Assembly (NCBI GenBank): GCA_040954595.2 | Contig: CM082590.2 | Coordinates: 4,836,001-4,900,000, forward strand | Origin: Balanoglossus misakiensis | Taxonomy: Eukaryota > Animalia > Hemichordata | Length of the DNA: 64,000 nt | Reading direction: 5' to 3' | Part shown: positions 1 through 64,000 of the stretch, one piece after another | Layout: every line of letters starts with the position of its first letter | Position numbering within the stretch: position 1 is the stretch's first letter | The notes under the pieces: model-generated | What the model was told of the DNA's origin: nothing | Seen by the model: only the letters and a program-made list of their open reading frames with translations | The model's database searches: none | Position numbers and translations under genes: made by a program

Positions 1-1258
1 TTTAGAGCACTACATCTTCTTTTTAAAATCTCGAATACATTCAAGAATCCTTGTTGCATCATTTCCAACTTCCACAAACAAACTCATAATTGTAACATTA
101 GCTGACTTCAGTCTTGAACTGAATACACTCAACATATATTTCTAAATGGCACGCCGTCAACGCCACAGGACACCGACCTGCATACACGGTCAGAATAGTC
201 GCTGAATGACAGAGCAGACAAGTTTAAAGGAACCGCATTGATAACAGCGTCACTTTGCATGGTTTATTGCTGTCCACCACTGCCTTGCACAAATGGAATT
301 CAACTGAAACCACTCGACGTCATTTATTGCTACTAGTGTTTACCTTTACACACACAAAATACCCCTGCTGTAAACTATCAGCATACAAAGTTTAACTCTA
401 AAGTTTTTTCTTCTCTATAAAATGCAAGTATGAGTTTTACCAGCTGTTTTGTAATGCAAAATTTCCATTCTTTTGTGCATATATGTGTTGGAATGTATTA
501 GCGTAACGGTGGGGGGGGGGGGCATCTCTTTATAAAAGATTAAATACTGTTTAATCTATTGGCTGTATGCGTATAGACTTTGACGGAAACCACTCAACAC
601 ACTTAATATATAGCACAGGGTGTTTGTTTAGTCGGCAGAAAAACACTCCACCACAATCAAGTAGCTACAAACATTTTTCAACCAGATCACGATAAAGTCA
701 GGAATTATCGTGAACCAAAGGTCATACAGCTGTTTGGCAAAATATTGTCGCAAACATGGCCCCTTTAGAGCACTCCATCTTCTTTTTAAAATCTCGAATA
801 AATTCAAGAATCCTTGTTGCATCATTTCCAACTTCCACAAACAAACTCATAATTGTAACCTTAGCTGACTTCAGTCTTGAACTGAATACACTCAACATAG
901 ATTTCTTAATGACATGCCGTCAACGCCACTGGACACCGACCTGCATACACGGTCAGAAAACTCGCTGAATGACAGAGCAAACAACTTTGATAACAACGCC
1001 GCTTTGCAAGGTTTACTGCTGTCCACATCTGCCTCGCACAAATGGAATTCAACTGAAACCACTCGACGTCATTTATTGCAACCAGTGTTTATCTTTACGC
1101 ACAGAAAAATACCCTAGCTGTAAAATATAAACATATAAAGAATTTTTAAGTCTGAATCGTTCCTCTCTATAAAGTATAAATTTTATATCCGTCAACTGTC
1201 TTGTAATGTTAATTGTCGATTCGGGTATAGAGACATATGCTGGAATGTATTAGCGTAG
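1..1258. repeat. Tandem direct duplication, ~763-bp period; partial third copy near 3385-3560
   Basis: tttagagcact[a/c]catcttctttttaaaatctcgaat occurs at 1 and 764, and the following ~500 bp are colinear. aaagattaaatactgttt and caaccagatca[c/t]gataaagtcagga recur near 535-705 and 3385-3560. Confidence 0.85.
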
Positions 1259-1306
1259 CCCGGGCATGTGTCGAATTTCAGATATAAAAAAACAACTGAG
1301 ATTATT

Positions 1307-1469
1307 ATATATAATCCCATGATATTTTTATTTGTTTGACGTCATCGTATACGAGTGATTTTCGCGGAGCCGTGCAACTTCGAGCCGCAGGCGAGAAGTT
1401 GTACGCCTTCGTGAAAACTACGAGTATACGATGACGTCAAACAAATAAAAATATCATGGGATTATATAT
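1307..1469. mobile_element. Foldback (palindromic) element, probably part of a non-autonomous DNA transposon
   Basis: Near-perfect ~45-bp outer arms: atatataatcccatgatatttttatttgtttgacgtcatcgtatac / gtatacgatgacgtcaaacaaataaaaatatcatgggattatatat. Central motif cgagccgcaggcgag. Confidence 0.8.
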
Positions 1470-2719
1470 TTATCACATGAACAGTCTTCTCATTTTTCGT
1501 TAGAAGAGGTAGGATAAAAATATTCCAATATCTTGCTAAAATATTCGAGCGGCCTTGCAGTTTATTTAGCGGGATTACGTTCTTTCCCCTGTGCAACGAT
1601 CTGTGACCCTCACAAGATATGCTAATGATGGAATCACTTTCATTCATAAAGTGAAATCGACTTTCAAGTTTTATACACTTTGCGTCTTGTCTGTAGTCAG
1701 GCGGAGTAATACACTGTTTTATACTTGTTATGCGACACTTGTCGCACTAATACATTGTTCTTGCCCAGTGCGCTTACACTGGACAGAAACACAATGACCG
1801 ATGGGTCGGAAATAAGTCAAATTTTGACGGGTAGTTTTGTTATACAGTTAAGTTAAACGTAGCATGACGGAGGTTTATAAAAAACTATCAATCAGATTCG
1901 CGGAGTCAGTCACATGGGCCAACTTTGACACATTTTGCCTGTCATCATCATCGACTCGCGCTGTGTACGTGTCAACACAACGTCCTAGCAAGTGAGTCAT
2001 CGCGTCGAGTTCGCCCGCAAAGATATGCTGCAAGTTGCTGTTTGACAGGAAAAATGACGCGCTTCATGCAAAACTTTAAGAAAAAATAAACACAAGTCTA
2101 TTGCCATATATCCCCAAACCGTTAATGTGACAGGATATTAAACATTTTAGTCCAGGAACGGTGTTCAAGGTTGCGTTTGCGTCGGCCTGGCTAGTCAGCG
2201 CCGTTGTGTTTCCGCCGAAATACAAGCCTCGTACAGATCTCAGCCTCGGACCTCAGACAAATGTTTTCGACTCTTTAACAAATGAACTGCGACGTTTTTC
2301 CACGTGTTGTACATTTTGTTGACGGGTGGACAGAATACAGAGTTTTAGTCGTCCCGCTCAGCTGACTGGAAACCATATCCGTAACTTCCGTAAGCCTAAT
2401 ATCAAGTCTGCTGGCTCGCTCGGGACCAGGCTCGCCAGTTGCAAGCACACATCCACGATCGTAGCGTCGACTTTTCAAATTCTACCTTTCTCGTATTGAT
2501 TTTACCCAGCGATATTCTCATGGAACCTCATTTTTATTTCAAATATGTACAACCACGGGTACATGCACTTGTTATTCCGTTTTACAAGAAAGTTACAGCG
2601 ACGGCCGAATCAGCGAAAATAATTCCGGTTGATGACGTATAACAGGGGGTAAAATCGGATTTTTTATTCGACCTTTTTACGGCACACAGGTAGCTAAACG
2701 GGCCAGTTCATGTGATAAA
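1469..2719. mobile_element. Non-autonomous element bounded by short inverted repeats, abutting the foldback (Crypton-like layout, tentative)
   Basis: 14-bp perfect inverted repeat tttatcacatgaac (1469-1482) / gttcatgtgataaa (2706-2719). No recognisable ORF inside. Confidence 0.5.
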
Positions 2720-5700
2720 CTATACAATTCAGCACAAAGAGGGAACTGAAGAGGCTTATCAATCAAGAATTTATGAGGCGAGACATGTTTGAAGGGCAAT
2801 TGACACATGACCCACAACACACGCACTGATAAGAACACCAGTATCAGACCCACGTTGACAAACAGTTTTAGACAGGTCAGGCCAATTTTTGATTTCCATC
2901 CCTGTACCATGTTGTCCCCTCTCTGGGCGCACACCAAGTCAACCGGATACAACGCCCTCACATGTGCAACGAATGTAAATGTTTTTGTTAGGCAACTGCT
3001 TGCAGAATCTGGCCTACACCTTCATCTGGATACATTTGGAGTCAGTGAGACTCCATGTGTGCCAGTGTTAATTGTGTCATATTTATCACCACCGTTCATA
3101 CACATTAGTACTTTTGACGAAAATTGATTAAAACATAGACCAGCCACTATTCATTCTTATCAGCGCTCTCCCACTGGTACTAAGTAAATGAGTATGGAGG
3201 ACATCCGTTCCATCACATTACCACTACAAAATTAATTCTCATATTTAACCTTCCAGCTATGATGTTTTGGACTATATACATCAAGTATTGTTTTTGTTGA
3301 TATTCCAATCTGGTGATTTGTTTTTGAATTAATTTTCATACAGCCTATTCAGCTTGTAATCAGAAGCAACTTACTCTAGGTCGTAAAGATTAAATACTGT
3401 TTGTCCCATTAGATTTATGGCATTTGAAACCACGCAACACATTTAATATGTAGCTCTGAATGTTTGTTTAGTTGGTAGAGAAATACTCCACCATTCAAAC
3501 ACACAATCAAGCAGCATAAAGAAACACTTCTCAACCAGATCATGATAAAGTCAGGATTATCATGAGCTAGAATTCAAACGGCTATTTGCCATGGATTTAC
3601 AACAACAAACACAAAGATTGGTTTGGCAGTTAAGGCAGTGATTTATTGAACAATAAACTGTCAACAGTAAAGAAGTACACCAAATATCATAGACAAGAAA
3701 CCAGAAAAGGATTAGCAAGCTGGAAGAAACAGACAGAGAGAAAAACAAAAACGACATAGAAATGAGCATGAGGAAGTGGGAACAAACAAGATGGGGATGA
3801 GGTGGGTAGGTGACAAAATGAAACAGCTCCCAAGATTGCTGGAAGCCAACGTGAGGCTTATCTTACTGAGATGTGATAGAGGGCACTAGACCAAGCTGAT
3901 GATGTTGCGATATATACCAGCATTCAGAATATGGAACAGAGTTGTAAATTACACAAAATTATTACACCAAAACATCGTCTTAAACCACGGCCCCTTTACG
4001 GCAACATTTTCTGCGATGCCAAAATAGGCGGTGGTTTTATTCGCAGTTTTATAATTATTAATCGGTCAGTTCCAGCACTGGCGAAACTGCGTCTCATTAA
4101 TATATCCACATGTAAATTAATCTGTCACTTTGCCTACAGCCGAGTATTTTGATTTATACTTCAGATCTCTGTCCTGTGTGAGTGTTGGGTGATTGATGGT
4201 GATTCGCTGCTCTATTTCGGCCTTGGTATAAATCACAGTCGAGGATTGACCGTGTGTAAATCCTTTTGCTCGTGTCCGCTTATTATCCGGAGACTTCAGT
4301 GGAATCGCTCAGGTCTGACTGTCAAAAGGACACCGCTAGCACAAGTATGCAGTAAATCATGACAGGTTAAGTAGCTCCACGAGTAAACACAAGTACTACA
4401 TTAGATTACATCTGATACACATTGCACTGACTACATGATCATGTGTCTGCATGGCCACGCAATTGACAATTTACATACATGTAAAAACGAATAACCTTGA
4501 AACGTTGAACACACATGAAACATACGTAGTGCATGGAAAAGCTAAAAACAACTTCATTTTGGCTAATTGCAATCAACAAAATCACGAAATGGTGAAATAG
4601 TGAAATGATTAAATAAAGTAACCGAACAATGGAGAACTTCATAAACAAAGAGAGAAATAAAGCCGAGAAACAACAAAACGGATGGTCGACAGGATGCACT
4701 GTATTTAACTCTTGCCATCTTCCCCTTGTACAGCGCCCCCATGTGGCTAAGGGAATTGAAAGAAATTACAGGGAGTGTGGAGTACAGGCTCCATGGATAA
4801 TTAAAACACCCGCACAGTAAGCACAATTTCTGGATGCACGAGGAAAATAGAACAAAAGAGTAATCATTAATCCCAGATGAAAATCCGACATGTCTAGACA
4901 TTCTCGTCAAACCAACCCATCCACATAATAAACCGACTGAGCATTGCATGTTCACACAATTGAGTGCAAAGAAAGCTAACAGAAGACCGGTAGATACTGT
5001 AAGTGTTGACTGAAAGCGTTGGACACAAGGACCAAACCTGACACCGAAATTCTCATACTGAATGTGATAACATATACCACCCCCATTCATGTGAATTGGA
5101 ATTTATAAGAACAGAACAATATTAAAACACCCACATTCAGAAACATTTAGACATTTTGTACGCAGCAAACGTTGAATGACGTCAAATGTGTGTTATTGAA
5201 TTGCTATTCCATGTGAATTATTATTTTGCATGGTGTTTTTCTTTGGCTTCATTTGCGTGGTGGTGTTGCCATGGTGACCATTACTGGGCTGACTTGTCTG
5301 GCAAGCTAGAGATGGAGGGGTTTCCCCATCTCTCCCCTGGTGAGTCAATCACCAATCAGAAGTGCGTTCTGGGTCACGTGATGAGCCTGTCTATCATGTA
5401 TATTTGAGGGGGGAATTAGCGTGGATCTGTTGAAGGAGGAACCTGAAGTTTCAGCTCTGTGCAACTTTACCTGATTAGTCCACTTGAATCCCTATCGGTT
5501 AGCCAGGCCCGGGTCTAGCCAGCCCCGGGTCACCGATCGGAGATCTAAGACGTGTTTACCTTAGCAGCTCGGTGTGGGCCGATATCTTCATCAAGACGCC
5601 TGCTTTCCGCGTTCTGACGAGTTCTGACCGCTGTGTTTAGAGACAGCGCTGTTTGTGAGAGGCTCACTCCGGTCCGCCTGCGCCCTACCAGTTTTCCGAG

Positions 5701-5801
5701 GTATACCGTTCGGGTTTCCGTCACAATTGGTGGCATCTTCAGGATTGTTACGGCAACTTTGGTTCAGCTAAGCCCCTTTCGAATATTCGCTAAGGTCTGG
5801 A

Positions 5802-5900
5802 TCATCATCATCAATCATCAATCGAAGGGATTTATAGAGCGCCAAACTCCACTGCAATAGTGTTCAATGGTGCTTTACAATGTCAAAAATCCAGGTTGTT
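5802..5900 (-). mobile_element. L2/CR1-type 3' tail of a LINE- or SINE-like element
   Basis: The reverse complement reads ttgtaaagcaccattgaa...ggcgctctataaat followed by a (gat/tga)n tail, resembling L2-family 3' ends. Confidence 0.55.
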
Positions 5901-6909
5901 TTCAACAGTAACGTTGATTCCGGGTTCGAGAGAACAGACGTTAATTCTACTGTCATTTCTGCAGAAGCCCTGAAAACTCCGCTCGTTACATCGGGCACAG
6001 GGAGGAGGTCAGGCAGGGGTCGAAGTAGACATTTGATGTTTCTCCAGGAAATACAACGGATGAACGTGATATCGGTAGACAGTGAGATACAGTGGAACGA
6101 TCAATTTGTGATATGGCACAACAACTTCAAACATTTATACAAACGTTTGGGGAAACGGAGTGACCGTGGTTGAAACAAGTTTAGTTTGTGTCCATAGTAC
6201 GCCTAAGTGACGTACCAATGACTGGTGCGCCCTCAAAGGTAGATTATTTTGCCGCAAGGTAAATCAAACAACGTTATGGTACAGATTTTTCCCTCTGACT
6301 GTTGAGGGCTCACTGAAGCCAGAAGAGAAGGCTTCTTTCTCTAAAAGAACTTGTAACTGGGAACCAAAGTAGAATTTATTATACAAAGAATTTAATGGAA
6401 TGATTTTACGTTATTCACCTTCAACATGAGTAAATTGAAAGGTATAGAAAGTTCAAGTGTGAAGGAAGAACAACACATCCGAGAGGGCAGTAAAGAACAT
6501 TCTACAAACATTACTCTGTAGTGAGAGGACAGATAAACTGCAAACACCTTTACAGTGTATGTCCCCTGACGTGTTATTACTTAATATATTTTCAAACTAG
6601 TTGGAAAACGCCTCGTCCCTTCATCCAGAGAGCAGCGATTCTTCCCTGTCCGTTTATGCCAGACAGCTGATACGTCACCCTATTAACAGAATCCGGCGCA
6701 ACCCCCCAGATAATGGTGCAATCCAAGCTGCCTCCACCGTCCCTTCACTATAATAATAATAATAATAATCTTTATTTCAGGCTCGTAGCCCATAAAAAAA
6801 AACAGCAAGAGAAGTAAAAAACAAGAACACACACATTAAAATCTGTAGGAAAAATAATAAAATACTACAACGCCGTGGCGAGAGGGGGCGGAAGGTCGGT
6901 CTTCATCCC

Positions 6910-9717
6910 CTAATACAGAATGTTTCTATAGTGCTTCCAAAATCTTGAATGGAAATACAGGTCAGAGTGAGTGCAGGCATATACAACAGCATTACTACTG
7001 TTCAAAAGTCTTGTGGCAAGAGAGTATAACAACTTGCGATGCAACGAGCTAAAGTTCATAATATCCTTTGTGACAAAATTGTAACTTATGCTAATGTCTC
7101 GTTTCAGTTCAAAGATCAAACGCAGTGCATTGTGATAAGCAATTTTCAGATTTGACATGCATTTGGTGTTATAGTTACACCACACATTCATACAATACAT
7201 ACTGTACAGGAAACTCTTAAAGAGCGTACATTTCACACGTTGTGAACAATGATTAAATCTACGTATGAGCATATTGGCTCTAGCGTACACACAACGAAGT
7301 TGTCTATGAATGTCCGCATTGTCATCACCAGAGGAAGACACAATATAACCAAGGTACTTCTTAGTATCCACAAAGTTTAGACTTTTACCATAAAGATACG
7401 CATTTGGAACTCTAACTGGGTTCCATGACTTTGGAAAAATTGCCATACAATCGGTTTTTATAGTATGGAAAATGATATCATGTTCGTTACCATAATATTC
7501 ACAAATAGTTATCAACTTCCTAAGGGCTTTAGCTGAAGGGCAGACTAATACTAGATCATCAGCATAAAATAAATGATTTATAACAGTATTTACCAGACTA
7601 CACCCAACACCCGACATCAGAAGCATTTTACCTAGGTCATCAACATAAACGGCAAAAAGATTGGGTGAAAGGATGCTTCCCTGTCGCACCCCATTAGTAA
7701 CATTAAATGGTACAGAAATGGCAGAGGCCCAGCGCACAAAAAAGAGTTGTTCGCTATACCAGTATTGTAAAATACGAATTATGTATAAAGGTATGTCCCT
7801 GTTCAACAATTTTTTAAACAGTGTCCAGTGATTAACCCTGTCAAATGCCTTTGTGGCATCCATGAAACACAAAAAGACAGGTGTATTATGCCTTTTATAG
7901 AAGTCAATCACTTCCTTGAGAACAAAAATAGTCATATCTGTAGAGTGGCCACGTTTAAAACCAAATTGCAGATCACTAGTTACAATTAGAGACTCTATTC
8001 TTGACAAAATACACAATTCCAGCAATTTTGAAAGGGCCGTTACCAGTGCAATAGGTCTATAGTTGTCCACAGAAGTAAGATCCTTAGACTTGTCTTTAAC
8101 AATTGGACAAATAATTGCATGCATAAACTTGTCTGGTAAATAACCATGAGTGAAAAAGCTAGTAAAGCAGAGACTCAAGATTACATAAAGTATGGAATCA
8201 GCATAAATTAAATGCTCTGAAGCAATGCCATCACTGTCACATGATTTACCCTTTTCTAGCTTATTAATACAATTTTTAATCTCATCAGCTGTAACAATCA
8301 TATCTTTATGAAAATCTATTCTATCTAGTAAAGACAAGACAGACATTTTTTCACGACAAGCACTAACAGAGTTAAGAAGACTTTCATAATGATTTTTCCA
8401 CATACCAGCAATGTTATCGTGGCCACTACAGCCGCTCACACTGGTGGGAAGAGTGGCACGCCCACCCATTGTATTATGAACTGAATTCCAGAATTTACGG
8501 ACACCCCCTTGAGTCAGACTTTCTGCCATGGCATCCGCTCTTGCAATACTTTCTTCTCTCTTACAAGATCTGAGGACATACTTAAATTTGGCACGCGTTT
8601 TCCGCATAAGGTCAAACAACGGGCCAGACCTAGGCTTGCCATGCCCAATCCAAATCTTGAAGGCATCACGGGCCGCATTATGAAAATCCCGCAAATGCTC
8701 ATTCCATCCGGGCACTATATTAAAATGACCATTTGGTTTCGCCTTAGGAATACATTTCGTTGAAGCTGACTTCAAACAAGTAACAATATTAGTGTAAAAC
8801 TTATGCAAACTACAGATGTGGTCAGTGCTTTTGCAGTTAGGATCCCGACATGCCAAAACTTCAACTGGCATCTCAAAGTTACAAAGTGAATGCCTGGTAT
8901 GTAACTTGTATGAATGCAAATTATGCAAGGTTGCTTTATCCCATCTAAAATTCTCATTGGGGTTGCTCAAATTGTACTGAAAAGGCTCAGAACGAACAAG
9001 GCCACATAATCTTAGCCCTACTGAAAGAGGGAAATGGTCTGATGATACAAAGTCGTGAAGAATATGAATATCAGTAATGGCACTATGAACTGCATGTGTA
9101 CTCAAAATGTGATCTAACCAGCATGTACTCCCATGGGCTTCGCTGATGTACGTGAAGTTCTCACCGCTGCGGCCTAACTTTTCTACATCTGAAATGTGCA
9201 AATTGTTTTCATGACAAAATGTACCCAGCTCGTTTCCGAACAATGTGCCCAGGTTCGAATTGAAGTCACCCATAATAATAACATTCCCACTGTCAGCTTC
9301 ATCAATAACGTTGCTTATTTTTGCAAGGTAGGCCATAAATGTGTCGTAGTTCTCACTAGAGCAAACAGGTAGGTAAACACAAATAATAAACAATTTCACA
9401 GAAGACGTAATGATTTCAAAACCCAGAAGTCTAGTATCATCTAAGTACTTAATAGTTACACTGTGACCCAGTGACTTCCGCCACATGATAGCAACACCAC
9501 CGAACGGACGTCCAATCCGAAAGCCGACATTATCATCAATGGCCGAGATACCACAGGCGTTGAATTCCTGATGGATATTAGACAACAGCGAGAGTTCAGC
9601 TTTGCACAGCCAATGTTCTTGAATGAGGACGACGTCATGAGTGTCACAAAGTGTTTTGATCGAATCTATGGATGATTTAATCCCACGGCAATTGTATGAA
9701 CATAAGCGTAAAGTCAT
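6910..9717 (-). CDS. LINE ORF2: apurinic-like endonuclease + reverse transcriptase (~935 aa from the ATG at 9717)
   Basis: Endonuclease motifs SYNCRG, LIQEHW, GGVAIMW, MGDFN, SDHFPL. RT motifs NYRPIAL, QFGFK, FMDATKAFDRV, GVRQGSILSP, FYADD, KYLG. No stops or frameshifts. Confidence 0.95.
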   Translation of the reverse strand: MTLRLCSYNCRGIKSSIDSIKTLCDTHDVVLIQEHWLCKAELSLLSNIHQEFNACGISAIDDNVGFRIGRPFGGVAIMWRKSLGHSVTIKYLDDTRLLGFEIITSSVKLFIICVYLPVCSSENYDTFMAYLAKISNVIDEADSGNVIIMGDFNSNLGTLFGNELGTFCHENNLHISDVEKLGRSGENFTYISEAHGSTCWLDHILSTHAVHSAITDIHILHDFVSSDHFPLSVGLRLCGLVRSEPFQYNLSNPNENFRWDKATLHNLHSYKLHTRHSLCNFEMPVEVLACRDPNCKSTDHICSLHKFYTNIVTCLKSASTKCIPKAKPNGHFNIVPGWNEHLRDFHNAARDAFKIWIGHGKPRSGPLFDLMRKTRAKFKYVLRSCKREESIARADAMAESLTQGGVRKFWNSVHNTMGGRATLPTSVSGCSGHDNIAGMWKNHYESLLNSVSACREKMSVLSLLDRIDFHKDMIVTADEIKNCINKLEKGKSCDSDGIASEHLIYADSILYVILSLCFTSFFTHGYLPDKFMHAIICPIVKDKSKDLTSVDNYRPIALVTALSKLLELCILSRIESLIVTSDLQFGFKRGHSTDMTIFVLKEVIDFYKRHNTPVFLCFMDATKAFDRVNHWTLFKKLLNRDIPLYIIRILQYWYSEQLFFVRWASAISVPFNVTNGVRQGSILSPNLFAVYVDDLGKMLLMSGVGCSLVNTVINHLFYADDLVLVCPSAKALRKLITICEYYGNEHDIIFHTIKTDCMAIFPKSWNPVRVPNAYLYGKSLNFVDTKKYLGYIVSSSGDDNADIHRQLRCVYARANMLIRRFNHCSQRVKCTLFKSFLYSMYCMNVWCNYNTKCMSNLKIAYHNALRLIFELKRDISISYNFVTKDIMNFSSLHRKLLYSLATRLLNSSNAVVYACTHSDLYFHSRFWKHYRNILY

Positions 9718-9724
9718 AAAAATA

Positions 9725-10921
9725 TTAATAAAATTTACGGATAAGAATGCCCTCTGGCCAGAGTGACGGGTCGCGAACACTGTCTGCCAGGTCCCGTGTC
9801 GTTTCGATGACGAAGGATTTGTACGAGTCAAATTTAGAGACTAGCTGCTCACATTTTACTGATATCTGAAGACGGCATTTGACATAATGCTCGATGTCAA
9901 CTGGGGTGGTAGACGGAGCAAACCTTGTAACAAAAAACTTGAAGGGTGGGTTTGGGCGAACTGCTCTAATGGAGCACTCCTCACTTCGTTTCGCTGTCCC
10001 AATAGCGTGTTGAGGTCGTCTTTTATGCTTACGGGTTACAACGGTAAAACCGATCTCATCCTCCTTGTCAGGTGTGTTAGATTTTTTCATGGCAGATATA
10101 CGGCGAGTGCGCGACACATCTACACCTTTTTTAGCATTTCCACCATCTGAAGTGCACGTTGACTGAAGAACGCCTGCAGAGGAATTTGTAATGGCCGTCG
10201 GGTGCTGCTCATTGTTTGTAGAGCACTGCTGAAATACGGGGGGTGACGAGACACCTAGCGCGTTACAGCCCACCTGCTGAGTTGAGTCCTGTTTATGGCC
10301 TTTATCGATGCTGGTTTTCATTTCCCGGATTTCTTGCCGCAAAATATGTACCTCAGTGGCCAAATTTTTCATTTCAGGTAGAGCTTTGCCGTCTCTCAAT
10401 TCCGACATCTCCCGTCTCATGGACTTCAGCTCCGCCAGCAAAGTTGTAATGTCCACGTGGTTCACGTCTATTGCAGGTAGCTTGGATATGTCTTTTGCGA
10501 CGAAGCAAGGAATATCGTCGTCGTCGAGTTCATGTAGTAGTTTAATCGTATCCATTACATTATTATGTCGCTTATTGGGTCCTTGACGCTTTACAAATCT
10601 CCCGCCGTCACTATGGCAGAGTTCGAACAAAGTCTTTTTGGCAGACTCTACCTCTTCATCACCGAAATGGTCGCAACATATTTTGACCAACATGTCCGTC
10701 GTCAATAAATCAATTTTGTTCACCAAAAAGCATAAAAGCTCGTTAATTACCACTCCATTTGAGGTAGTTCTCCCTTTCCCTCCGTCAGACTTCGTATCGC
10801 TGCCACCACCCATGGCGTTACCGAAGCGTTTCTTATTACAGCCAGAACAAAGGCACATGTCACCTTGGCAGAGCCTTACTCTCGAAGAGAGCTCACCGCA
10901 GTCCTCGCATCGTTGAGTCAT
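9725..10921 (-). CDS. LINE ORF1 (~398 aa from the ATG at 10921)
   Basis: Lies directly upstream of ORF2 on the same strand. N-terminal Cys cluster CEDC..C..CLCSGC, NELLCFL..EVESAKKTLF block, coiled coil (LLAELKSMRREMSELR), and an RRM-like C-terminus FFVTRFAP...YKSF...LWPEGILIRKF. Confidence 0.88.
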   Translation of the reverse strand: MTQRCEDCGELSSRVRLCQGDMCLCSGCNKKRFGNAMGGGSDTKSDGGKGRTTSNGVVINELLCFLVNKIDLLTTDMLVKICCDHFGDEEVESAKKTLFELCHSDGGRFVKRQGPNKRHNNVMDTIKLLHELDDDDIPCFVAKDISKLPAIDVNHVDITTLLAELKSMRREMSELRDGKALPEMKNLATEVHILRQEIREMKTSIDKGHKQDSTQQVGCNALGVSSPPVFQQCSTNNEQHPTAITNSSAGVLQSTCTSDGGNAKKGVDVSRTRRISAMKKSNTPDKEDEIGFTVVTRKHKRRPQHAIGTAKRSEECSIRAVRPNPPFKFFVTRFAPSTTPVDIEHYVKCRLQISVKCEQLVSKFDSYKSFVIETTRDLADSVRDPSLWPEGILIRKFY

Positions 10922-12499
10922 ACTGAGGGCCACCAGCTGTGGTCTCAGATACTTCCCCAAGATCGTTACGTTACGTAACAGCACCGGAACAGACTAGACG
11001 TGCGGGTCCAACGGGTCAAGCCCGCTACAGAGAGAAATGTAGTTTTTGCACGCTAGAAACCAAATTAGCGCTCCAGAGGTCCACAATCAGAGTCTCTATA
11101 TGTTCTTTCACCACGGGGGACAGGTAAAATTACCCCACAAAGCAGGATGAGGTCAAGTTTTGAACCAGATTGGCAGAGCGACTTCGTCATGTGCCACCAC
11201 ATTAAGCCATGGTTTTTTCAAAAAGATATACATGCATTAACCGACTACAGAATGACAATCCACAATGCTTCACCGATAACACTTTTGAGTATATTGGTCA
11301 AAGAGGTTCTACATAAATGTTTTAAGTGGCTCTTCTTCTAGATGGAATAGTTTTGTGTGAATATAGCAATGGCGCGCAAAGCGATCGAAACTACCACATT
11401 GAACGAGCCCTCCTACCCAGCGTTCCCGGATGTCATTGCCTGAGCATGCGTAGAAGTAGTACGAGACAATCTGGCGCGCGACAATGTCTAGGCCACATTT
11501 GCTCGAGTGAACTAATTTTGGCTGTTTTTCGGTATAGAGTGTGGTTCCGTCCGACCGCAGACATTTGCCGAGTGCGTTCAAGATTGGTGTATAAACGAAC
11601 CAGATGAATTATTCGTGAATGAATTAAGCCTTTGCCTGCTGTCACGTTGTTGACTGCCGCGCTGGCCGCCCTAACTAGCTACCGCCCAGTAGTAGGGAAG
11701 TGTGTTACGATATACTGTCGGACTAGACTAGACTGGTTTTTGGTGTGGTCTGTGGTTGCTTGAGGTTGGACTAAGTGTTGTCGCAGGTGCCTTTGGAAAG
11801 CTAACTTCAGCGTTCTGGGTCTCTAGCAACTTGAGTTAGAGATCTGGTTCGGGGCACTAGCGTCAGTGCTGGTTCAACCTTGGGTCAACATAGGTCTTTT
11901 CATGTTGCTTGTTTTTCAGCTCGGTTCCGTCGTTATAGCGATGGGCCAGTCTGCTCAGATGGCGATGTAAATATCAAAAGCAGTCGATAGTGGTTAAGTC
12001 AGAGTGCAGTGTTGATGATATTTCAAGCGACGGAAGGGCTAGTTCCTTGGAAAATTTATGCAAAACTTGCAGTAGAATATAATTGCATGAATATATATTT
12101 AAGTGATTTCTTAAGTCTTGCTCTTGCAGCCTGCACATAAAATTAAATTGAAAACTCAAATTACCGAGTTGAAAGTAAAACTTCTGGGCGCATTTATTAA
12201 CCCTTTAGGCGTGTAAATGTTTCTTGATTGGTGTATAGTAGGCCCGGAGTCGAGTTAATGGAAATCAATAGATTATGGCGATCCAATTTCTCTAATAGTA
12301 CGAAAAGGCATCTTCTACGATCAGCGGTCAGTTGCGGAGCCTGAAGGTAGTGAAGCAGGCCGTCTGACCGCAAACACCGAGGAGACCTTATTGGTCCATT
12401 GCAGGTCACGTGACAAACATGTGACTACGAATAGCAAGGTTGCAGACGTATCGAGTATGGGAACTAAGGAATGGCCCATTAAATCTGAGTGTGTTCATG

Positions 12500-13330
12500 A
12501 ATTATACCTGATTTCTTTCATGAATATAATTTTTTTATGAATCTGCTTGTCTGATTGCTTTGAATTGTGGTAGGTGTATTCCTTGTGGTGATTGAAGTAA
12601 GATATTGTAAAATTCTGGCAATATTTGCAAAATTGTGTTTTTGCCACTTTTGAACAAAGTCGTTTTCTGTGAAACAACTTGTCTGATTTCTTTGAAATTT
12701 GGTGGGAATATTCTTAGCCATATTTAAAATATTGGTGAAGTTTATGTTCTTGGTGCCACTTTTGCTGTTTTAAGTCCTAAATCATTTTTCTCTTATTTTT
12801 TTGAAATTTGGGATACAGGTTTTATAACACATGTATGAGAACTTCTATTCTGATATCACAATTTCTTTGTAATTTTCTCTTTTTTGCAACAAATTTTTTC
12901 CTAAGCCACTTGTCCAGTTTCTTTGAAAGTTACTCTTTACATGAAATGGGTGAAACCCCACTGAGATTTTACATTATTCATGTTTACATAACTTTACTAG
13001 GCCAGCTGTTACAGAGACCACCAGCTATTCTTTTATTAACTACCAGCGGCAGGTCAGTGAGTGTCTCTGACTGTCTGTCCCAGAGCTGCTTGAAAGAAGT
13101 TGCACTGCTTGTAAGATTGCCTTCAACACATGACACTTGATTGGGCATGTTCCTATAGTTTATTTCTTTTCACATTTCCATATTTATATTTGGTTAGGTC
13201 ATATCTGCTTGCCAATGTTACCTGCAGCGTTCTCTAAACAAACATAATTTTTTAAAGTCAATTTGAAGATTTGTAAGAAAATTCTCTGTGTCTGTACTTT
13301 GCATGTATTGTGGATAATTTCCTTGAGTCA
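12500..13330 (+). mobile_element. Partial copy of the Helentron-like element found at 38699-40055
   Basis: Shares taggccagctgttacagagaccaccagctatt and the flanking blocks with 39430-39990. Confidence 0.65.
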
Positions 13331-14091
13331 CTAGTGAGTCAGTGGTGCATCATATGGGCTTAGAGGGCACACTGACAGTGACAAAACTATACCCCAAAGC
13401 GTTGCAGAATGGTCCCAAGCAGACATACATTTCCACAACTTCGCCTCCATAGGCGTAGGAACCAGGAGTGGGTGGTCACTTGCCCCCCCCCCCTCCAATG
13501 CTGAAGTAGGGGGGGGGGACCAAGAAATACTTTTGCCCCCAACTTTAGGGACAAAAAATTGTGGTTTTGAGATTGTTATATTACAAAATGTTTTAATGTC
13601 AGAGGGGGACACCCCTTCCCACCCCTTTCATTCTTTCACACCTTTCATGTATTGCCTGGTGTACTTGGGCAGAGTACTTGCCCCCCCACCAATGCTAACT
13701 TTGAGCGGTGAAGATTAAATTTGTCCTCCCCAACATAGTTGAGTTAATTTGCTTTTTGAGTTCATTAAAATGCAGCTTTGAGCTTTGTATTTAATAACAT
13801 TTTCTAACATGGGAGGGGGACACCCACTCCCAAACCCACCTTTACCAATTCTACTAACTATTGTAATGACTTGTCCTTATAATTTGTTCATATATTAATT
13901 TAATTATTTTAATTTATTCATATATGCACATTTCCATTGTAAGTCATTCACCACAAGAATGTTTGTTACAGTTGCCCCCCCCCCACCCATGAATTGCTCC
14001 CTAAGCCCCTGGACTCGCAAAATATTCGTACATTGTGCACTTTCATCCATTTGGGCTTAGATTATTCCTCAAATAATTTAGCAAAAACATA

Positions 14092-17000
14092 AACAGATTA
14101 AAGCTGCAAGGGGCCCAAGCATAGAGTTAATAACCATTAGACTCTTTATGGTCTATCTTTATGGTCCCATCCGTATATGCCCCCCCCCCCCCACGCCAAA
14201 GCTGCATGCATCTGCTGTGGATGCTCACTAAGCAAAAGTAGGAGAAATGTCACAATTACGCATGCACATAATTGAGTTACGCAGGTGTCACAGGTGACCC
14301 CCGAATCGGGCGTATTATTTTGGTCCCATACAGCTGCATGAAGCTGCGTGCCATTACGGGCGACCTGATAACCCCCACGGCCACCTGCGGGCCAACCCCC
14401 ATACTGAACGTTCAGTTGCAACGTCACGACTGAAGTAGGAACTTTTGAACGGCAACAAAGCCTGATCTCTGATAATTGCTGGTACCATACTCCCTTCGTG
14501 CAAGAAAATCATTGGTCTGCTGACGTATTTCGGCCACATTAGCGACTGAGGGTCAAAGTCCGCTGCCGCATTACATTGAATGTTAACCAGTGTAGCATGG
14601 TCTGGATAGAAACATTTGAACGGCAACAGCTAACAGACTCAGCGTAATTCAATAAAACGCCCTAACACAGCCTGAACTCCGATAATGTGTTATCCCAAAA
14701 TTCATTCTGTGGAAAATAATCACTGGTCTGTTTACGTATTTCAGCCGATTTTCCAAGTACTACTGCAACCCGCCAGAAGTGAGTAGCCTGCTAATGAGAT
14801 CTCCACAACATTACGTAATGACGGTTAAAATCCGATGCCCCAGTGTTCGACCTCAGCCCACCAAAAATGCGAAAAATATTACAAAAATCTTCTTCTCAAA
14901 ATCGACGTGGCCTAGGACCTTGAAATTTGGCACAGGGGATTTTGGCCACATGGTCTACAAAAATCGCGAAAAGAATGTACATTCCCCCATTAACGTGGAA
15001 ATTAGGTCAATTTGAAAATTTCGCTCGATTATAGCCACCAAGTCACGTGACTAATTACAAATTCAAAGGGCAGGTGCACAAGTACTCATGGGCCCCAATC
15101 ACCGTGCCAAACTTCATAGGCGCAGCTGCCGGAATTTCAGAGAAAAACGGGAGCAAAAAAACGACTCAAGAAGAAAGAAGAAATATAGCTGCAAGCAGCG
15201 ATGACGGGCACAAGCTTAAGCCGAAGGTCAAAGGTCATATGTGGTCACCCAAAATTTGGGCAAAAAGTTTTGACCCCCATACTAGTCCAGGTCCAACAGA
15301 AACCAGACCTCTGGCCCTATTGGTTTGTCTGAAATTAGATATGCGCATAATTAATGATGTAAAGTGTAAGACTCTATCAATAGTTCGATCCATCCAAACA
15401 CAAATGCTGTACCTGTTCTGGATGCCGAGATATAGGAAAGTAGGTCAAAGGTCACCTGAGGCCATCCGAAAGTTTAGCAAGAAATTTTGACACCATACTG
15501 GTCCATGTTCAGCAAAAATTAAACCTCTAGCCCTATAGGTTAGCCTGGAATTAGGTATGCACATAATTAATGAGATAAGCAGGTGTCACAGGTGACCCCC
15601 AATTTTGGCTTTTAAATTTTAGTCCCAACCCTCCAAACGCCAAGTCTGTACCTGCTCTGGAAGCGGAGATATAGGAAAGTAGGTCAAAGGTCACCTGAGG
15701 TCACCCAAAATTTGGGCAAGAAATTTTGACCCTATACTGGTCCATGTTCAACATAAACCAAACCTATAACCCTATTGGTTGGCCTGGAATTAGGTATGCA
15801 CATAATTAATGAGATAAGCAGGTGTCACAGGTGACCCCCAATTTTGGCTTTTAAATTTTAGTCCCAACCCTCCAAATGCCAAGTCTGTACCTTCTCTGGA
15901 TGCCGAGATATATGAAAGTAGGTCAAAGGTCACCTGAGGTCACCCAAAATTTGGGCAAAAAATTTTGATCCCATACTGGTCCATGTCCCACAAGCACAAA
16001 ACCTCTAGCCCTATTAGTTAGCCCAGAATTAGGTATGCACATAATTAATGAGTTAAGCAGGTGTTACAGGTGAGCCCAAAGTTTTGCCTTTTATTTTGGT
16101 CCCATTTTGCTCACGGGCCAATAGAGAGTCACAGTACAGGACCATTGCACAGATGTGGACATAGCATCATAGCTTAACTATAGAAAGTATAGGCCTATGG
16201 CTGGGTCCAAAAAATATGAAATATAATATTTACAAATCTCAAAATTGACTTGCCCAGAGCCTTGAAATTTGGCATGTAGGACACTGACCATATGGTCCGC
16301 AAAATGATTTCACAGAATGTTGATATCGTCATTCATATGCAAATTAGGCCCATTTGAAAACTTTGCCCATATATGGTCATCAGGTCATGTGACTAATTAC
16401 ACATTCACGAGAGTACTGCACGAGCTCTCATAGACCTGCACCATTGTGCCAAGTTTGAGATTCGTAGCTTCAGCCGTTTCCAAGATCCTAGTTGGCAAAA
16501 AAACTGCAGAAGAAAAAGAAGTAGAAGAAATATAGCTGCAAGCAGCGATGACGGGCACAAGCTTAAGCCGAAGGTCAAAGGTCATACGTGGTCACCCAAA
16601 ATTTGGGCAAAACGTTTTGATCCCAACACTAGTCCAGGTCCAACAGAAACCAGACCTCTAGCCCTATTGGTTTGTCTGAAATTAGATATGCGCATAATTA
16701 AAAATTTAATGATGTAAAGTGTAAGACTCCATTAATAGTTCGATCCATCCAAACACAAATGCTGTACCTGTTCTGGATGCTGAGATATAGGAAAGTAGGT
16801 CAAAGGTCACCTGAGGCCACCCGAAAGTTGGGCTAAAAATTTTGACCACATACTAGTCCAGGTCCAACAAAAACCAGACCTCTAGCCCTATTGGTTCGCC
16901 TAGAATTAGATATGCACATAATTAATGAGGAAAAGTATAAGGCTTCATTAGGAGTTCCATGCCTCCAAAAGGCTGTATCTGCGCTGGTTGCCGAGATATG

Positions 17001-19556
17001 GTAAAGTAGGTCAAAGGTCACCTGAGGTCACCCAAAATTGGGCAAGAAATTTTAATCCCATACTGGTCCATGTTCAACAAAAATCAAACCTCTAGCCCTA
17101 TTGGCTAGCCTGGAATTAGGTATGCACATAATTAATGAGATAAGCAGGTGTCACAGGTGACCCCTACTTTTGTCTTTTCAATTTTAGTCACAACCCTCCA
17201 AACGCCAAGTCTGTACCTGCTGTGGATGCCGAGATATAGGAAAGTAGATCAAAGGTCACCTGAGGTCACCCAAAATTTGGGCAAAAAATTTTGATCCCAT
17301 ACTGGTCCATCTCCCACAAGAACAAAACCTCTAGTCCTATGAGTTAGCCTGCAATTAAGGTATGCACATAATTAAAGAGTTAAGCAGGTGTTACAGGTGA
17401 GCCCAAAATTTTGCCTTTTAATGTGGTCCCATTCTGCTCACGGGCCAGTAGGAAGTCACTGTACAGGACCATTGCACAGATGTGTACATGGCGTCATAGC
17501 TTAACTATAGAAAGTATAGGCCCATTGCTGGGTCCAAAAATATGAAAAACTAATAATATTTACAAGTCTTCTTCTCAAAATAGACTTGGCCCACGGCCTT
17601 GATATTTGGCATGTAGGACACTGATGACATGGTCCACAAAAGTTGCTAAAAGAATGTTGATATCTCTATTCATATGCAAATTAGGTCCATTCGAAAACTT
17701 TGCCCATATATGGTCATCAGGTCACATGACTATTTAAACATTCACAGGGGTACTGCACCAGCTCTCATAGGCCTGCACCATTGTGCCAAGTTTGAGATTT
17801 GTAGGTTCAGCCGTTTTCAAGATCCTATTGGGCAAAAAAACTACACAAGAAAAAGAAGAGGATGAATTAAAGCTGCAAGCAGCATTGTCGGGCCCAAGCG
17901 CTGATCTTGAATTATATATGCACAGTATGAATGAGAAGAAACAGAATTTTCTATCGCATGTATTATCTCATGACATAACAAGGACTTATGTATTTTTGCT
18001 GCTGAAATAGAGTAAAGTAGGTCAAAGGTCACCTGAGGTCACCCAACATTTGGGCAAAAAATTTGACCCTTGCTGGGCCATGTCCAACAAAAACCAAAAC
18101 TCTAGCTCTATTGGTTCGCGTGTAATTAGGTATGTGCATATTTAATGAGGTCAGCAGGTGTCACAGGTGACCCAAAAATTTGGCTTTACATTTAGGTCCC
18201 ATCCTGCCAAATGCCAAGGCTGTATCTGCTCTGGATGTTGAGATATGTGAAAGTAGGTCAAAAGTCACCAGAGGTCACCCAACATTTGGGCAAAAAATTT
18301 TGAACCCATACTGGTCCATGTTCAACAAAAACCAAAGCTCTAGCTCTATTGGTTCGCCTGTAATTAGCTATGCACATAATTAATGAGGTAAGCAGAGGTC
18401 AAAGGTGTCATGGAAAGTAGCAAAATATTTTGATCACACACTAATCCACAAGCATCAAAAACCAAACGTCTAGCCCTATAGGTTAGCCTGGAATTAGATA
18501 TGCAGAAATAATAACGCGTGATAAGTATGTCAAAGGTCATGTGAAAAATCGCCAAAAAATTGTAACATATCTTAGTCACCTGACGATTGATATCCATAAA
18601 AAGAATTTGTATGCTATCAATTTTTACACTAGAAAAAGGAATTTCAATTTTTCGATGCTTTTTACAAATTCCAATATGGCCGCCATAATCTTCGACCAAT
18701 CACAATGCTCTTTGCAAACTTGATAGACATCAGTGTAGTGACCATACTCCCCGAATCTTGTGACTCGATTATCGCCCGTTCTGGAGAAGAAGATTTTTGG
18801 AGTTTTACTATAGTTTTTCGAAAATCCAATATGGCCGCCATAATCTTTGACCAATCACAATGATCTTCGCAAACTTGATAGACCTCAGTTAGGTGACCAC
18901 ATACCCCAAACCGCGTGACTCGGTTATCGCCGGTTCTGGAGAAGAAGATTTTTGAAATCTTGACCAGATTTCAGAAAAACAACTGTAGCAAAAAAACTGC
19001 AACATTGACAGCAAAATATCCAATTACAAAAATGATGGGCAGAAGGTACACTACCAGCACGCCAAATCTGAAGTAAATCTGACTTGTAGTTTCTGAGATC
19101 TGAGATTTGCATTTTTTCAGAAAATCCAATATGGCCGCCATGTCACGTGACAAATTAAAAATTCATGGGGTCAATGCACGACTACTCATTGACCTTGACC
19201 ACTGTAGCAAGTTTGAGAACTGAACCTGCAGCGGTGTCTGAGATCTAGAGCGATAAAAAATGGACAGGAGAATAAAGAAAGAAAGAAAGAAAGAAAAACC
19301 CCAACGAAACCAATAGGGCCCAAGCGCTTGCTTGCGCTTGGGCCCTAAAAACCCCAGTAATACCAATAGGGCACAAGCCTGCTTGGCTTGTGCCCTAAAA
19401 AACAGGGTAAAACCAATAGGGCACAAGCGCCTGAGGGCGCTTGTGCCCTAAAAAACCCAGTAATACCAATAGGGCACAAGCCTGCTTGGCTTGTGCCCTA
19501 AAAACTCCAGCAATAACAGAAGGGGACCAAGCGCCTGAGGGCGCTTGGTCCCCTAA
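14092..19556 (-). mobile_element. Nest of at least four Helentron-associated non-autonomous elements (HINE/DINE-1-like)
   Basis: Four ends carry gctgcaag(cagc) (stem-loop) plus subTIR ggg[c/a]c[c/a]caagc, at ~14103, 15188, 16535 and 17872. Five subTIR hairpins are stacked at 19314-19554. (gaaa/gaa)n microsatellites and internal tandem repeats are present. Confidence 0.8.
15220..18420. repeat. Internal ~240-bp tandem repeat of the nested elements
   Basis: The motif gtaggtcaaaggtcacctgagg and variants occur at ~15440, 15679, 15918, 16795, 17006, 17244, 18017 and 18252. Confidence 0.85.
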
Positions 19557-19791
19557 AAATCATTTTCAATCAAATGCAACACAATTTGAATGACATCCAA
19601 TGGGCTATTCATTGTCCTATCATAGAACATTGAAAGGGTATATGAATAAGGCTTTCCAACAAAAGGTACTACATAATTAGATTTAAAAATTATTTTTCGC
19701 TTAGAATAAATATAGTGCAAACAAATTCTGAAAATATTGTCTCAATTTTATTCAAACCAAATTGCCAATATTGAAATGAATTCTTCTAATA

Positions 19792-19953
19792 CATGTCATC
19801 AATAATTGAAATATGAGGGGTAAGTTCAGTATGTTCTAAAATAATTCAATACAAACAAAGTTGTCCTAATCATGTCATCAATAATTGAAATATGAGGGGT
19901 AAATTCAGTATGGTCTAAAATAATTTAATACAAAAAAAGTTGTCTTAATCATG
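19792..19953. repeat. Tandem duplication, ~79-bp unit x2
   Basis: catgtcatcaataattgaaatatgaggggtaa... occurs twice in tandem. Confidence 0.8.
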
Positions 19954-21822
19954 ACAGCTGTCCCTGACACAGATGTACACATGGCCAATAATGGCACTGG
20001 CTAAACACATCTGTTTGACCTGCGTCTATTAACTTTACAAGTTTACCTTCACAGTGATAAACTAAGGATTGACCAACCAGGTTAACATATTCGGGGGAAA
20101 ATGTGCTTAAAGCAGAGAAGGGAGGGTTTTACAGGAACATCCAAAACAAAAGGATCAGATCAGAGTGAATAATCCAAGCTGGCCAGTTTCTGTGTGGGGG
20201 ATATTTGTGAGATGAATTTACAAGCTTGATACTTAACACATTTGGTTTTGTAAAACACAATGTAGAAAACGTTAATATAAAAAGCTTTTAAAAGGAAACA
20301 TATGGTAACATTAACTGTGACTTGCGAGTATTACCAATTTGTGTGTATTGAACATACCTGTAGCAATAACAATAAGCTGTGGTTAAAGTATTTTATCGAC
20401 AAAATTATCAGATTGTACAGATGGTCTTAGAAAAACCTTGGTTATTGAGCTGTCTTAAACACAAAAACTCGAGAAGTTTTTTTGTCCTATTACTGAATAT
20501 TCAAGCAGATATTGTCATTGCAATTAACCTTGTCCTCGCTGGATCAATGGATAAAGAGAACACTGAGTTAACATGAAATAAAGTCTGTCCCCACATGTCT
20601 GAGTAATGGTTCCATACATGAGAATTCACTGACAGATGGAATGTTATCTTTAAGTTGGTTTTGATCCAATGGAAATGAAACAAATCCATTTAATTTTGCA
20701 TACATCACACGTTGATATGCATGATTAAAGACATTAAACCTGTGACAGAAAAAATTAACATACCGCATATATTTCAAGTTCTGCAAAAAATACAAGTCAG
20801 AAATAGTATTATATTAACACACCAAAAACTACCTTATATTCATAAACTTAGCCCGAAAGTTGCAAATGAATGTTTTAATGGAAACATTCGTGATTCAAGA
20901 GGACATTAAAACATGAAATTCTTGATAGTTTTAAAAACGCCAGTTACATAATTCTACATTGATGCACAATTTATATTAGAACTTGGTGTAAAGACAGACA
21001 ATCTCCTTCTCTCTCTATTAAACATAGATTTGGCTACACATCGACAGAATGCCAGTTGTGGTATACTAGTCCATTAAAGAAATCACCAAATATAAATTGA
21101 GATAGTCCAATCCAATTAACCTGGGTCATTTGATTATGTTACAAATGCAACCTCAAAGTGAATTTTATCACAAGAAGATTGAAAGGCCACATTTTTGTTT
21201 ATGAAATCATAGGATTGGTCTCTGCACAGAGGATACAGCATGAGCAGTGTTCCCATCATATAGCGAGTGCTTAAAATGTCATTTCATCCACTTATCTGTG
21301 ACCATGCATTTTTGGCCTATGAACATGGTGCTATCTTGTACATGGTGAAGGAGTGTCTAACTGGAAGATCTATTGTGTAATTTCCTACAGTCACCTAAAA
21401 ACAATTCCCACTATCTCTAAACACACATCAAACATGAAATATTTCATTCGTTTGTCTAAATTTGACATTGTTGGAACTGTTCTGGGGATGTATCCGAAAA
21501 AAATGTATATAAGTATAATTCCTTGTACTTGGAAATAATGTCACAACTCTGCCATTATACCTATATACACAATGGGAAATGCAGTTACTGTGTAGTACAT
21601 GTGTGGCCAGATCCAAATTCTGTAGTGTTTGGAATCTACCAATCTTGCGCCCTCATGAGATGTTTGAGAGTGCATTATGGATGCTAGGGTGTATTGATGG
21701 AAATGTTCGATTTATGTTTTGGTAACATTCATGCACATGTATTGTGGTATCACAGATACAATACCGTATATTAACGTAGAGTATTGTGATAATCTTTGGG
21801 TGACACCCACATCAGTGTGTCT

Positions 21823-24800
21823 CTATTGTTTACTTGCCAGCTCACGAAAGTGAGTTTCACAAACCCAAATGACACCTGTGCCATATGCTATTGGCTGAAG
21901 GCCCCCAAACTGTCCATCTTCATCAGCTTTACCGAGAAAGCGTTGGAAATCTCTGCGGTGTGGTGATGATTTCATCTTTTCTAACTCCTCCATGGACTTT
22001 TGTAGTGGCTCTCTGGATATGTCATTCAATTCTGGATACTTGCTTCCAAAATCATCCAAGAATTCTGACAGTAAGTTACCTGCTTTCCCAGCGATTGCAG
22101 GAACTGTTTTTGCTGCTGCAGCAGCAGTACCGGTTGGATCTGGAATGAACTTCAACAAACCACCAGCTTTCTCAATGAACTTCAGAATTCTACAGATATG
22201 TGGGCCATACTTCTTGAGAAACCCATTCACATTTCTAACTCGATATCCTGGGAAATCGATGAAGTGCAACTGTTGTGGGTTTTCACAAAGCAAGTGGACT
22301 GCATAACCATCAGAGAAGTGGGAAAACACATACTGTGTCAGTTGACCCACAACTGATAGGCTGCCTGTGTTAACCGACAGCATAACAAAGTGACTTGGGC
22401 AGCGCATGTCTTTGGACATGTCAAATCTAGTCTGGGTAGAAATTGGTCTTTCTACACCATGCCACTGTAGTAGGTCTAACCTGTTGTCAAATGTGTGACT
22501 GTGTGATTTGGGGATAGAACAGATGAGACTGTTTCCAACCTGTTTCATTTCTCCAATCTTAGGTTTACACTGAACGATACAGTGTGGGCATGATAGGGAC
22601 TCTGGTACCTTCATATCAACATTCATGTACTGAGCGGTGTTGAGAACATCCTTCATGATGCTTTGGAGTTGTTGCAGGAGACAACAAGCCTGTGGTCCCC
22701 TAACACTGACAAGGATACTGTTGCTATGGTAAAGCAACTCAAAACGCACATGGTGCACAGTATCCACACTTCTGCCAAAACCACCAGATTTGATACATTC
22801 ATCACATGGTTCCAACCTTTCATTGCAAAGAAACACAATGTTATTTCGTGTGTATGTGGGATGACTTGACTCTGCAAACATGGCCTTCTCATTGACTGCT
22901 ACTATTAGATCACAGAAAAACAGTGGAGGTAGAAAGCCAAATTCGTAAAGTTGACTAGCCTGTCTGACTTTGTCTTTAGGGTATGGGTACCAACTATCTT
23001 GTGATGGTTGACCAACAGGTAACTTACAAGGAAACAGAAAACCCTTCTTTCCTTCAACTGATGTTTGTTCATCACCAAATGCAAAACAGATACGCAATGA
23101 TGTAAAACCATCTAAAAGTGAGCCACGATATTCACTTTCGATGTCTGCCCAGGCTTTTACCATGTTCTCCATTGACAGTATGCCATTGTTATCAATGAAT
23201 TCCCCAGACCCATCTTCCCTTGCATAAGATATCAGTGTCTTCAATTTATTAGCCAGCCAATGGGGATCGAGTACTACCAGCACTTGCAGACCCTTGTCTC
23301 CAGTTGTACATCTAGATGGATCAACCACTATGTCACCCTGACTACACAGAAAACTGGTTGCATTATCTAATGTCACACCCTTTTCAATTCCAATGTTACC
23401 AGCAATCTCCTGGTATTCCTTGAAGGTCATTACTGGGTTTGGACGTTTCAGTCGTTCTGATTTTAAGTTCTCTCGCAAGAGATTCCACTTTTCGGGGATT
23501 TCTGGGTTTGTTGATTCCAAAAGAATATCACAAACCTTTGTTAGTGCCTTTTGCAACTGTGCAATGCTCTTATTCCCCTTGTATAATATCCAATTTGGGA
23601 ATTTTTCTGTGCTGCAAACCTCAACATATCCAACAATGTGTGGACAAGAAGTCAGAGCTCTTCCTTCTGAAGGAGGCATTTGACTTTCATCAACCAATTC
23701 CTCATCACCATCAATACTCACATATCCAGCTAATCCCTTAAACATACTCTTTCTTTTCAGCACATCTTGGTTCTGACACACTAAGCAAATTTTGCACATA
23801 TTTTGTCGGTAGTGCTTGCAATGTGTGTCTCTCATTTCAACAAGTGTATCATGAACCGTCTGCCAAATCAAGTCAAGCACAGCCCTGTTTAACATTGGCG
23901 CATCAGCATGGGTACCTACCAGAAGAACTGGAGAATTTGGAGCATATGCAAACACGGTCTGCAACCACAATTTCACTCTCCCCATTTGATGTGAAGATGA
24001 CACCTTGTTCGTTGTTGAACTAATGGCAAATTTGCTGAGGTCAAAGGTGACCAAAAAGACACTGTCATCTGTAATAAACAGTGAATGTGATTCCAGAAAA
24101 TCTACATCCCCAGCAAAATCAAACACAGTCAACTTAATATCTCTCTCTTTGAGATTTATTTCCGAGATGTCTATGCCATCAGTTTTCTGCACGTCTGATG
24201 ATTCACCCTTCAATGCTTGCACTAGAGTTGTTTTTCCTACACGTTCATGACCAACGAGAACTACCTTGACATTCCTGTTAGGCAACGTCTTTGTGTTCAG
24301 AAATTCCTTCAGGTAAGACAAGACAGCTTCCTTACCACCCCTTAAAATATCACGTGGTATGTTTATGGATGGATTTCCTTCTATGCTGATGTATTCACAA
24401 TCAACAAGTTTGCTCAACGATGGTGGTATTCTCTTAATTGAATTGTTACTCACATCCAATGTTGATAAACCAGGAATTGAACCGATGTCCTCCTGCATAT
24501 CAGTCAAACCATTGTTACTTAAGAACAACTGTTTAACACTCCCACAAGCGATGTGTATTTGGTGTTTCATTTTACTGTCTGCTTGTGGAGATCTTTTCAC
24601 TTGGAGGGGACAGTAACTTACATTCAGTATTTCAAATGACCCAGGATATTGGATAGACCATGGTACAGGGATCTTAGTATCAATGCAGGTGAAATACCTA
24701 GCTGAGGGCAAAAGCCAACCAGCCACTTTCTCGGGATCAAAAGACTTAACACTGATTAAAGTGAGACTTTCCGATACCTTTATGTTTCTCACCTTCTTGA

Positions 24801-25032
24801 TGTCGACATTGCATAACACCAATGAACTTATTTCTCTACCCTTCAAAAGTACATCTAACCTTGATAACGCTTTGCTGTCACCAACTACAATTGCCTTTAC
24901 TTTCTCGCCTCTGTTGTAAACGGCTGTCAACTTCTCATCCAAAGTGTCATCTGACAAGTCGAGGACTTCACGCGTTGTATCAGATTTTTCAGCTACGATT
25001 GCTCTGATCTTTCCAGCTTTGAGTAACTGTTT
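21823..25032 (-). CDS. Terminal coding exon of an ANK-LRR-ROC-COR (Roco family) gene: LRRs, ROC GTPase, COR, C-terminal domain (1069 codons + stop)
   Basis: Acceptor ttttttcag| at 25033-34 is phase 0 and in frame with the 1044-aa ORF. LRRs LFLSNNGL, LDVSNNSI, ISIEGNP. ROC motifs: G1 GHERVGKT, switch I TDGIDI, G3 FDFAGD, G4 VGTHAD. COR-like IPEKW and VVLDPHWL. No kinase domain. Confidence 0.93.
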   Translation of the reverse strand, partial: KQLLKAGKIRAIVAEKSDTTREVLDLSDDTLDEKLTAVYNRGEKVKAIVVGDSKALSRLDVLLKGREISSLVLCNVDIKKVRNIKVSESLTLISVKSFDPEKVAGWLLPSARYFTCIDTKIPVPWSIQYPGSFEILNVSYCPLQVKRSPQADSKMKHQIHIACGSVKQLFLSNNGLTDMQEDIGSIPGLSTLDVSNNSIKRIPPSLSKLVDCEYISIEGNPSINIPRDILRGGKEAVLSYLKEFLNTKTLPNRNVKVVLVGHERVGKTTLVQALKGESSDVQKTDGIDISEINLKERDIKLTVFDFAGDVDFLESHSLFITDDSVFLVTFDLSKFAISSTTNKVSSSHQMGRVKLWLQTVFAYAPNSPVLLVGTHADAPMLNRAVLDLIWQTVHDTLVEMRDTHCKHYRQNMCKICLVCQNQDVLKRKSMFKGLAGYVSIDGDEELVDESQMPPSEGRALTSCPHIVGYVEVCSTEKFPNWILYKGNKSIAQLQKALTKVCDILLESTNPEIPEKWNLLRENLKSERLKRPNPVMTFKEYQEIAGNIGIEKGVTLDNATSFLCSQGDIVVDPSRCTTGDKGLQVLVVLDPHWLANKLKTLISYAREDGSGEFIDNNGILSMENMVKAWADIESEYRGSLLDGFTSLRICFAFGDEQTSVEGKKGFLFPCKLPVGQPSQDSWYPYPKDKVRQASQLYEFGFLPPLFFCDLIVAVNEKAMFAESSHPTYTRNNIVFLCNERLEPCDECIKSGGFGRSVDTVHHVRFELLYHSNSILVSVRGPQACCLLQQLQSIMKDVLNTAQYMNVDMKVPESLSCPHCIVQCKPKIGEMKQVGNSLICSIPKSHSHTFDNRLDLLQWHGVERPISTQTRFDMSKDMRCPSHFVMLSVNTGSLSVVGQLTQYVFSHFSDGYAVHLLCENPQQLHFIDFPGYRVRNVNGFLKKYGPHICRILKFIEKAGGLLKFIPDPTGTAAAAAKTVPAIAGKAGNLLSEFLDDFGSKYPELNDISREPLQKSMEELEKMKSSPHRRDFQRFLGKADEDGQFGGLQPIAYGTGVIWVCETHFRELASKQ

Positions 25033-25349
25033 CTGAAAAAAGAACGTATCCGATAAATATTAACAGTTATTAATACATGAAGGACAGTATGCAACACATT
25101 GATGAATGTATTCTTTATCAGGTATGACACATCTTAGATGTACCATTCTTCTATACACTGTAATCTAGCTATCACTCTCTTGACTAAACAAGATGAAGTT
25201 CCTCTTTCTGGACAGCTGGACTAATCACCTTGCTTGCATGAGGTGCATATGCCAAATTCATAATGGTGATATTGATAACTACTGATTGCTATACATGTAC
25301 TGTGGCAATTTGAAACAATTGATTTATTTATTTACAAGGGATGCAGTTA

Positions 25350-26151
25350 GGCTGCATTCACAAACACCTCTGGAGGGGGGGGGGCGGGAGAATTCAATTT
25401 TTTTTACCGTTAATTTTCACATGCCCCCCTCAACAACCCGAAATATTTTCAAATTCCCCCCTTCCGAACTGCTAACATTTTCAAATCCCCCCCCCCATTT
25501 TCTTTCACACAGCAAAACACATGACCTATTTATCTTGTAAAAAAGAAAAAACAGCGCTCCCATGAAAAGAATTTGAAACTGATGTTTCCCCTCATCAGTG
25601 GGTATTAAAACTGAACATTGTTTTTATTTTTAAAGTATTTATATTCTGTGTTGGGAGACATTGTAAACCGAGAAGAGCAGGGGGTGGGGTTGGGAGGGGG
25701 AGTCCCCCTCCCACGTAAGAAAATTTTACAAAATACAGAGTTCAAAACTGCATTTTAATGAACCCAAAAGCAAATTAACTCAACTACCGGTATGTTGGGG
25801 AGGACAAATTTAACCTTGGGCGCTCAAAGTTAGCATGGGGGGGGGGGGGGGGGCAAGTCCCCTGACCTGGGACACTAGATAAACCAGTCAATGATTTAAA
25901 GGTGTTGATGAATGATGGGGGTGGGAGGGGGTGTCCCCCTGCCACATGAGAAAAATTTGTATTATGAAGGGTTCAAAACTGCATTTTTGTGGACTCAAAA
26001 TAAATATTTAGTCCTCAAAGTTTTCAAGCCCCCCCCCTTTACAGTCCCTAAATTATTTCAAATCCCCCCCTTACATACCCTCATTTTTTTTCAAACCCCC
26101 CCCTCAATTCTCCTGCCCCCCCCCCCTCCAGAGGTGTTTGTGAATGCAGCC
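25350..26151. mobile_element. PIF/Harbinger-like MITE in the last intron
   Basis: TIR of >30 bp, ggctgcattcacaaacacctctggaggggg / ccccctccagaggtgtttgtgaatgcagcc, with TTA on both flanks (25347-49, 26152-54). Confidence 0.85.
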
Positions 26152-26474
26152 TTAAATAAGACGTGCCCATCAATTATTGTCATGAAATGGTGATGAGAGA
26201 GTTGGTGTCCAGCTAAATCAATTTGCATTCCAGGGTACTGAGCACTGAGACTTGCAACTTTGCCTGCATTGTGGGGTCTAGATTTCTCCAATAAAATCAT
26301 TGCATATGAATATCTAATTTCAATCTTTCATGCAACATAACACTTTTAGTAGGTCCTGATCAACATACTAGTTCTTTGGAAAATTACTTCATACTCTCTA
26401 TGGTGCTGTAGTGAAATTGTTGAACAAGTAAAGATAACCTATGAAGAGTGCTGATATGTACAATTGGAATTCAC

Positions 26475-26549
26475 CTTGGTTGGTAATGTTACATGGGAAT
26501 ACAACAGCAATGCTGACACGGTACACAGCCTTCTCCCACTGTATTCATA
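26475..26549 (-). CDS. Possible degenerate ankyrin-derived exon (75 nt, phase 0-0): YEYSGRRLCTVSALLLYSHVTLPTK
   Basis: Acceptor tttatttcaacccatag| and donor accaag|gtgaat, with an open frame. Its end (LLL...TK) parallels the neighbouring ankyrin exon ends (LLLQANANIDLQTK). Confidence 0.4.
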
Positions 26550-29500
26550 CTATGGGTTGAAATAAACATACATAATTTATGAAATATAGCAATATCTGGA
26601 CCTGTCTGGGCCTCTTCTTTTTTCTTACTATCTGTGAAACATATTAATATTTACATCTTAGGATTAAGAAAATGTAAATTAAGATGTAGAATTTTTTTCT
26701 CAGATTAATCAACCATTTAATCAACCATTTAACCAGAATAATTGAACCGAATCGATAAAAGCAAACATTTAAGCAACTTTTAAATATGAATTAGTAAAAT
26801 AAAGCTCCAAATAGAAAAAAAACGCAGTTGTACATTAATTATCACATGACTAATCCTGCATTGAAATTAACCTGCAGTAGTCCGAGAGCAGCATTTTATC
26901 CACAGTACGTTTTTTGAGCTTTTTTTTATTCCATTCAAGTTCCCGGGCTGTGAAGAAGCTTGAACTACGACATTAGAACGTCTGTCCTGCCAAGCATCAT
27001 TTACTCAATGTGCGTTTACAAGCAATTACAATAATTTGCGGTGATGTTCTGTCTTTGACCAAGTGTTTTGATCAAGGATATAACACTACCACCATGTCTG
27101 GACTTAATAGATACATACCTTCAACTTTTCTACTGCGAAATCCAAAGGGGTTTCGCCATCCTAAAATATAAGAAGCCATACATCAGAGTTTATCGCTTGT
27201 TTTTTCTTGTTTGTCTGTCAGACCTACAGAAATATTTATCTGGACAGCTTAAAGTCTGTAAGCATGCGAGAGATTGCTTTTGATTTTATAATAGAAGAGG
27301 TATGAATAGAAGGCACAAAAACAAACAGTGCTTATGAATTATAAGCAATGTTCGTTATAAACTATAGTCTAGCGCCTGCCAAAGCTCGCAAAATATTGTC
27401 TGTGCATGAATGCACTGGAAAGTAAAATGGCCGCAAGAGCGACCAACGTAATGCCATGTTGCTTCTTGTCACAGTCTGGTCTATGTTTGTTAAAGCTTTA
27501 ATAAAAGGATCATTCCCCTCTGGCCAAAACTGTACACATGGTTTGAATGTCTAAAGCTAAGTTGTCTACAACTTCACCGTCATTGAATGAAAACAAAACA
27601 AGAATAATTTCCACAAAGTCAGCCAGCATGTTGGGGAGCCAGAATAATCTTATGAACTCTCACGGCAGATAACCATCCCTGAAGTACCCGATAATATCAA
27701 CCGAAAACTGGGTGATAAACGTTGGAATATCGCGGATGTGCGCGAAAAATTCAGGAATGACACAAAATTCTTGCCTACGTGCGAAACTTAAACAGGAACA
27801 GTCAGTTGTGTCCACAATGCAAATTATAAAGTCCCCCGGACCGCCATATTTTAAGCGAATTTCAGGCAAAATCGGGTGTGCGGTGGTCACCGATTCCACT
27901 AAATGACAATAAATCACCAAACGAAACTATGTTTCAACTCTCTTCGGAAACACATGGCCGACGACTGTTAATATACGAGAGAATACAACAAATGTAACGG
28001 ATAGCCTCACACTTCACTGTGTAAAGCGCGCCGGGGATCTACTTCAGCGACTACATATAATACTCAGACGTCCATTCTACCTTACTTCACCGCTAGTGGC
28101 GCCCTGCAACAGCCAATTTTACTTTGGCGTCAGTCACTTGTAAGTGAAGTAATGCAGTTTTCATCAAGTCTTATTTGTTTTCTATTTTTAGGATTATGAT
28201 CAACGAACAACTAGTGTGGTCGAACTGTTTTTGGCAAAGTTTCAGGGTAACAATTTAATCGCTGTGATTATTCAAAGAGTTTAGTTAAAACCTGAGTGAC
28301 GGGTATTGTACGGGCATTGCACATGTAGGGTCATGTTTAGATTGACAATGCCATAGGTGCTAATTTGTGTCCGTCTTCGGGACTATAGGCAACGAACAAC
28401 CAATAAGTCTGAAACACAATATCTCGAATATGAGAGTGAGCGAAATTATTTTAAGAAGTAAAGGTCGCCTGAGTTTAAATTAATCAAGTCTTTGATACTT
28501 CAAGGGGGGGGGGGGGGTAGTTCACCCTTTCCTGAGTCTGTCTTGATCATAGCAACCTGATACAAAATGTTGTGTGTATCTATAAGGGCATTTCATAAGC
28601 TTGCCTTTATCTATCGCTACAAGTCGTACATTAATTTTTAAAAGCATAGCAAGTCTAGAATGTTTTCTCCGTTCTTCTAAAGTTTTCCATCATGGTATCT
28701 TCAGACAAATCAACAGGAAGAAATCATGAGAGCCAGCTCAGCGAGCTTGAGTAAGAGGTGAGGGCGGACTTTATCTGAACCATAAATCATGGCAAAAATT
28801 CTAGGCCAATGAAAGGTGTCTTGGGTGAAACCCTCAATAACTGAATTGCATTGCATAGATTAAGTGGGATTCTCCCTATGTTAGGATTGGAATATGTGAC
28901 ACTTTCTCTGGAAATGTTAGTAAAAAATAAGCCCTTTTCCGTCTCAACCTTGCCATAACATCTCTAAGCTCCTTAATTTTTTCTTGTGCTTTTTTAGTTA
29001 TCTTCTTAATTGGTGAAATGCAGTTCAAGTCTGGTAAACATACATTTATTAATATTGAAGAGCAGGTTTAGCAAGAAAGCAGAACTGAAGGTTTGTGGGT
29101 TGAAGCATTTATATTTGCAGATTTTGTACGAACGCTTTTACAAGACTTAGTTGTGACGTGTACCAGCCTTTGTCAAATGTGTTGCACAATCACGACCGCC
29201 TGGTGGCACTGTGACCATAGGTTGCCTGTGCGAAATAGGTGATAGACGCCCTTCTCGTCTGAGGCCATGTTTATTAAATCGGGCATGGAGTAATGAGCGG
29301 ATGTTTTTTCCGTATCCGGAGATCTGGTCACGGTTGCGTTGTGATCATTCGCTCCACGCGTTCGAGTTTTTCCAGTATTTTGGTTTTCTCTATGTTCAGT
29401 GTCTCCATTTCCTGTTCCGGTCAGACACTGGAATTCCGCGTTTTCCTTGATTTGTCGATAGTTTTGTTAGAGATTTGATTTTTCTCTGCCGGGGGGGGGG

Positions 29501-29789
29501 GGGGGGTTCTCTCGGAGTAGGGTGTCAGAAGTGCCCGATCGAGTAGGTACTTTTGTGCCCGGAAAGGGTGCCACCGTTTTGCATTTTGAAAAGAAAACAA
29601 CTTGCCTGTATCACACGTAGAACGTAAACGTGTAGAGTGCGCACATTTGTACGCATCTGTTCCTTCCCAGGAAATCTTTGAGATGTGCTAAAATACTCTT
29701 TTCTACTATTGCCTTTTCATGAGATTATACACATGCCTTATATAAATTATAATATTAAATGTTTAAACAATCTTTAATTAAACAATAGA

Positions 29790-30800
29790 CATTTATATTT
29801 ACAATAATATAAATCTGCTGATCTTGATCTCACATTCAACAAAAACAAACAACACTTCCTGCTCAGAATGATTGATTTCTTTTTTTTTAATCATGTGTAA
29901 ACACTGTATAATTATACAAGACAGGCTGTCATTGTTAAAATATGTTGTAAAGTCTGGGTCGTTGGGAATAAGGCAGAGGGATAGGCTTTAACTATTTATT
30001 TTTATTTACCTATAGATGTTCAAATATGTGTGATATTGATAATAAACCGTGTCAGCTGATGTGTGAGTGTAGAATAGAATGAGTGTGATTACAGTAACTC
30101 ACCTTGGTCTGCAGATCGATGTTGGCATTAGCTTGCAGTAGAAGTCTCACCACGTCACCATGGCCTTTCCATTCAGCATGGTGTAACGGTGCCCAACCAT
30201 TCTGTGGCAATACAACAAAAATGTGTCACTGAGCATCCCTGACTATAAGCGTAAAATGGAACATGCAATGTTTCATTAAGCATGCACTGTTATATATATT
30301 CTGAACATTCATTTGTGAGATGGCACAACATGTTTTGCCGACACTTTTTTTTTTTGGGGGGGGGGGATAAATTAAAAGTAGGATACATCCCAGTCCCCCA
30401 CGTAATGGACATGAATGCATGATGTGGTGATAGGGCAGTGTCCCTTGAGGGTACATTAACATCACAGGTATTCTTTTACTTGAGATTTATGATACTAGCG
30501 TCTGTTGTTTTCATTTGAAGATGCCCTCTGTACAATACCTGAAACTGACTGACCTAAATATCATAAAAGCCTAGACAGCAGTTTCATTACCCCTTAAAAG
30601 AGCATTGGAATTAGCCAATCAAAGAACGCCAATTATGAATGAAAGGTAAGAAATATGTTGAACCACTATTGACATTCAACTGATTATGGTGGACTTCAGC
30701 CAGAAAACTTATTTTAGTCTCGCCAGCCAGATCTCTCTCTCTGTCATTCGACGGCATAGCCACACGAAGTGCGCCACGAGAGGTGAAGCCACAAAAATCG
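29790..30800. repeat. Copy A of an intragenic duplication containing an ankyrin exon (copy B ~36130-37200)
   Basis: Colinear intron sequence on both sides of the exon, e.g. tataaatctgctgatcttgatctcacattcaacaaaa and gtaggatacatcccagtcccccacgtaatggacatgaatgcatgatgtggtgataggg. Confidence 0.9.
30103..30201 (-). CDS. Roco gene ankyrin exon 5 (99 nt): NGWAPLHHAEWKGHGDVVRLLLQANANIDLQTK
   Basis: ccacag| acceptor and |gtgagt donor; 33 codons matching the ankyrin consensus. Confidence 0.9.
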
Positions 30801-31643
30801 AGCATCGGAGACAATGTCGCCGCTTGTGGCGCCCTTCGTGTGCCTGTGCGTGACGTCGACGGATAGCGAGGTCTGTCAGGCAAGTAGTCTCGGTTACCCA
30901 GAGCCCTCTGCTTCTTCCGATGGGCACTCCAGAAAGAGGGTCTGGGGAAACCCCATAGACAAATCTCCGGGCAAAGATGGCCGACTTGAGACAAAAAGCG
31001 ATGCAGAAGCGGTCTAGAAATATCATGCAAGGGGTGAAGGGAACAGCGTTTAACCGTCTCGATGGACTCTTGCACGCTCAAATGACGGATGCAACGCACC
31101 GAGTGTGTTGAAAACTGCATCTGCTGGCTCTGAACCTTCAGCGCAACCAAAGTCATCTAATTAATGCATCGGTACACACAAACATACGACACAACCCAAC
31201 ACAGAACCCAGCACTCGGCATGAACTGAAAGCAGCAAATGCTCCAGCGAAGCCAGAGTTATTTTTACCGAGAAGGAAACATGAGGGGAAAGAAGCAAGTG
31301 CGGTTCATCAGTTATTGTGCCGTAAAATTAACCCAGCGCCAGGCTTTGAGTCTATTGACACCATTTTGGTGTGACCATGAAGTAACGTCAAAGTCATTGT
31401 GAAGTTTTACAAAGTTTGCATAATGAGGCAATCCTTAGAATAACACTCTCCGACCATTGATAACCGATTCCACAGCTTCAGTAGTATTCAATAATGCATC
31501 ATCTAAAGGTTCCTGTTCTCAAGACGTTGAAATTTGCTTTAGAAACAATTTTGGATTTAGTTTCCGGTTCAAGAAAGTAAATGTTATCAATTTTAACGCT
31601 ATAAACCGTCATTTAATTTAGATTAATGGAATAATATTAATTA

Positions 31644-32088
31644 TAATATACCTCATGCTAATACTGTGCCGTGATTCGCCAGAATCCGTCACGTGATAGG
31701 AAAATAGAATCGACTATGAACCGCTAGGGAAATAGCAGAAAAAATATAAACCGGTCACGTAAGTGCGCAGACTCGGTCACGTCAATCAGCGTCGCGTCGT
31801 CTGACACAATGGCCACCGCGGAAGATGTCGTCTGCCAACCTCAAGAGAAAATTGCAAGATTTTCCCAGCTGTTAGCATGAGGTTTATTATAAAACACCTA
31901 TGGCCTGGCCTATATTCGGGCCATAGCAGCCGTTTTTACCCCCTCGTGGCTGTGAGTTACCAGAATCATAGGCTATTTGCCTCGGCCTGCGGCCTCGGGA
32001 AATAGCATATGATTCTGGTAACTCACAGCCCCTCGGGTGTAATAAACGGCCGCTATGGCCCTCATGGCCAGGCAATAGGTGTTCAATA
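31644..32088. mobile_element. Composite non-autonomous element: IR-bounded unit plus ~200-bp foldback
   Basis: 17/18 inverted repeat taatatacctcatgctaa (31644) / ttagcatgaggtttatta (31889). It is followed by a foldback (31889-32088) with arms ggctgtgagttaccagaatcata / tatgattctggtaactcacagcc and centre cctcggcctgcggcctcgg. Confidence 0.7.
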
Positions 32089-32929
32089 TGCCCCACCGAC
32101 AAATACTTGGAGCATTTTACAAATGTCTCTTGTCAAAAGCCACCGATCTTACCGATTTATGAAAACAAACCACGGTAATAAAATGACCATTCCCCACTGG
32201 TGTACACGTGGTTTGGATGTTTAAAGCTACAATGTTGTCTACAACTTCACCGCCATTGAATGAAAACAAAACAAGAATCAATGTTATCAAATTTAACTCT
32301 GACATCGTCAGAAGAGAGAAAAGGGAGTTGAGCTTAACACTACAGCTAAGGACCAAACTACCCAGACAGTTCCACTGTGGTCACAGTTTCCACTAAATGA
32401 CAGGAAATCACCAAACGAAATTAGTAATGTTTCCACTCTCCCCAGAAATTCTCGGCCAGCGACTGTATAGACAGGAGAATAAAGCAAACGTGACGGGTAG
32501 CCCCATGCTTCACTGTGTAAACCGCGCCAGGGATCTACCTCACCGTTAACAGAAAGTGCTCGCGATGCAAACTCATCACAACAATGAACCGCTGCTGCTT
32601 CACCCTAAACTTAAGCGATTTTCAAATTACTTCCTCGTCAATATCGTCAAAATAAAAACACATTGTTTTGGTTATCAGACATTTTAGGCATATTTTACAA
32701 AATAACTTCAACGGGTGCAGGTGGGAAGAACGCAAATTAATCATACGATCCGACCAAAATAAATTGTTTTTCTAATCATCAAACGTTTCTGCGACACACA
32801 CACTACACACGCACATTACTACACACACAATACCCTTAAACGAAAACTTATCCCCAAAGTAAAGCCACCAAAAAAATTCAATATATAACGCTAACATCAC
32901 CTTGTGCACTGAGGTTGGTTCTAACTTAC

Positions 32930-33028
32930 CTTGTTTTGTATGTTGACAGAGCATTTGGCTTTCAGTAATAAGAGTGCTGCTCCTTCATGACCCGTCTCTG
33001 TTGCCAGGTGTATAGCTGTGTCACCATT
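32930..33028 (-). CDS. Roco gene ankyrin exon 4 (99 nt): NGDTAIHLATETGHEGAALLLLKAKCSVNIQNK
   Basis: tttacag| acceptor and |gtaagt donor; 33 codons; ankyrin consensus GxTxxHLA..GH. Confidence 0.92.
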
Positions 33029-36000
33029 CTGTAAAATACAAAGACATATCAGACACCAACACTGCAGTACTAGTTAATGAATGTGAATTTTTTGTGTATC
33101 GTAATCAGCAATACAGTTACTTTTCGGGTTTATTTGAAGATGTACGTAATTATGCAAATTAAATAAAAAAAACACTGTTGGTTTTGTTATTTATTATTAC
33201 GATACCTTTCATATCACTAGTCATAAACTTTTCAATGGGACACCATGACAGTTGCGATGATCAATGGCTTATGTGCAAAACAACATTTACATCAGAGAAG
33301 CAATAATGTTTCGGATTGGTAGTTTAGAATATTGCTACATAAATTCGCCTTATGTGTAAATGCCGGATATTTTACCACTATGGGGAAAAGTGTCCTGCGG
33401 CTTAATCTGTCGATAATAGTATTGGACCGTAAGATAAATCTTAGGATTTTAGCCTTCCTGAACGAAAGTCGAATATCTCATGTCCCTTCTACAAAAATAT
33501 TTCAGTGCCTATGATGGCACATTTCAATCGATCGGTCGTTGATGGGGTGTTTTTACAGGACCTTGAAGGATTTAGCCTGGAGCAGAGCATCTCGATTCCA
33601 CCGTTCTCTTTATTGTACTCAGGAGTGATGCTGGGCGACCATACAACGTTGGGCGATCTCCTTTAAAAGTTATTTACAACATCGACAAACAACAGCAAGG
33701 AATGCTTCATTGTGTTTTTAAAATATTATCATCATCATCACCATCAACACCATCATTATTTCATCAACAACAACAAACAAACAATCACTGTCCACTGTAA
33801 GTTTACAGCGATGCATGTACAGATATGACATGACTGCGATCGCCATGCAACCACAGGTAACTATTACGCGTGCGCGAGTGGCACTGTGTGCACACTCAAA
33901 TCTCTCTAGTTTGAGATAATCCGAACTGATATTTGGTGTCAATTCAAATACGCGAAATCGAACATTATAAGAGGTTGTTAAACGAAGTGAAATGTGAGAT
34001 AGACTTCAAGAGTACCACTGCTTTAACCCACCGACTGTACTGCTCAGATCCGTCTGCACCGAAAATGATATTCTTATACACTTAAACAAACAGATGGAAC
34101 ACACGGTAGATATTTCTACAAGGAAATGCCTTGTGTTAAATCATTTCTATACATGTGAAAACTGTTTCATCACGTTTAATGAACGGAGGGATCTTCACAA
34201 ATCTACTGTATGCAAACAACGCCTCTGGTTGGAATGTGACAGTCGGGACAATTGTCATGGTTTTCTTGTGTTAAACTTTAAGTTCTCGTGGGGCTGAGAC
34301 TGACATAAGACGGCATTACGATAGTGATAGTAAGAGCACGAGCATCATTTTGTCATTAGGACTGCCGCTTATAGTGAGGGCGGCGTAACCAACATTTTCA
34401 TATCAAGTGGCTCAGATGGGTGTTTATGTGTAATAGACAAATTCCCATAGAGAGCCAATAAATATCTGTTAACGTTAAAGGGTGGCCATGGCAACTATTT
34501 TAACACTAGTTTAATTATACAGTAGTAAAAAGCGTTAGCGTTACGTCCACTAGAAGTCGACCACTTCCCCATTGTTAGCTTGCGTTACACGGCCTCCACC
34601 GGTCGCCTACCGCCGGGAACTCACAGACCTGTACGCAGGGCTAGGAACACACATTCATGTACGCACAGAAACATACGCCACAACCCAACACAGAACTCAG
34701 CACTCGGCATGAACTGAAATAGGCAAATGCTCCAGCAAAGCCAGAGTTATGACCGTATGTACATGTAGACTCATACACGGCCGCCAAGCAGAAAATTCGT
34801 TTTCGGGATTTTGACAAATAACATCGGAGGAGGCAAGTGACAGGCAAACATCAGGAAACAGATTATGTCTCATCACAGTCTTTCGGGGACGGTGTGATTT
34901 CAATATTACCTACACGTGGTGGGAAAGTATTTAATATAAAATTTAATATATTTAATATAACGCATGGTGACAGCAATACGTGGCAAGCCAAGTTCTGACA
35001 GGAACATTGCGATATTATTGGTGAACTTGTAGGGCTTCCTTGCAGCTAGCAATGCGCGGAATTAGCATATCCTCCGGCGGAACAGCTGCATTTCCACAAC
35101 TACTGAACCCAACTCTGAAAAGGTTGGATTTTCAGAGATTTGCACTTACTTTCATTCCATTCTTCGTACAACGGAAGATGTGGAACATGTTTTGCTTTAC
35201 AAAAATCTATGCTTTTCACTAGCTCCCCCTTCATTTGCATAATACGCCCTTTTCGGTAAAAACAAACTGTACCAGGAAACGCCTACACTAGATGATTTCA
35301 TGTTTTTGTACAAACACAGAGAAATAAACTGTCAGGTTTAATCCCCCTGAAATTTTTCCTTGCCTTTATGCAATATACACAATGATTTTTCAAGACATCG
35401 ACCGACAGCGTTATGGCAAGTATCCATGGCTGTTTAGCCAACATCGCGAAACTTATTATAGGCTTATATTGAGCATTTGTGAACAGATACACAGTTAGGC
35501 ATAGGTCACACTATACATGTACAGGGCTCACTCGATATAATCGTGTCAACAATGGCGCAATTCAAGCGCCTGTACCACCTGTTGCAATTGTCTCTACAAC
35601 AAGCTGACTGACTAAATATACTTGGAATCGGACAACAGTGTGATAAGGTTTATCAGCGGAATCTAACCGACGTGCCAAGCTCAATGCAATGCAGGGCCGG
35701 GTTAACGCAGATTTGAGTCTTAGCCAGGCTGGCTTCTCTAGCTTGAGTGGTCGTCGCGTCGAACGCTCTGCATGGATGATACACGTCCTCCTATACCAGC
35801 GCAAATCCCACTGCAGTTGCCACGACTTAGTAGGATGTTCAGTTGCTATCATGCCCAGTCTACGCTACAGTGGGCGGCTTCCTTCATTCAAAAAAATAAT
35901 TCTAAAAATAGAATTTCAGGGATTTGTGGGCAATTTTTTTTCCAACAAACAATGCACAAAAGCGCAGCGCGACGAGAGCTTCTGTTTGAAGTTTTATAAC

Positions 36001-36129
36001 CAGTTTGTATAATTTAATGCGGGGTGGCAGGCTAAATATTTATTGATCATTACTGGAATAGAGGATTTCTTTCATGCTGTTATCAGTAAGAGGGGCTCTC
36101 GTTTATTGGTCCTATATTATGATACACAC

Positions 36130-37200
36130 TAATATTTACATATAAATCTGCTGATCTTGATCTCACATTCAACAAAACAAACAAATTAATTTCTCTTTTT
36201 AAATCATGACAAACTGTTCTTTTAAAGAAAAAATACATTGAAATATTATTTTTTTAAGAATCCATAATTAACAAGACAGGCTGTAATTGGTAAAATTAGG
36301 TTGTAACGTCTAATTTGTTATGAAGAAGGTAGAGGGATAGACGTTAATTATTTATTTTTATTTACCTGCGTTCAAAAATGTGTGATATTTATAACAAAAC
36401 GTGTCAGCTGATGTGTGAGTGTAGAATAGAATTGGTGTGATTACAGTAACTTACGTTGGTCTGCATATCGATGCTGACATTGGATTGCAGTAGAAGTCCA
36501 ACCACGTCACCATGGCCATTCCATGCTGCTAAGTGTAACGGCGCCCAACCATCCTGTGGGAATACAACAAAATTGTGTCACTGAAAATCCCTGACTATAA
36601 GCGTATAATGGAACACGCAATGTTTCATTATAAGCATGCATTGTAACATACATTCTGAAACATTCAATTGTGAGATGGCACATGTTTTGCCAAAACTTTT
36701 TTTGGGGGTGGGGGGATAAATTAATAGTAGGATACATCCCAGTCCCCCACGTAATGGACATGAATGCATGATGTGGTGATAGGGCTCTGTCCTTTGAGGG
36801 TACATTAACATCACATGTATTCGTTTTCTTGAGATTTATGATACACGCGTGTGTTGTTTTCATATGAAGATGCCCTCTGTACAATCACTCAAACTGACAA
36901 TGATTTAAATATTATAAAAGCCTAGACAGCAGTTTCATTACCCCTTAAAAGAGCTTTTGCATCAGCCAATCAAAGAACACCAATTATGAATCACAGGTAA
37001 GAAATATGCGGACCCACTATTGACATTCAAATGATTATGGTGGACTTCAGCCAGACAACTTTTTGTAGTCTCGCCAGCCAGACCTCTCTCTCTGTCATTC
37101 GACGGCATAGCTACATGAAGTGCGCCACGAGCAGCGAGGCCGGGAGAATTGAGCGGCGAAGACGGCCTCGCCGCTTGAGGCGCACTTCATGTGCCTGTGC
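36130..37200. repeat. Copy B of the intragenic ankyrin-exon duplication
   Basis: Colinear with 29790-30800. Confidence 0.9.
36455..36553 (-). CDS. Roco gene ankyrin exon 3 (99 nt): DGWAPLHLAAWNGHGDVVGLLLQSNVSIDMQTN
   Basis: ccacag| acceptor and |gtaagt donor; 33 codons; ankyrin consensus PLHLAA..GH. Confidence 0.92.
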
Positions 37201-37893
37201 GCGGCGTCGACTGAAAGAATCACAATTTGTAGATTTTCGGTTGAAAAGTCATCCCAAGTTTGTTTTTTTTCCGTTGAAAAGTGACCCTTCTGGGTGACAC
37301 ATACCCGTACACCTTCCTATGGGAGAACCCCCCCCCCCCCGGCCTGTTGTGCAGGATACATGGCACCCCGACATTTTACAATTATTTATTTTCGGAGCTT
37401 TAGTTCACTATTTCGCTTCGCCGTTGTTACTGACAGCTATTACACTACAGTTTGTTTAAATATAAAATAAATGTGTCATCGTGCATGTAGCAATAGTTCA
37501 TGGTTAGGTCCCTAACTTTCCGGTCAAAAAGTTAACTATTGATAGATTATTTATCGAAAAATCTAATTACGAATTTCGATATGAACACCCTGATCCCAAC
37601 CTCTCGAATTACTCGACGTTTTAATAAAATATTGCTTTATAGTGGTATGGTCTTCAAAAGTGAATTGGATGGTCTCAAAAGAGATAAGAATTAAACTTGG
37701 CCGCAGGTATAGCCACGGTCCAAAAACTTTCCCTCAAACTCTTTCATACTCTTCATAATCCTATTATGTGTGTCAGTTTATTGCAGTAACACTGGTTTCA
37801 TGATTGACATCCCAAAGGTCATCAACACTACAGTACAGTGTCACCTTTTTGGCCGTTCGGGCTATTGGTGAGTGAGCATGTAAAGCCACTTAC

Positions 37894-37992
37894 CGCATTC
37901 TTAGCATTGACGTCAGCTCCATGGTCGATCAACACTTGTGCCGCTTCCAGTTTATTTTCCCAGGCTGCAGCATGCAATGCTGTGGATTCATC
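37894..37992 (-). CDS. Roco gene ankyrin exon 2 (99 nt): DESTALHAAAWENKLEAAQVLIDHGADVNAKNA
   Basis: aatttcag| acceptor and |gtaagt donor; 33 codons; TALHAAA...LIDHGADVN is a canonical ankyrin repeat. Confidence 0.94.
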
Positions 37993-38698
37993 CTGAAATT
38001 GACAAATTCATTTGAATTAAAATAAACACAAGCTATGTTCCAATGTTGGACTTGTAAGGTGACATGGCTATAATTTCATTGGAATCGATTTGTAACTATA
38101 AGTGTTGACTGATATTATGAGTTAAATGTGTGTAGCATCTATAGTTGTTTCAGACCAAAACTCTATTGTTTCAGAGAACATTTATAACCTGTCCTGTAGA
38201 TATTTCTAACAAGTGTAATACTATAAAATTCTAATATAATGTAGCGCACTATACATGTTTATGCACAATCATTGGTGCAACAGGTCTTAATATCATTTCA
38301 TAAATTACATTGATATGTTCAAATTTTCAAACACACCAAGTACTCTAACAGATGAACATGGCTGACGTGATACACCAGACACATTTAATCCCTCGTTTTT
38401 CTCTGTTGATGTAAGTTGAAGTCTGGCCCGCTATGAACCCAACATTGGCATGGGACATCTTGAAATTTTCAATCACACTAAGTACTCTAACATAGACACA
38501 AGACGGACGTGATACACCCGACACACACAATCCCCTGTTTCTCTGTTGATGTAAGTTAATATTTAGGTATAGCCTGCTATGAACCCAACGTTGGTACATA
38601 TGGTACATCAATGTTATAATTATTTAATGTTGCTAGGAAACATCAGAAAAAGAATTGTCAAAACCAGCGTGGACATTTCTCTCAAATGTGTCTTTTTT

Positions 38699-40055
38699 AG
38701 GTCCCATTGGTATATACCATGGGACCTTATGGGATCGGTTGCGTCTGTATGTATGTATGGATCGATGTATGGATGTATGTCTGTATGTCCGTCCACATCA
38801 AAAACTTGAAAACCGCTGCGTGTATCACCTTGATATTTGGTGTGTAGATGCAGGCAGGGCTGTAGATGGGAGTTTGTTCAAAAGTTGTCATTGCCAAAAC
38901 AATGCAAATTAGTTGGGAAAATGTGAAATTGGTCAAAACTCAAAAACTCGACAACCACAGGTCATATTGTTGTGAAAATTGGTATGCATGTACCTTATGT
39001 CAACCTCATACAGTCCTGTATGTTTTGAGCTAACATTATCGATTTCCTATTTTTTATGCATTTTTTTGTATTTTTCCATGTTATTGGTAAAAAGTCTTCA
39101 TTTCTGAAAGTGATGGGCTTACTTCTTAGCATGAAGCTTCCTAATGGTTGTCTGAGTAACCATAGTTTTGTTCAAACTGTTGCAAAATTTGCATATTTAT
39201 AATTTTGAGCAATATTTGCCATTTTTGGTCAATTTTTTTTTCTTTAAAACCGCATGCCAGATTGCTTTGCAATTTGGTAGGCATGTTCGTAGGGGTAATC
39301 TAAGTAAAATGTTGTAAAAAAAGTGATATTTGCATAAATGTGTTATCGGGGAAACTTTTGCAATTTTTGTCAAAAATTGTTTTCTCTGAAACCGCTTGTC
39401 ATATTGCATTGAACTTTGGCAGGCAGGTTCCTTGTAGTGATTGATGTAAGATATTGTACAATTTTGATGATATTTGCATATTTGTGTTTTTGCCACTTTT
39501 GAAATTTTGGATGTAATTTCATAACACATACATGCATATGTGCAACTTTTATTTAATTCTGATGTCAGAAGTATTTAATATTTAGCGAGTTTTTTGTAAG
39601 TTTCTTTGTTTTGGTTAGCAAATCTTCTCCTAAACCAATTGTCCAGTTGTTTTTAAAGTTACTATTTACAAGGAGTTGTTACCCCGAACTAAGACATGCT
39701 TACATAACTTTAATAGGCCAGCTGTTACAGAGACCACCAGCTATTAAATTTTAATTACCAGTGGCAGGTCAGTGTGTGTCTGTCTGTGTGTCTGTTCCAG
39801 GGCTGACTGAAAGAAGTTGCTTCTCATATGTGTTTGTACAGACAATTTTGGTCAATTTTTTTCTAGTATCACTTGTAAGACTGCCATGACACATGACAGT
39901 TTATTGGGCATGTTCCTTGTTAATTTTTTTACATTCCATATTTCTTTATGGTAAGATCATATCTGCTTGCAATGTCACCTGTAATTTCTATTCTGGTGTG
40001 TCACTATTTCTGCATAATCCTCAAATGGGACCACAGTGTCCTTGACGCTATTTTT
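38699..40055 (+). mobile_element. Single complete HINE/DINE-1-like (Helentron-associated) element in an intron
   Basis: 5' subTIR/hairpin ggtcccattggtatataccatgggacc, then a (gtat/gtcc)n microsatellite. 3' subTIR aatgggacc followed by stem-loop agtgtc-ctt-gacgct. T runs on both flanks. Confidence 0.8.
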
Positions 40056-40240
40056 TAAAAGCGTTTTTGTATCCATTGAATGGAACTGAAATCACATATG
40101 TCTGGTTCACTGAATTTAACAAAAAACATAAAAGGAAAATTGTGGTCGCGCAAATAAGTGTGAAAGTGGAGTTCACTAAACAAATTGAATTAGCCCTTCT
40201 AATAAACGTAAGAACTTTGTTTGTTGAATTTATGTGACAA

Positions 40241-40414
40241 ATCTGATTAAAATCAGATGTAGAGTTAGGCGTTGTCTTTACCTGTGGTGATCATTTTGGC
40301 TGTTCTGTTCTCTGTCTTGGCCGTTCTCAGGTGGACGGCCCCTATCCGAACAGAAAAGCCAAGAATCAGCAATATTAAAGACACCGCCTAATTCTACATC
40401 CGATTTAATCAGAT
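40241..40414. repeat. Imperfect foldback element
   Basis: Arms atctgattaaaatcagatgtagagttaggcgttgtcttta / taaagacaccgcctaattctacatccgatttaatcagat. Confidence 0.65.
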
Positions 40415-41317
40415 AGTTTTGTCCCTAAGCTTACAATAACACAATCACTAGCTTCCTTCACAAACAAAGATGTCGTCCAAATGGCAACTCTCCAGCCTGC
40501 AATGACACAGATTCTACATATTCTTCGGGTGTCCGCAAATGAAACATTTCAGCTTGGCCTTGTCACGACTCTGATATTCTCCCTGTATTCCCCATAGACA
40601 AGCACTAAGTCCTTACTCTGGCATTGTTCTATGTCCATCGAGGAACAGTAACACGTTCATCTCCAATCATGTGTGTTCATTCACTCAAGTAATTTATACA
40701 GCAAAGATATCCATCGAAGAGACAGAGGAAATAAATATTACAATCAATCAACAGCTGACCAACCTCATAGATTCAAATCACGCCTGAAGAATACACTTGT
40801 AATACAAACACCACAGACTAAAGAAATCTGCACTTTTTGTTTATGAGGGCAATCAACGGCAATCTTTTCCATGACCATATTTACCTGAATTCCGATCGAC
40901 TTACGACCCGGTATTTTAATATGTACGTTGTGTCGCTTTTTGGGGTTTTAATTTTTTGAACACACTCATTTATTATAACATTTTCATTCATCTAGAATTG
41001 TCAACAACTGCGCCACAGACTGTTACTGGTCACAATATATGGATACTTGGACATTTCATTCAACACTATGTTCTTATTCATTTTGGTTTCAAATTTACTT
41101 TCTAACATCAAATTGCTATGAGAGAAACAAAGGAGGAAACAAGCTTTATTTCCTGACAAGTTTTCTATTTCAAATGCATTAAGTTGGTATATCAAACACA
41201 GGAAAGGTTTGTGTTCATCAATAAAGTCAAGGTCAAATCGTTTGCCGCTTCAGATTCGTTACCTGTGTGACTTGGTTGTACGTGTGAAATGCTCAGTGAG
41301 GTAGTGTAAATACTTAC

Positions 41318-41416
41318 CTTGCCAAGGTATACACCCTTTGCATTGACATCATACCCATCAGTTATCAACGATTGAATCTTTGCAACATCACCCTTCCCTG
41401 CAGCATCGAAGAGAAC
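41318..41416 (-). CDS. Roco gene ankyrin exon 1 (99 nt): VLFDAAGKGDVAKIQSLITDGYDVNAKGVYLGK
   Basis: ttacag| acceptor and |gtaagt donor; 33 codons; N-cap-type ankyrin LFDAA..GD....L...G.DVN. Confidence 0.92.
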
Positions 41417-42149
41417 CTGTAACATTCAGTGAAACATACAATTGTTATTTTTTTAGTAATCCTTTAAAAATAAAATTCTTCAGAATTTTAACTGATCTTC
41501 GATAATGAACAAACAAAATCACAAAAACCGAAAGAGCGATAGCTAAACTGTTACATCACATTGTTTAAACTTTGCGCATCGATGATATGGCAATGTATTC
41601 TAATTACACATAAACGTACACGGCTTACACCAAAATATAGGTACATGTACTGTAAAATGCCCGGGTGAGCCCATGGACTCATGATAAGGCAACGGTCTCA
41701 AGAGAACGGTGAAGAAATGAAATGAGAGTATCACTGTGAATGTTTGTCCAAACTGTGTGAGCAAGTTATTGTGTAGCTGTAGTAGTGTGTGGGTCGTGCG
41801 ACAGCTTTGTATACCTGGTCGCTGATGTGCTTCCCAAGAAGCATTTTTGACTGTGTGATAGGATTTGCATGATTTCCATAAAAGAAATGTGAAGAAGGTA
41901 ATGGTCAATTCACTGGCTAGCCACTCTATTGTTATAGTCTACAGATCTGGGACGTCGTCATGTTGGTCAGAACATGGAATCAACAACCGACGGTCAGCAA
42001 AGAACGTCACAGCACGGCTGTCACTACATGGCCAAACAGATAACACTTGTTTCCGTTGTGATCAGCCACAAAGTTATGGTTGACGTAGACAAGCTGCTTT
42101 CTATCGGTTAGAATGTCTCATTTTTATAGTAGTTAACCGTATGCGCTTA

Positions 42150-42345
42150 GGGACTGGTCAGTTTCTTCGGCCTGGAGTGGATTCTATTTTGTGGATATCC
42201 AAAAGTGACTGACCGCTCCCCTCCTTCATTGACCATACAAAAGTGGGTGAAACCCCGCCCCCACCCCAATCACCTAATTCCAAAACAGGGTGACCTCTCC
42301 CATGAATACACCGCCCCACCCAGGGCAAAGAAACTGACCAGTCCC
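42150..42345. mobile_element. PIF/Harbinger-like MITE (~196 bp)
   Basis: TIR gggactggtcagtttctt / aagaaactgaccagtccc with TTA on both sides. Confidence 0.85.
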
Positions 42346-43368
42346 TTATTTCGAGATTTTTATGTCATTATTCTTTGGAGTTGTGGATAATTCATGCACG
42401 CGCACAATATCCCTTCACGGGAGTTTTAATCGCGAATAATACATGGTGAAAACATCGCTGAAAGGAAACCATTCCATCGGTGAAATTCTGATCACAAAAT
42501 ACTGGAATTGCAACAAAAGGAAAACAATGAACGACATTCCAGGTTAACGACAACCGGCCCATAATGCGCTACTGAGCACAAGATGTCTGACTTGTAAATT
42601 TGTACAAATGAAGAACTTGCTGGTGTATACCCTCCCACCGTTTTGTACATGAAGGCAGAAGACAATAAACAACACTGACATGAACTAGTACCTCAATAAT
42701 TTTGTTTGTAGACAACTGTTTATTAGAAATAAAAGAACTGATGCATGGTGTACCTTAATCTTACGTTGGATTGGGATTAAAGCGTTCATTAGCAACTTCT
42801 TCACTATGGTATATTAGTGTCACGAGTTTTGGAACAAACATTCTGTGATGAAAATATTGTTTATTGTCAATAGATATCACAACTTCATGTTTACACACGC
42901 ACCGATTTAATTTAATTTTTTGGGGGGTTACAACAAATATGTGTTCTTGGAGAGAGTCAGTGTAAAAACGTCGAGGGGATAAATATTCATTTCTTTTTGT
43001 TCTTCCAAACTTAAGCGAGCGGTTTGGGTTAAATGAAAGTAGTTGCAATTGACATGCCTCACTTTATGCATTATTTTCGTGATTTTACTATCAAAGTTCG
43101 GTTGGTTTATTAAAAAAAAACTGTTGTGTCGTCTGTCGGCAAAGGATACGGAGAAGATTGAGACAGCTCTTGGGGGAATAATAATTATCCACGACCCCTT
43201 ATGATCAACACCATGCGTGCATCACCACTCATTTCAGGTCAAAGGTTATCATCATTCGACATGGCGTCAATCTGACTGTCCTAGACCCCTTAAAGCAACT
43301 GTCGTCACTGCCAGACTTTGTTGCCCTTGGTGTTAAATGTCAGTTGTTACAGTTAAAAGTTCACTTAC

Positions 43369-43398
43369 CTGCGGTTCCTTACGTTTTCCCGACGGCAT
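43369..43398 (-). CDS. Probable first coding exon of the Roco gene: MPSGKRKEPQ
   Basis: ATG at 43398 in the context aaacATG, with a perfect donor cag|gtaagt in phase 0, matching the next exon. An acceptor (ttcttacag|) at 43428-29 suggests an upstream exon also exists. Confidence 0.7.
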
Positions 43399-43860
43399 GT
43401 TTACGTCATTGACATTGTGTTGGAATACTGTAAGAATCTGGATCAGTAGCAGCGCTCTCTAGAGTTGAACAAGTCACCTTCTTATGTGTTCAAAATGGCG
43501 TTGACTACCTGGTCAGGTGATGTTGACAAAATTTTCAAGACATAGTCTGATAAATGAGAAAGTACGTTAAAACAACAAAAAATACCGGCACTTGGTCTAA
43601 GTTCATGACATCATAGAACTGTGACATATACAATGTACGTCAATACTATGGTGACGTCACAGCATAATTCATTCAATGTGTTTGTTTCTGAGTTAATCAC
43701 AAGATTTGTCGGCACACTCAAAGGACATGTTAATGACAGTATGAGCAATATATCACGTGAATGAAATGACATATCTCCACTTCGCAATACTCAGTCCAGG
43801 ACTATGACATCACTCTAGGCAATGAAACGCGATCATGATGACTATGATTCTAACTGAACC

Positions 43861-45005
43861 TGGTCTGCCACACACTTCAACTACATAAAGCGTTCGGGCG
43901 TTCCTCGCAGGTTTCCCTGAGCGTGGTTATGCTCTGGCCCGGTAGAATTAGTAAGGTAACGCGCCGTGTCTGTGTTTTTTAAGCAGGCGCGGTGTATAAA
44001 TCCTAGAGACAGGAGGGAGGGCTGCAGGCATTCTCCTGTCTCCATGCGGTATATACCGCTCCCGTGTAAAGGAGACCGACACGGTGCGTTCCCTAGCTTA
44101 CACGGCGGGGCCAGAGCATAACCACGCCTGGGGAAGCCTGCGAGGAACGCACGCATGCTCTATAGTTGAAGTGTGTGGCAGACCACTAATCCCCCTTATA
44201 TAGAGTTCTGGCACGCGTACACACGGAGGGACAATCAAATCTGTTTCCATGTACAGGATTTTGACCCTCACCCCTCGGAAATTAAGATGCCACCAGGTCC
44301 CGTTGAGCCCAGTGCCACCGTACTTACTGTAGGCGACGACGGCGAAACCTCGGAGGAGCTGACAACGGCCAAAGACGGTGCGGGCGCTTCTATTCCTAGT
44401 CTAAAATTTGAAGTTCAAAATGACCGCCAATCTCTCTGTTAATGATGCGAACAGTACGAAAAACATTTTCCAATTTCCGAATAACCTCTTTTTTACATAA
44501 TTATTGCTGAAAAGGGTAGAATATTATGAAAATATTGACAACCACTCCCCCTTATACATCTATAGAGTTCTGGCTAGCCTAACCGCTTATAGGACATCGA
44601 CACGGCACGTTCCCTATTCTAACTCGGCGGGGGACCTCGCTCTAGTCCCCGCCAGGTTAGATAGGGAACGTGCCGTGTCGATGTCCTTTAAGCGGTTACG
44701 CTAGCCAGAACTCTATAGATGTATAAGGGGTGAGTGGTGGTCTGCCACACACTACCACTGCATTGAACATACGGGCATTGCTCGCAGGCTTCCCCGGGCG
44801 TGGTTAGGCTCTGGCCCCGCTGAGTTAGAAGGGAACCCGCCGTGTCGGTGTCCTTTACATAGGAGCGGTATATAATGCATGGAGACAGGAGAAGGAGGGG
44901 CGACTGGCGTGTCGCCTCTCCAGGCTTCCCCTGGCGGGACCTCGCCCAAGTCCCCGCCGAGTTGGAAAGGGAATGCACCGTTTCAGTGTCTGTAAGCAGG
45001 CGCAG
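43861..45005. repeat. Cluster of GC-rich foldbacks built from shared modules
   Basis: Foldback 43861-44185 (23-bp perfect outer arms tggtctgccacacacttcaacta), foldback 44541-44738, then a diverged copy of the first foldback's left part from 44738. Confidence 0.8.
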
Positions 45006-45329
45006 TCTGGAGGCAAACCTTGTCGTAAATCTGATCATTAAGAAACAATGTGTAGCAGAGTGAATTAGTTCAATGGTTTCATCACATAATGTGATTCCTA
45101 TTCAGAAAAGTGTAATCATTTGGCGAAATAGTGGCTTTAAAAAATCGATAACTTTACACTTGGTCACATTTCAAATTTATTTTTTTTGCGCGATAATGTG
45201 ATCAGTTACTGATCAGCTGTGTACATCTATTCATCCAGTGATCAATTCATACCTGACCTGGTGCTTATTTTAATGACTAGTATAATACTGGTATCGGCGT
45301 TATATTGTATTTCTGTACGTTTTGGCACC

Positions 45330-45760
45330 ATTGGTGTTAATCTCACATTCATAATCTTTGATAGCAAACTCCTTCCAATCTTACTGTATAGAAGGGAAGT
45401 TTGGGGTTTCTATATAAGGCTGACCAAATTGAAATAGTCCATAACAAATTTTGTCGTTTTATTGTTAGATTGTATGGCAATGCGACTACTACCACAGTTA
45501 GGGGTGAGTTAGGGCGTTTTACAATACGTACATGTAGGCTTTGACTTGGAAGGATGATCAAAAATTGGCTGCGCTTACTTTCAATGCCACCGAAACGTAA
45601 TATTGTGCACATGTTATATTTGTTCAATACAAAGAAGCTGAAACTTGTCAACCATGTTTGAATATGATGTTATGATGTTGTTGTTCTCCCTTGGTATGGG
45701 GGAAACATGGCTTAACCTAGGTGTGGGTAGTGATGTCAATTTTATCAATTTATTATTTAT
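45330..45760 (+). pseudogene. Degenerate LINE RT C-terminal fragment (same general family as 62144-62908)
   Basis: Translates to IFDSKLLPILLYRREVWGF then, after disruption, VRGELGR-like sequence. Parallels VFDAMILPILCYGSEIWGF...VIGECGR. Confidence 0.65.
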
Positions 45761-47622
45761 GTCAATGGCGGGAACCTAGAGACGGAAAATGCTGTGAGGA
45801 ACTTCATCGTTAAAGATTAAAACTCAGAGGACCGCAGTCCAGGACAACCAATTAGCATGACTCATGCCCACCAAAATAGCATCTTCGACAAAGCGCCCAG
45901 CTGTACTAACTTTTATACAGAATGATTCCTTTGTTGAGATACCCGCATGAAGGAATGATGACAAACCGCATCCCTGGAATTTCTCATTTAATGCATGTCC
46001 CCAGCCTGTTTGCCTCATTTTTCTTTTAGGAAAGGAAAGACCGCTCCTTTACAATGCACCACGCCAACGTCGCTGAGTATGGGAACAATCAAATGTTACG
46101 CAAAATCAGTTAATATTTCTGGCGATGCACAATTCAGCTTGAAGGAGGAAGTTGATAACGCGCGCAAAATGACCCCGATCAGTGATGACCGTGTGTGACC
46201 TGGCGTACTCAGGCTATTGGACGCTGAACACTGAAACTCGCGCAAACAAATTACTTTTTATGTAAAAACACCAGCTAAACTCACATGATATAGCCAGCTC
46301 TGAAGTTTATGAACTAGAAATTAAAATCATCTTAAACATCAAAGTGTTATCCACTATGTTAAAACATTTAGAAATGACATTTTCGTGATTCATGTGTGAA
46401 AACTAACAGAACTAACAGAACAATAAAAAAAAATATATAATTTTCCTACGAACACTCTTTACAAAACATTTCTGGACGCGGAAATATACAGAGATCAAAG
46501 ACAAGATCAAAGCAGCGATGTAGTTGATGTAAGAAAATCAACACTATCATCACCACAGACAAATTAATTAAAGAGAAATAAACGCCATTTAAGCTTCACC
46601 GCTCTGATGTTATGTTCGTCTCTATGAACATAAAAATTGGGCGATTCTTTATTACAATGATTGTAAAAGGTGTGAGACTACAAGAAGACAATGTATGATC
46701 TCCTGTGTTATTGATAATAATACGAGAATATATGACAACTAAGACAAGATTTCCCAGAGTAATGTGCACTGCAGTAATTTCAGATGCAAACATAAGCGCA
46801 AATTGAGATTCTTTTTTATAATGACAAAATTGAAGATGACGAACTTTCGACAACAATATAAACATAGACAGTATAACTTATGGTACTACCGCTAACATCA
46901 AGAAACACGCTGCTGACCTTTCAAATAACATCAAAGTTTTCCTCATTTCTGATATAACGATTCGTCATAATTTTGTAAACTGAGAGGCGTTATGCAAATT
47001 TTCCATATATTCTTGTTATCACAGTAAGGTGAAACAAGACCGACCTTGTCCCTTTAAGTACAGTCACCAAATTCAACATGAGAATCGTACGCGCCACCAT
47101 ATATTACAGCCAGCCACCTACACAAGTATTTAGAAGAAGAAATAATTGCTGGTGCTCATTTGCATCGGTGTACTAAATATTCTTCTGTATAATTAATTCT
47201 CATCGAGAGCTATTGGTCATTTTCAGTTAAACTTTTGCAATCAACATATTTTCAAATGTTTGCTGGGAAGTGTATACTTACATGTATCAGCGGGAAGCAG
47301 TGGTATATTTTACGTGCAAGTATATTTCATGAACTATATTTCAGTTTAAAATAAATATATCTGTTAAAACCGCGATAAAATAAAGACCACTGCCAGGTGT
47401 ATACATGTAATGTTGAGTGGCTAAATTTGATCAAAACACACTATGCAGCTGAGAGAAGCAGTTCACTGACTTCACTGCACATAGCGATTCTCGTTCAGAT
47501 AAGAAGAATGATCTGGAGTAAATATCGGCGGAGACAACACAGGTATTTGATGAGGTTACATTTCATCACATTCCTGGGTAGATTGAAAGATTCAGTCGTG
47601 TGCTAGCACTCCGGCACATTGC

Positions 47623-50600
47623 TTGTTACCCTTAAAAGTGGGCAGCGCGCTGGACCACCCGCTCAGGTCTGATTAAATTTGGTCACATTCCAGGGTCATT
47701 CTGAGGACAGTGATTGATCAACTTTGTACATCCATTCATACCTGACCTGGTGATTATTTCAACGACTAGTGAAAATTAGCATGGGCGTTATATTAACTTG
47801 CCATATTTTCTAAAAGTGAGGTTATATTTTATCATAAACAAGGTGCAAAAATCAATGTGTCACCTAAATTTGTACATTTTCTTCCACAAAATCTCAGTAA
47901 TTGGCGTCATAGAGAAAAATCAAACGAAATGGTATAGTTTTAACCATGAATTTATATAAATTTAGCACATTTTGGAAACGCCCTGTACATTTAATTAGTT
48001 TTTGTTGATACTTCTTTGCCTTTTGATAAAAATATTTTTCTGGATATAAAGTATCGTCAAATTTTGATTTGTCTTGGCAGATCACTATTTTATTAATATA
48101 TAGTTAAGTAAAGGTTTAACACTTCGTTTACGTATTTTGTATTATCAAAATGTCATGTGATCGTGGAAGAGAAATGGATGGAACACGTGTGGACGATGTC
48201 AAAATCAGAGTTACCTCCAGAGAACACCCCACAATAAAATGGTCGCGTCTGACTTGGTATGATCACAGTTGTAAACGCACATGCAAGTTGGTTAAACAGT
48301 CGTGCGCTGCCATGGTAACAATGGTGCGGCATTAGCCTAAATACGACTGTGCGATTCGCGTACATTATTGCCGTAAAGTTTGTTTCATCACATTTTCAAA
48401 GCTTTGGATGTCTGAAACATATAACGATAGTCTGATTATCTATGACTATTTCATCGATTCTCTCTACGGCAGCAGAAAATAAAAATAGTGCGACCTATTT
48501 ATTTGACATACCTGGCCAATATGTCGGCCATAGTTAGAGAGGCATTGTCAAAATAATTGCTCAGTAGCACAGGTAAGTTTTTTCAACAGGTGTTTTATCT
48601 CAAGCTATGACTTGTTCATACAGTTTAGTGACTAAAGGTTCGTTTGGTGTGATTGATAAACTCCATCTACAGTAGTGTTAGATTTGGTTCTATCGTATCT
48701 GCTGTGAGATATCACCAAAATGAATATTCGACGAGTGTGGCCGGTTTATCTCTAAAAATGTTTGTCACACAGACAACACTTCGTAAATATCGGCGGTGAC
48801 AACACAGGTATTTGATGTGCTTAAGTTTGGTCAAATTCCAGGGTCATCCTGTACGATACTGAGGACAGTGATTAATCGACTGTGTACACTCATTCACACC
48901 TGGCCCAGTGCTTACTTCAACGACAACTAAAGATTAGCATGGACGTTATATTGGATTTTAACTAGCCACTGACAGCAGCATTTTGAAAAAGCAATATTAT
49001 TTTAAGAATTCGGCTTTTTTTTGCTTAGTCAACGGAAACAATGTTCATTTCCGATGAACCACAATTTACAGTGTCCTAGCCATTTCTGTACTTAGTGTTT
49101 CAAACCTTATTTTTCTATATGAGTCAACATTTCATTTTTTGTCTAAATGTGATCATCTGTTAAGTATGCTGCGTGCATGGTATATTTATAACAGTCATGT
49201 TTAGTTGTTGCGAGAATGCACTCAGATCGATCCTGGTATGACTAGACATTTGGACGCATCACACCCTATGTGCCACGTTGAGCCTGGTTAGTTGGTGATG
49301 ACGTCATTCTGTAAGGGGTGGTGACATTTATATTATCAGACATATTGTCAGTTAAAATTCTAAATTTAGTTTGTGTTCACCTTTATCTTCAAAATGCCCC
49401 ACTTACAATCCAACCAAAAAGACTAAATTAATGTCATTGTCACAACAGTAAATATTGATCAGTTTTGGAATAAAGGAATGGCTTGAGTCCCTCGGGTGGT
49501 GAAGGAGTCACTGTGGTATGCCCATGCGCAGTTGATGTTTAGATGTGATATGTTAACGGCAGGAACCTAGAGACCAACATGCAGTGTGGAACTTCATAAG
49601 TTACAAGTCAGTGGACAGCGTTAATGATTAAAACTCAGACGACTGCAGGCCAGGACAAACAACTAATATGAATCTTGCCCCAACTAAATACAACCTGAAA
49701 CAAAGCGCCCAGCTCCACTAACTTTTATATATACTTATATATTTCATTTTTGAGCTCTAGACACCCACGTTTAAGTATTGCACGAAGAATTTGAAGCCGT
49801 GCTATAAAGTACATAGAACAAGATTGCAGTCAAATATAAAACAACAACTTAAGTTTGTCGAGAGTCTCGGTCCAAACAACACATTGGAAATTCCAGGCTT
49901 GTGTGTGTTCCCCTGTCCTCTCAAAATTACTAAGGAACATGTACATAAGAATTTGCATGGGTTCTTCAGACCAGTTGTAAGTGATTCACAGTTAGGTTTT
50001 CGTAAAGGTTTCTCACATGACACATTGCTATGCAAAATGGTAAATGTTCATCAAATAGTCTAAATGGTCTTATACTTTTTAGATTTACTTAATTTGTTTG
50101 ATCTGGCATAATATAATTTACTACTTTAAAATCGTTACATCTAAAATACCAATAGAAAATCATTGCGACGATAGATACACGTTACAAACAGTGACAAGCC
50201 GTTTTTCTTGAAATGCTGAATTGCAAATATCTGCTTATGTCTGACGTGTATGTCTAATTTTGGTCAGGGATTTCAGATCGCTTCCTTACAAGGCACCACG
50301 GAACAGTCACTAATAATTTAAACAATCGATTCGCTGGATGTTTCAACCAATTCCCATGCTTACAGTTGAACAGATAGCTCCAAATGGCATTCAGCATGTT
50401 GCTCAACGGATGACCTCAAGTGACCCAACGTGCTCTGGATATAGGGCAGAATAATAAAAACCGCGCAAACATACCATTTTTCTAAAGACGTCATTTCAAA
50501 TTAAGAAACAACATTGAAAATTACTTTAACAATTCAGAAACGGATTCAGATAGAGGTAACGTTCTCATGATTTTTGTGTAAACACTATAGGAAATAACAC

Positions 50601-53600
50601 AGTTTAAAAATATAATAAACAGAAGGACGTGGAAATGTTCATAATAATAGATAACGAAGTTTCAAATTGCATCAAAGAATAGTGTTAGGGTTAGGGCATT
50701 CGGCTTTTCTCCGTAGGATTACATTGATAATTGCTATAAAACATTCTTGTACTATTGTCATTTACACGAAATTTTACACATAGCTCAACCAAGTAAAATA
50801 AATTCAATGGTCAAATAAAATCGTATGGTCACCGCGCTCCATTTTGAGATAAATATCGTTAAATATTTTGCCAGAAATTTATATTTATACAGAAACCATT
50901 GGTGAAAAATGCTGAGTCAGCAGTTTTCTTTTATTATCGACTAATTCATGGCTCTGTATTTTAAAAACAAGCGTGGTGACTCCTATATTATTATACATAC
51001 AAAGGTGAATCCAAAAATCTACAATCAAACGAAATAACAATACTTTCAATTTTACTGAACGTACATTATAGTTTTTGTATTACAGTGAGTGGGGAGTTTT
51101 TTATACATAGAAAACTGGATATTATATATACCATCTTGTTTTCATTTCTAAGGAGTTGATACAAAGATTGGTGGCCATTTTTGAACACGTGTTATTTGGT
51201 TCCTAATTTATTTCAATTTCATCGCTAGAAACAAAAGGATTTAGTCAAAACGTTACAGTACATATTCCGATTATTTATCACAATTTCGTTGATTCTCTGG
51301 TACAGCAGCAGAACATAGTACGACCAACTTAGTAGAGATATCTCGACAATATGTCGGTCAGGTCACCTTGAGTGACTGAAGGTGTGTTTGCCTTATAGAT
51401 TAACGTCCACACACAGTTTAAGTGAGATCACTTCATTGAAAAGGAGAATCGTACGTGTCATTGTGGATTGGAGACAACAACCCACATTAAGTACTAGTAT
51501 TAAGAATCATCCTGTACTATTGTACATATAGATGTACAAACTTCTTTTTAAAGTTAACCCATGGTCGGTAATTATCGGGGCAAGTTAAACTTCAAATTTT
51601 AAAATCAGCAACAAATCCCTTTCTCTTAAAATGGTTGCTGGGTAGTCCATACTTACACTAATCATTGGCTTAGGAGGCAAAACTGATATTTTACATGATG
51701 ATTTTACATGTAATATATTTATGTCATACAACCATAAAACACCTGAAGCAAATCAAGATCACTGCCAAGTTCATGCATATAATGTTTAGTGGCTATAGAT
51801 TTGATCAAGACACATTGTGTGGCAGAGAGAAGTAGTTCACTGGCTTCATCACACAATGTGATGATCCTTTCAGATGAATGGAATAATTTGGCGTCAATAT
51901 CAGAGGAGATAATGAAGGTATTTTATAAGATTACATTTGATCCAATTCTAGCCTCATCATTTGTGATCATGAAGACAGTGGCCGAATGTACATCCATTCA
52001 TACCTGGCCTGGTGCTGATTTCAATGACTGGTAAAGGTCGGCGCTTTGTTGGGTTTTAACTCTCAAACTTCATTTAAAAAAACATTTGCAAAAATCGTTT
52101 GATCACAATAAAATTTCAATTCATAACGTTTGGTAGGGGGTCCGCTGACATATTTTATAAGGATATTTTCCTGGGTTATTGTTACCCTTAAAAGAGAGCA
52201 GCGCACTGGACCACCCGCTCAGGCCTGATTAAATTTGGTCAAATTCCAGGGTCATCCTGAGGACAGTGATTGATCAACTTTGTACATCCATTCATACCTG
52301 ACTTGGTGATTATTTCAACGACTAGTAAAAATTAGCATGGGCGTTATATTAACGTTATATTAACTATTTTCTGAAAGTGAGGTTAAATTTTATCATAAAC
52401 AATCTGCAAAAATCAATGTGTCACCTAAATTTGTACATTTTCTTCCACAAAATCTCAGTAATTCGCGTCATAGAAAATCAAAACAAATGATATAGTTTTA
52501 ACCATGAATTTAGCACATTTTGGAAACGTCCTGTACATTTAATTAATTTTTGCTGATACTTTTTTTGCCTTTTGATTGAGGCCGCCATGGGAAGATGTAC
52601 ACTGATCGTGGAAGAGAAATGTAGGGAACACGTGTGGGCGATGTCAAAATCAGGGATACCTCCACAGTACACCCCCACAATAAAATGGTCGCGTCTGACT
52701 TGGTATGATCACAGTTGTAAAAGCACATGCAAGTTGCTTAAACGGCCGTGCGCTGCCATGGCAACCATCATGCGGCATTCGCCTAAATACGACAGTATGA
52801 TTCGCGTACATTATTGCCGTAAAGTTTGTCTCATCACATTTTCAAAGCTTTGGATGTCACAAACATATAACGATAGTCTGATTATCTATGACTATTTCAT
52901 TGATTCTCTTGTACGTCAGCAGAAAAAAAATAGTGCGACTTATTTATTTGACATACTAGTACCTGGCCAATATGTCGGCCATATTTAGAGAGGCATTGTC
53001 AAAATGATTGCTCAGTAGCACATGTATGTTTTTCAACAGCTGTTTTTTCTCAAGCTATGACTTGTTCATACAGTTTAGTGACTAAAGGTTTGTTCGGTGT
53101 GATTGATAAACTCCATCTACAGTAGTATTAGCTTTGGTTCTATCGTATCTGCTGTGAGATATCACCAAAAGGAATATTCGACGAGTGTGGCCGGTTTATC
53201 TCTAAAAATGTTTATCACACAGACAACACTTCGTAAATATCGGCGGTGACAACACAGGTATTTGATGTGCTTAAGTTTGGTCAAATTCCAGGGTCATCCT
53301 GTACGATACTGAGGACAGTGATTGATCAACTGTGTACACCCATTCGCACCTGGCCCAGTGCTTACTTCAACGACAAGTAAAAATTAGCATGGGCGTAAAA
53401 TTGGATTTTAACTCGCCACTGACAGCAGCATTTTGAAAAAGCTATATTCTATTTGAGAATCCGGCTTTTCTTGCTTCGTCAACGGCAACATTGTTCATTC
53501 CCGATGAACCACCATTTACAGTGTCCTAGCCATTTCTGTACTTAGTGTTTCAAACCTTAATATTCTATACGAGTCAACATTTCATTTTTTGCCTAAATGA

Positions 53601-56367
53601 TCGTCTGTTAAGCATGCTGCGCGTATGGTATATTTATAACAGTCATGTTTAGTTGTTGCGAGAATGCACTCAGATCCATCCTGGTATGACTAGACATTTG
53701 GACGCATCACACCCTATGTGCCACGTTGAGCCTGGTGTGTTGGTGATGACGTCATTCTGTAAGGGGTGGTGAACTATATATTATCAGACATATTGTCAGT
53801 TAAAATTCTAAATTTAGTTTGTGTTCACCTTTATCTTCAAAATGCCCCACTTACAATCCAACCAAAAAGACTAAATTAATGTCATTGTCACAACAGTAAA
53901 TATTGATCAGTTTTGGAATAAAGGAATGGCTTGAGTCCCTCGGGTGGTGAAGGAGTCACTGTGGTATGCCCATGCGCAGTTGATGTTTAGATGTGATATG
54001 TTAACGGCAGGAACCTAGAGACCAACATGCAGTGTGGAACTTCATAAGTTACAAGTCAGTGGACAGCGTTAATGATTAAAACTCAGACGACTGCAGGCCA
54101 GGACAAACAACTAATATGAAGCCAGCCCCAACTAAATACTACTTGAAACATAGCGCCCAGCTCCACTAACTTTTATAAATACTTATATATTTCATTTTTG
54201 AGCTCTAGCCACCCACGTATAAGTATTGAACTAAGAATCTGAAGCCGTGCTATAAAGTACATAGAACAAGATTGCAGTCAAATATAAAAGAACAACTTAA
54301 GTTTGTCGAGAGTCTAGGTCCAAACAACACATTGGAAATTCCAGGCTTGAGTGTGTTCCCCTGTCCTCTCAAAATTACTAAGGAACATGTACATAAGAAT
54401 TTGCATGGGTTCTTCAGACCAGATTGTAAGTGACCGTTAGGTTTTCGTAAAGGGTTCTCACATGACACATTGCTATGCAAAATGGTAAATGTTCATCAAA
54501 TAGTCTAAATGGTCTTATACTTTTTAGATTAACGTAATTTGTTTGACCTGGCATAATATAATTTACCATTTAACATGGTTATATCAACAATACCAATAGA
54601 AAAACAGTGACAAGCCGTTTTTTTCTTGAAATGCTGAATTGCAAATATCTGATTATGTCTGACGTGATGTCTAATTTTGGTCAGGGATTTCAGATCGCTT
54701 CCTCACAAGGCACCACGGAACAGTCGCTAATCATTTAAACAATCGATTCGCTTGCAATTTCTATGCTTACAGTTGAACAGATAGCTCCAAATAGCATTAA
54801 GCATGTTGCTCAACGGATGACCTCAAGTGACCCGACGTGCCCTGGATATAGGGCAGAATAATAAAAACCACGCAAACCTACCGTTTTTCTAAAGACGTCA
54901 TTTCAAGTAAAGAAACAACACTGAAAATTACTGTAACAATTCAGAAACGGATTTAGATAGAGATAACGTTCTCATGATTTTTGTGTAAACGCTATAGGAA
55001 ATAACACAGTTTAAAAATGTAATAAACAGAAAACATCCCACATAAATTATCCCTCGAACAGTCTCTACAAAAAATAAAAATTCTCGACGTGGAAATTTTC
55101 ATACTAATAGATAACGACCTTTGAAATTGCATTAAAGAATAGTGTTAGGGTTAGGGCTTTATTTGCACCAGCTCCTTAAGGTAGTATGTTTTTCGGGGAC
55201 ACATTTTCAGTCTAGTTGTATCCCCCAAGCCTTTAAGGGTGTACGCGCAGAACATAAACTAGAAAATGTGCGCATTCAGCTTTTCTCCATAGGATTACAT
55301 TGATAATCGCTAGAAAACAAACTTCTACTGTTGTCATTTACACGAAATTTTACACATAGGTCAATAAAATAAAATAAATTCAGTGGTCAAATAAAATCGT
55401 TTGGTTATTTTGAGATAAATATCGTTAAATATTTTGCCTATACAGAAACCATTGGTGAAAAATGCTGAGTCAGCAGTTTTCTTTTATTATCGACTAATTC
55501 ATGGCTCTGTATTTTAAAAACAAGCGTGGTGACTCCTATATTATTATACATACAAAGGTGAATCCAAAAATCTACAATCAAAAGAAATGACAATACTTTC
55601 AATTTTACTGAACGTATATTATAGTATTTGTATTACGGTGAGTGGGGGGTTTTTTTATACACAGAAAACTGGGTATTCACCATCTTGTTTTCATTTCTAA
55701 GGAGTTGATACAAAGATTGGTGGCCATTTTTGAACACGTGTTATTTGGTTCCTAATTTATTTCAATTTCATCGCTAGAAACAAAAGGATTTAGTCAAAAC
55801 GTTACAGTACGATATTCCGATTATTTATCACAATTTCGTTGATTCTCTGGTACAGCAGCAGAACATAGTACGACCTACTTAGTAGAGATATCTCGACAAT
55901 ATGTCGGTCAGGTCACCTTGAGTGACTGAAGGTGTGTTTGCCTTATAGATTAACGTCCACACACAGTATCTAAACTTTGATTCTATATCAAAGATGTCAT
56001 GAACAGGTACATTCAACGAGTGTCACCTAATTAATTAAGCTTATACGTCAAACTGTTTATCACTCAGATGATAATTCGTGGGCTTAAGTGAGATCACTTC
56101 ATTGAAAATGAGAATCGTACGTGTCATTGTGGATTGGAGACAACAACCCACATTAAGTATTTAGAATCATCATGTACTATTGTACATATAGATGTACAAA
56201 CTTTTTTTAAGTTAACCCATGGTCGGTAATTATCGGGGCAAGTTAAACTTCAAATTTTAAAATCAACAACAAATCCCTTTCTCTTACAATGGTTGCTGGG
56301 TAGTCCATACTTACACTAATCATTGGCTTAGGATGCAAAACTGATATTTTACATGATGATTTTACAT
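47623..56367. repeat. Tandem segmental duplication, ~4.56-kb period (copy 1 ~47623-51709, copy 2 ~52179-56367)
   Basis: Both copies start ttgttacccttaaaag...ctggaccacccgctcagg and end gatattttacatgatgattttacat. Long near-identical stretches (e.g. 49180-49670 vs 53630-54120). Paired junk ORFs at 49802/54250. Confidence 0.93.
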
Positions 56368-57473
56368 ATATATATTTATTGCTTAAACATCATGTTATAT
56401 TGTACATACAGGCGAACAAACCCTTTTTAATGTTAACCCTGGTCGAGAAATATCAGGGACCATATTAATTTTCAATCTTAAAATTAGCAACAAAACTCTT
56501 TCTCTCTAAATGCTTGTTTGGCAGTTTATATACTTGCACCTATCATTGGAAAGTAGTGGTATAGATTTAACGCGCGCGTATATTTTTTGAACACTATTTC
56601 TGTTTAAAAACAAATCTGGAGAAAAATAAGATCTCTGCCACGTTTATGTTTACATGTTTAGTGGCTGAATATGATCAAGACACCTTACGTAGGATCATTG
56701 TGTAGAGCAGAGTGAAGAAATTTGACAAGAAGAAAGGAATTGGCATAAATATCTGTCGAGACAACACAGGTATTTGACCAACTTAATTTTGGTCAATTCT
56801 CGGGGTCAACCTTTACCATAATAACAACAGTGTCTGATCAGCTTTGTAAATCCATGCACACCAGTCCCTTGCTTATTTCAATAACTAGTAAAGATCAACG
56901 CTATATTTCAACCCTCTAACTTTATACAATCTGTAATCACAATACTAGGCTTAACATTTGGTAGGGTGGCTTCTAAAAATGTTTAGTTCAATGCCATTCT
57001 TCCTGTAGATCATTTTCTAGATACTCTGAAATTTGGATTGTCTTAGCAGGTTATTCATTGTTTAAAAGGTAACACTTCGTTTACATATTCTATATTTTCA
57101 AATGTAAGTGTGATCATGGAAGAGAAATTTACTAAACACGTGTGGGCGATGTCAAAATTAGCAATACCTCTATATTACATCCCCACAATAAAATGGTCGC
57201 GTCTGACTTGGTATTATCCTATCGCAGCGTTAGCCGCATATAGTGGCAGACGCGTATGCATGTTGCTTAAAGGCTCGTACGCGGCCATGGTAACTACGGT
57301 GCGGCATCCAGCTATGCCACTGAACGATTAGCGTGCATTAGTACCGTGAAGTTTATATCTTCACATTGATAAAGCATTGCATGTCTAAAATATATAACGC
57401 TCTCTTATTCTGACTAAGTCTTACAGCTGACATATAAAGCAGAGTTAGTAGCAATAGAGAAATACAATCTTAC

Positions 57474-57660
57474 CTGTCACAACAAATGGCGGAACGTTTC
57501 TACACGGTCACACAGCACCACATCTTATGCAGCTCACGGCCAGTCGAATAATGTCGACAACCGGTGTGGGTAGATGAGAATGACTGGGTGTGTTAATGTG
57601 CAAAGCTGTTTATTGGTTAATTTTTTAGTTCAACTGATAAAAAATGACGTCAATCACTCC
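57474..57660 (-). promoter_or_regulatory. Candidate promoter and non-coding first exon
   Basis: Donor gacag|gtaaga at 57473. Upstream on the minus strand are a CCAAT box (attgg ~57613) and a CRE tgacgtca (~57645); a YY1-like aaatggcgg lies at ~57484. Confidence 0.3.
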
Positions 57661-59969
57661 GGACAGACCTAACAGAATGTCCAGTGTGGAATAACTAATT
57701 ATTTCCACTATTGACGACTCTGTCTCTAATTACAAAGTCCATCTGATTGTCCCTGTACCAATGACCTGGCTGTGATCCAGCGCAGCCACTGGTACCGGTT
57801 GGAACAGAAATATGTTATCACCATTCCATTTTATCCATTTCTCAGAATTGTTTTTCAATGCATGATAGCATTGAACATTTCTAATACATTTGAAATAAAC
57901 AGCTTACTACGCTTAAATTCTAAGCTTGACATTTTTGTAACTGTGGCGGAATGTAAGAATATAATCATTTGTTGATATAAACGGAGGCCACATTGACTGC
58001 ACATCAGAAATCTTGGTGTGAGTAGCTAATACATATAAGTCAGGCAGGGTGAACACACTCACGCTGGAAATATTTTATTAACCATCTGACATGTAAATTG
58101 CAACGTTTGGCTTTATTGTAGGCTATTACGGTTTAAGGCAGCGTTCAAAAACATCATTGGAGGGGCCATGATAATTAAGAAAAAAAGATTCTGGTTTTAT
58201 TCTAACAACTCCTGGCACCAGCAAACAATTCACGTAGGGCCTACCCACTTCACTTCCAAAATTATTTAGTTTTAGAGACGGACTCTGCGCTGTGAAGCAT
58301 TAATAACTGACCAAAAGGGGATTAAATATTTACTTTAACATGTTCCAGTATGTTTTATCCTTGCTGCAATTTTGTCTTCTGTTTATGTTATTTTCTTGCT
58401 CAGTCCTAATTAAATTATTTAGCAGATTTTCTCTACCTGCAATTATTAAATGCAATTTTGTTTTGCTTGATTGTATCAAAGACTCTAGGGTCTATGGTTG
58501 TATTGTAGGATGGTGGTCGTGATTGTGTTGACCTGTTTATTTTGTATGACCGAATACTATCTTTAATCCTCCAGACAGGATTTGATAGCTGTCTGCTGTT
58601 TGCATGTTTGCTGTGTGTAAACGAATAGCCGTGGTTGTTGTGGCGCGTCCTGAATGTGCGGTCAGTCAATCAAATACAACACCTCACATCACCTTTGCTC
58701 GGAAAATTCTTATACTTACTGTGAACTGGCTGCATCAGAAAAAAAAACAAAATCTTCACAAGCATGATTTTTGGCATAAAAATAGTTATTTCACCGAATT
58801 TTGAAAAACCTTTGGCACGTTTGTAATATTTTTGATTCTGATTTTTTTTATACTAAATTTTTTAAAATTCATCAAGATTTAGGAAAGTTATTCAAAAACA
58901 CCTGTGTTGGGGACCACTTTGATGTTACCTGTGTATTGTCTATGGGCGAAAATGCGACTTTTCTAAATTGTTGCAATTTCATTGTTATTAAACATACAGC
59001 TGTCAAACCCACATATTTAATAAAGTTGACATAACAGATTTCAAAACTAGTTTCAGTTTTAAAATTGAAGGTCGCTAAGTGTGTGAGTTGTAGGTTACAA
59101 AAACATACCATTTTAAAATGTTCATGCTTGTTTTGTTCGGAGCACACCAGTTTGTTTATTTCTAAAGCTTTCACTTTGATTGTTCAATATGTTGTAGATA
59201 TGAAAATGTTCTTTTAAAAACAGGTTACACTTTTGAAATCGGTGGATGGGAATTATTGTCATGTATGTGGTGCACCCGAACTTAACTGTATCCTGAATTT
59301 TTTTTAAATATACACTTTGCTTTTTTAAGATTATTTTTTATTTTAAGCATTACCATTATGAGATGTTATAGAAAATTGAAAAGTTTACACTATAAAGATT
59401 GGACACCATTAATTATTTCAAATAATGCTGCAAAATAGACTGAAATAACTCCCATGACTTAACATGTATAAAAACAAAGGAATAAGTTTTTGGGGACAAG
59501 TTTTATGTTGAAAACTCGGCGAAAAACGGTTTGTTTTATGCTTATTCTAACGAATATCTTACAATCCAATATATGGTTTTAAGCTCAGATTCTGGTCTCT
59601 CTAACCCTGAAAACAGTTTTCCAAAAACCATAGAAATAAAATCAGAGAGCCAACGATTACAATTTGTTACGATCGTATTTTGCACTCACTTCCGGGTTTC
59701 GGCCAATTGCAGACAAATACTTTTTATAAAAGGCTTCGTCTTATGCTTATTCTAACAGTTATCTAACAATCCAATATATGGTTTTAAAGCTTATAATCTT
59801 GGCTCTCTAACCGCTGAAACCGTTTTTTCAAAAATCGTAGAATTGAAATCAGGGAGCCAACGATTATAATTTGTTGTGGTCTTTTTTTCGTGTGTAGGGT
59901 TAGGTACTTAGGGATTTTGGTGACAGGCAAAATCCTCAGTTTTTTAGGTTAAGTTTACATCACTTCTGA

Positions 59970-61750
59970 CTCACTTAGAGTGGGCCGATCTTTAAGGTGT
60001 AACGTGTTTTGAAATCGTCAATTACTGCTCTAAAACATATTAAAGACCCGAGTTGGTCTCTTTAAGAATAAATTAATTGGTTTGCTAAAAATAAAGTGAT
60101 GTTTAAGTGGTTCTTTTGTTTTTATGCATGTTAAAGAATAGGACAAATTATAATATTTGTGACCTATCCTGATTTGTACAATGAAAGTAGCTTGAGTACT
60201 GTTTTTTTCAGGATGTATAGACATTTGAATTTTCTATGCTATAGTACATTATTTTTTTTGAAATGTAGACAAGAAGTTATAAAACTGTAATTATGAAAAA
60301 TAATGTCAGTGCCCCATAGGCTTTACACTGTAGACAACAGGGTGTCATAGGTTAAAATTTTGGAAAGTAAGAAAACATGTTGTTTAAAGCTTGTTATTTT
60401 CAGAGACTGTTAAGAACATGATGGGATACTACATACATTTTTTTTAAAGTTGTTACATGTACAGCAATGCCAGTAGCTATTGAGTCAAAATAGGTAATTC
60501 ATATAACTCACAATGACATTTTTGTTATATTGCAATATATGTTTGCAAAGTTGGTTTAAACACCTAGCATCATCCAATTTAAAAAAAAACGTTTTCTGTT
60601 TTGAAAAGGGTATAAAAAACTACATAACAGATTGAAGAATCAAATTGATAGTGTTAGGAATAAGGAAACCGCATTGTTCCAAGAAAGGCGCTGTCAATCG
60701 ACAAAGTAGACAATGCTGTTTGACCCCTTTAACAGCATATATTATCACACAAAATTGACATTGTTTGTACCACTCTGGTTTCTTTATTTATTCAGCAATG
60801 AAGTTCACACTTTAACAATATTTTAAATACATATTATTCTTTATAATACATATGAAACAGTTTTAAAATCGGATGATGCTAAGTGTTTAAACCAACTTTG
60901 CAAACATATATTGCACTATAACAAAATTGTCATTGTCAGATTTATGAATTGTCTATTTTGACTCAATAGCTACTGACATTGCTGTACATGTAACAACTTT
61001 AAAAAAATGTATGGAGTATCCCATCATGTTCTTAACACACTCTGAAAATAACAAGCTTTACACAACATGTTTTCTTACTTTCCAAAATTCTAACCTATGA
61101 CACCCTGTTGTCTACAGTGTAAAGCCTATCGGGCACTGACATTATTTTTTCATAATTACAGTTTTATAACTTCTTGTCTACATTGTCTCATTTAGAGTGG
61201 GCCGATCTTTAAAGTGTAACCTGTTTTGAAATCGTCAACTACTGCTCTAAAACATATTGCAGACCTGATGTGGTATCCTTAAGAATAAATTAATATTTGT
61301 GCCAACAAAAAAGTGATGTTTAAGTGATTCTTTTGTTTTTATGCATGTTAAAGAATAGAACAAATGATAAAACTTAAGACCCAACCCTAAGATGTACAAT
61401 AAAGGAGATTTAGTACTGATTTTTTCAGGAAGAATAGACATATAAATTCTCTATTCTGGAGTACATTAATATTTAATCAATGCCGACAAAATTTATAAAA
61501 ATATAATTATGAAACAAAATGTTTGTGCCCCATAGGCTTAACACTGTAGAAAACCAGGTGTCATAGGTAAAAATTTAGGAAAGTCAGAAAACATGTTGTT
61601 TAAAGCTTGTTATTTTCAGAGACTGTTAAGAACATGATGGGATACTACATATATTTTTTTAAAGTTGTTACCTGTACAGTAATGCCAGTAGCTATTGATA
61701 CAAACTAGGTAATTAATAAATCTCACATGGACATTTTCGTTATATTGCCA
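59970..61750. repeat. Complex direct + inverted repeat block, probably a DNA transposon remnant
   Basis: Inverted arms of ~320 bp at 60262-60580 / 60865-61184. Direct duplication 59970-60540 vs 61187-61750. Adjacent ~200-bp tandem duplication at 59530-59880. Confidence 0.8.
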
Positions 61751-62143
61751 CTTCATTTTTGGCACACCAGTTAATTTATTCTTGAAGATTTCACATCGGG
61801 TCTTCAATGTGTTTTAGAGTAATGATTGGCGATCTCCAAACAGGGTACACTTTTAAGATTGACCTAATCCAAGTGTGTAAAATCTGATTTAATAACATGC
61901 ATCCACTGTTCATGTAATACATGGGCAAGTTTAAATTAGGGACCAGTGTTTATCACTTACCCTTAGCTTCATTTCTCTTCATGATTGCATTGGTTCATTT
62001 CCTGTAGATTATTGTGCATGTTACAGAAGATTGACTTCAAAAGTACTGCATTTTAAAGTCGCCAGTACTTAGGAAGTACACCTATTGGGCAGCACTTTAA
62101 ACCACTGCATCTTCTTCAAAACATGTATGTATTTATTGAGTGA

Positions 62144-63302
62144 TTGGCTAATCAAGCTAACAAAGCGTTGACCCTGCTGTCAGTTGCCAGGTGGAAACTA
62201 GGGTATTTGCAATTTGAATGTCACTTCAAGGTGTTTGATGCCATGATTTTACCCATTCTCTGTTATGGATCGGAGATTTGGGGTTTTCAGTTTTATGACA
62301 TTATAGAAAAAGTGCAAAGAATTTTTCTAGGTGTGCCAAGGAGCACTACCAATGAAGCTGTAATTGGAGAATGTGGGCGGTTGCCAGTGTATGTTCACAC
62401 AATGAAACGTTGTATTCGTTACTGGGTGAAACTTTTTGAGATGCCACAGGAAAGACTCCCTATCCAAGCATATTTAATGCTATGTAATCTTGACCGTTTA
62501 GGCCGTCACACTTGGGCAACATCGGTGAAACACATTTTATTTTTGTATGGGTTCGGGCACGCCTGGATTTCCCAGGAAATAGCCAATAAGCGTTTGTTCC
62601 ATTCAGCATTTGAGACAAGAATTTCAGATATTTTGAAGCAACAATGGAAGTCCCACTGTTCGTCCAAAACCAAACTCCGTACATACACACTTTTTAAATC
62701 ATTGTTACAGCCTGAAAAGTATCTCAATGTCAACTGTACACGAAATGTCAAACAAATTCTTGCATGTTTTCGCTGTTCTGCCCTTCCTCTTGCAATAGAG
62801 GAGGGAAGACATCAGAACGTGGACGTTTCAGAGAGACACTGTAGGCTATGCTCTGGTGAACAAATAGAAGACGAGTATCACTTTTTAACTTGTTTGCCCC
62901 TTATATGATAATCTTAGAAAACAATATATTGGTGACATTAAGAATCCTCACTTCCAAATGTTTGTAAATTTCATGAGTGCATCAGAATCCTCCAAGACTC
63001 TTTCGCTATGTAATTATGTTTACAATGCTTTTAAACTTAGAGAAACTGTGTGGGAAAAACCATGAATCCATACAATAAGCTGTTAAGTTCCTCACTTTGT
63101 ATCCTGAGTATGTAATTCCACACATTTGCTTTTTGATGTTGTCACTTGTACTATTTGAGTACATGTATTATTTAATTCTTTTTTGTACAATCTTCTGATT
63201 ACCTTTATACCCCCTTGCTTATGGGCTGGAGGCCTTGGAAAGCAATAAACGTGCACTGTTGTGCACCTGAACTGAACAACAACAACAACAACAACAACAA
63301 CC
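62144..63302 (+). mobile_element. 5'-truncated LINE: C-terminal part of ORF2 (post-RT region + CCHC zinc knuckle), 3' UTR and (AAC)n tail
   Basis: FDAMILPILCYGSEIWG, VIGECGR, KLRTYTLFK, RHCRLC..EDEYHFLTC. The 3' end reads atgggctggaggcc..aataaa and ends in (aac)n. Confidence 0.85.
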
Positions 63303-63551
63303 AGACAAACAAACAATCAATCAACAACAAAAACATAATTATTCACCCCAGGAAAATCAGTTTAGAGCCAAAAGTACTATTTCTTCTCTATAATCAGAAA
63401 AGTTGTTTGTACTTAGTTGAGTCATCAGCCTTTATATTCTGTTTTAGAAAACCGGAACATACGAGCATGTTTCCCCATTCTGGGCGTTTTTGGCCTTTAA
63501 TTTTTCATCATTGCTGGTGCTGGACATACACTGAATAAATTCAGACGTTAC

Positions 63552-63962
63552 CTGCATCTGCAGTGCAGTTCTTCGTCCCTGCCTGAGCAGCAGTGGTACC
63601 AAAATCAGCACAGGCCACGTTGTTGGTGACGTCATCACCCGTCACTGTGATTGAACCACAGACTTTGGTGTAGTCATCGCAGTTAGTCACGTCGAGGGTA
63701 AGTGACGCAACCAGATCGGCGTAGCTTCCGGACACCGTTACTGCTGTCCCGCCAGGTGCATTGCTCCCAGTCGCGGTCACTTCGGTTGATTTCGTGGAGC
63801 CATCGCCATTGCTGAAATACACTTTGACGTCACTAGGCGACCCGCCATTTCCAGTTACTGTATATGCCAATGTGAAAGTGGTGGAGACGGATTCTCCAAC
63901 GCGGAATATCCCACTTGCAGGAGCAGGCGATGTTACCGTCAATGTCGAAGCAGCAATATCAT
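63552..63962 (-). CDS. Internal exon (411 nt, phase 1-1) of a second gene: Thr/Gly/Ser-rich, 4-Cys extracellular beta-sandwich-like module
   Basis: Acceptor tcttcctttttag| and donor gcag|gtaacg; open frame of 137 codons; coding-like GC content; motif C...C.SITV...D...NN.AC....C. Confidence 0.8.
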
Positions 63963-64000
63963 CTAAAAAGGAAGACATGGTGTTGCTCAGTTACTTTGCA

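What the first reader, a model, noticed from the sequence alone, without database searches (positions are those of the whole stretch)
21823..43398. Kinase-less ANK-LRR-ROC-COR Roco gene with one ankyrin repeat per 99-nt phase-0 exon
The ORF track shows only the big exon. Manual splicing recovers five exons of exactly 99 nt, all GT-AG and phase 0, each one ankyrin repeat, spread over ~11 kb of repeat-rich introns and joining in frame to the LRR-ROC-COR exon (seen). Roco proteins such as LRRK, DAPK1 and MFHAS1 are established. This one pairs ankyrins with LRR-ROC-COR but has no kinase or death domain. Symmetric one-repeat exons can be skipped, duplicated or swapped without frameshift. This resembles the exon-shuffled LRR Roco receptors proposed as immune sensors in brown algae, but uses ankyrins. 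A variable-sensor immune receptor role is inference; 99-nt ankyrin exons by themselves are common in animals.
Basis: partly seen in the sequence, partly recalled or inferred. Interest (0 to 1): 0.8.

Follow-up and report, generated by a model that had tools for sequence, protein, structure and literature searches.

The report
Acorn-worm ankyrin Roco switch, kinase-free
This animal DNA, likely from an acorn worm, holds an intact predicted nine-exon gene that joins ankyrin repeats to an LRRK2-type GTP-switch module with no kinase; it belongs to an old, little-described invertebrate family ending in an unnamed domain shared with bacteria, and it likely works as an intracellular sensor, while a reshuffled immune-receptor library like that of brown algae is not shown.

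Summary
The observation mostly holds. Five 99-nt, phase-0, GT-AG exons lie over 11.3 kb upstream of an intact LRR-ROC-COR exon, with no kinase or death domain. Corrections: only four are canonical in-register ankyrin repeats (the first is an offset cap), and two more exons (42 and 75 nt) form a sixth, capping repeat before the 25032 acceptor. The model has 9 exons and 1283 aa; no transcript data were available. The architecture is old. Kinase-less ANK-LRR-ROC-COR relatives occur in cnidarians, a nemertean, amphioxus and three other acorn worms, and a distant animal locus has the same exon layout. Ankyrin number and N-termini vary between species (Rho-like GTPase, DED). One duplication in this gene made exons 4 and 6. 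Brown-algal hallmarks are absent or untested: no spare repeat exons, LRRs in one exon, 1-3 paralogues per species found, selection inconclusive. The most novel part is a ~190-aa C-terminal domain with no Pfam or fold match, shared with bacterial Rocos, in the slot where others carry TIR or EAD1. The scan earlier noted different ankyrin-cassette ROC-COR-death genes in this genome (unchecked).

The parts
43369..43398 (-). Exon 1 (30 nt, ATG, 10 aa); least certain exon
   Evidence: GTAAGT donor, in frame with exon 2; the upstream frame stays open, so it could be an internal exon
41318..41416 (-). Exon 2, 99 nt, phase 0: N-cap ankyrin-like repeat, register offset by 4 aa
   Evidence: no Pfam hit alone; HMM E 0.1; best match is the first repeat of amphioxus P0084
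37894..37992 (-). Exon 3, 99 nt, phase 0: ankyrin repeat
   Evidence: Pfam Ank E 3.7e-9; 61% identical over 33 aa to the repeat of P. flava P0001
36455..36553 (-). Exon 4, 99 nt, phase 0: ankyrin repeat, duplicate of exon 6
   Evidence: Pfam Ank E 1.6e-8; 83 of 99 nt shared with exon 6
32930..33028 (-). Exon 5, 99 nt, phase 0: ankyrin repeat, present in only one of the two duplicated blocks
   Evidence: Pfam Ank E 4.4e-7; no second copy found
30103..30201 (-). Exon 6, 99 nt, phase 0: ankyrin repeat, duplicate of exon 4
   Evidence: Pfam Ank E 8.4e-9
27119..27160 (-). Exon 7, 42 nt, phase 0: first half of the C-cap ankyrin repeat
   Evidence: aligns to P0001 residues 36-49
26475..26549 (-).
   Evidence: best-scoring candidate against the linker of three relatives; alignment
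21823..25032 (-). Exon 9, 3210 nt with stop: LRR-like solenoid, ROC (about 24267-23902), COR-A (about 23496-23065), COR-B-like region, C-terminal domain
   Evidence: Pfam; AlphaFold pLDDT 86, pTM 0.87; best folds LRRK1, LRRK2 and C. tepidum Roco; intact G1-G4 motifs
21838..22410 (-). Unnamed ~190-aa C-terminal domain; conserved Cys916, His923, Cys1058, His1061 (exon-9 numbering) around a long helical hairpin, a predicted zinc site
   Evidence: no Pfam hit; conservation; shared with bacterial Rocos; model
36122..37217 (-). Duplicated block, copy 1 (exon 4 plus flanks); further collinear pieces at 32545-32176
   Evidence: 83% over 1112 nt to copy 2
29785..30866 (-). Duplicated block, copy 2 (exon 6 plus flanks); further collinear pieces at 28049-27499

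Best explanation
This is an intact, predicted nine-exon gene, likely from an acorn worm, of an old invertebrate family of kinase-less Roco GTPases (ankyrins, LRR, ROC-COR, and an unnamed C-terminal domain also found in bacterial Rocos), and it likely works as an intracellular sensor-switch in which the ankyrin and LRR surface would bind a partner, a GTP-driven ROC-COR cycle would change its oligomeric state, and the C-terminal domain would pass on the signal. Shown: exon anatomy, open frame, domain order, intact GTP-binding motifs, family membership, one internal exon duplication, and the homology of the C-terminal domain. Inferred: splicing, GTP cycling (from other Rocos), the output role of the C-terminal domain, and any immune function (about even odds). 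The one-repeat phase-0 exons let repeat number drift over evolutionary time. They are likely an inherited layout rather than a working shuffling library.
For: Gene model open for 1283 aa with every intron GT-AG and phase 0. Closest proteins are from Ptychodera, Glandiceps and Saccoglossus at 43-54% identity. They form one clade with the window gene (SH-aLRT 100, quick tree) and carry ankyrins before the same core. Named kinase-less ANK-LRR-ROC-COR relatives occur in Hydractinia, Actinia, Tubulanus and Branchiostoma. Locus L002 has a cap exon, a 99-nt phase-0 ankyrin exon, a 93-nt cap exon and a phase-0 acceptor into one big exon, and P0086 shows the same cap-to-core junction as continuous protein. 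G1 GHERVGKT, G2 Thr, G3 DFAG and G4 THAD are conserved across the family. The model matches LRRK1, LRRK2 and C. tepidum Roco. An HMM of the C-terminal domain hits 36 of 80 prokaryotic ROC ORFs and 0 reversed ORFs. Among 76 C-terminal pieces of those ORFs, 8 carry TIR and 2 carry EAD1, all in loci without the domain. PMC8195603 section 15 calls this slot the effector position of predicted counter-invader AP-GTPase-COR proteins.
Against: No transcript, expression or biochemical data. The 80 prokaryotic loci were the best hits to a query that itself bears the domain, so 36 of 80 overstates how common it is. Two proteins carry TIR and the domain together (P0136, P0222), so it may be a structural cap or adaptor rather than an effector. 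Some relatives lack it or have half of it (P0061, P0084, P0003). Neighbours of bacterial copies show no clear defence island: 7 of 104 had PADLOC hits, mostly generic kinase, protease or desaturase models, with no control set. Plant TRN1 and human MFHAS1, other kinase-less Rocos, are linked to development and cell fate as much as to immunity (PMC4104024 passages).
Confidence: 0.7

Rival explanations
1. The gene is a variable immune receptor whose one-repeat ankyrin exons are actively skipped, duplicated and swapped, as the LRR exons of brown-algal ROCOs are.
For: Exons 3-6 are symmetric and in register. One duplication made exons 4 and 6, and exon 5 sits in only one of two collinear blocks. 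Between exons 4 and 6, non-synonymous divergence (0.147) equals flanking intron divergence (0.148), so no purifying selection is visible; 10 of 33 residues differ. Ankyrin number runs from 1-2 to about 8 in acorn-worm models and 15 or more in Tubulanus. Unchecked scan notes describe larger hypervariable ankyrin-cassette ROC-COR-death genes in the same genome.
Against: No spare, broken or antisense ankyrin exon among 3474 ORFs of the window, unlike 19 Ectocarpus loci (PMC3341825 passages). Only 1 of 15 exon pairs shares flanks. The LRRs sit in a single exon. Only 1-3 paralogues per acorn-worm species were found, against 9-47 in brown algae. dN/dS is 0.66, not above 1, and the tests have no power (Fisher P 0.52 and 1.0). 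The layout is shared with a distant animal.
Confidence: 0.17
2. The protein is a non-immune trafficking or developmental scaffold, like LRRK or plant TRN1, and the exon 4/6 duplication is a nearly neutral accident.
For: Low copy number and wide retention across invertebrates. Rho-like GTPase domains in front of the ankyrins in Glandiceps, Actinia and L015 fit membrane or cytoskeletal signalling. pN equal to intron divergence also fits relaxed selection.
Against: Fast sequence change (about 53% identity to the nearest acorn-worm relatives over the whole core), swapped N-termini including DED domains, and the effector-slot position of the C-terminal domain fit conflict-type genes better.
Confidence: 0.3
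3. The ankyrin exons belong to a separate or dead gene and exon 9 is expressed alone.
For: No cDNA. Many database relatives appear as LRR-ROC-COR only, and one P. flava model (P0003) begins inside the cap repeat.
Against: Exon 9 has no Met before residue 138, so alone it would lose conserved N-terminal sequence. All nine exons are open with consensus splice sites. Relatives join ankyrins to the core. Several ankyrin-less entries begin with acceptor-like sequence at the junction found in L002, as expected for ORF calls on the big exon alone.
Confidence: 0.05

Closest known systems
Roco group 1 (LRR-ROC-COR: MFHAS1, plant TORNADO1, prokaryotic Rocos such as C. tepidum), as classed in PMC6337361
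   Same: LRR before ROC-COR, no kinase; fold match to C. tepidum Roco; C-terminal domain shared with many bacterial members
LRRK1 and LRRK2 (Roco group 2)
   Same: ANK-LRR-ROC-COR order; best structural hits
   Different: No kinase or WD40; the unnamed domain follows COR; falls outside the kinase-Roco group in the tree
Brown-algal LRR-ROCO candidate receptors (PMC3341825, PMC11378527)
   Same: Kinase-less Roco with one repeat per symmetric exon; that paper also mentions an unnamed conserved domain after COR, possibly the same one (its alignment file could not be read)
   Different: The modular exons encode ankyrins (99 nt, phase 0), not LRRs (72 nt, phase 2); no spare exons, no large expansion and no shown positive selection or alternative splicing
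Prokaryotic AP-GTPase-COR counter-invader proteins (PMC8195603)
   Same: Repeat sensor, GTPase, COR, then a C-terminal module in the effector slot
   Different: Animal, spliced, ankyrin-fronted; the domain here has no assigned activity
DAPK1 and bivalve ANK-ROC-COR-death proteins (e.g. P0038)
   Same: Ankyrins plus ROC-COR
   Different: This gene has LRRs, no kinase and no death domain; P0038 is only a marginal hit (E 2e-4)
Database orthologues and paralogues: XP_070549552.1, XP_070550673.1 (P. flava), XP_077978787.1 (G. talaboti), XP_006813508.1, XP_077870021.1 (S. kowalevskii)
   Same: Same core at 43-54% identity, same cap-repeat junction
   Different: Different ankyrin counts and N-termini; named 'uncharacterized' or 'probable kinase roco5/roco11' although Pfam finds no kinase domain in them

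Membership tests
Roco (ROC-COR) GTPases | ROC domain directly followed by COR | tested here: met
   Pfam Roc E 1.3e-15, COR-A E 8.5e-15; fold
Roco (ROC-COR) GTPases | Intact GTP-binding motifs | tested here: met
   G1-G4 conserved in alignment A1; the motif labels are recalled
Roco (ROC-COR) GTPases | GTP binding, hydrolysis and COR-based dimer cycle | not testable with these tools
   needs biochemistry
Roco group 1 (LRR-ROC-COR) | LRR before ROC-COR and no kinase | tested here: met
Roco group 1 (LRR-ROC-COR) | Only an LRR domain precedes ROC-COR | tested here: not met
   predicted ankyrin exons in front
MFHAS1 or TORNADO1 orthologues | Groups with MFHAS1 or TRN1 in a ROC-COR tree | not tested
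LRRK (group 2) | Kinase and WD40 after COR | tested here: not met
   no Pfam kinase in exon 9 or in 69 flanking ORFs; no tblastn hit with two Roco kinase regions; stop codon where relatives end
DAPK1 (group 3) | N-terminal kinase, C-terminal death domain, no LRR | tested here: not met
   LRR present; no kinase or death hit by Pfam or tblastn
Brown-algal exon-shuffled ROCO | One sensor repeat per symmetric exon | tested here: met
   true for ankyrin exons 3-6
Brown-algal exon-shuffled ROCO | Each LRR on its own 72-nt exon | tested here: not met
   all LRRs are in exon 9
Brown-algal exon-shuffled ROCO | Spare, broken or antisense repeat exons in introns | tested here: not met
   none among 3474 ORFs of 12 aa or more
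Brown-algal exon-shuffled ROCO | Large paralogue expansion | tested here: inconclusive
   1-3 per related species in the databases; the searches are clustered and insensitive, and no own genome is held
Brown-algal exon-shuffled ROCO | Positive selection on repeat exons | tested here: inconclusive
   one pair only: dN/dS 0.66, pN equal to intron divergence, P 0.52 and 1.0
Brown-algal exon-shuffled ROCO | Alternative splicing of repeat exons | not testable with these tools
   needs RNA reads

The most novel reading that the evidence does not exclude
An overlooked, invertebrate-wide branch of Roco proteins keeps a bacterial-type, zinc-clasped C-terminal effector behind its GTP switch and acts as an NLR-like intracellular immune sensor, with swappable front ends (ankyrin arrays on one-repeat exons, Rho-like GTPase, DED). 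In acorn worms the ankyrin exons turn over by duplication and skipping to change what is sensed.
Probability: 0.22. Interest if true: 0.75.

Novelty: new variant of a known kind. Interest (0 to 1): 0.45.

Why it matters
The reviews seen here list three Roco groups and four vertebrate genes. This family adds a kinase-less ANK-LRR-ROC-COR type spread from cnidarians to amphioxus, mislabelled as kinases in databases. It is a natural LRRK-like scaffold without a kinase, so it could show what the GTP switch does on its own. Its unnamed C-terminal domain links animal Rocos to bacterial Rocos predicted to fight invaders and gives one defined domain to test. The 99-nt ankyrin exons alone are not surprising (recalled as common in animals; not confirmed in the papers searched).

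Tried and rejected
No whole genome is held, so paralogues and genome-wide repeat content could not be counted. No RNA holder was listed for exon 9; this says nothing about expression. The C-terminal domain gave no Foldseek match at E 0.001 or better and a best VIA Z of 5.4 over 59 helical residues, which is not meaningful and does not show a new fold. The Atlas score for that domain was 0.77, a lead only. A word-index search with the domain found 1 protein and a profile search of longer proteins found 8; both are insensitive. The first GTDB scan with the animal motif found no relative. A Rho-like or DED front end was sought in the window by tblastn and not found; small exons could be missed. 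An alternative small exon at 26631 scored 111 against 145 and was not adopted. Exons 4 and 6 as two alleles mis-assembled in tandem was considered and judged unlikely at 15% divergence (inference). Look-ups of the exon-4 cassette and of P0001 among earlier findings were blank. PADLOC on 104 of 125 listed neighbours, from 20 of the 36 domain-bearing bacterial loci, gave 7 mostly generic hits. The tree is the quick version because the careful search did not finish. No complex prediction was run. Literature: ten searches found no description of this family in hemichordates or other invertebrates. The library holds only open-licence papers, and a 2008 Roco review likely to list cnidarian members was not held, so prior description cannot be excluded. 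No paper confirming that 99-nt ankyrin exons are common was found.
Full report
Observation. The window is intron-rich animal DNA (GC 39%). On the minus strand a 1078-codon open frame (25059-21826) has Pfam LRR, Roc (E 1.3e-15) and COR-A (E 8.5e-15) and no kinase or death domain. Enumerating every open AG-99 nt-GT stretch gave 67 candidates. Four score as Pfam Ank at E 4e-7 or better; exon 2 has no hit. An ankyrin HMM trained on 16 repeats of relatives ranks the five first among 3474 six-frame ORFs, exon 2 only marginally (E 0.1, next ORF 0.21), and finds no further ankyrin exon on either strand.

Gene model. Relatives have a degenerate capping repeat between the last full ankyrin and the core. 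A 42-nt exon (27160-27119) matches its first half. Scoring phase-0 candidates between it and 25032 against three relatives picked a 75-nt exon (26549-26475) at 145, against 111 for the next and 78 for none. The nine-exon model is open for 1283 aa with all introns GT-AG and phase 0 and aligns through the junction with five acorn-worm proteins. Exon 2 is offset by four residues and is a cap. Exon 1 rests only on a strong donor and frame; the upstream frame stays open and a 4-codon ORF ends 2 nt before its ATG. No kinase, death, Rho-like or DED exon was found elsewhere in the window by tblastn with 13 query regions or by Pfam on 69 flanking ORFs, and the stop falls where most relatives end. All splicing is predicted.

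Exon turnover. Exons 4 and 6 lie in blocks that are 83% identical over 1112 nt. Two more pieces follow each block in the same order at 79-84%, suggesting a tandem duplication of several kb, with exon 5 in the first copy only. Only this pair, of 15 tested, shares flanks. The two exons differ at 16 of 99 nt and 10 of 33 aa. pN is 0.147, pS 0.212 and flank divergence 0.148 (147 of 993); dN/dS is 0.66 and neither Fisher test is significant. This fits relaxed or diversifying selection equally and proves neither.

Family. The best relatives are P. flava (two models, 53-54%), G. talaboti (51%) and S. kowalevskii (43%; three entries in all). In a quick ROC-COR tree of 53 rows they form one clade with the window gene (SH-aLRT 100), the window gene next to P. 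flava (90), so the source is likely an acorn worm. Named kinase-less relatives with ankyrins are Hydractinia XP_057315696.1, Actinia XP_031549381.1, Tubulanus XP_074662515.1 and Branchiostoma XP_078577616.1. Front ends vary: 1-2 to about 8 ankyrins in acorn-worm models, 15 or more in Tubulanus, a Rho-like GTPase before the ankyrins in Glandiceps, Actinia and L015, and DED, FN3 and coiled coil in one Saccoglossus model. Some of this may be gene-model error, but the Rho-ANK form is one continuous ORF in L015. Locus L002, about 27% identical in the COR and C-terminal region, has a cap exon, a 99-nt phase-0 ankyrin exon (with a GC donor), a 93-nt cap exon and a phase-0 acceptor into one big exon. 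P0086 shows the same junction as continuous protein. The layout is therefore likely old.

Structure and C-terminal domain. AlphaFold with a 50-sequence alignment gave pLDDT 86 and pTM 0.87 for exon 9. Best matches were LRRK1, LRRK2 and C. tepidum Roco. G1-G4 motifs are intact. After COR comes a ~190-aa domain with no Pfam hit. Its model (pLDDT 81) has N- and C-terminal strands around long helices. Cys916, His923, Cys1058 and His1061 are kept in 36 or 37 of 37 aligned sequences, a predicted zinc site. An HMM from these 37 animal-type sequences hit long LRR-ROC-COR proteins of bacterial look and 36 of 80 ROC ORFs from GTDB genomes (cyanobacteria, actinobacteria, Chloroflexota, Planctomycetes, myxobacteria), with 0 hits on reversed ORFs. 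The 80 were chosen as best hits to a domain-bearing query, so the share is biased. Of 76 C-terminal pieces scanned (4 too short were dropped), 8 had TIR and 2 EAD1, all in loci lacking the domain. Two other proteins carry TIR followed by the domain or part of it (P0136, P0222). Bacterial neighbours gave no clear defence signal (7 of 104).

Mechanism. Most likely the protein is a cytoplasmic sensor-switch (best 19-residue hydropathy 1.67, inside COR, so no clear membrane anchor in exon 9). The ankyrin and LRR surface would bind a partner. ROC-COR would cycle between dimer and monomer with nucleotide state, as reported for C. tepidum Roco (PMC6337361 passages). The C-terminal domain would act as output or cap. 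I put the sensor-switch reading at 0.7, an immune role at about even odds, and an actively shuffled receptor library at under 0.2.

Comparison with the literature. PMC6337361 (passages) defines three Roco groups; this gene has the ANK-LRR front of group 2 and the kinase-less core of group 1. PMC3341825 (passages and sections 12-13) defines brown-algal shuffling by 72-nt LRR exons, spare exons on the non-coding strand of 19 loci and positive selection, and mentions an unnamed domain after COR; its supplementary alignment could not be read and may bear on whether the domain is the same. PMC11378527 (parts 1 and 3 of 6 and passages) reports 9-47 genes per alga, LRR-exon splicing variants, and N-terminal ANK in oomycete and Gonium Rocos. 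PMC8195603 (passages and section 15) describes prokaryotic AP-GTPase-COR proteins with variable C-terminal effectors. PMC4104024, PMC9334734, PMC5094078, PMC7159879 and PMC1266365 were seen as passages only; the Aplysia and anemone papers describe TIR-bearing Rocos, not this family. Ten searches found no account of this family (listed under Tried and rejected), within an open-licence library.

Earlier scan notes (unchecked) describe two ankyrin-cassette genes with 10 and 14 near-identical exons in this genome, tied to ROC-COR-death proteins, and similar mussel genes. They are a different Roco type. They show that the stronger shuffling case may lie elsewhere in this genome; this gene has only one duplicated pair.

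Verdict. A real, intact predicted gene and a new variant of a known kind. The exon observation is largely right, the brown-algal analogy is only partly earned, and the old family with its bacterial-type C-terminal domain is the more interesting result. Interest 0.45.

Noticed in passing
window 6913-10993, minus strand: Apparently intact LINE retrotransposon: 422-codon ORF1-like frame and 976-codon endonuclease plus reverse transcriptase frame.
   Followed up: partly
window 43401-43415, minus strand: A 4-codon upstream ORF ends 2 nt before the predicted start codon of the Roco gene.
   Followed up: no
window 43861-44899: Nested palindromic, MITE-like elements just upstream of exon 1.
   Followed up: no
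window 47623-56379: Tandem duplication of about 4.4 kb at 90-94% identity, no coding match found.
   Followed up: no
window 14894-18504: Degenerate 239-bp tandem array with a 1.7-kb higher-order duplication.
   Followed up: no
window 63544-63990, minus strand: 149-codon Thr/Ser/Val-rich, cysteine-bearing open frame that looks like an exon of a neighbouring extracellular protein gene; no Pfam hit.
   Followed up: partly
window 62144-62905, plus strand: 254-codon frame that resembles the tail of a LINE ORF2 (recalled likeness; no Pfam hit), next to a long inverted repeat at 59955-61892.
   Followed up: no
L015:1341-5567 (also L018-L021, P0002, P0218): Relatives with two GTPase domains: a Rho/Ras-like domain, then ankyrins, LRR, ROC-COR and the C-terminal domain; one continuous ORF in L015.
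   Followed up: partly
L002:538-636: The 99-nt ankyrin exon of this distant relative is followed by a GC donor.
   Followed up: yes
L003-L014, L017, L023: Intron-rich animal relatives in which the C-terminal domain sits on its own last exon, so the single big exon is not universal in the family.
   Followed up: no
L026-L105: Bacterial LRR-ROC-COR genes carry either the unnamed C-terminal domain, TIR, EAD1 or tails with no Pfam match after COR; the unmatched tails may hold further undescribed effectors.
   Followed up: partly
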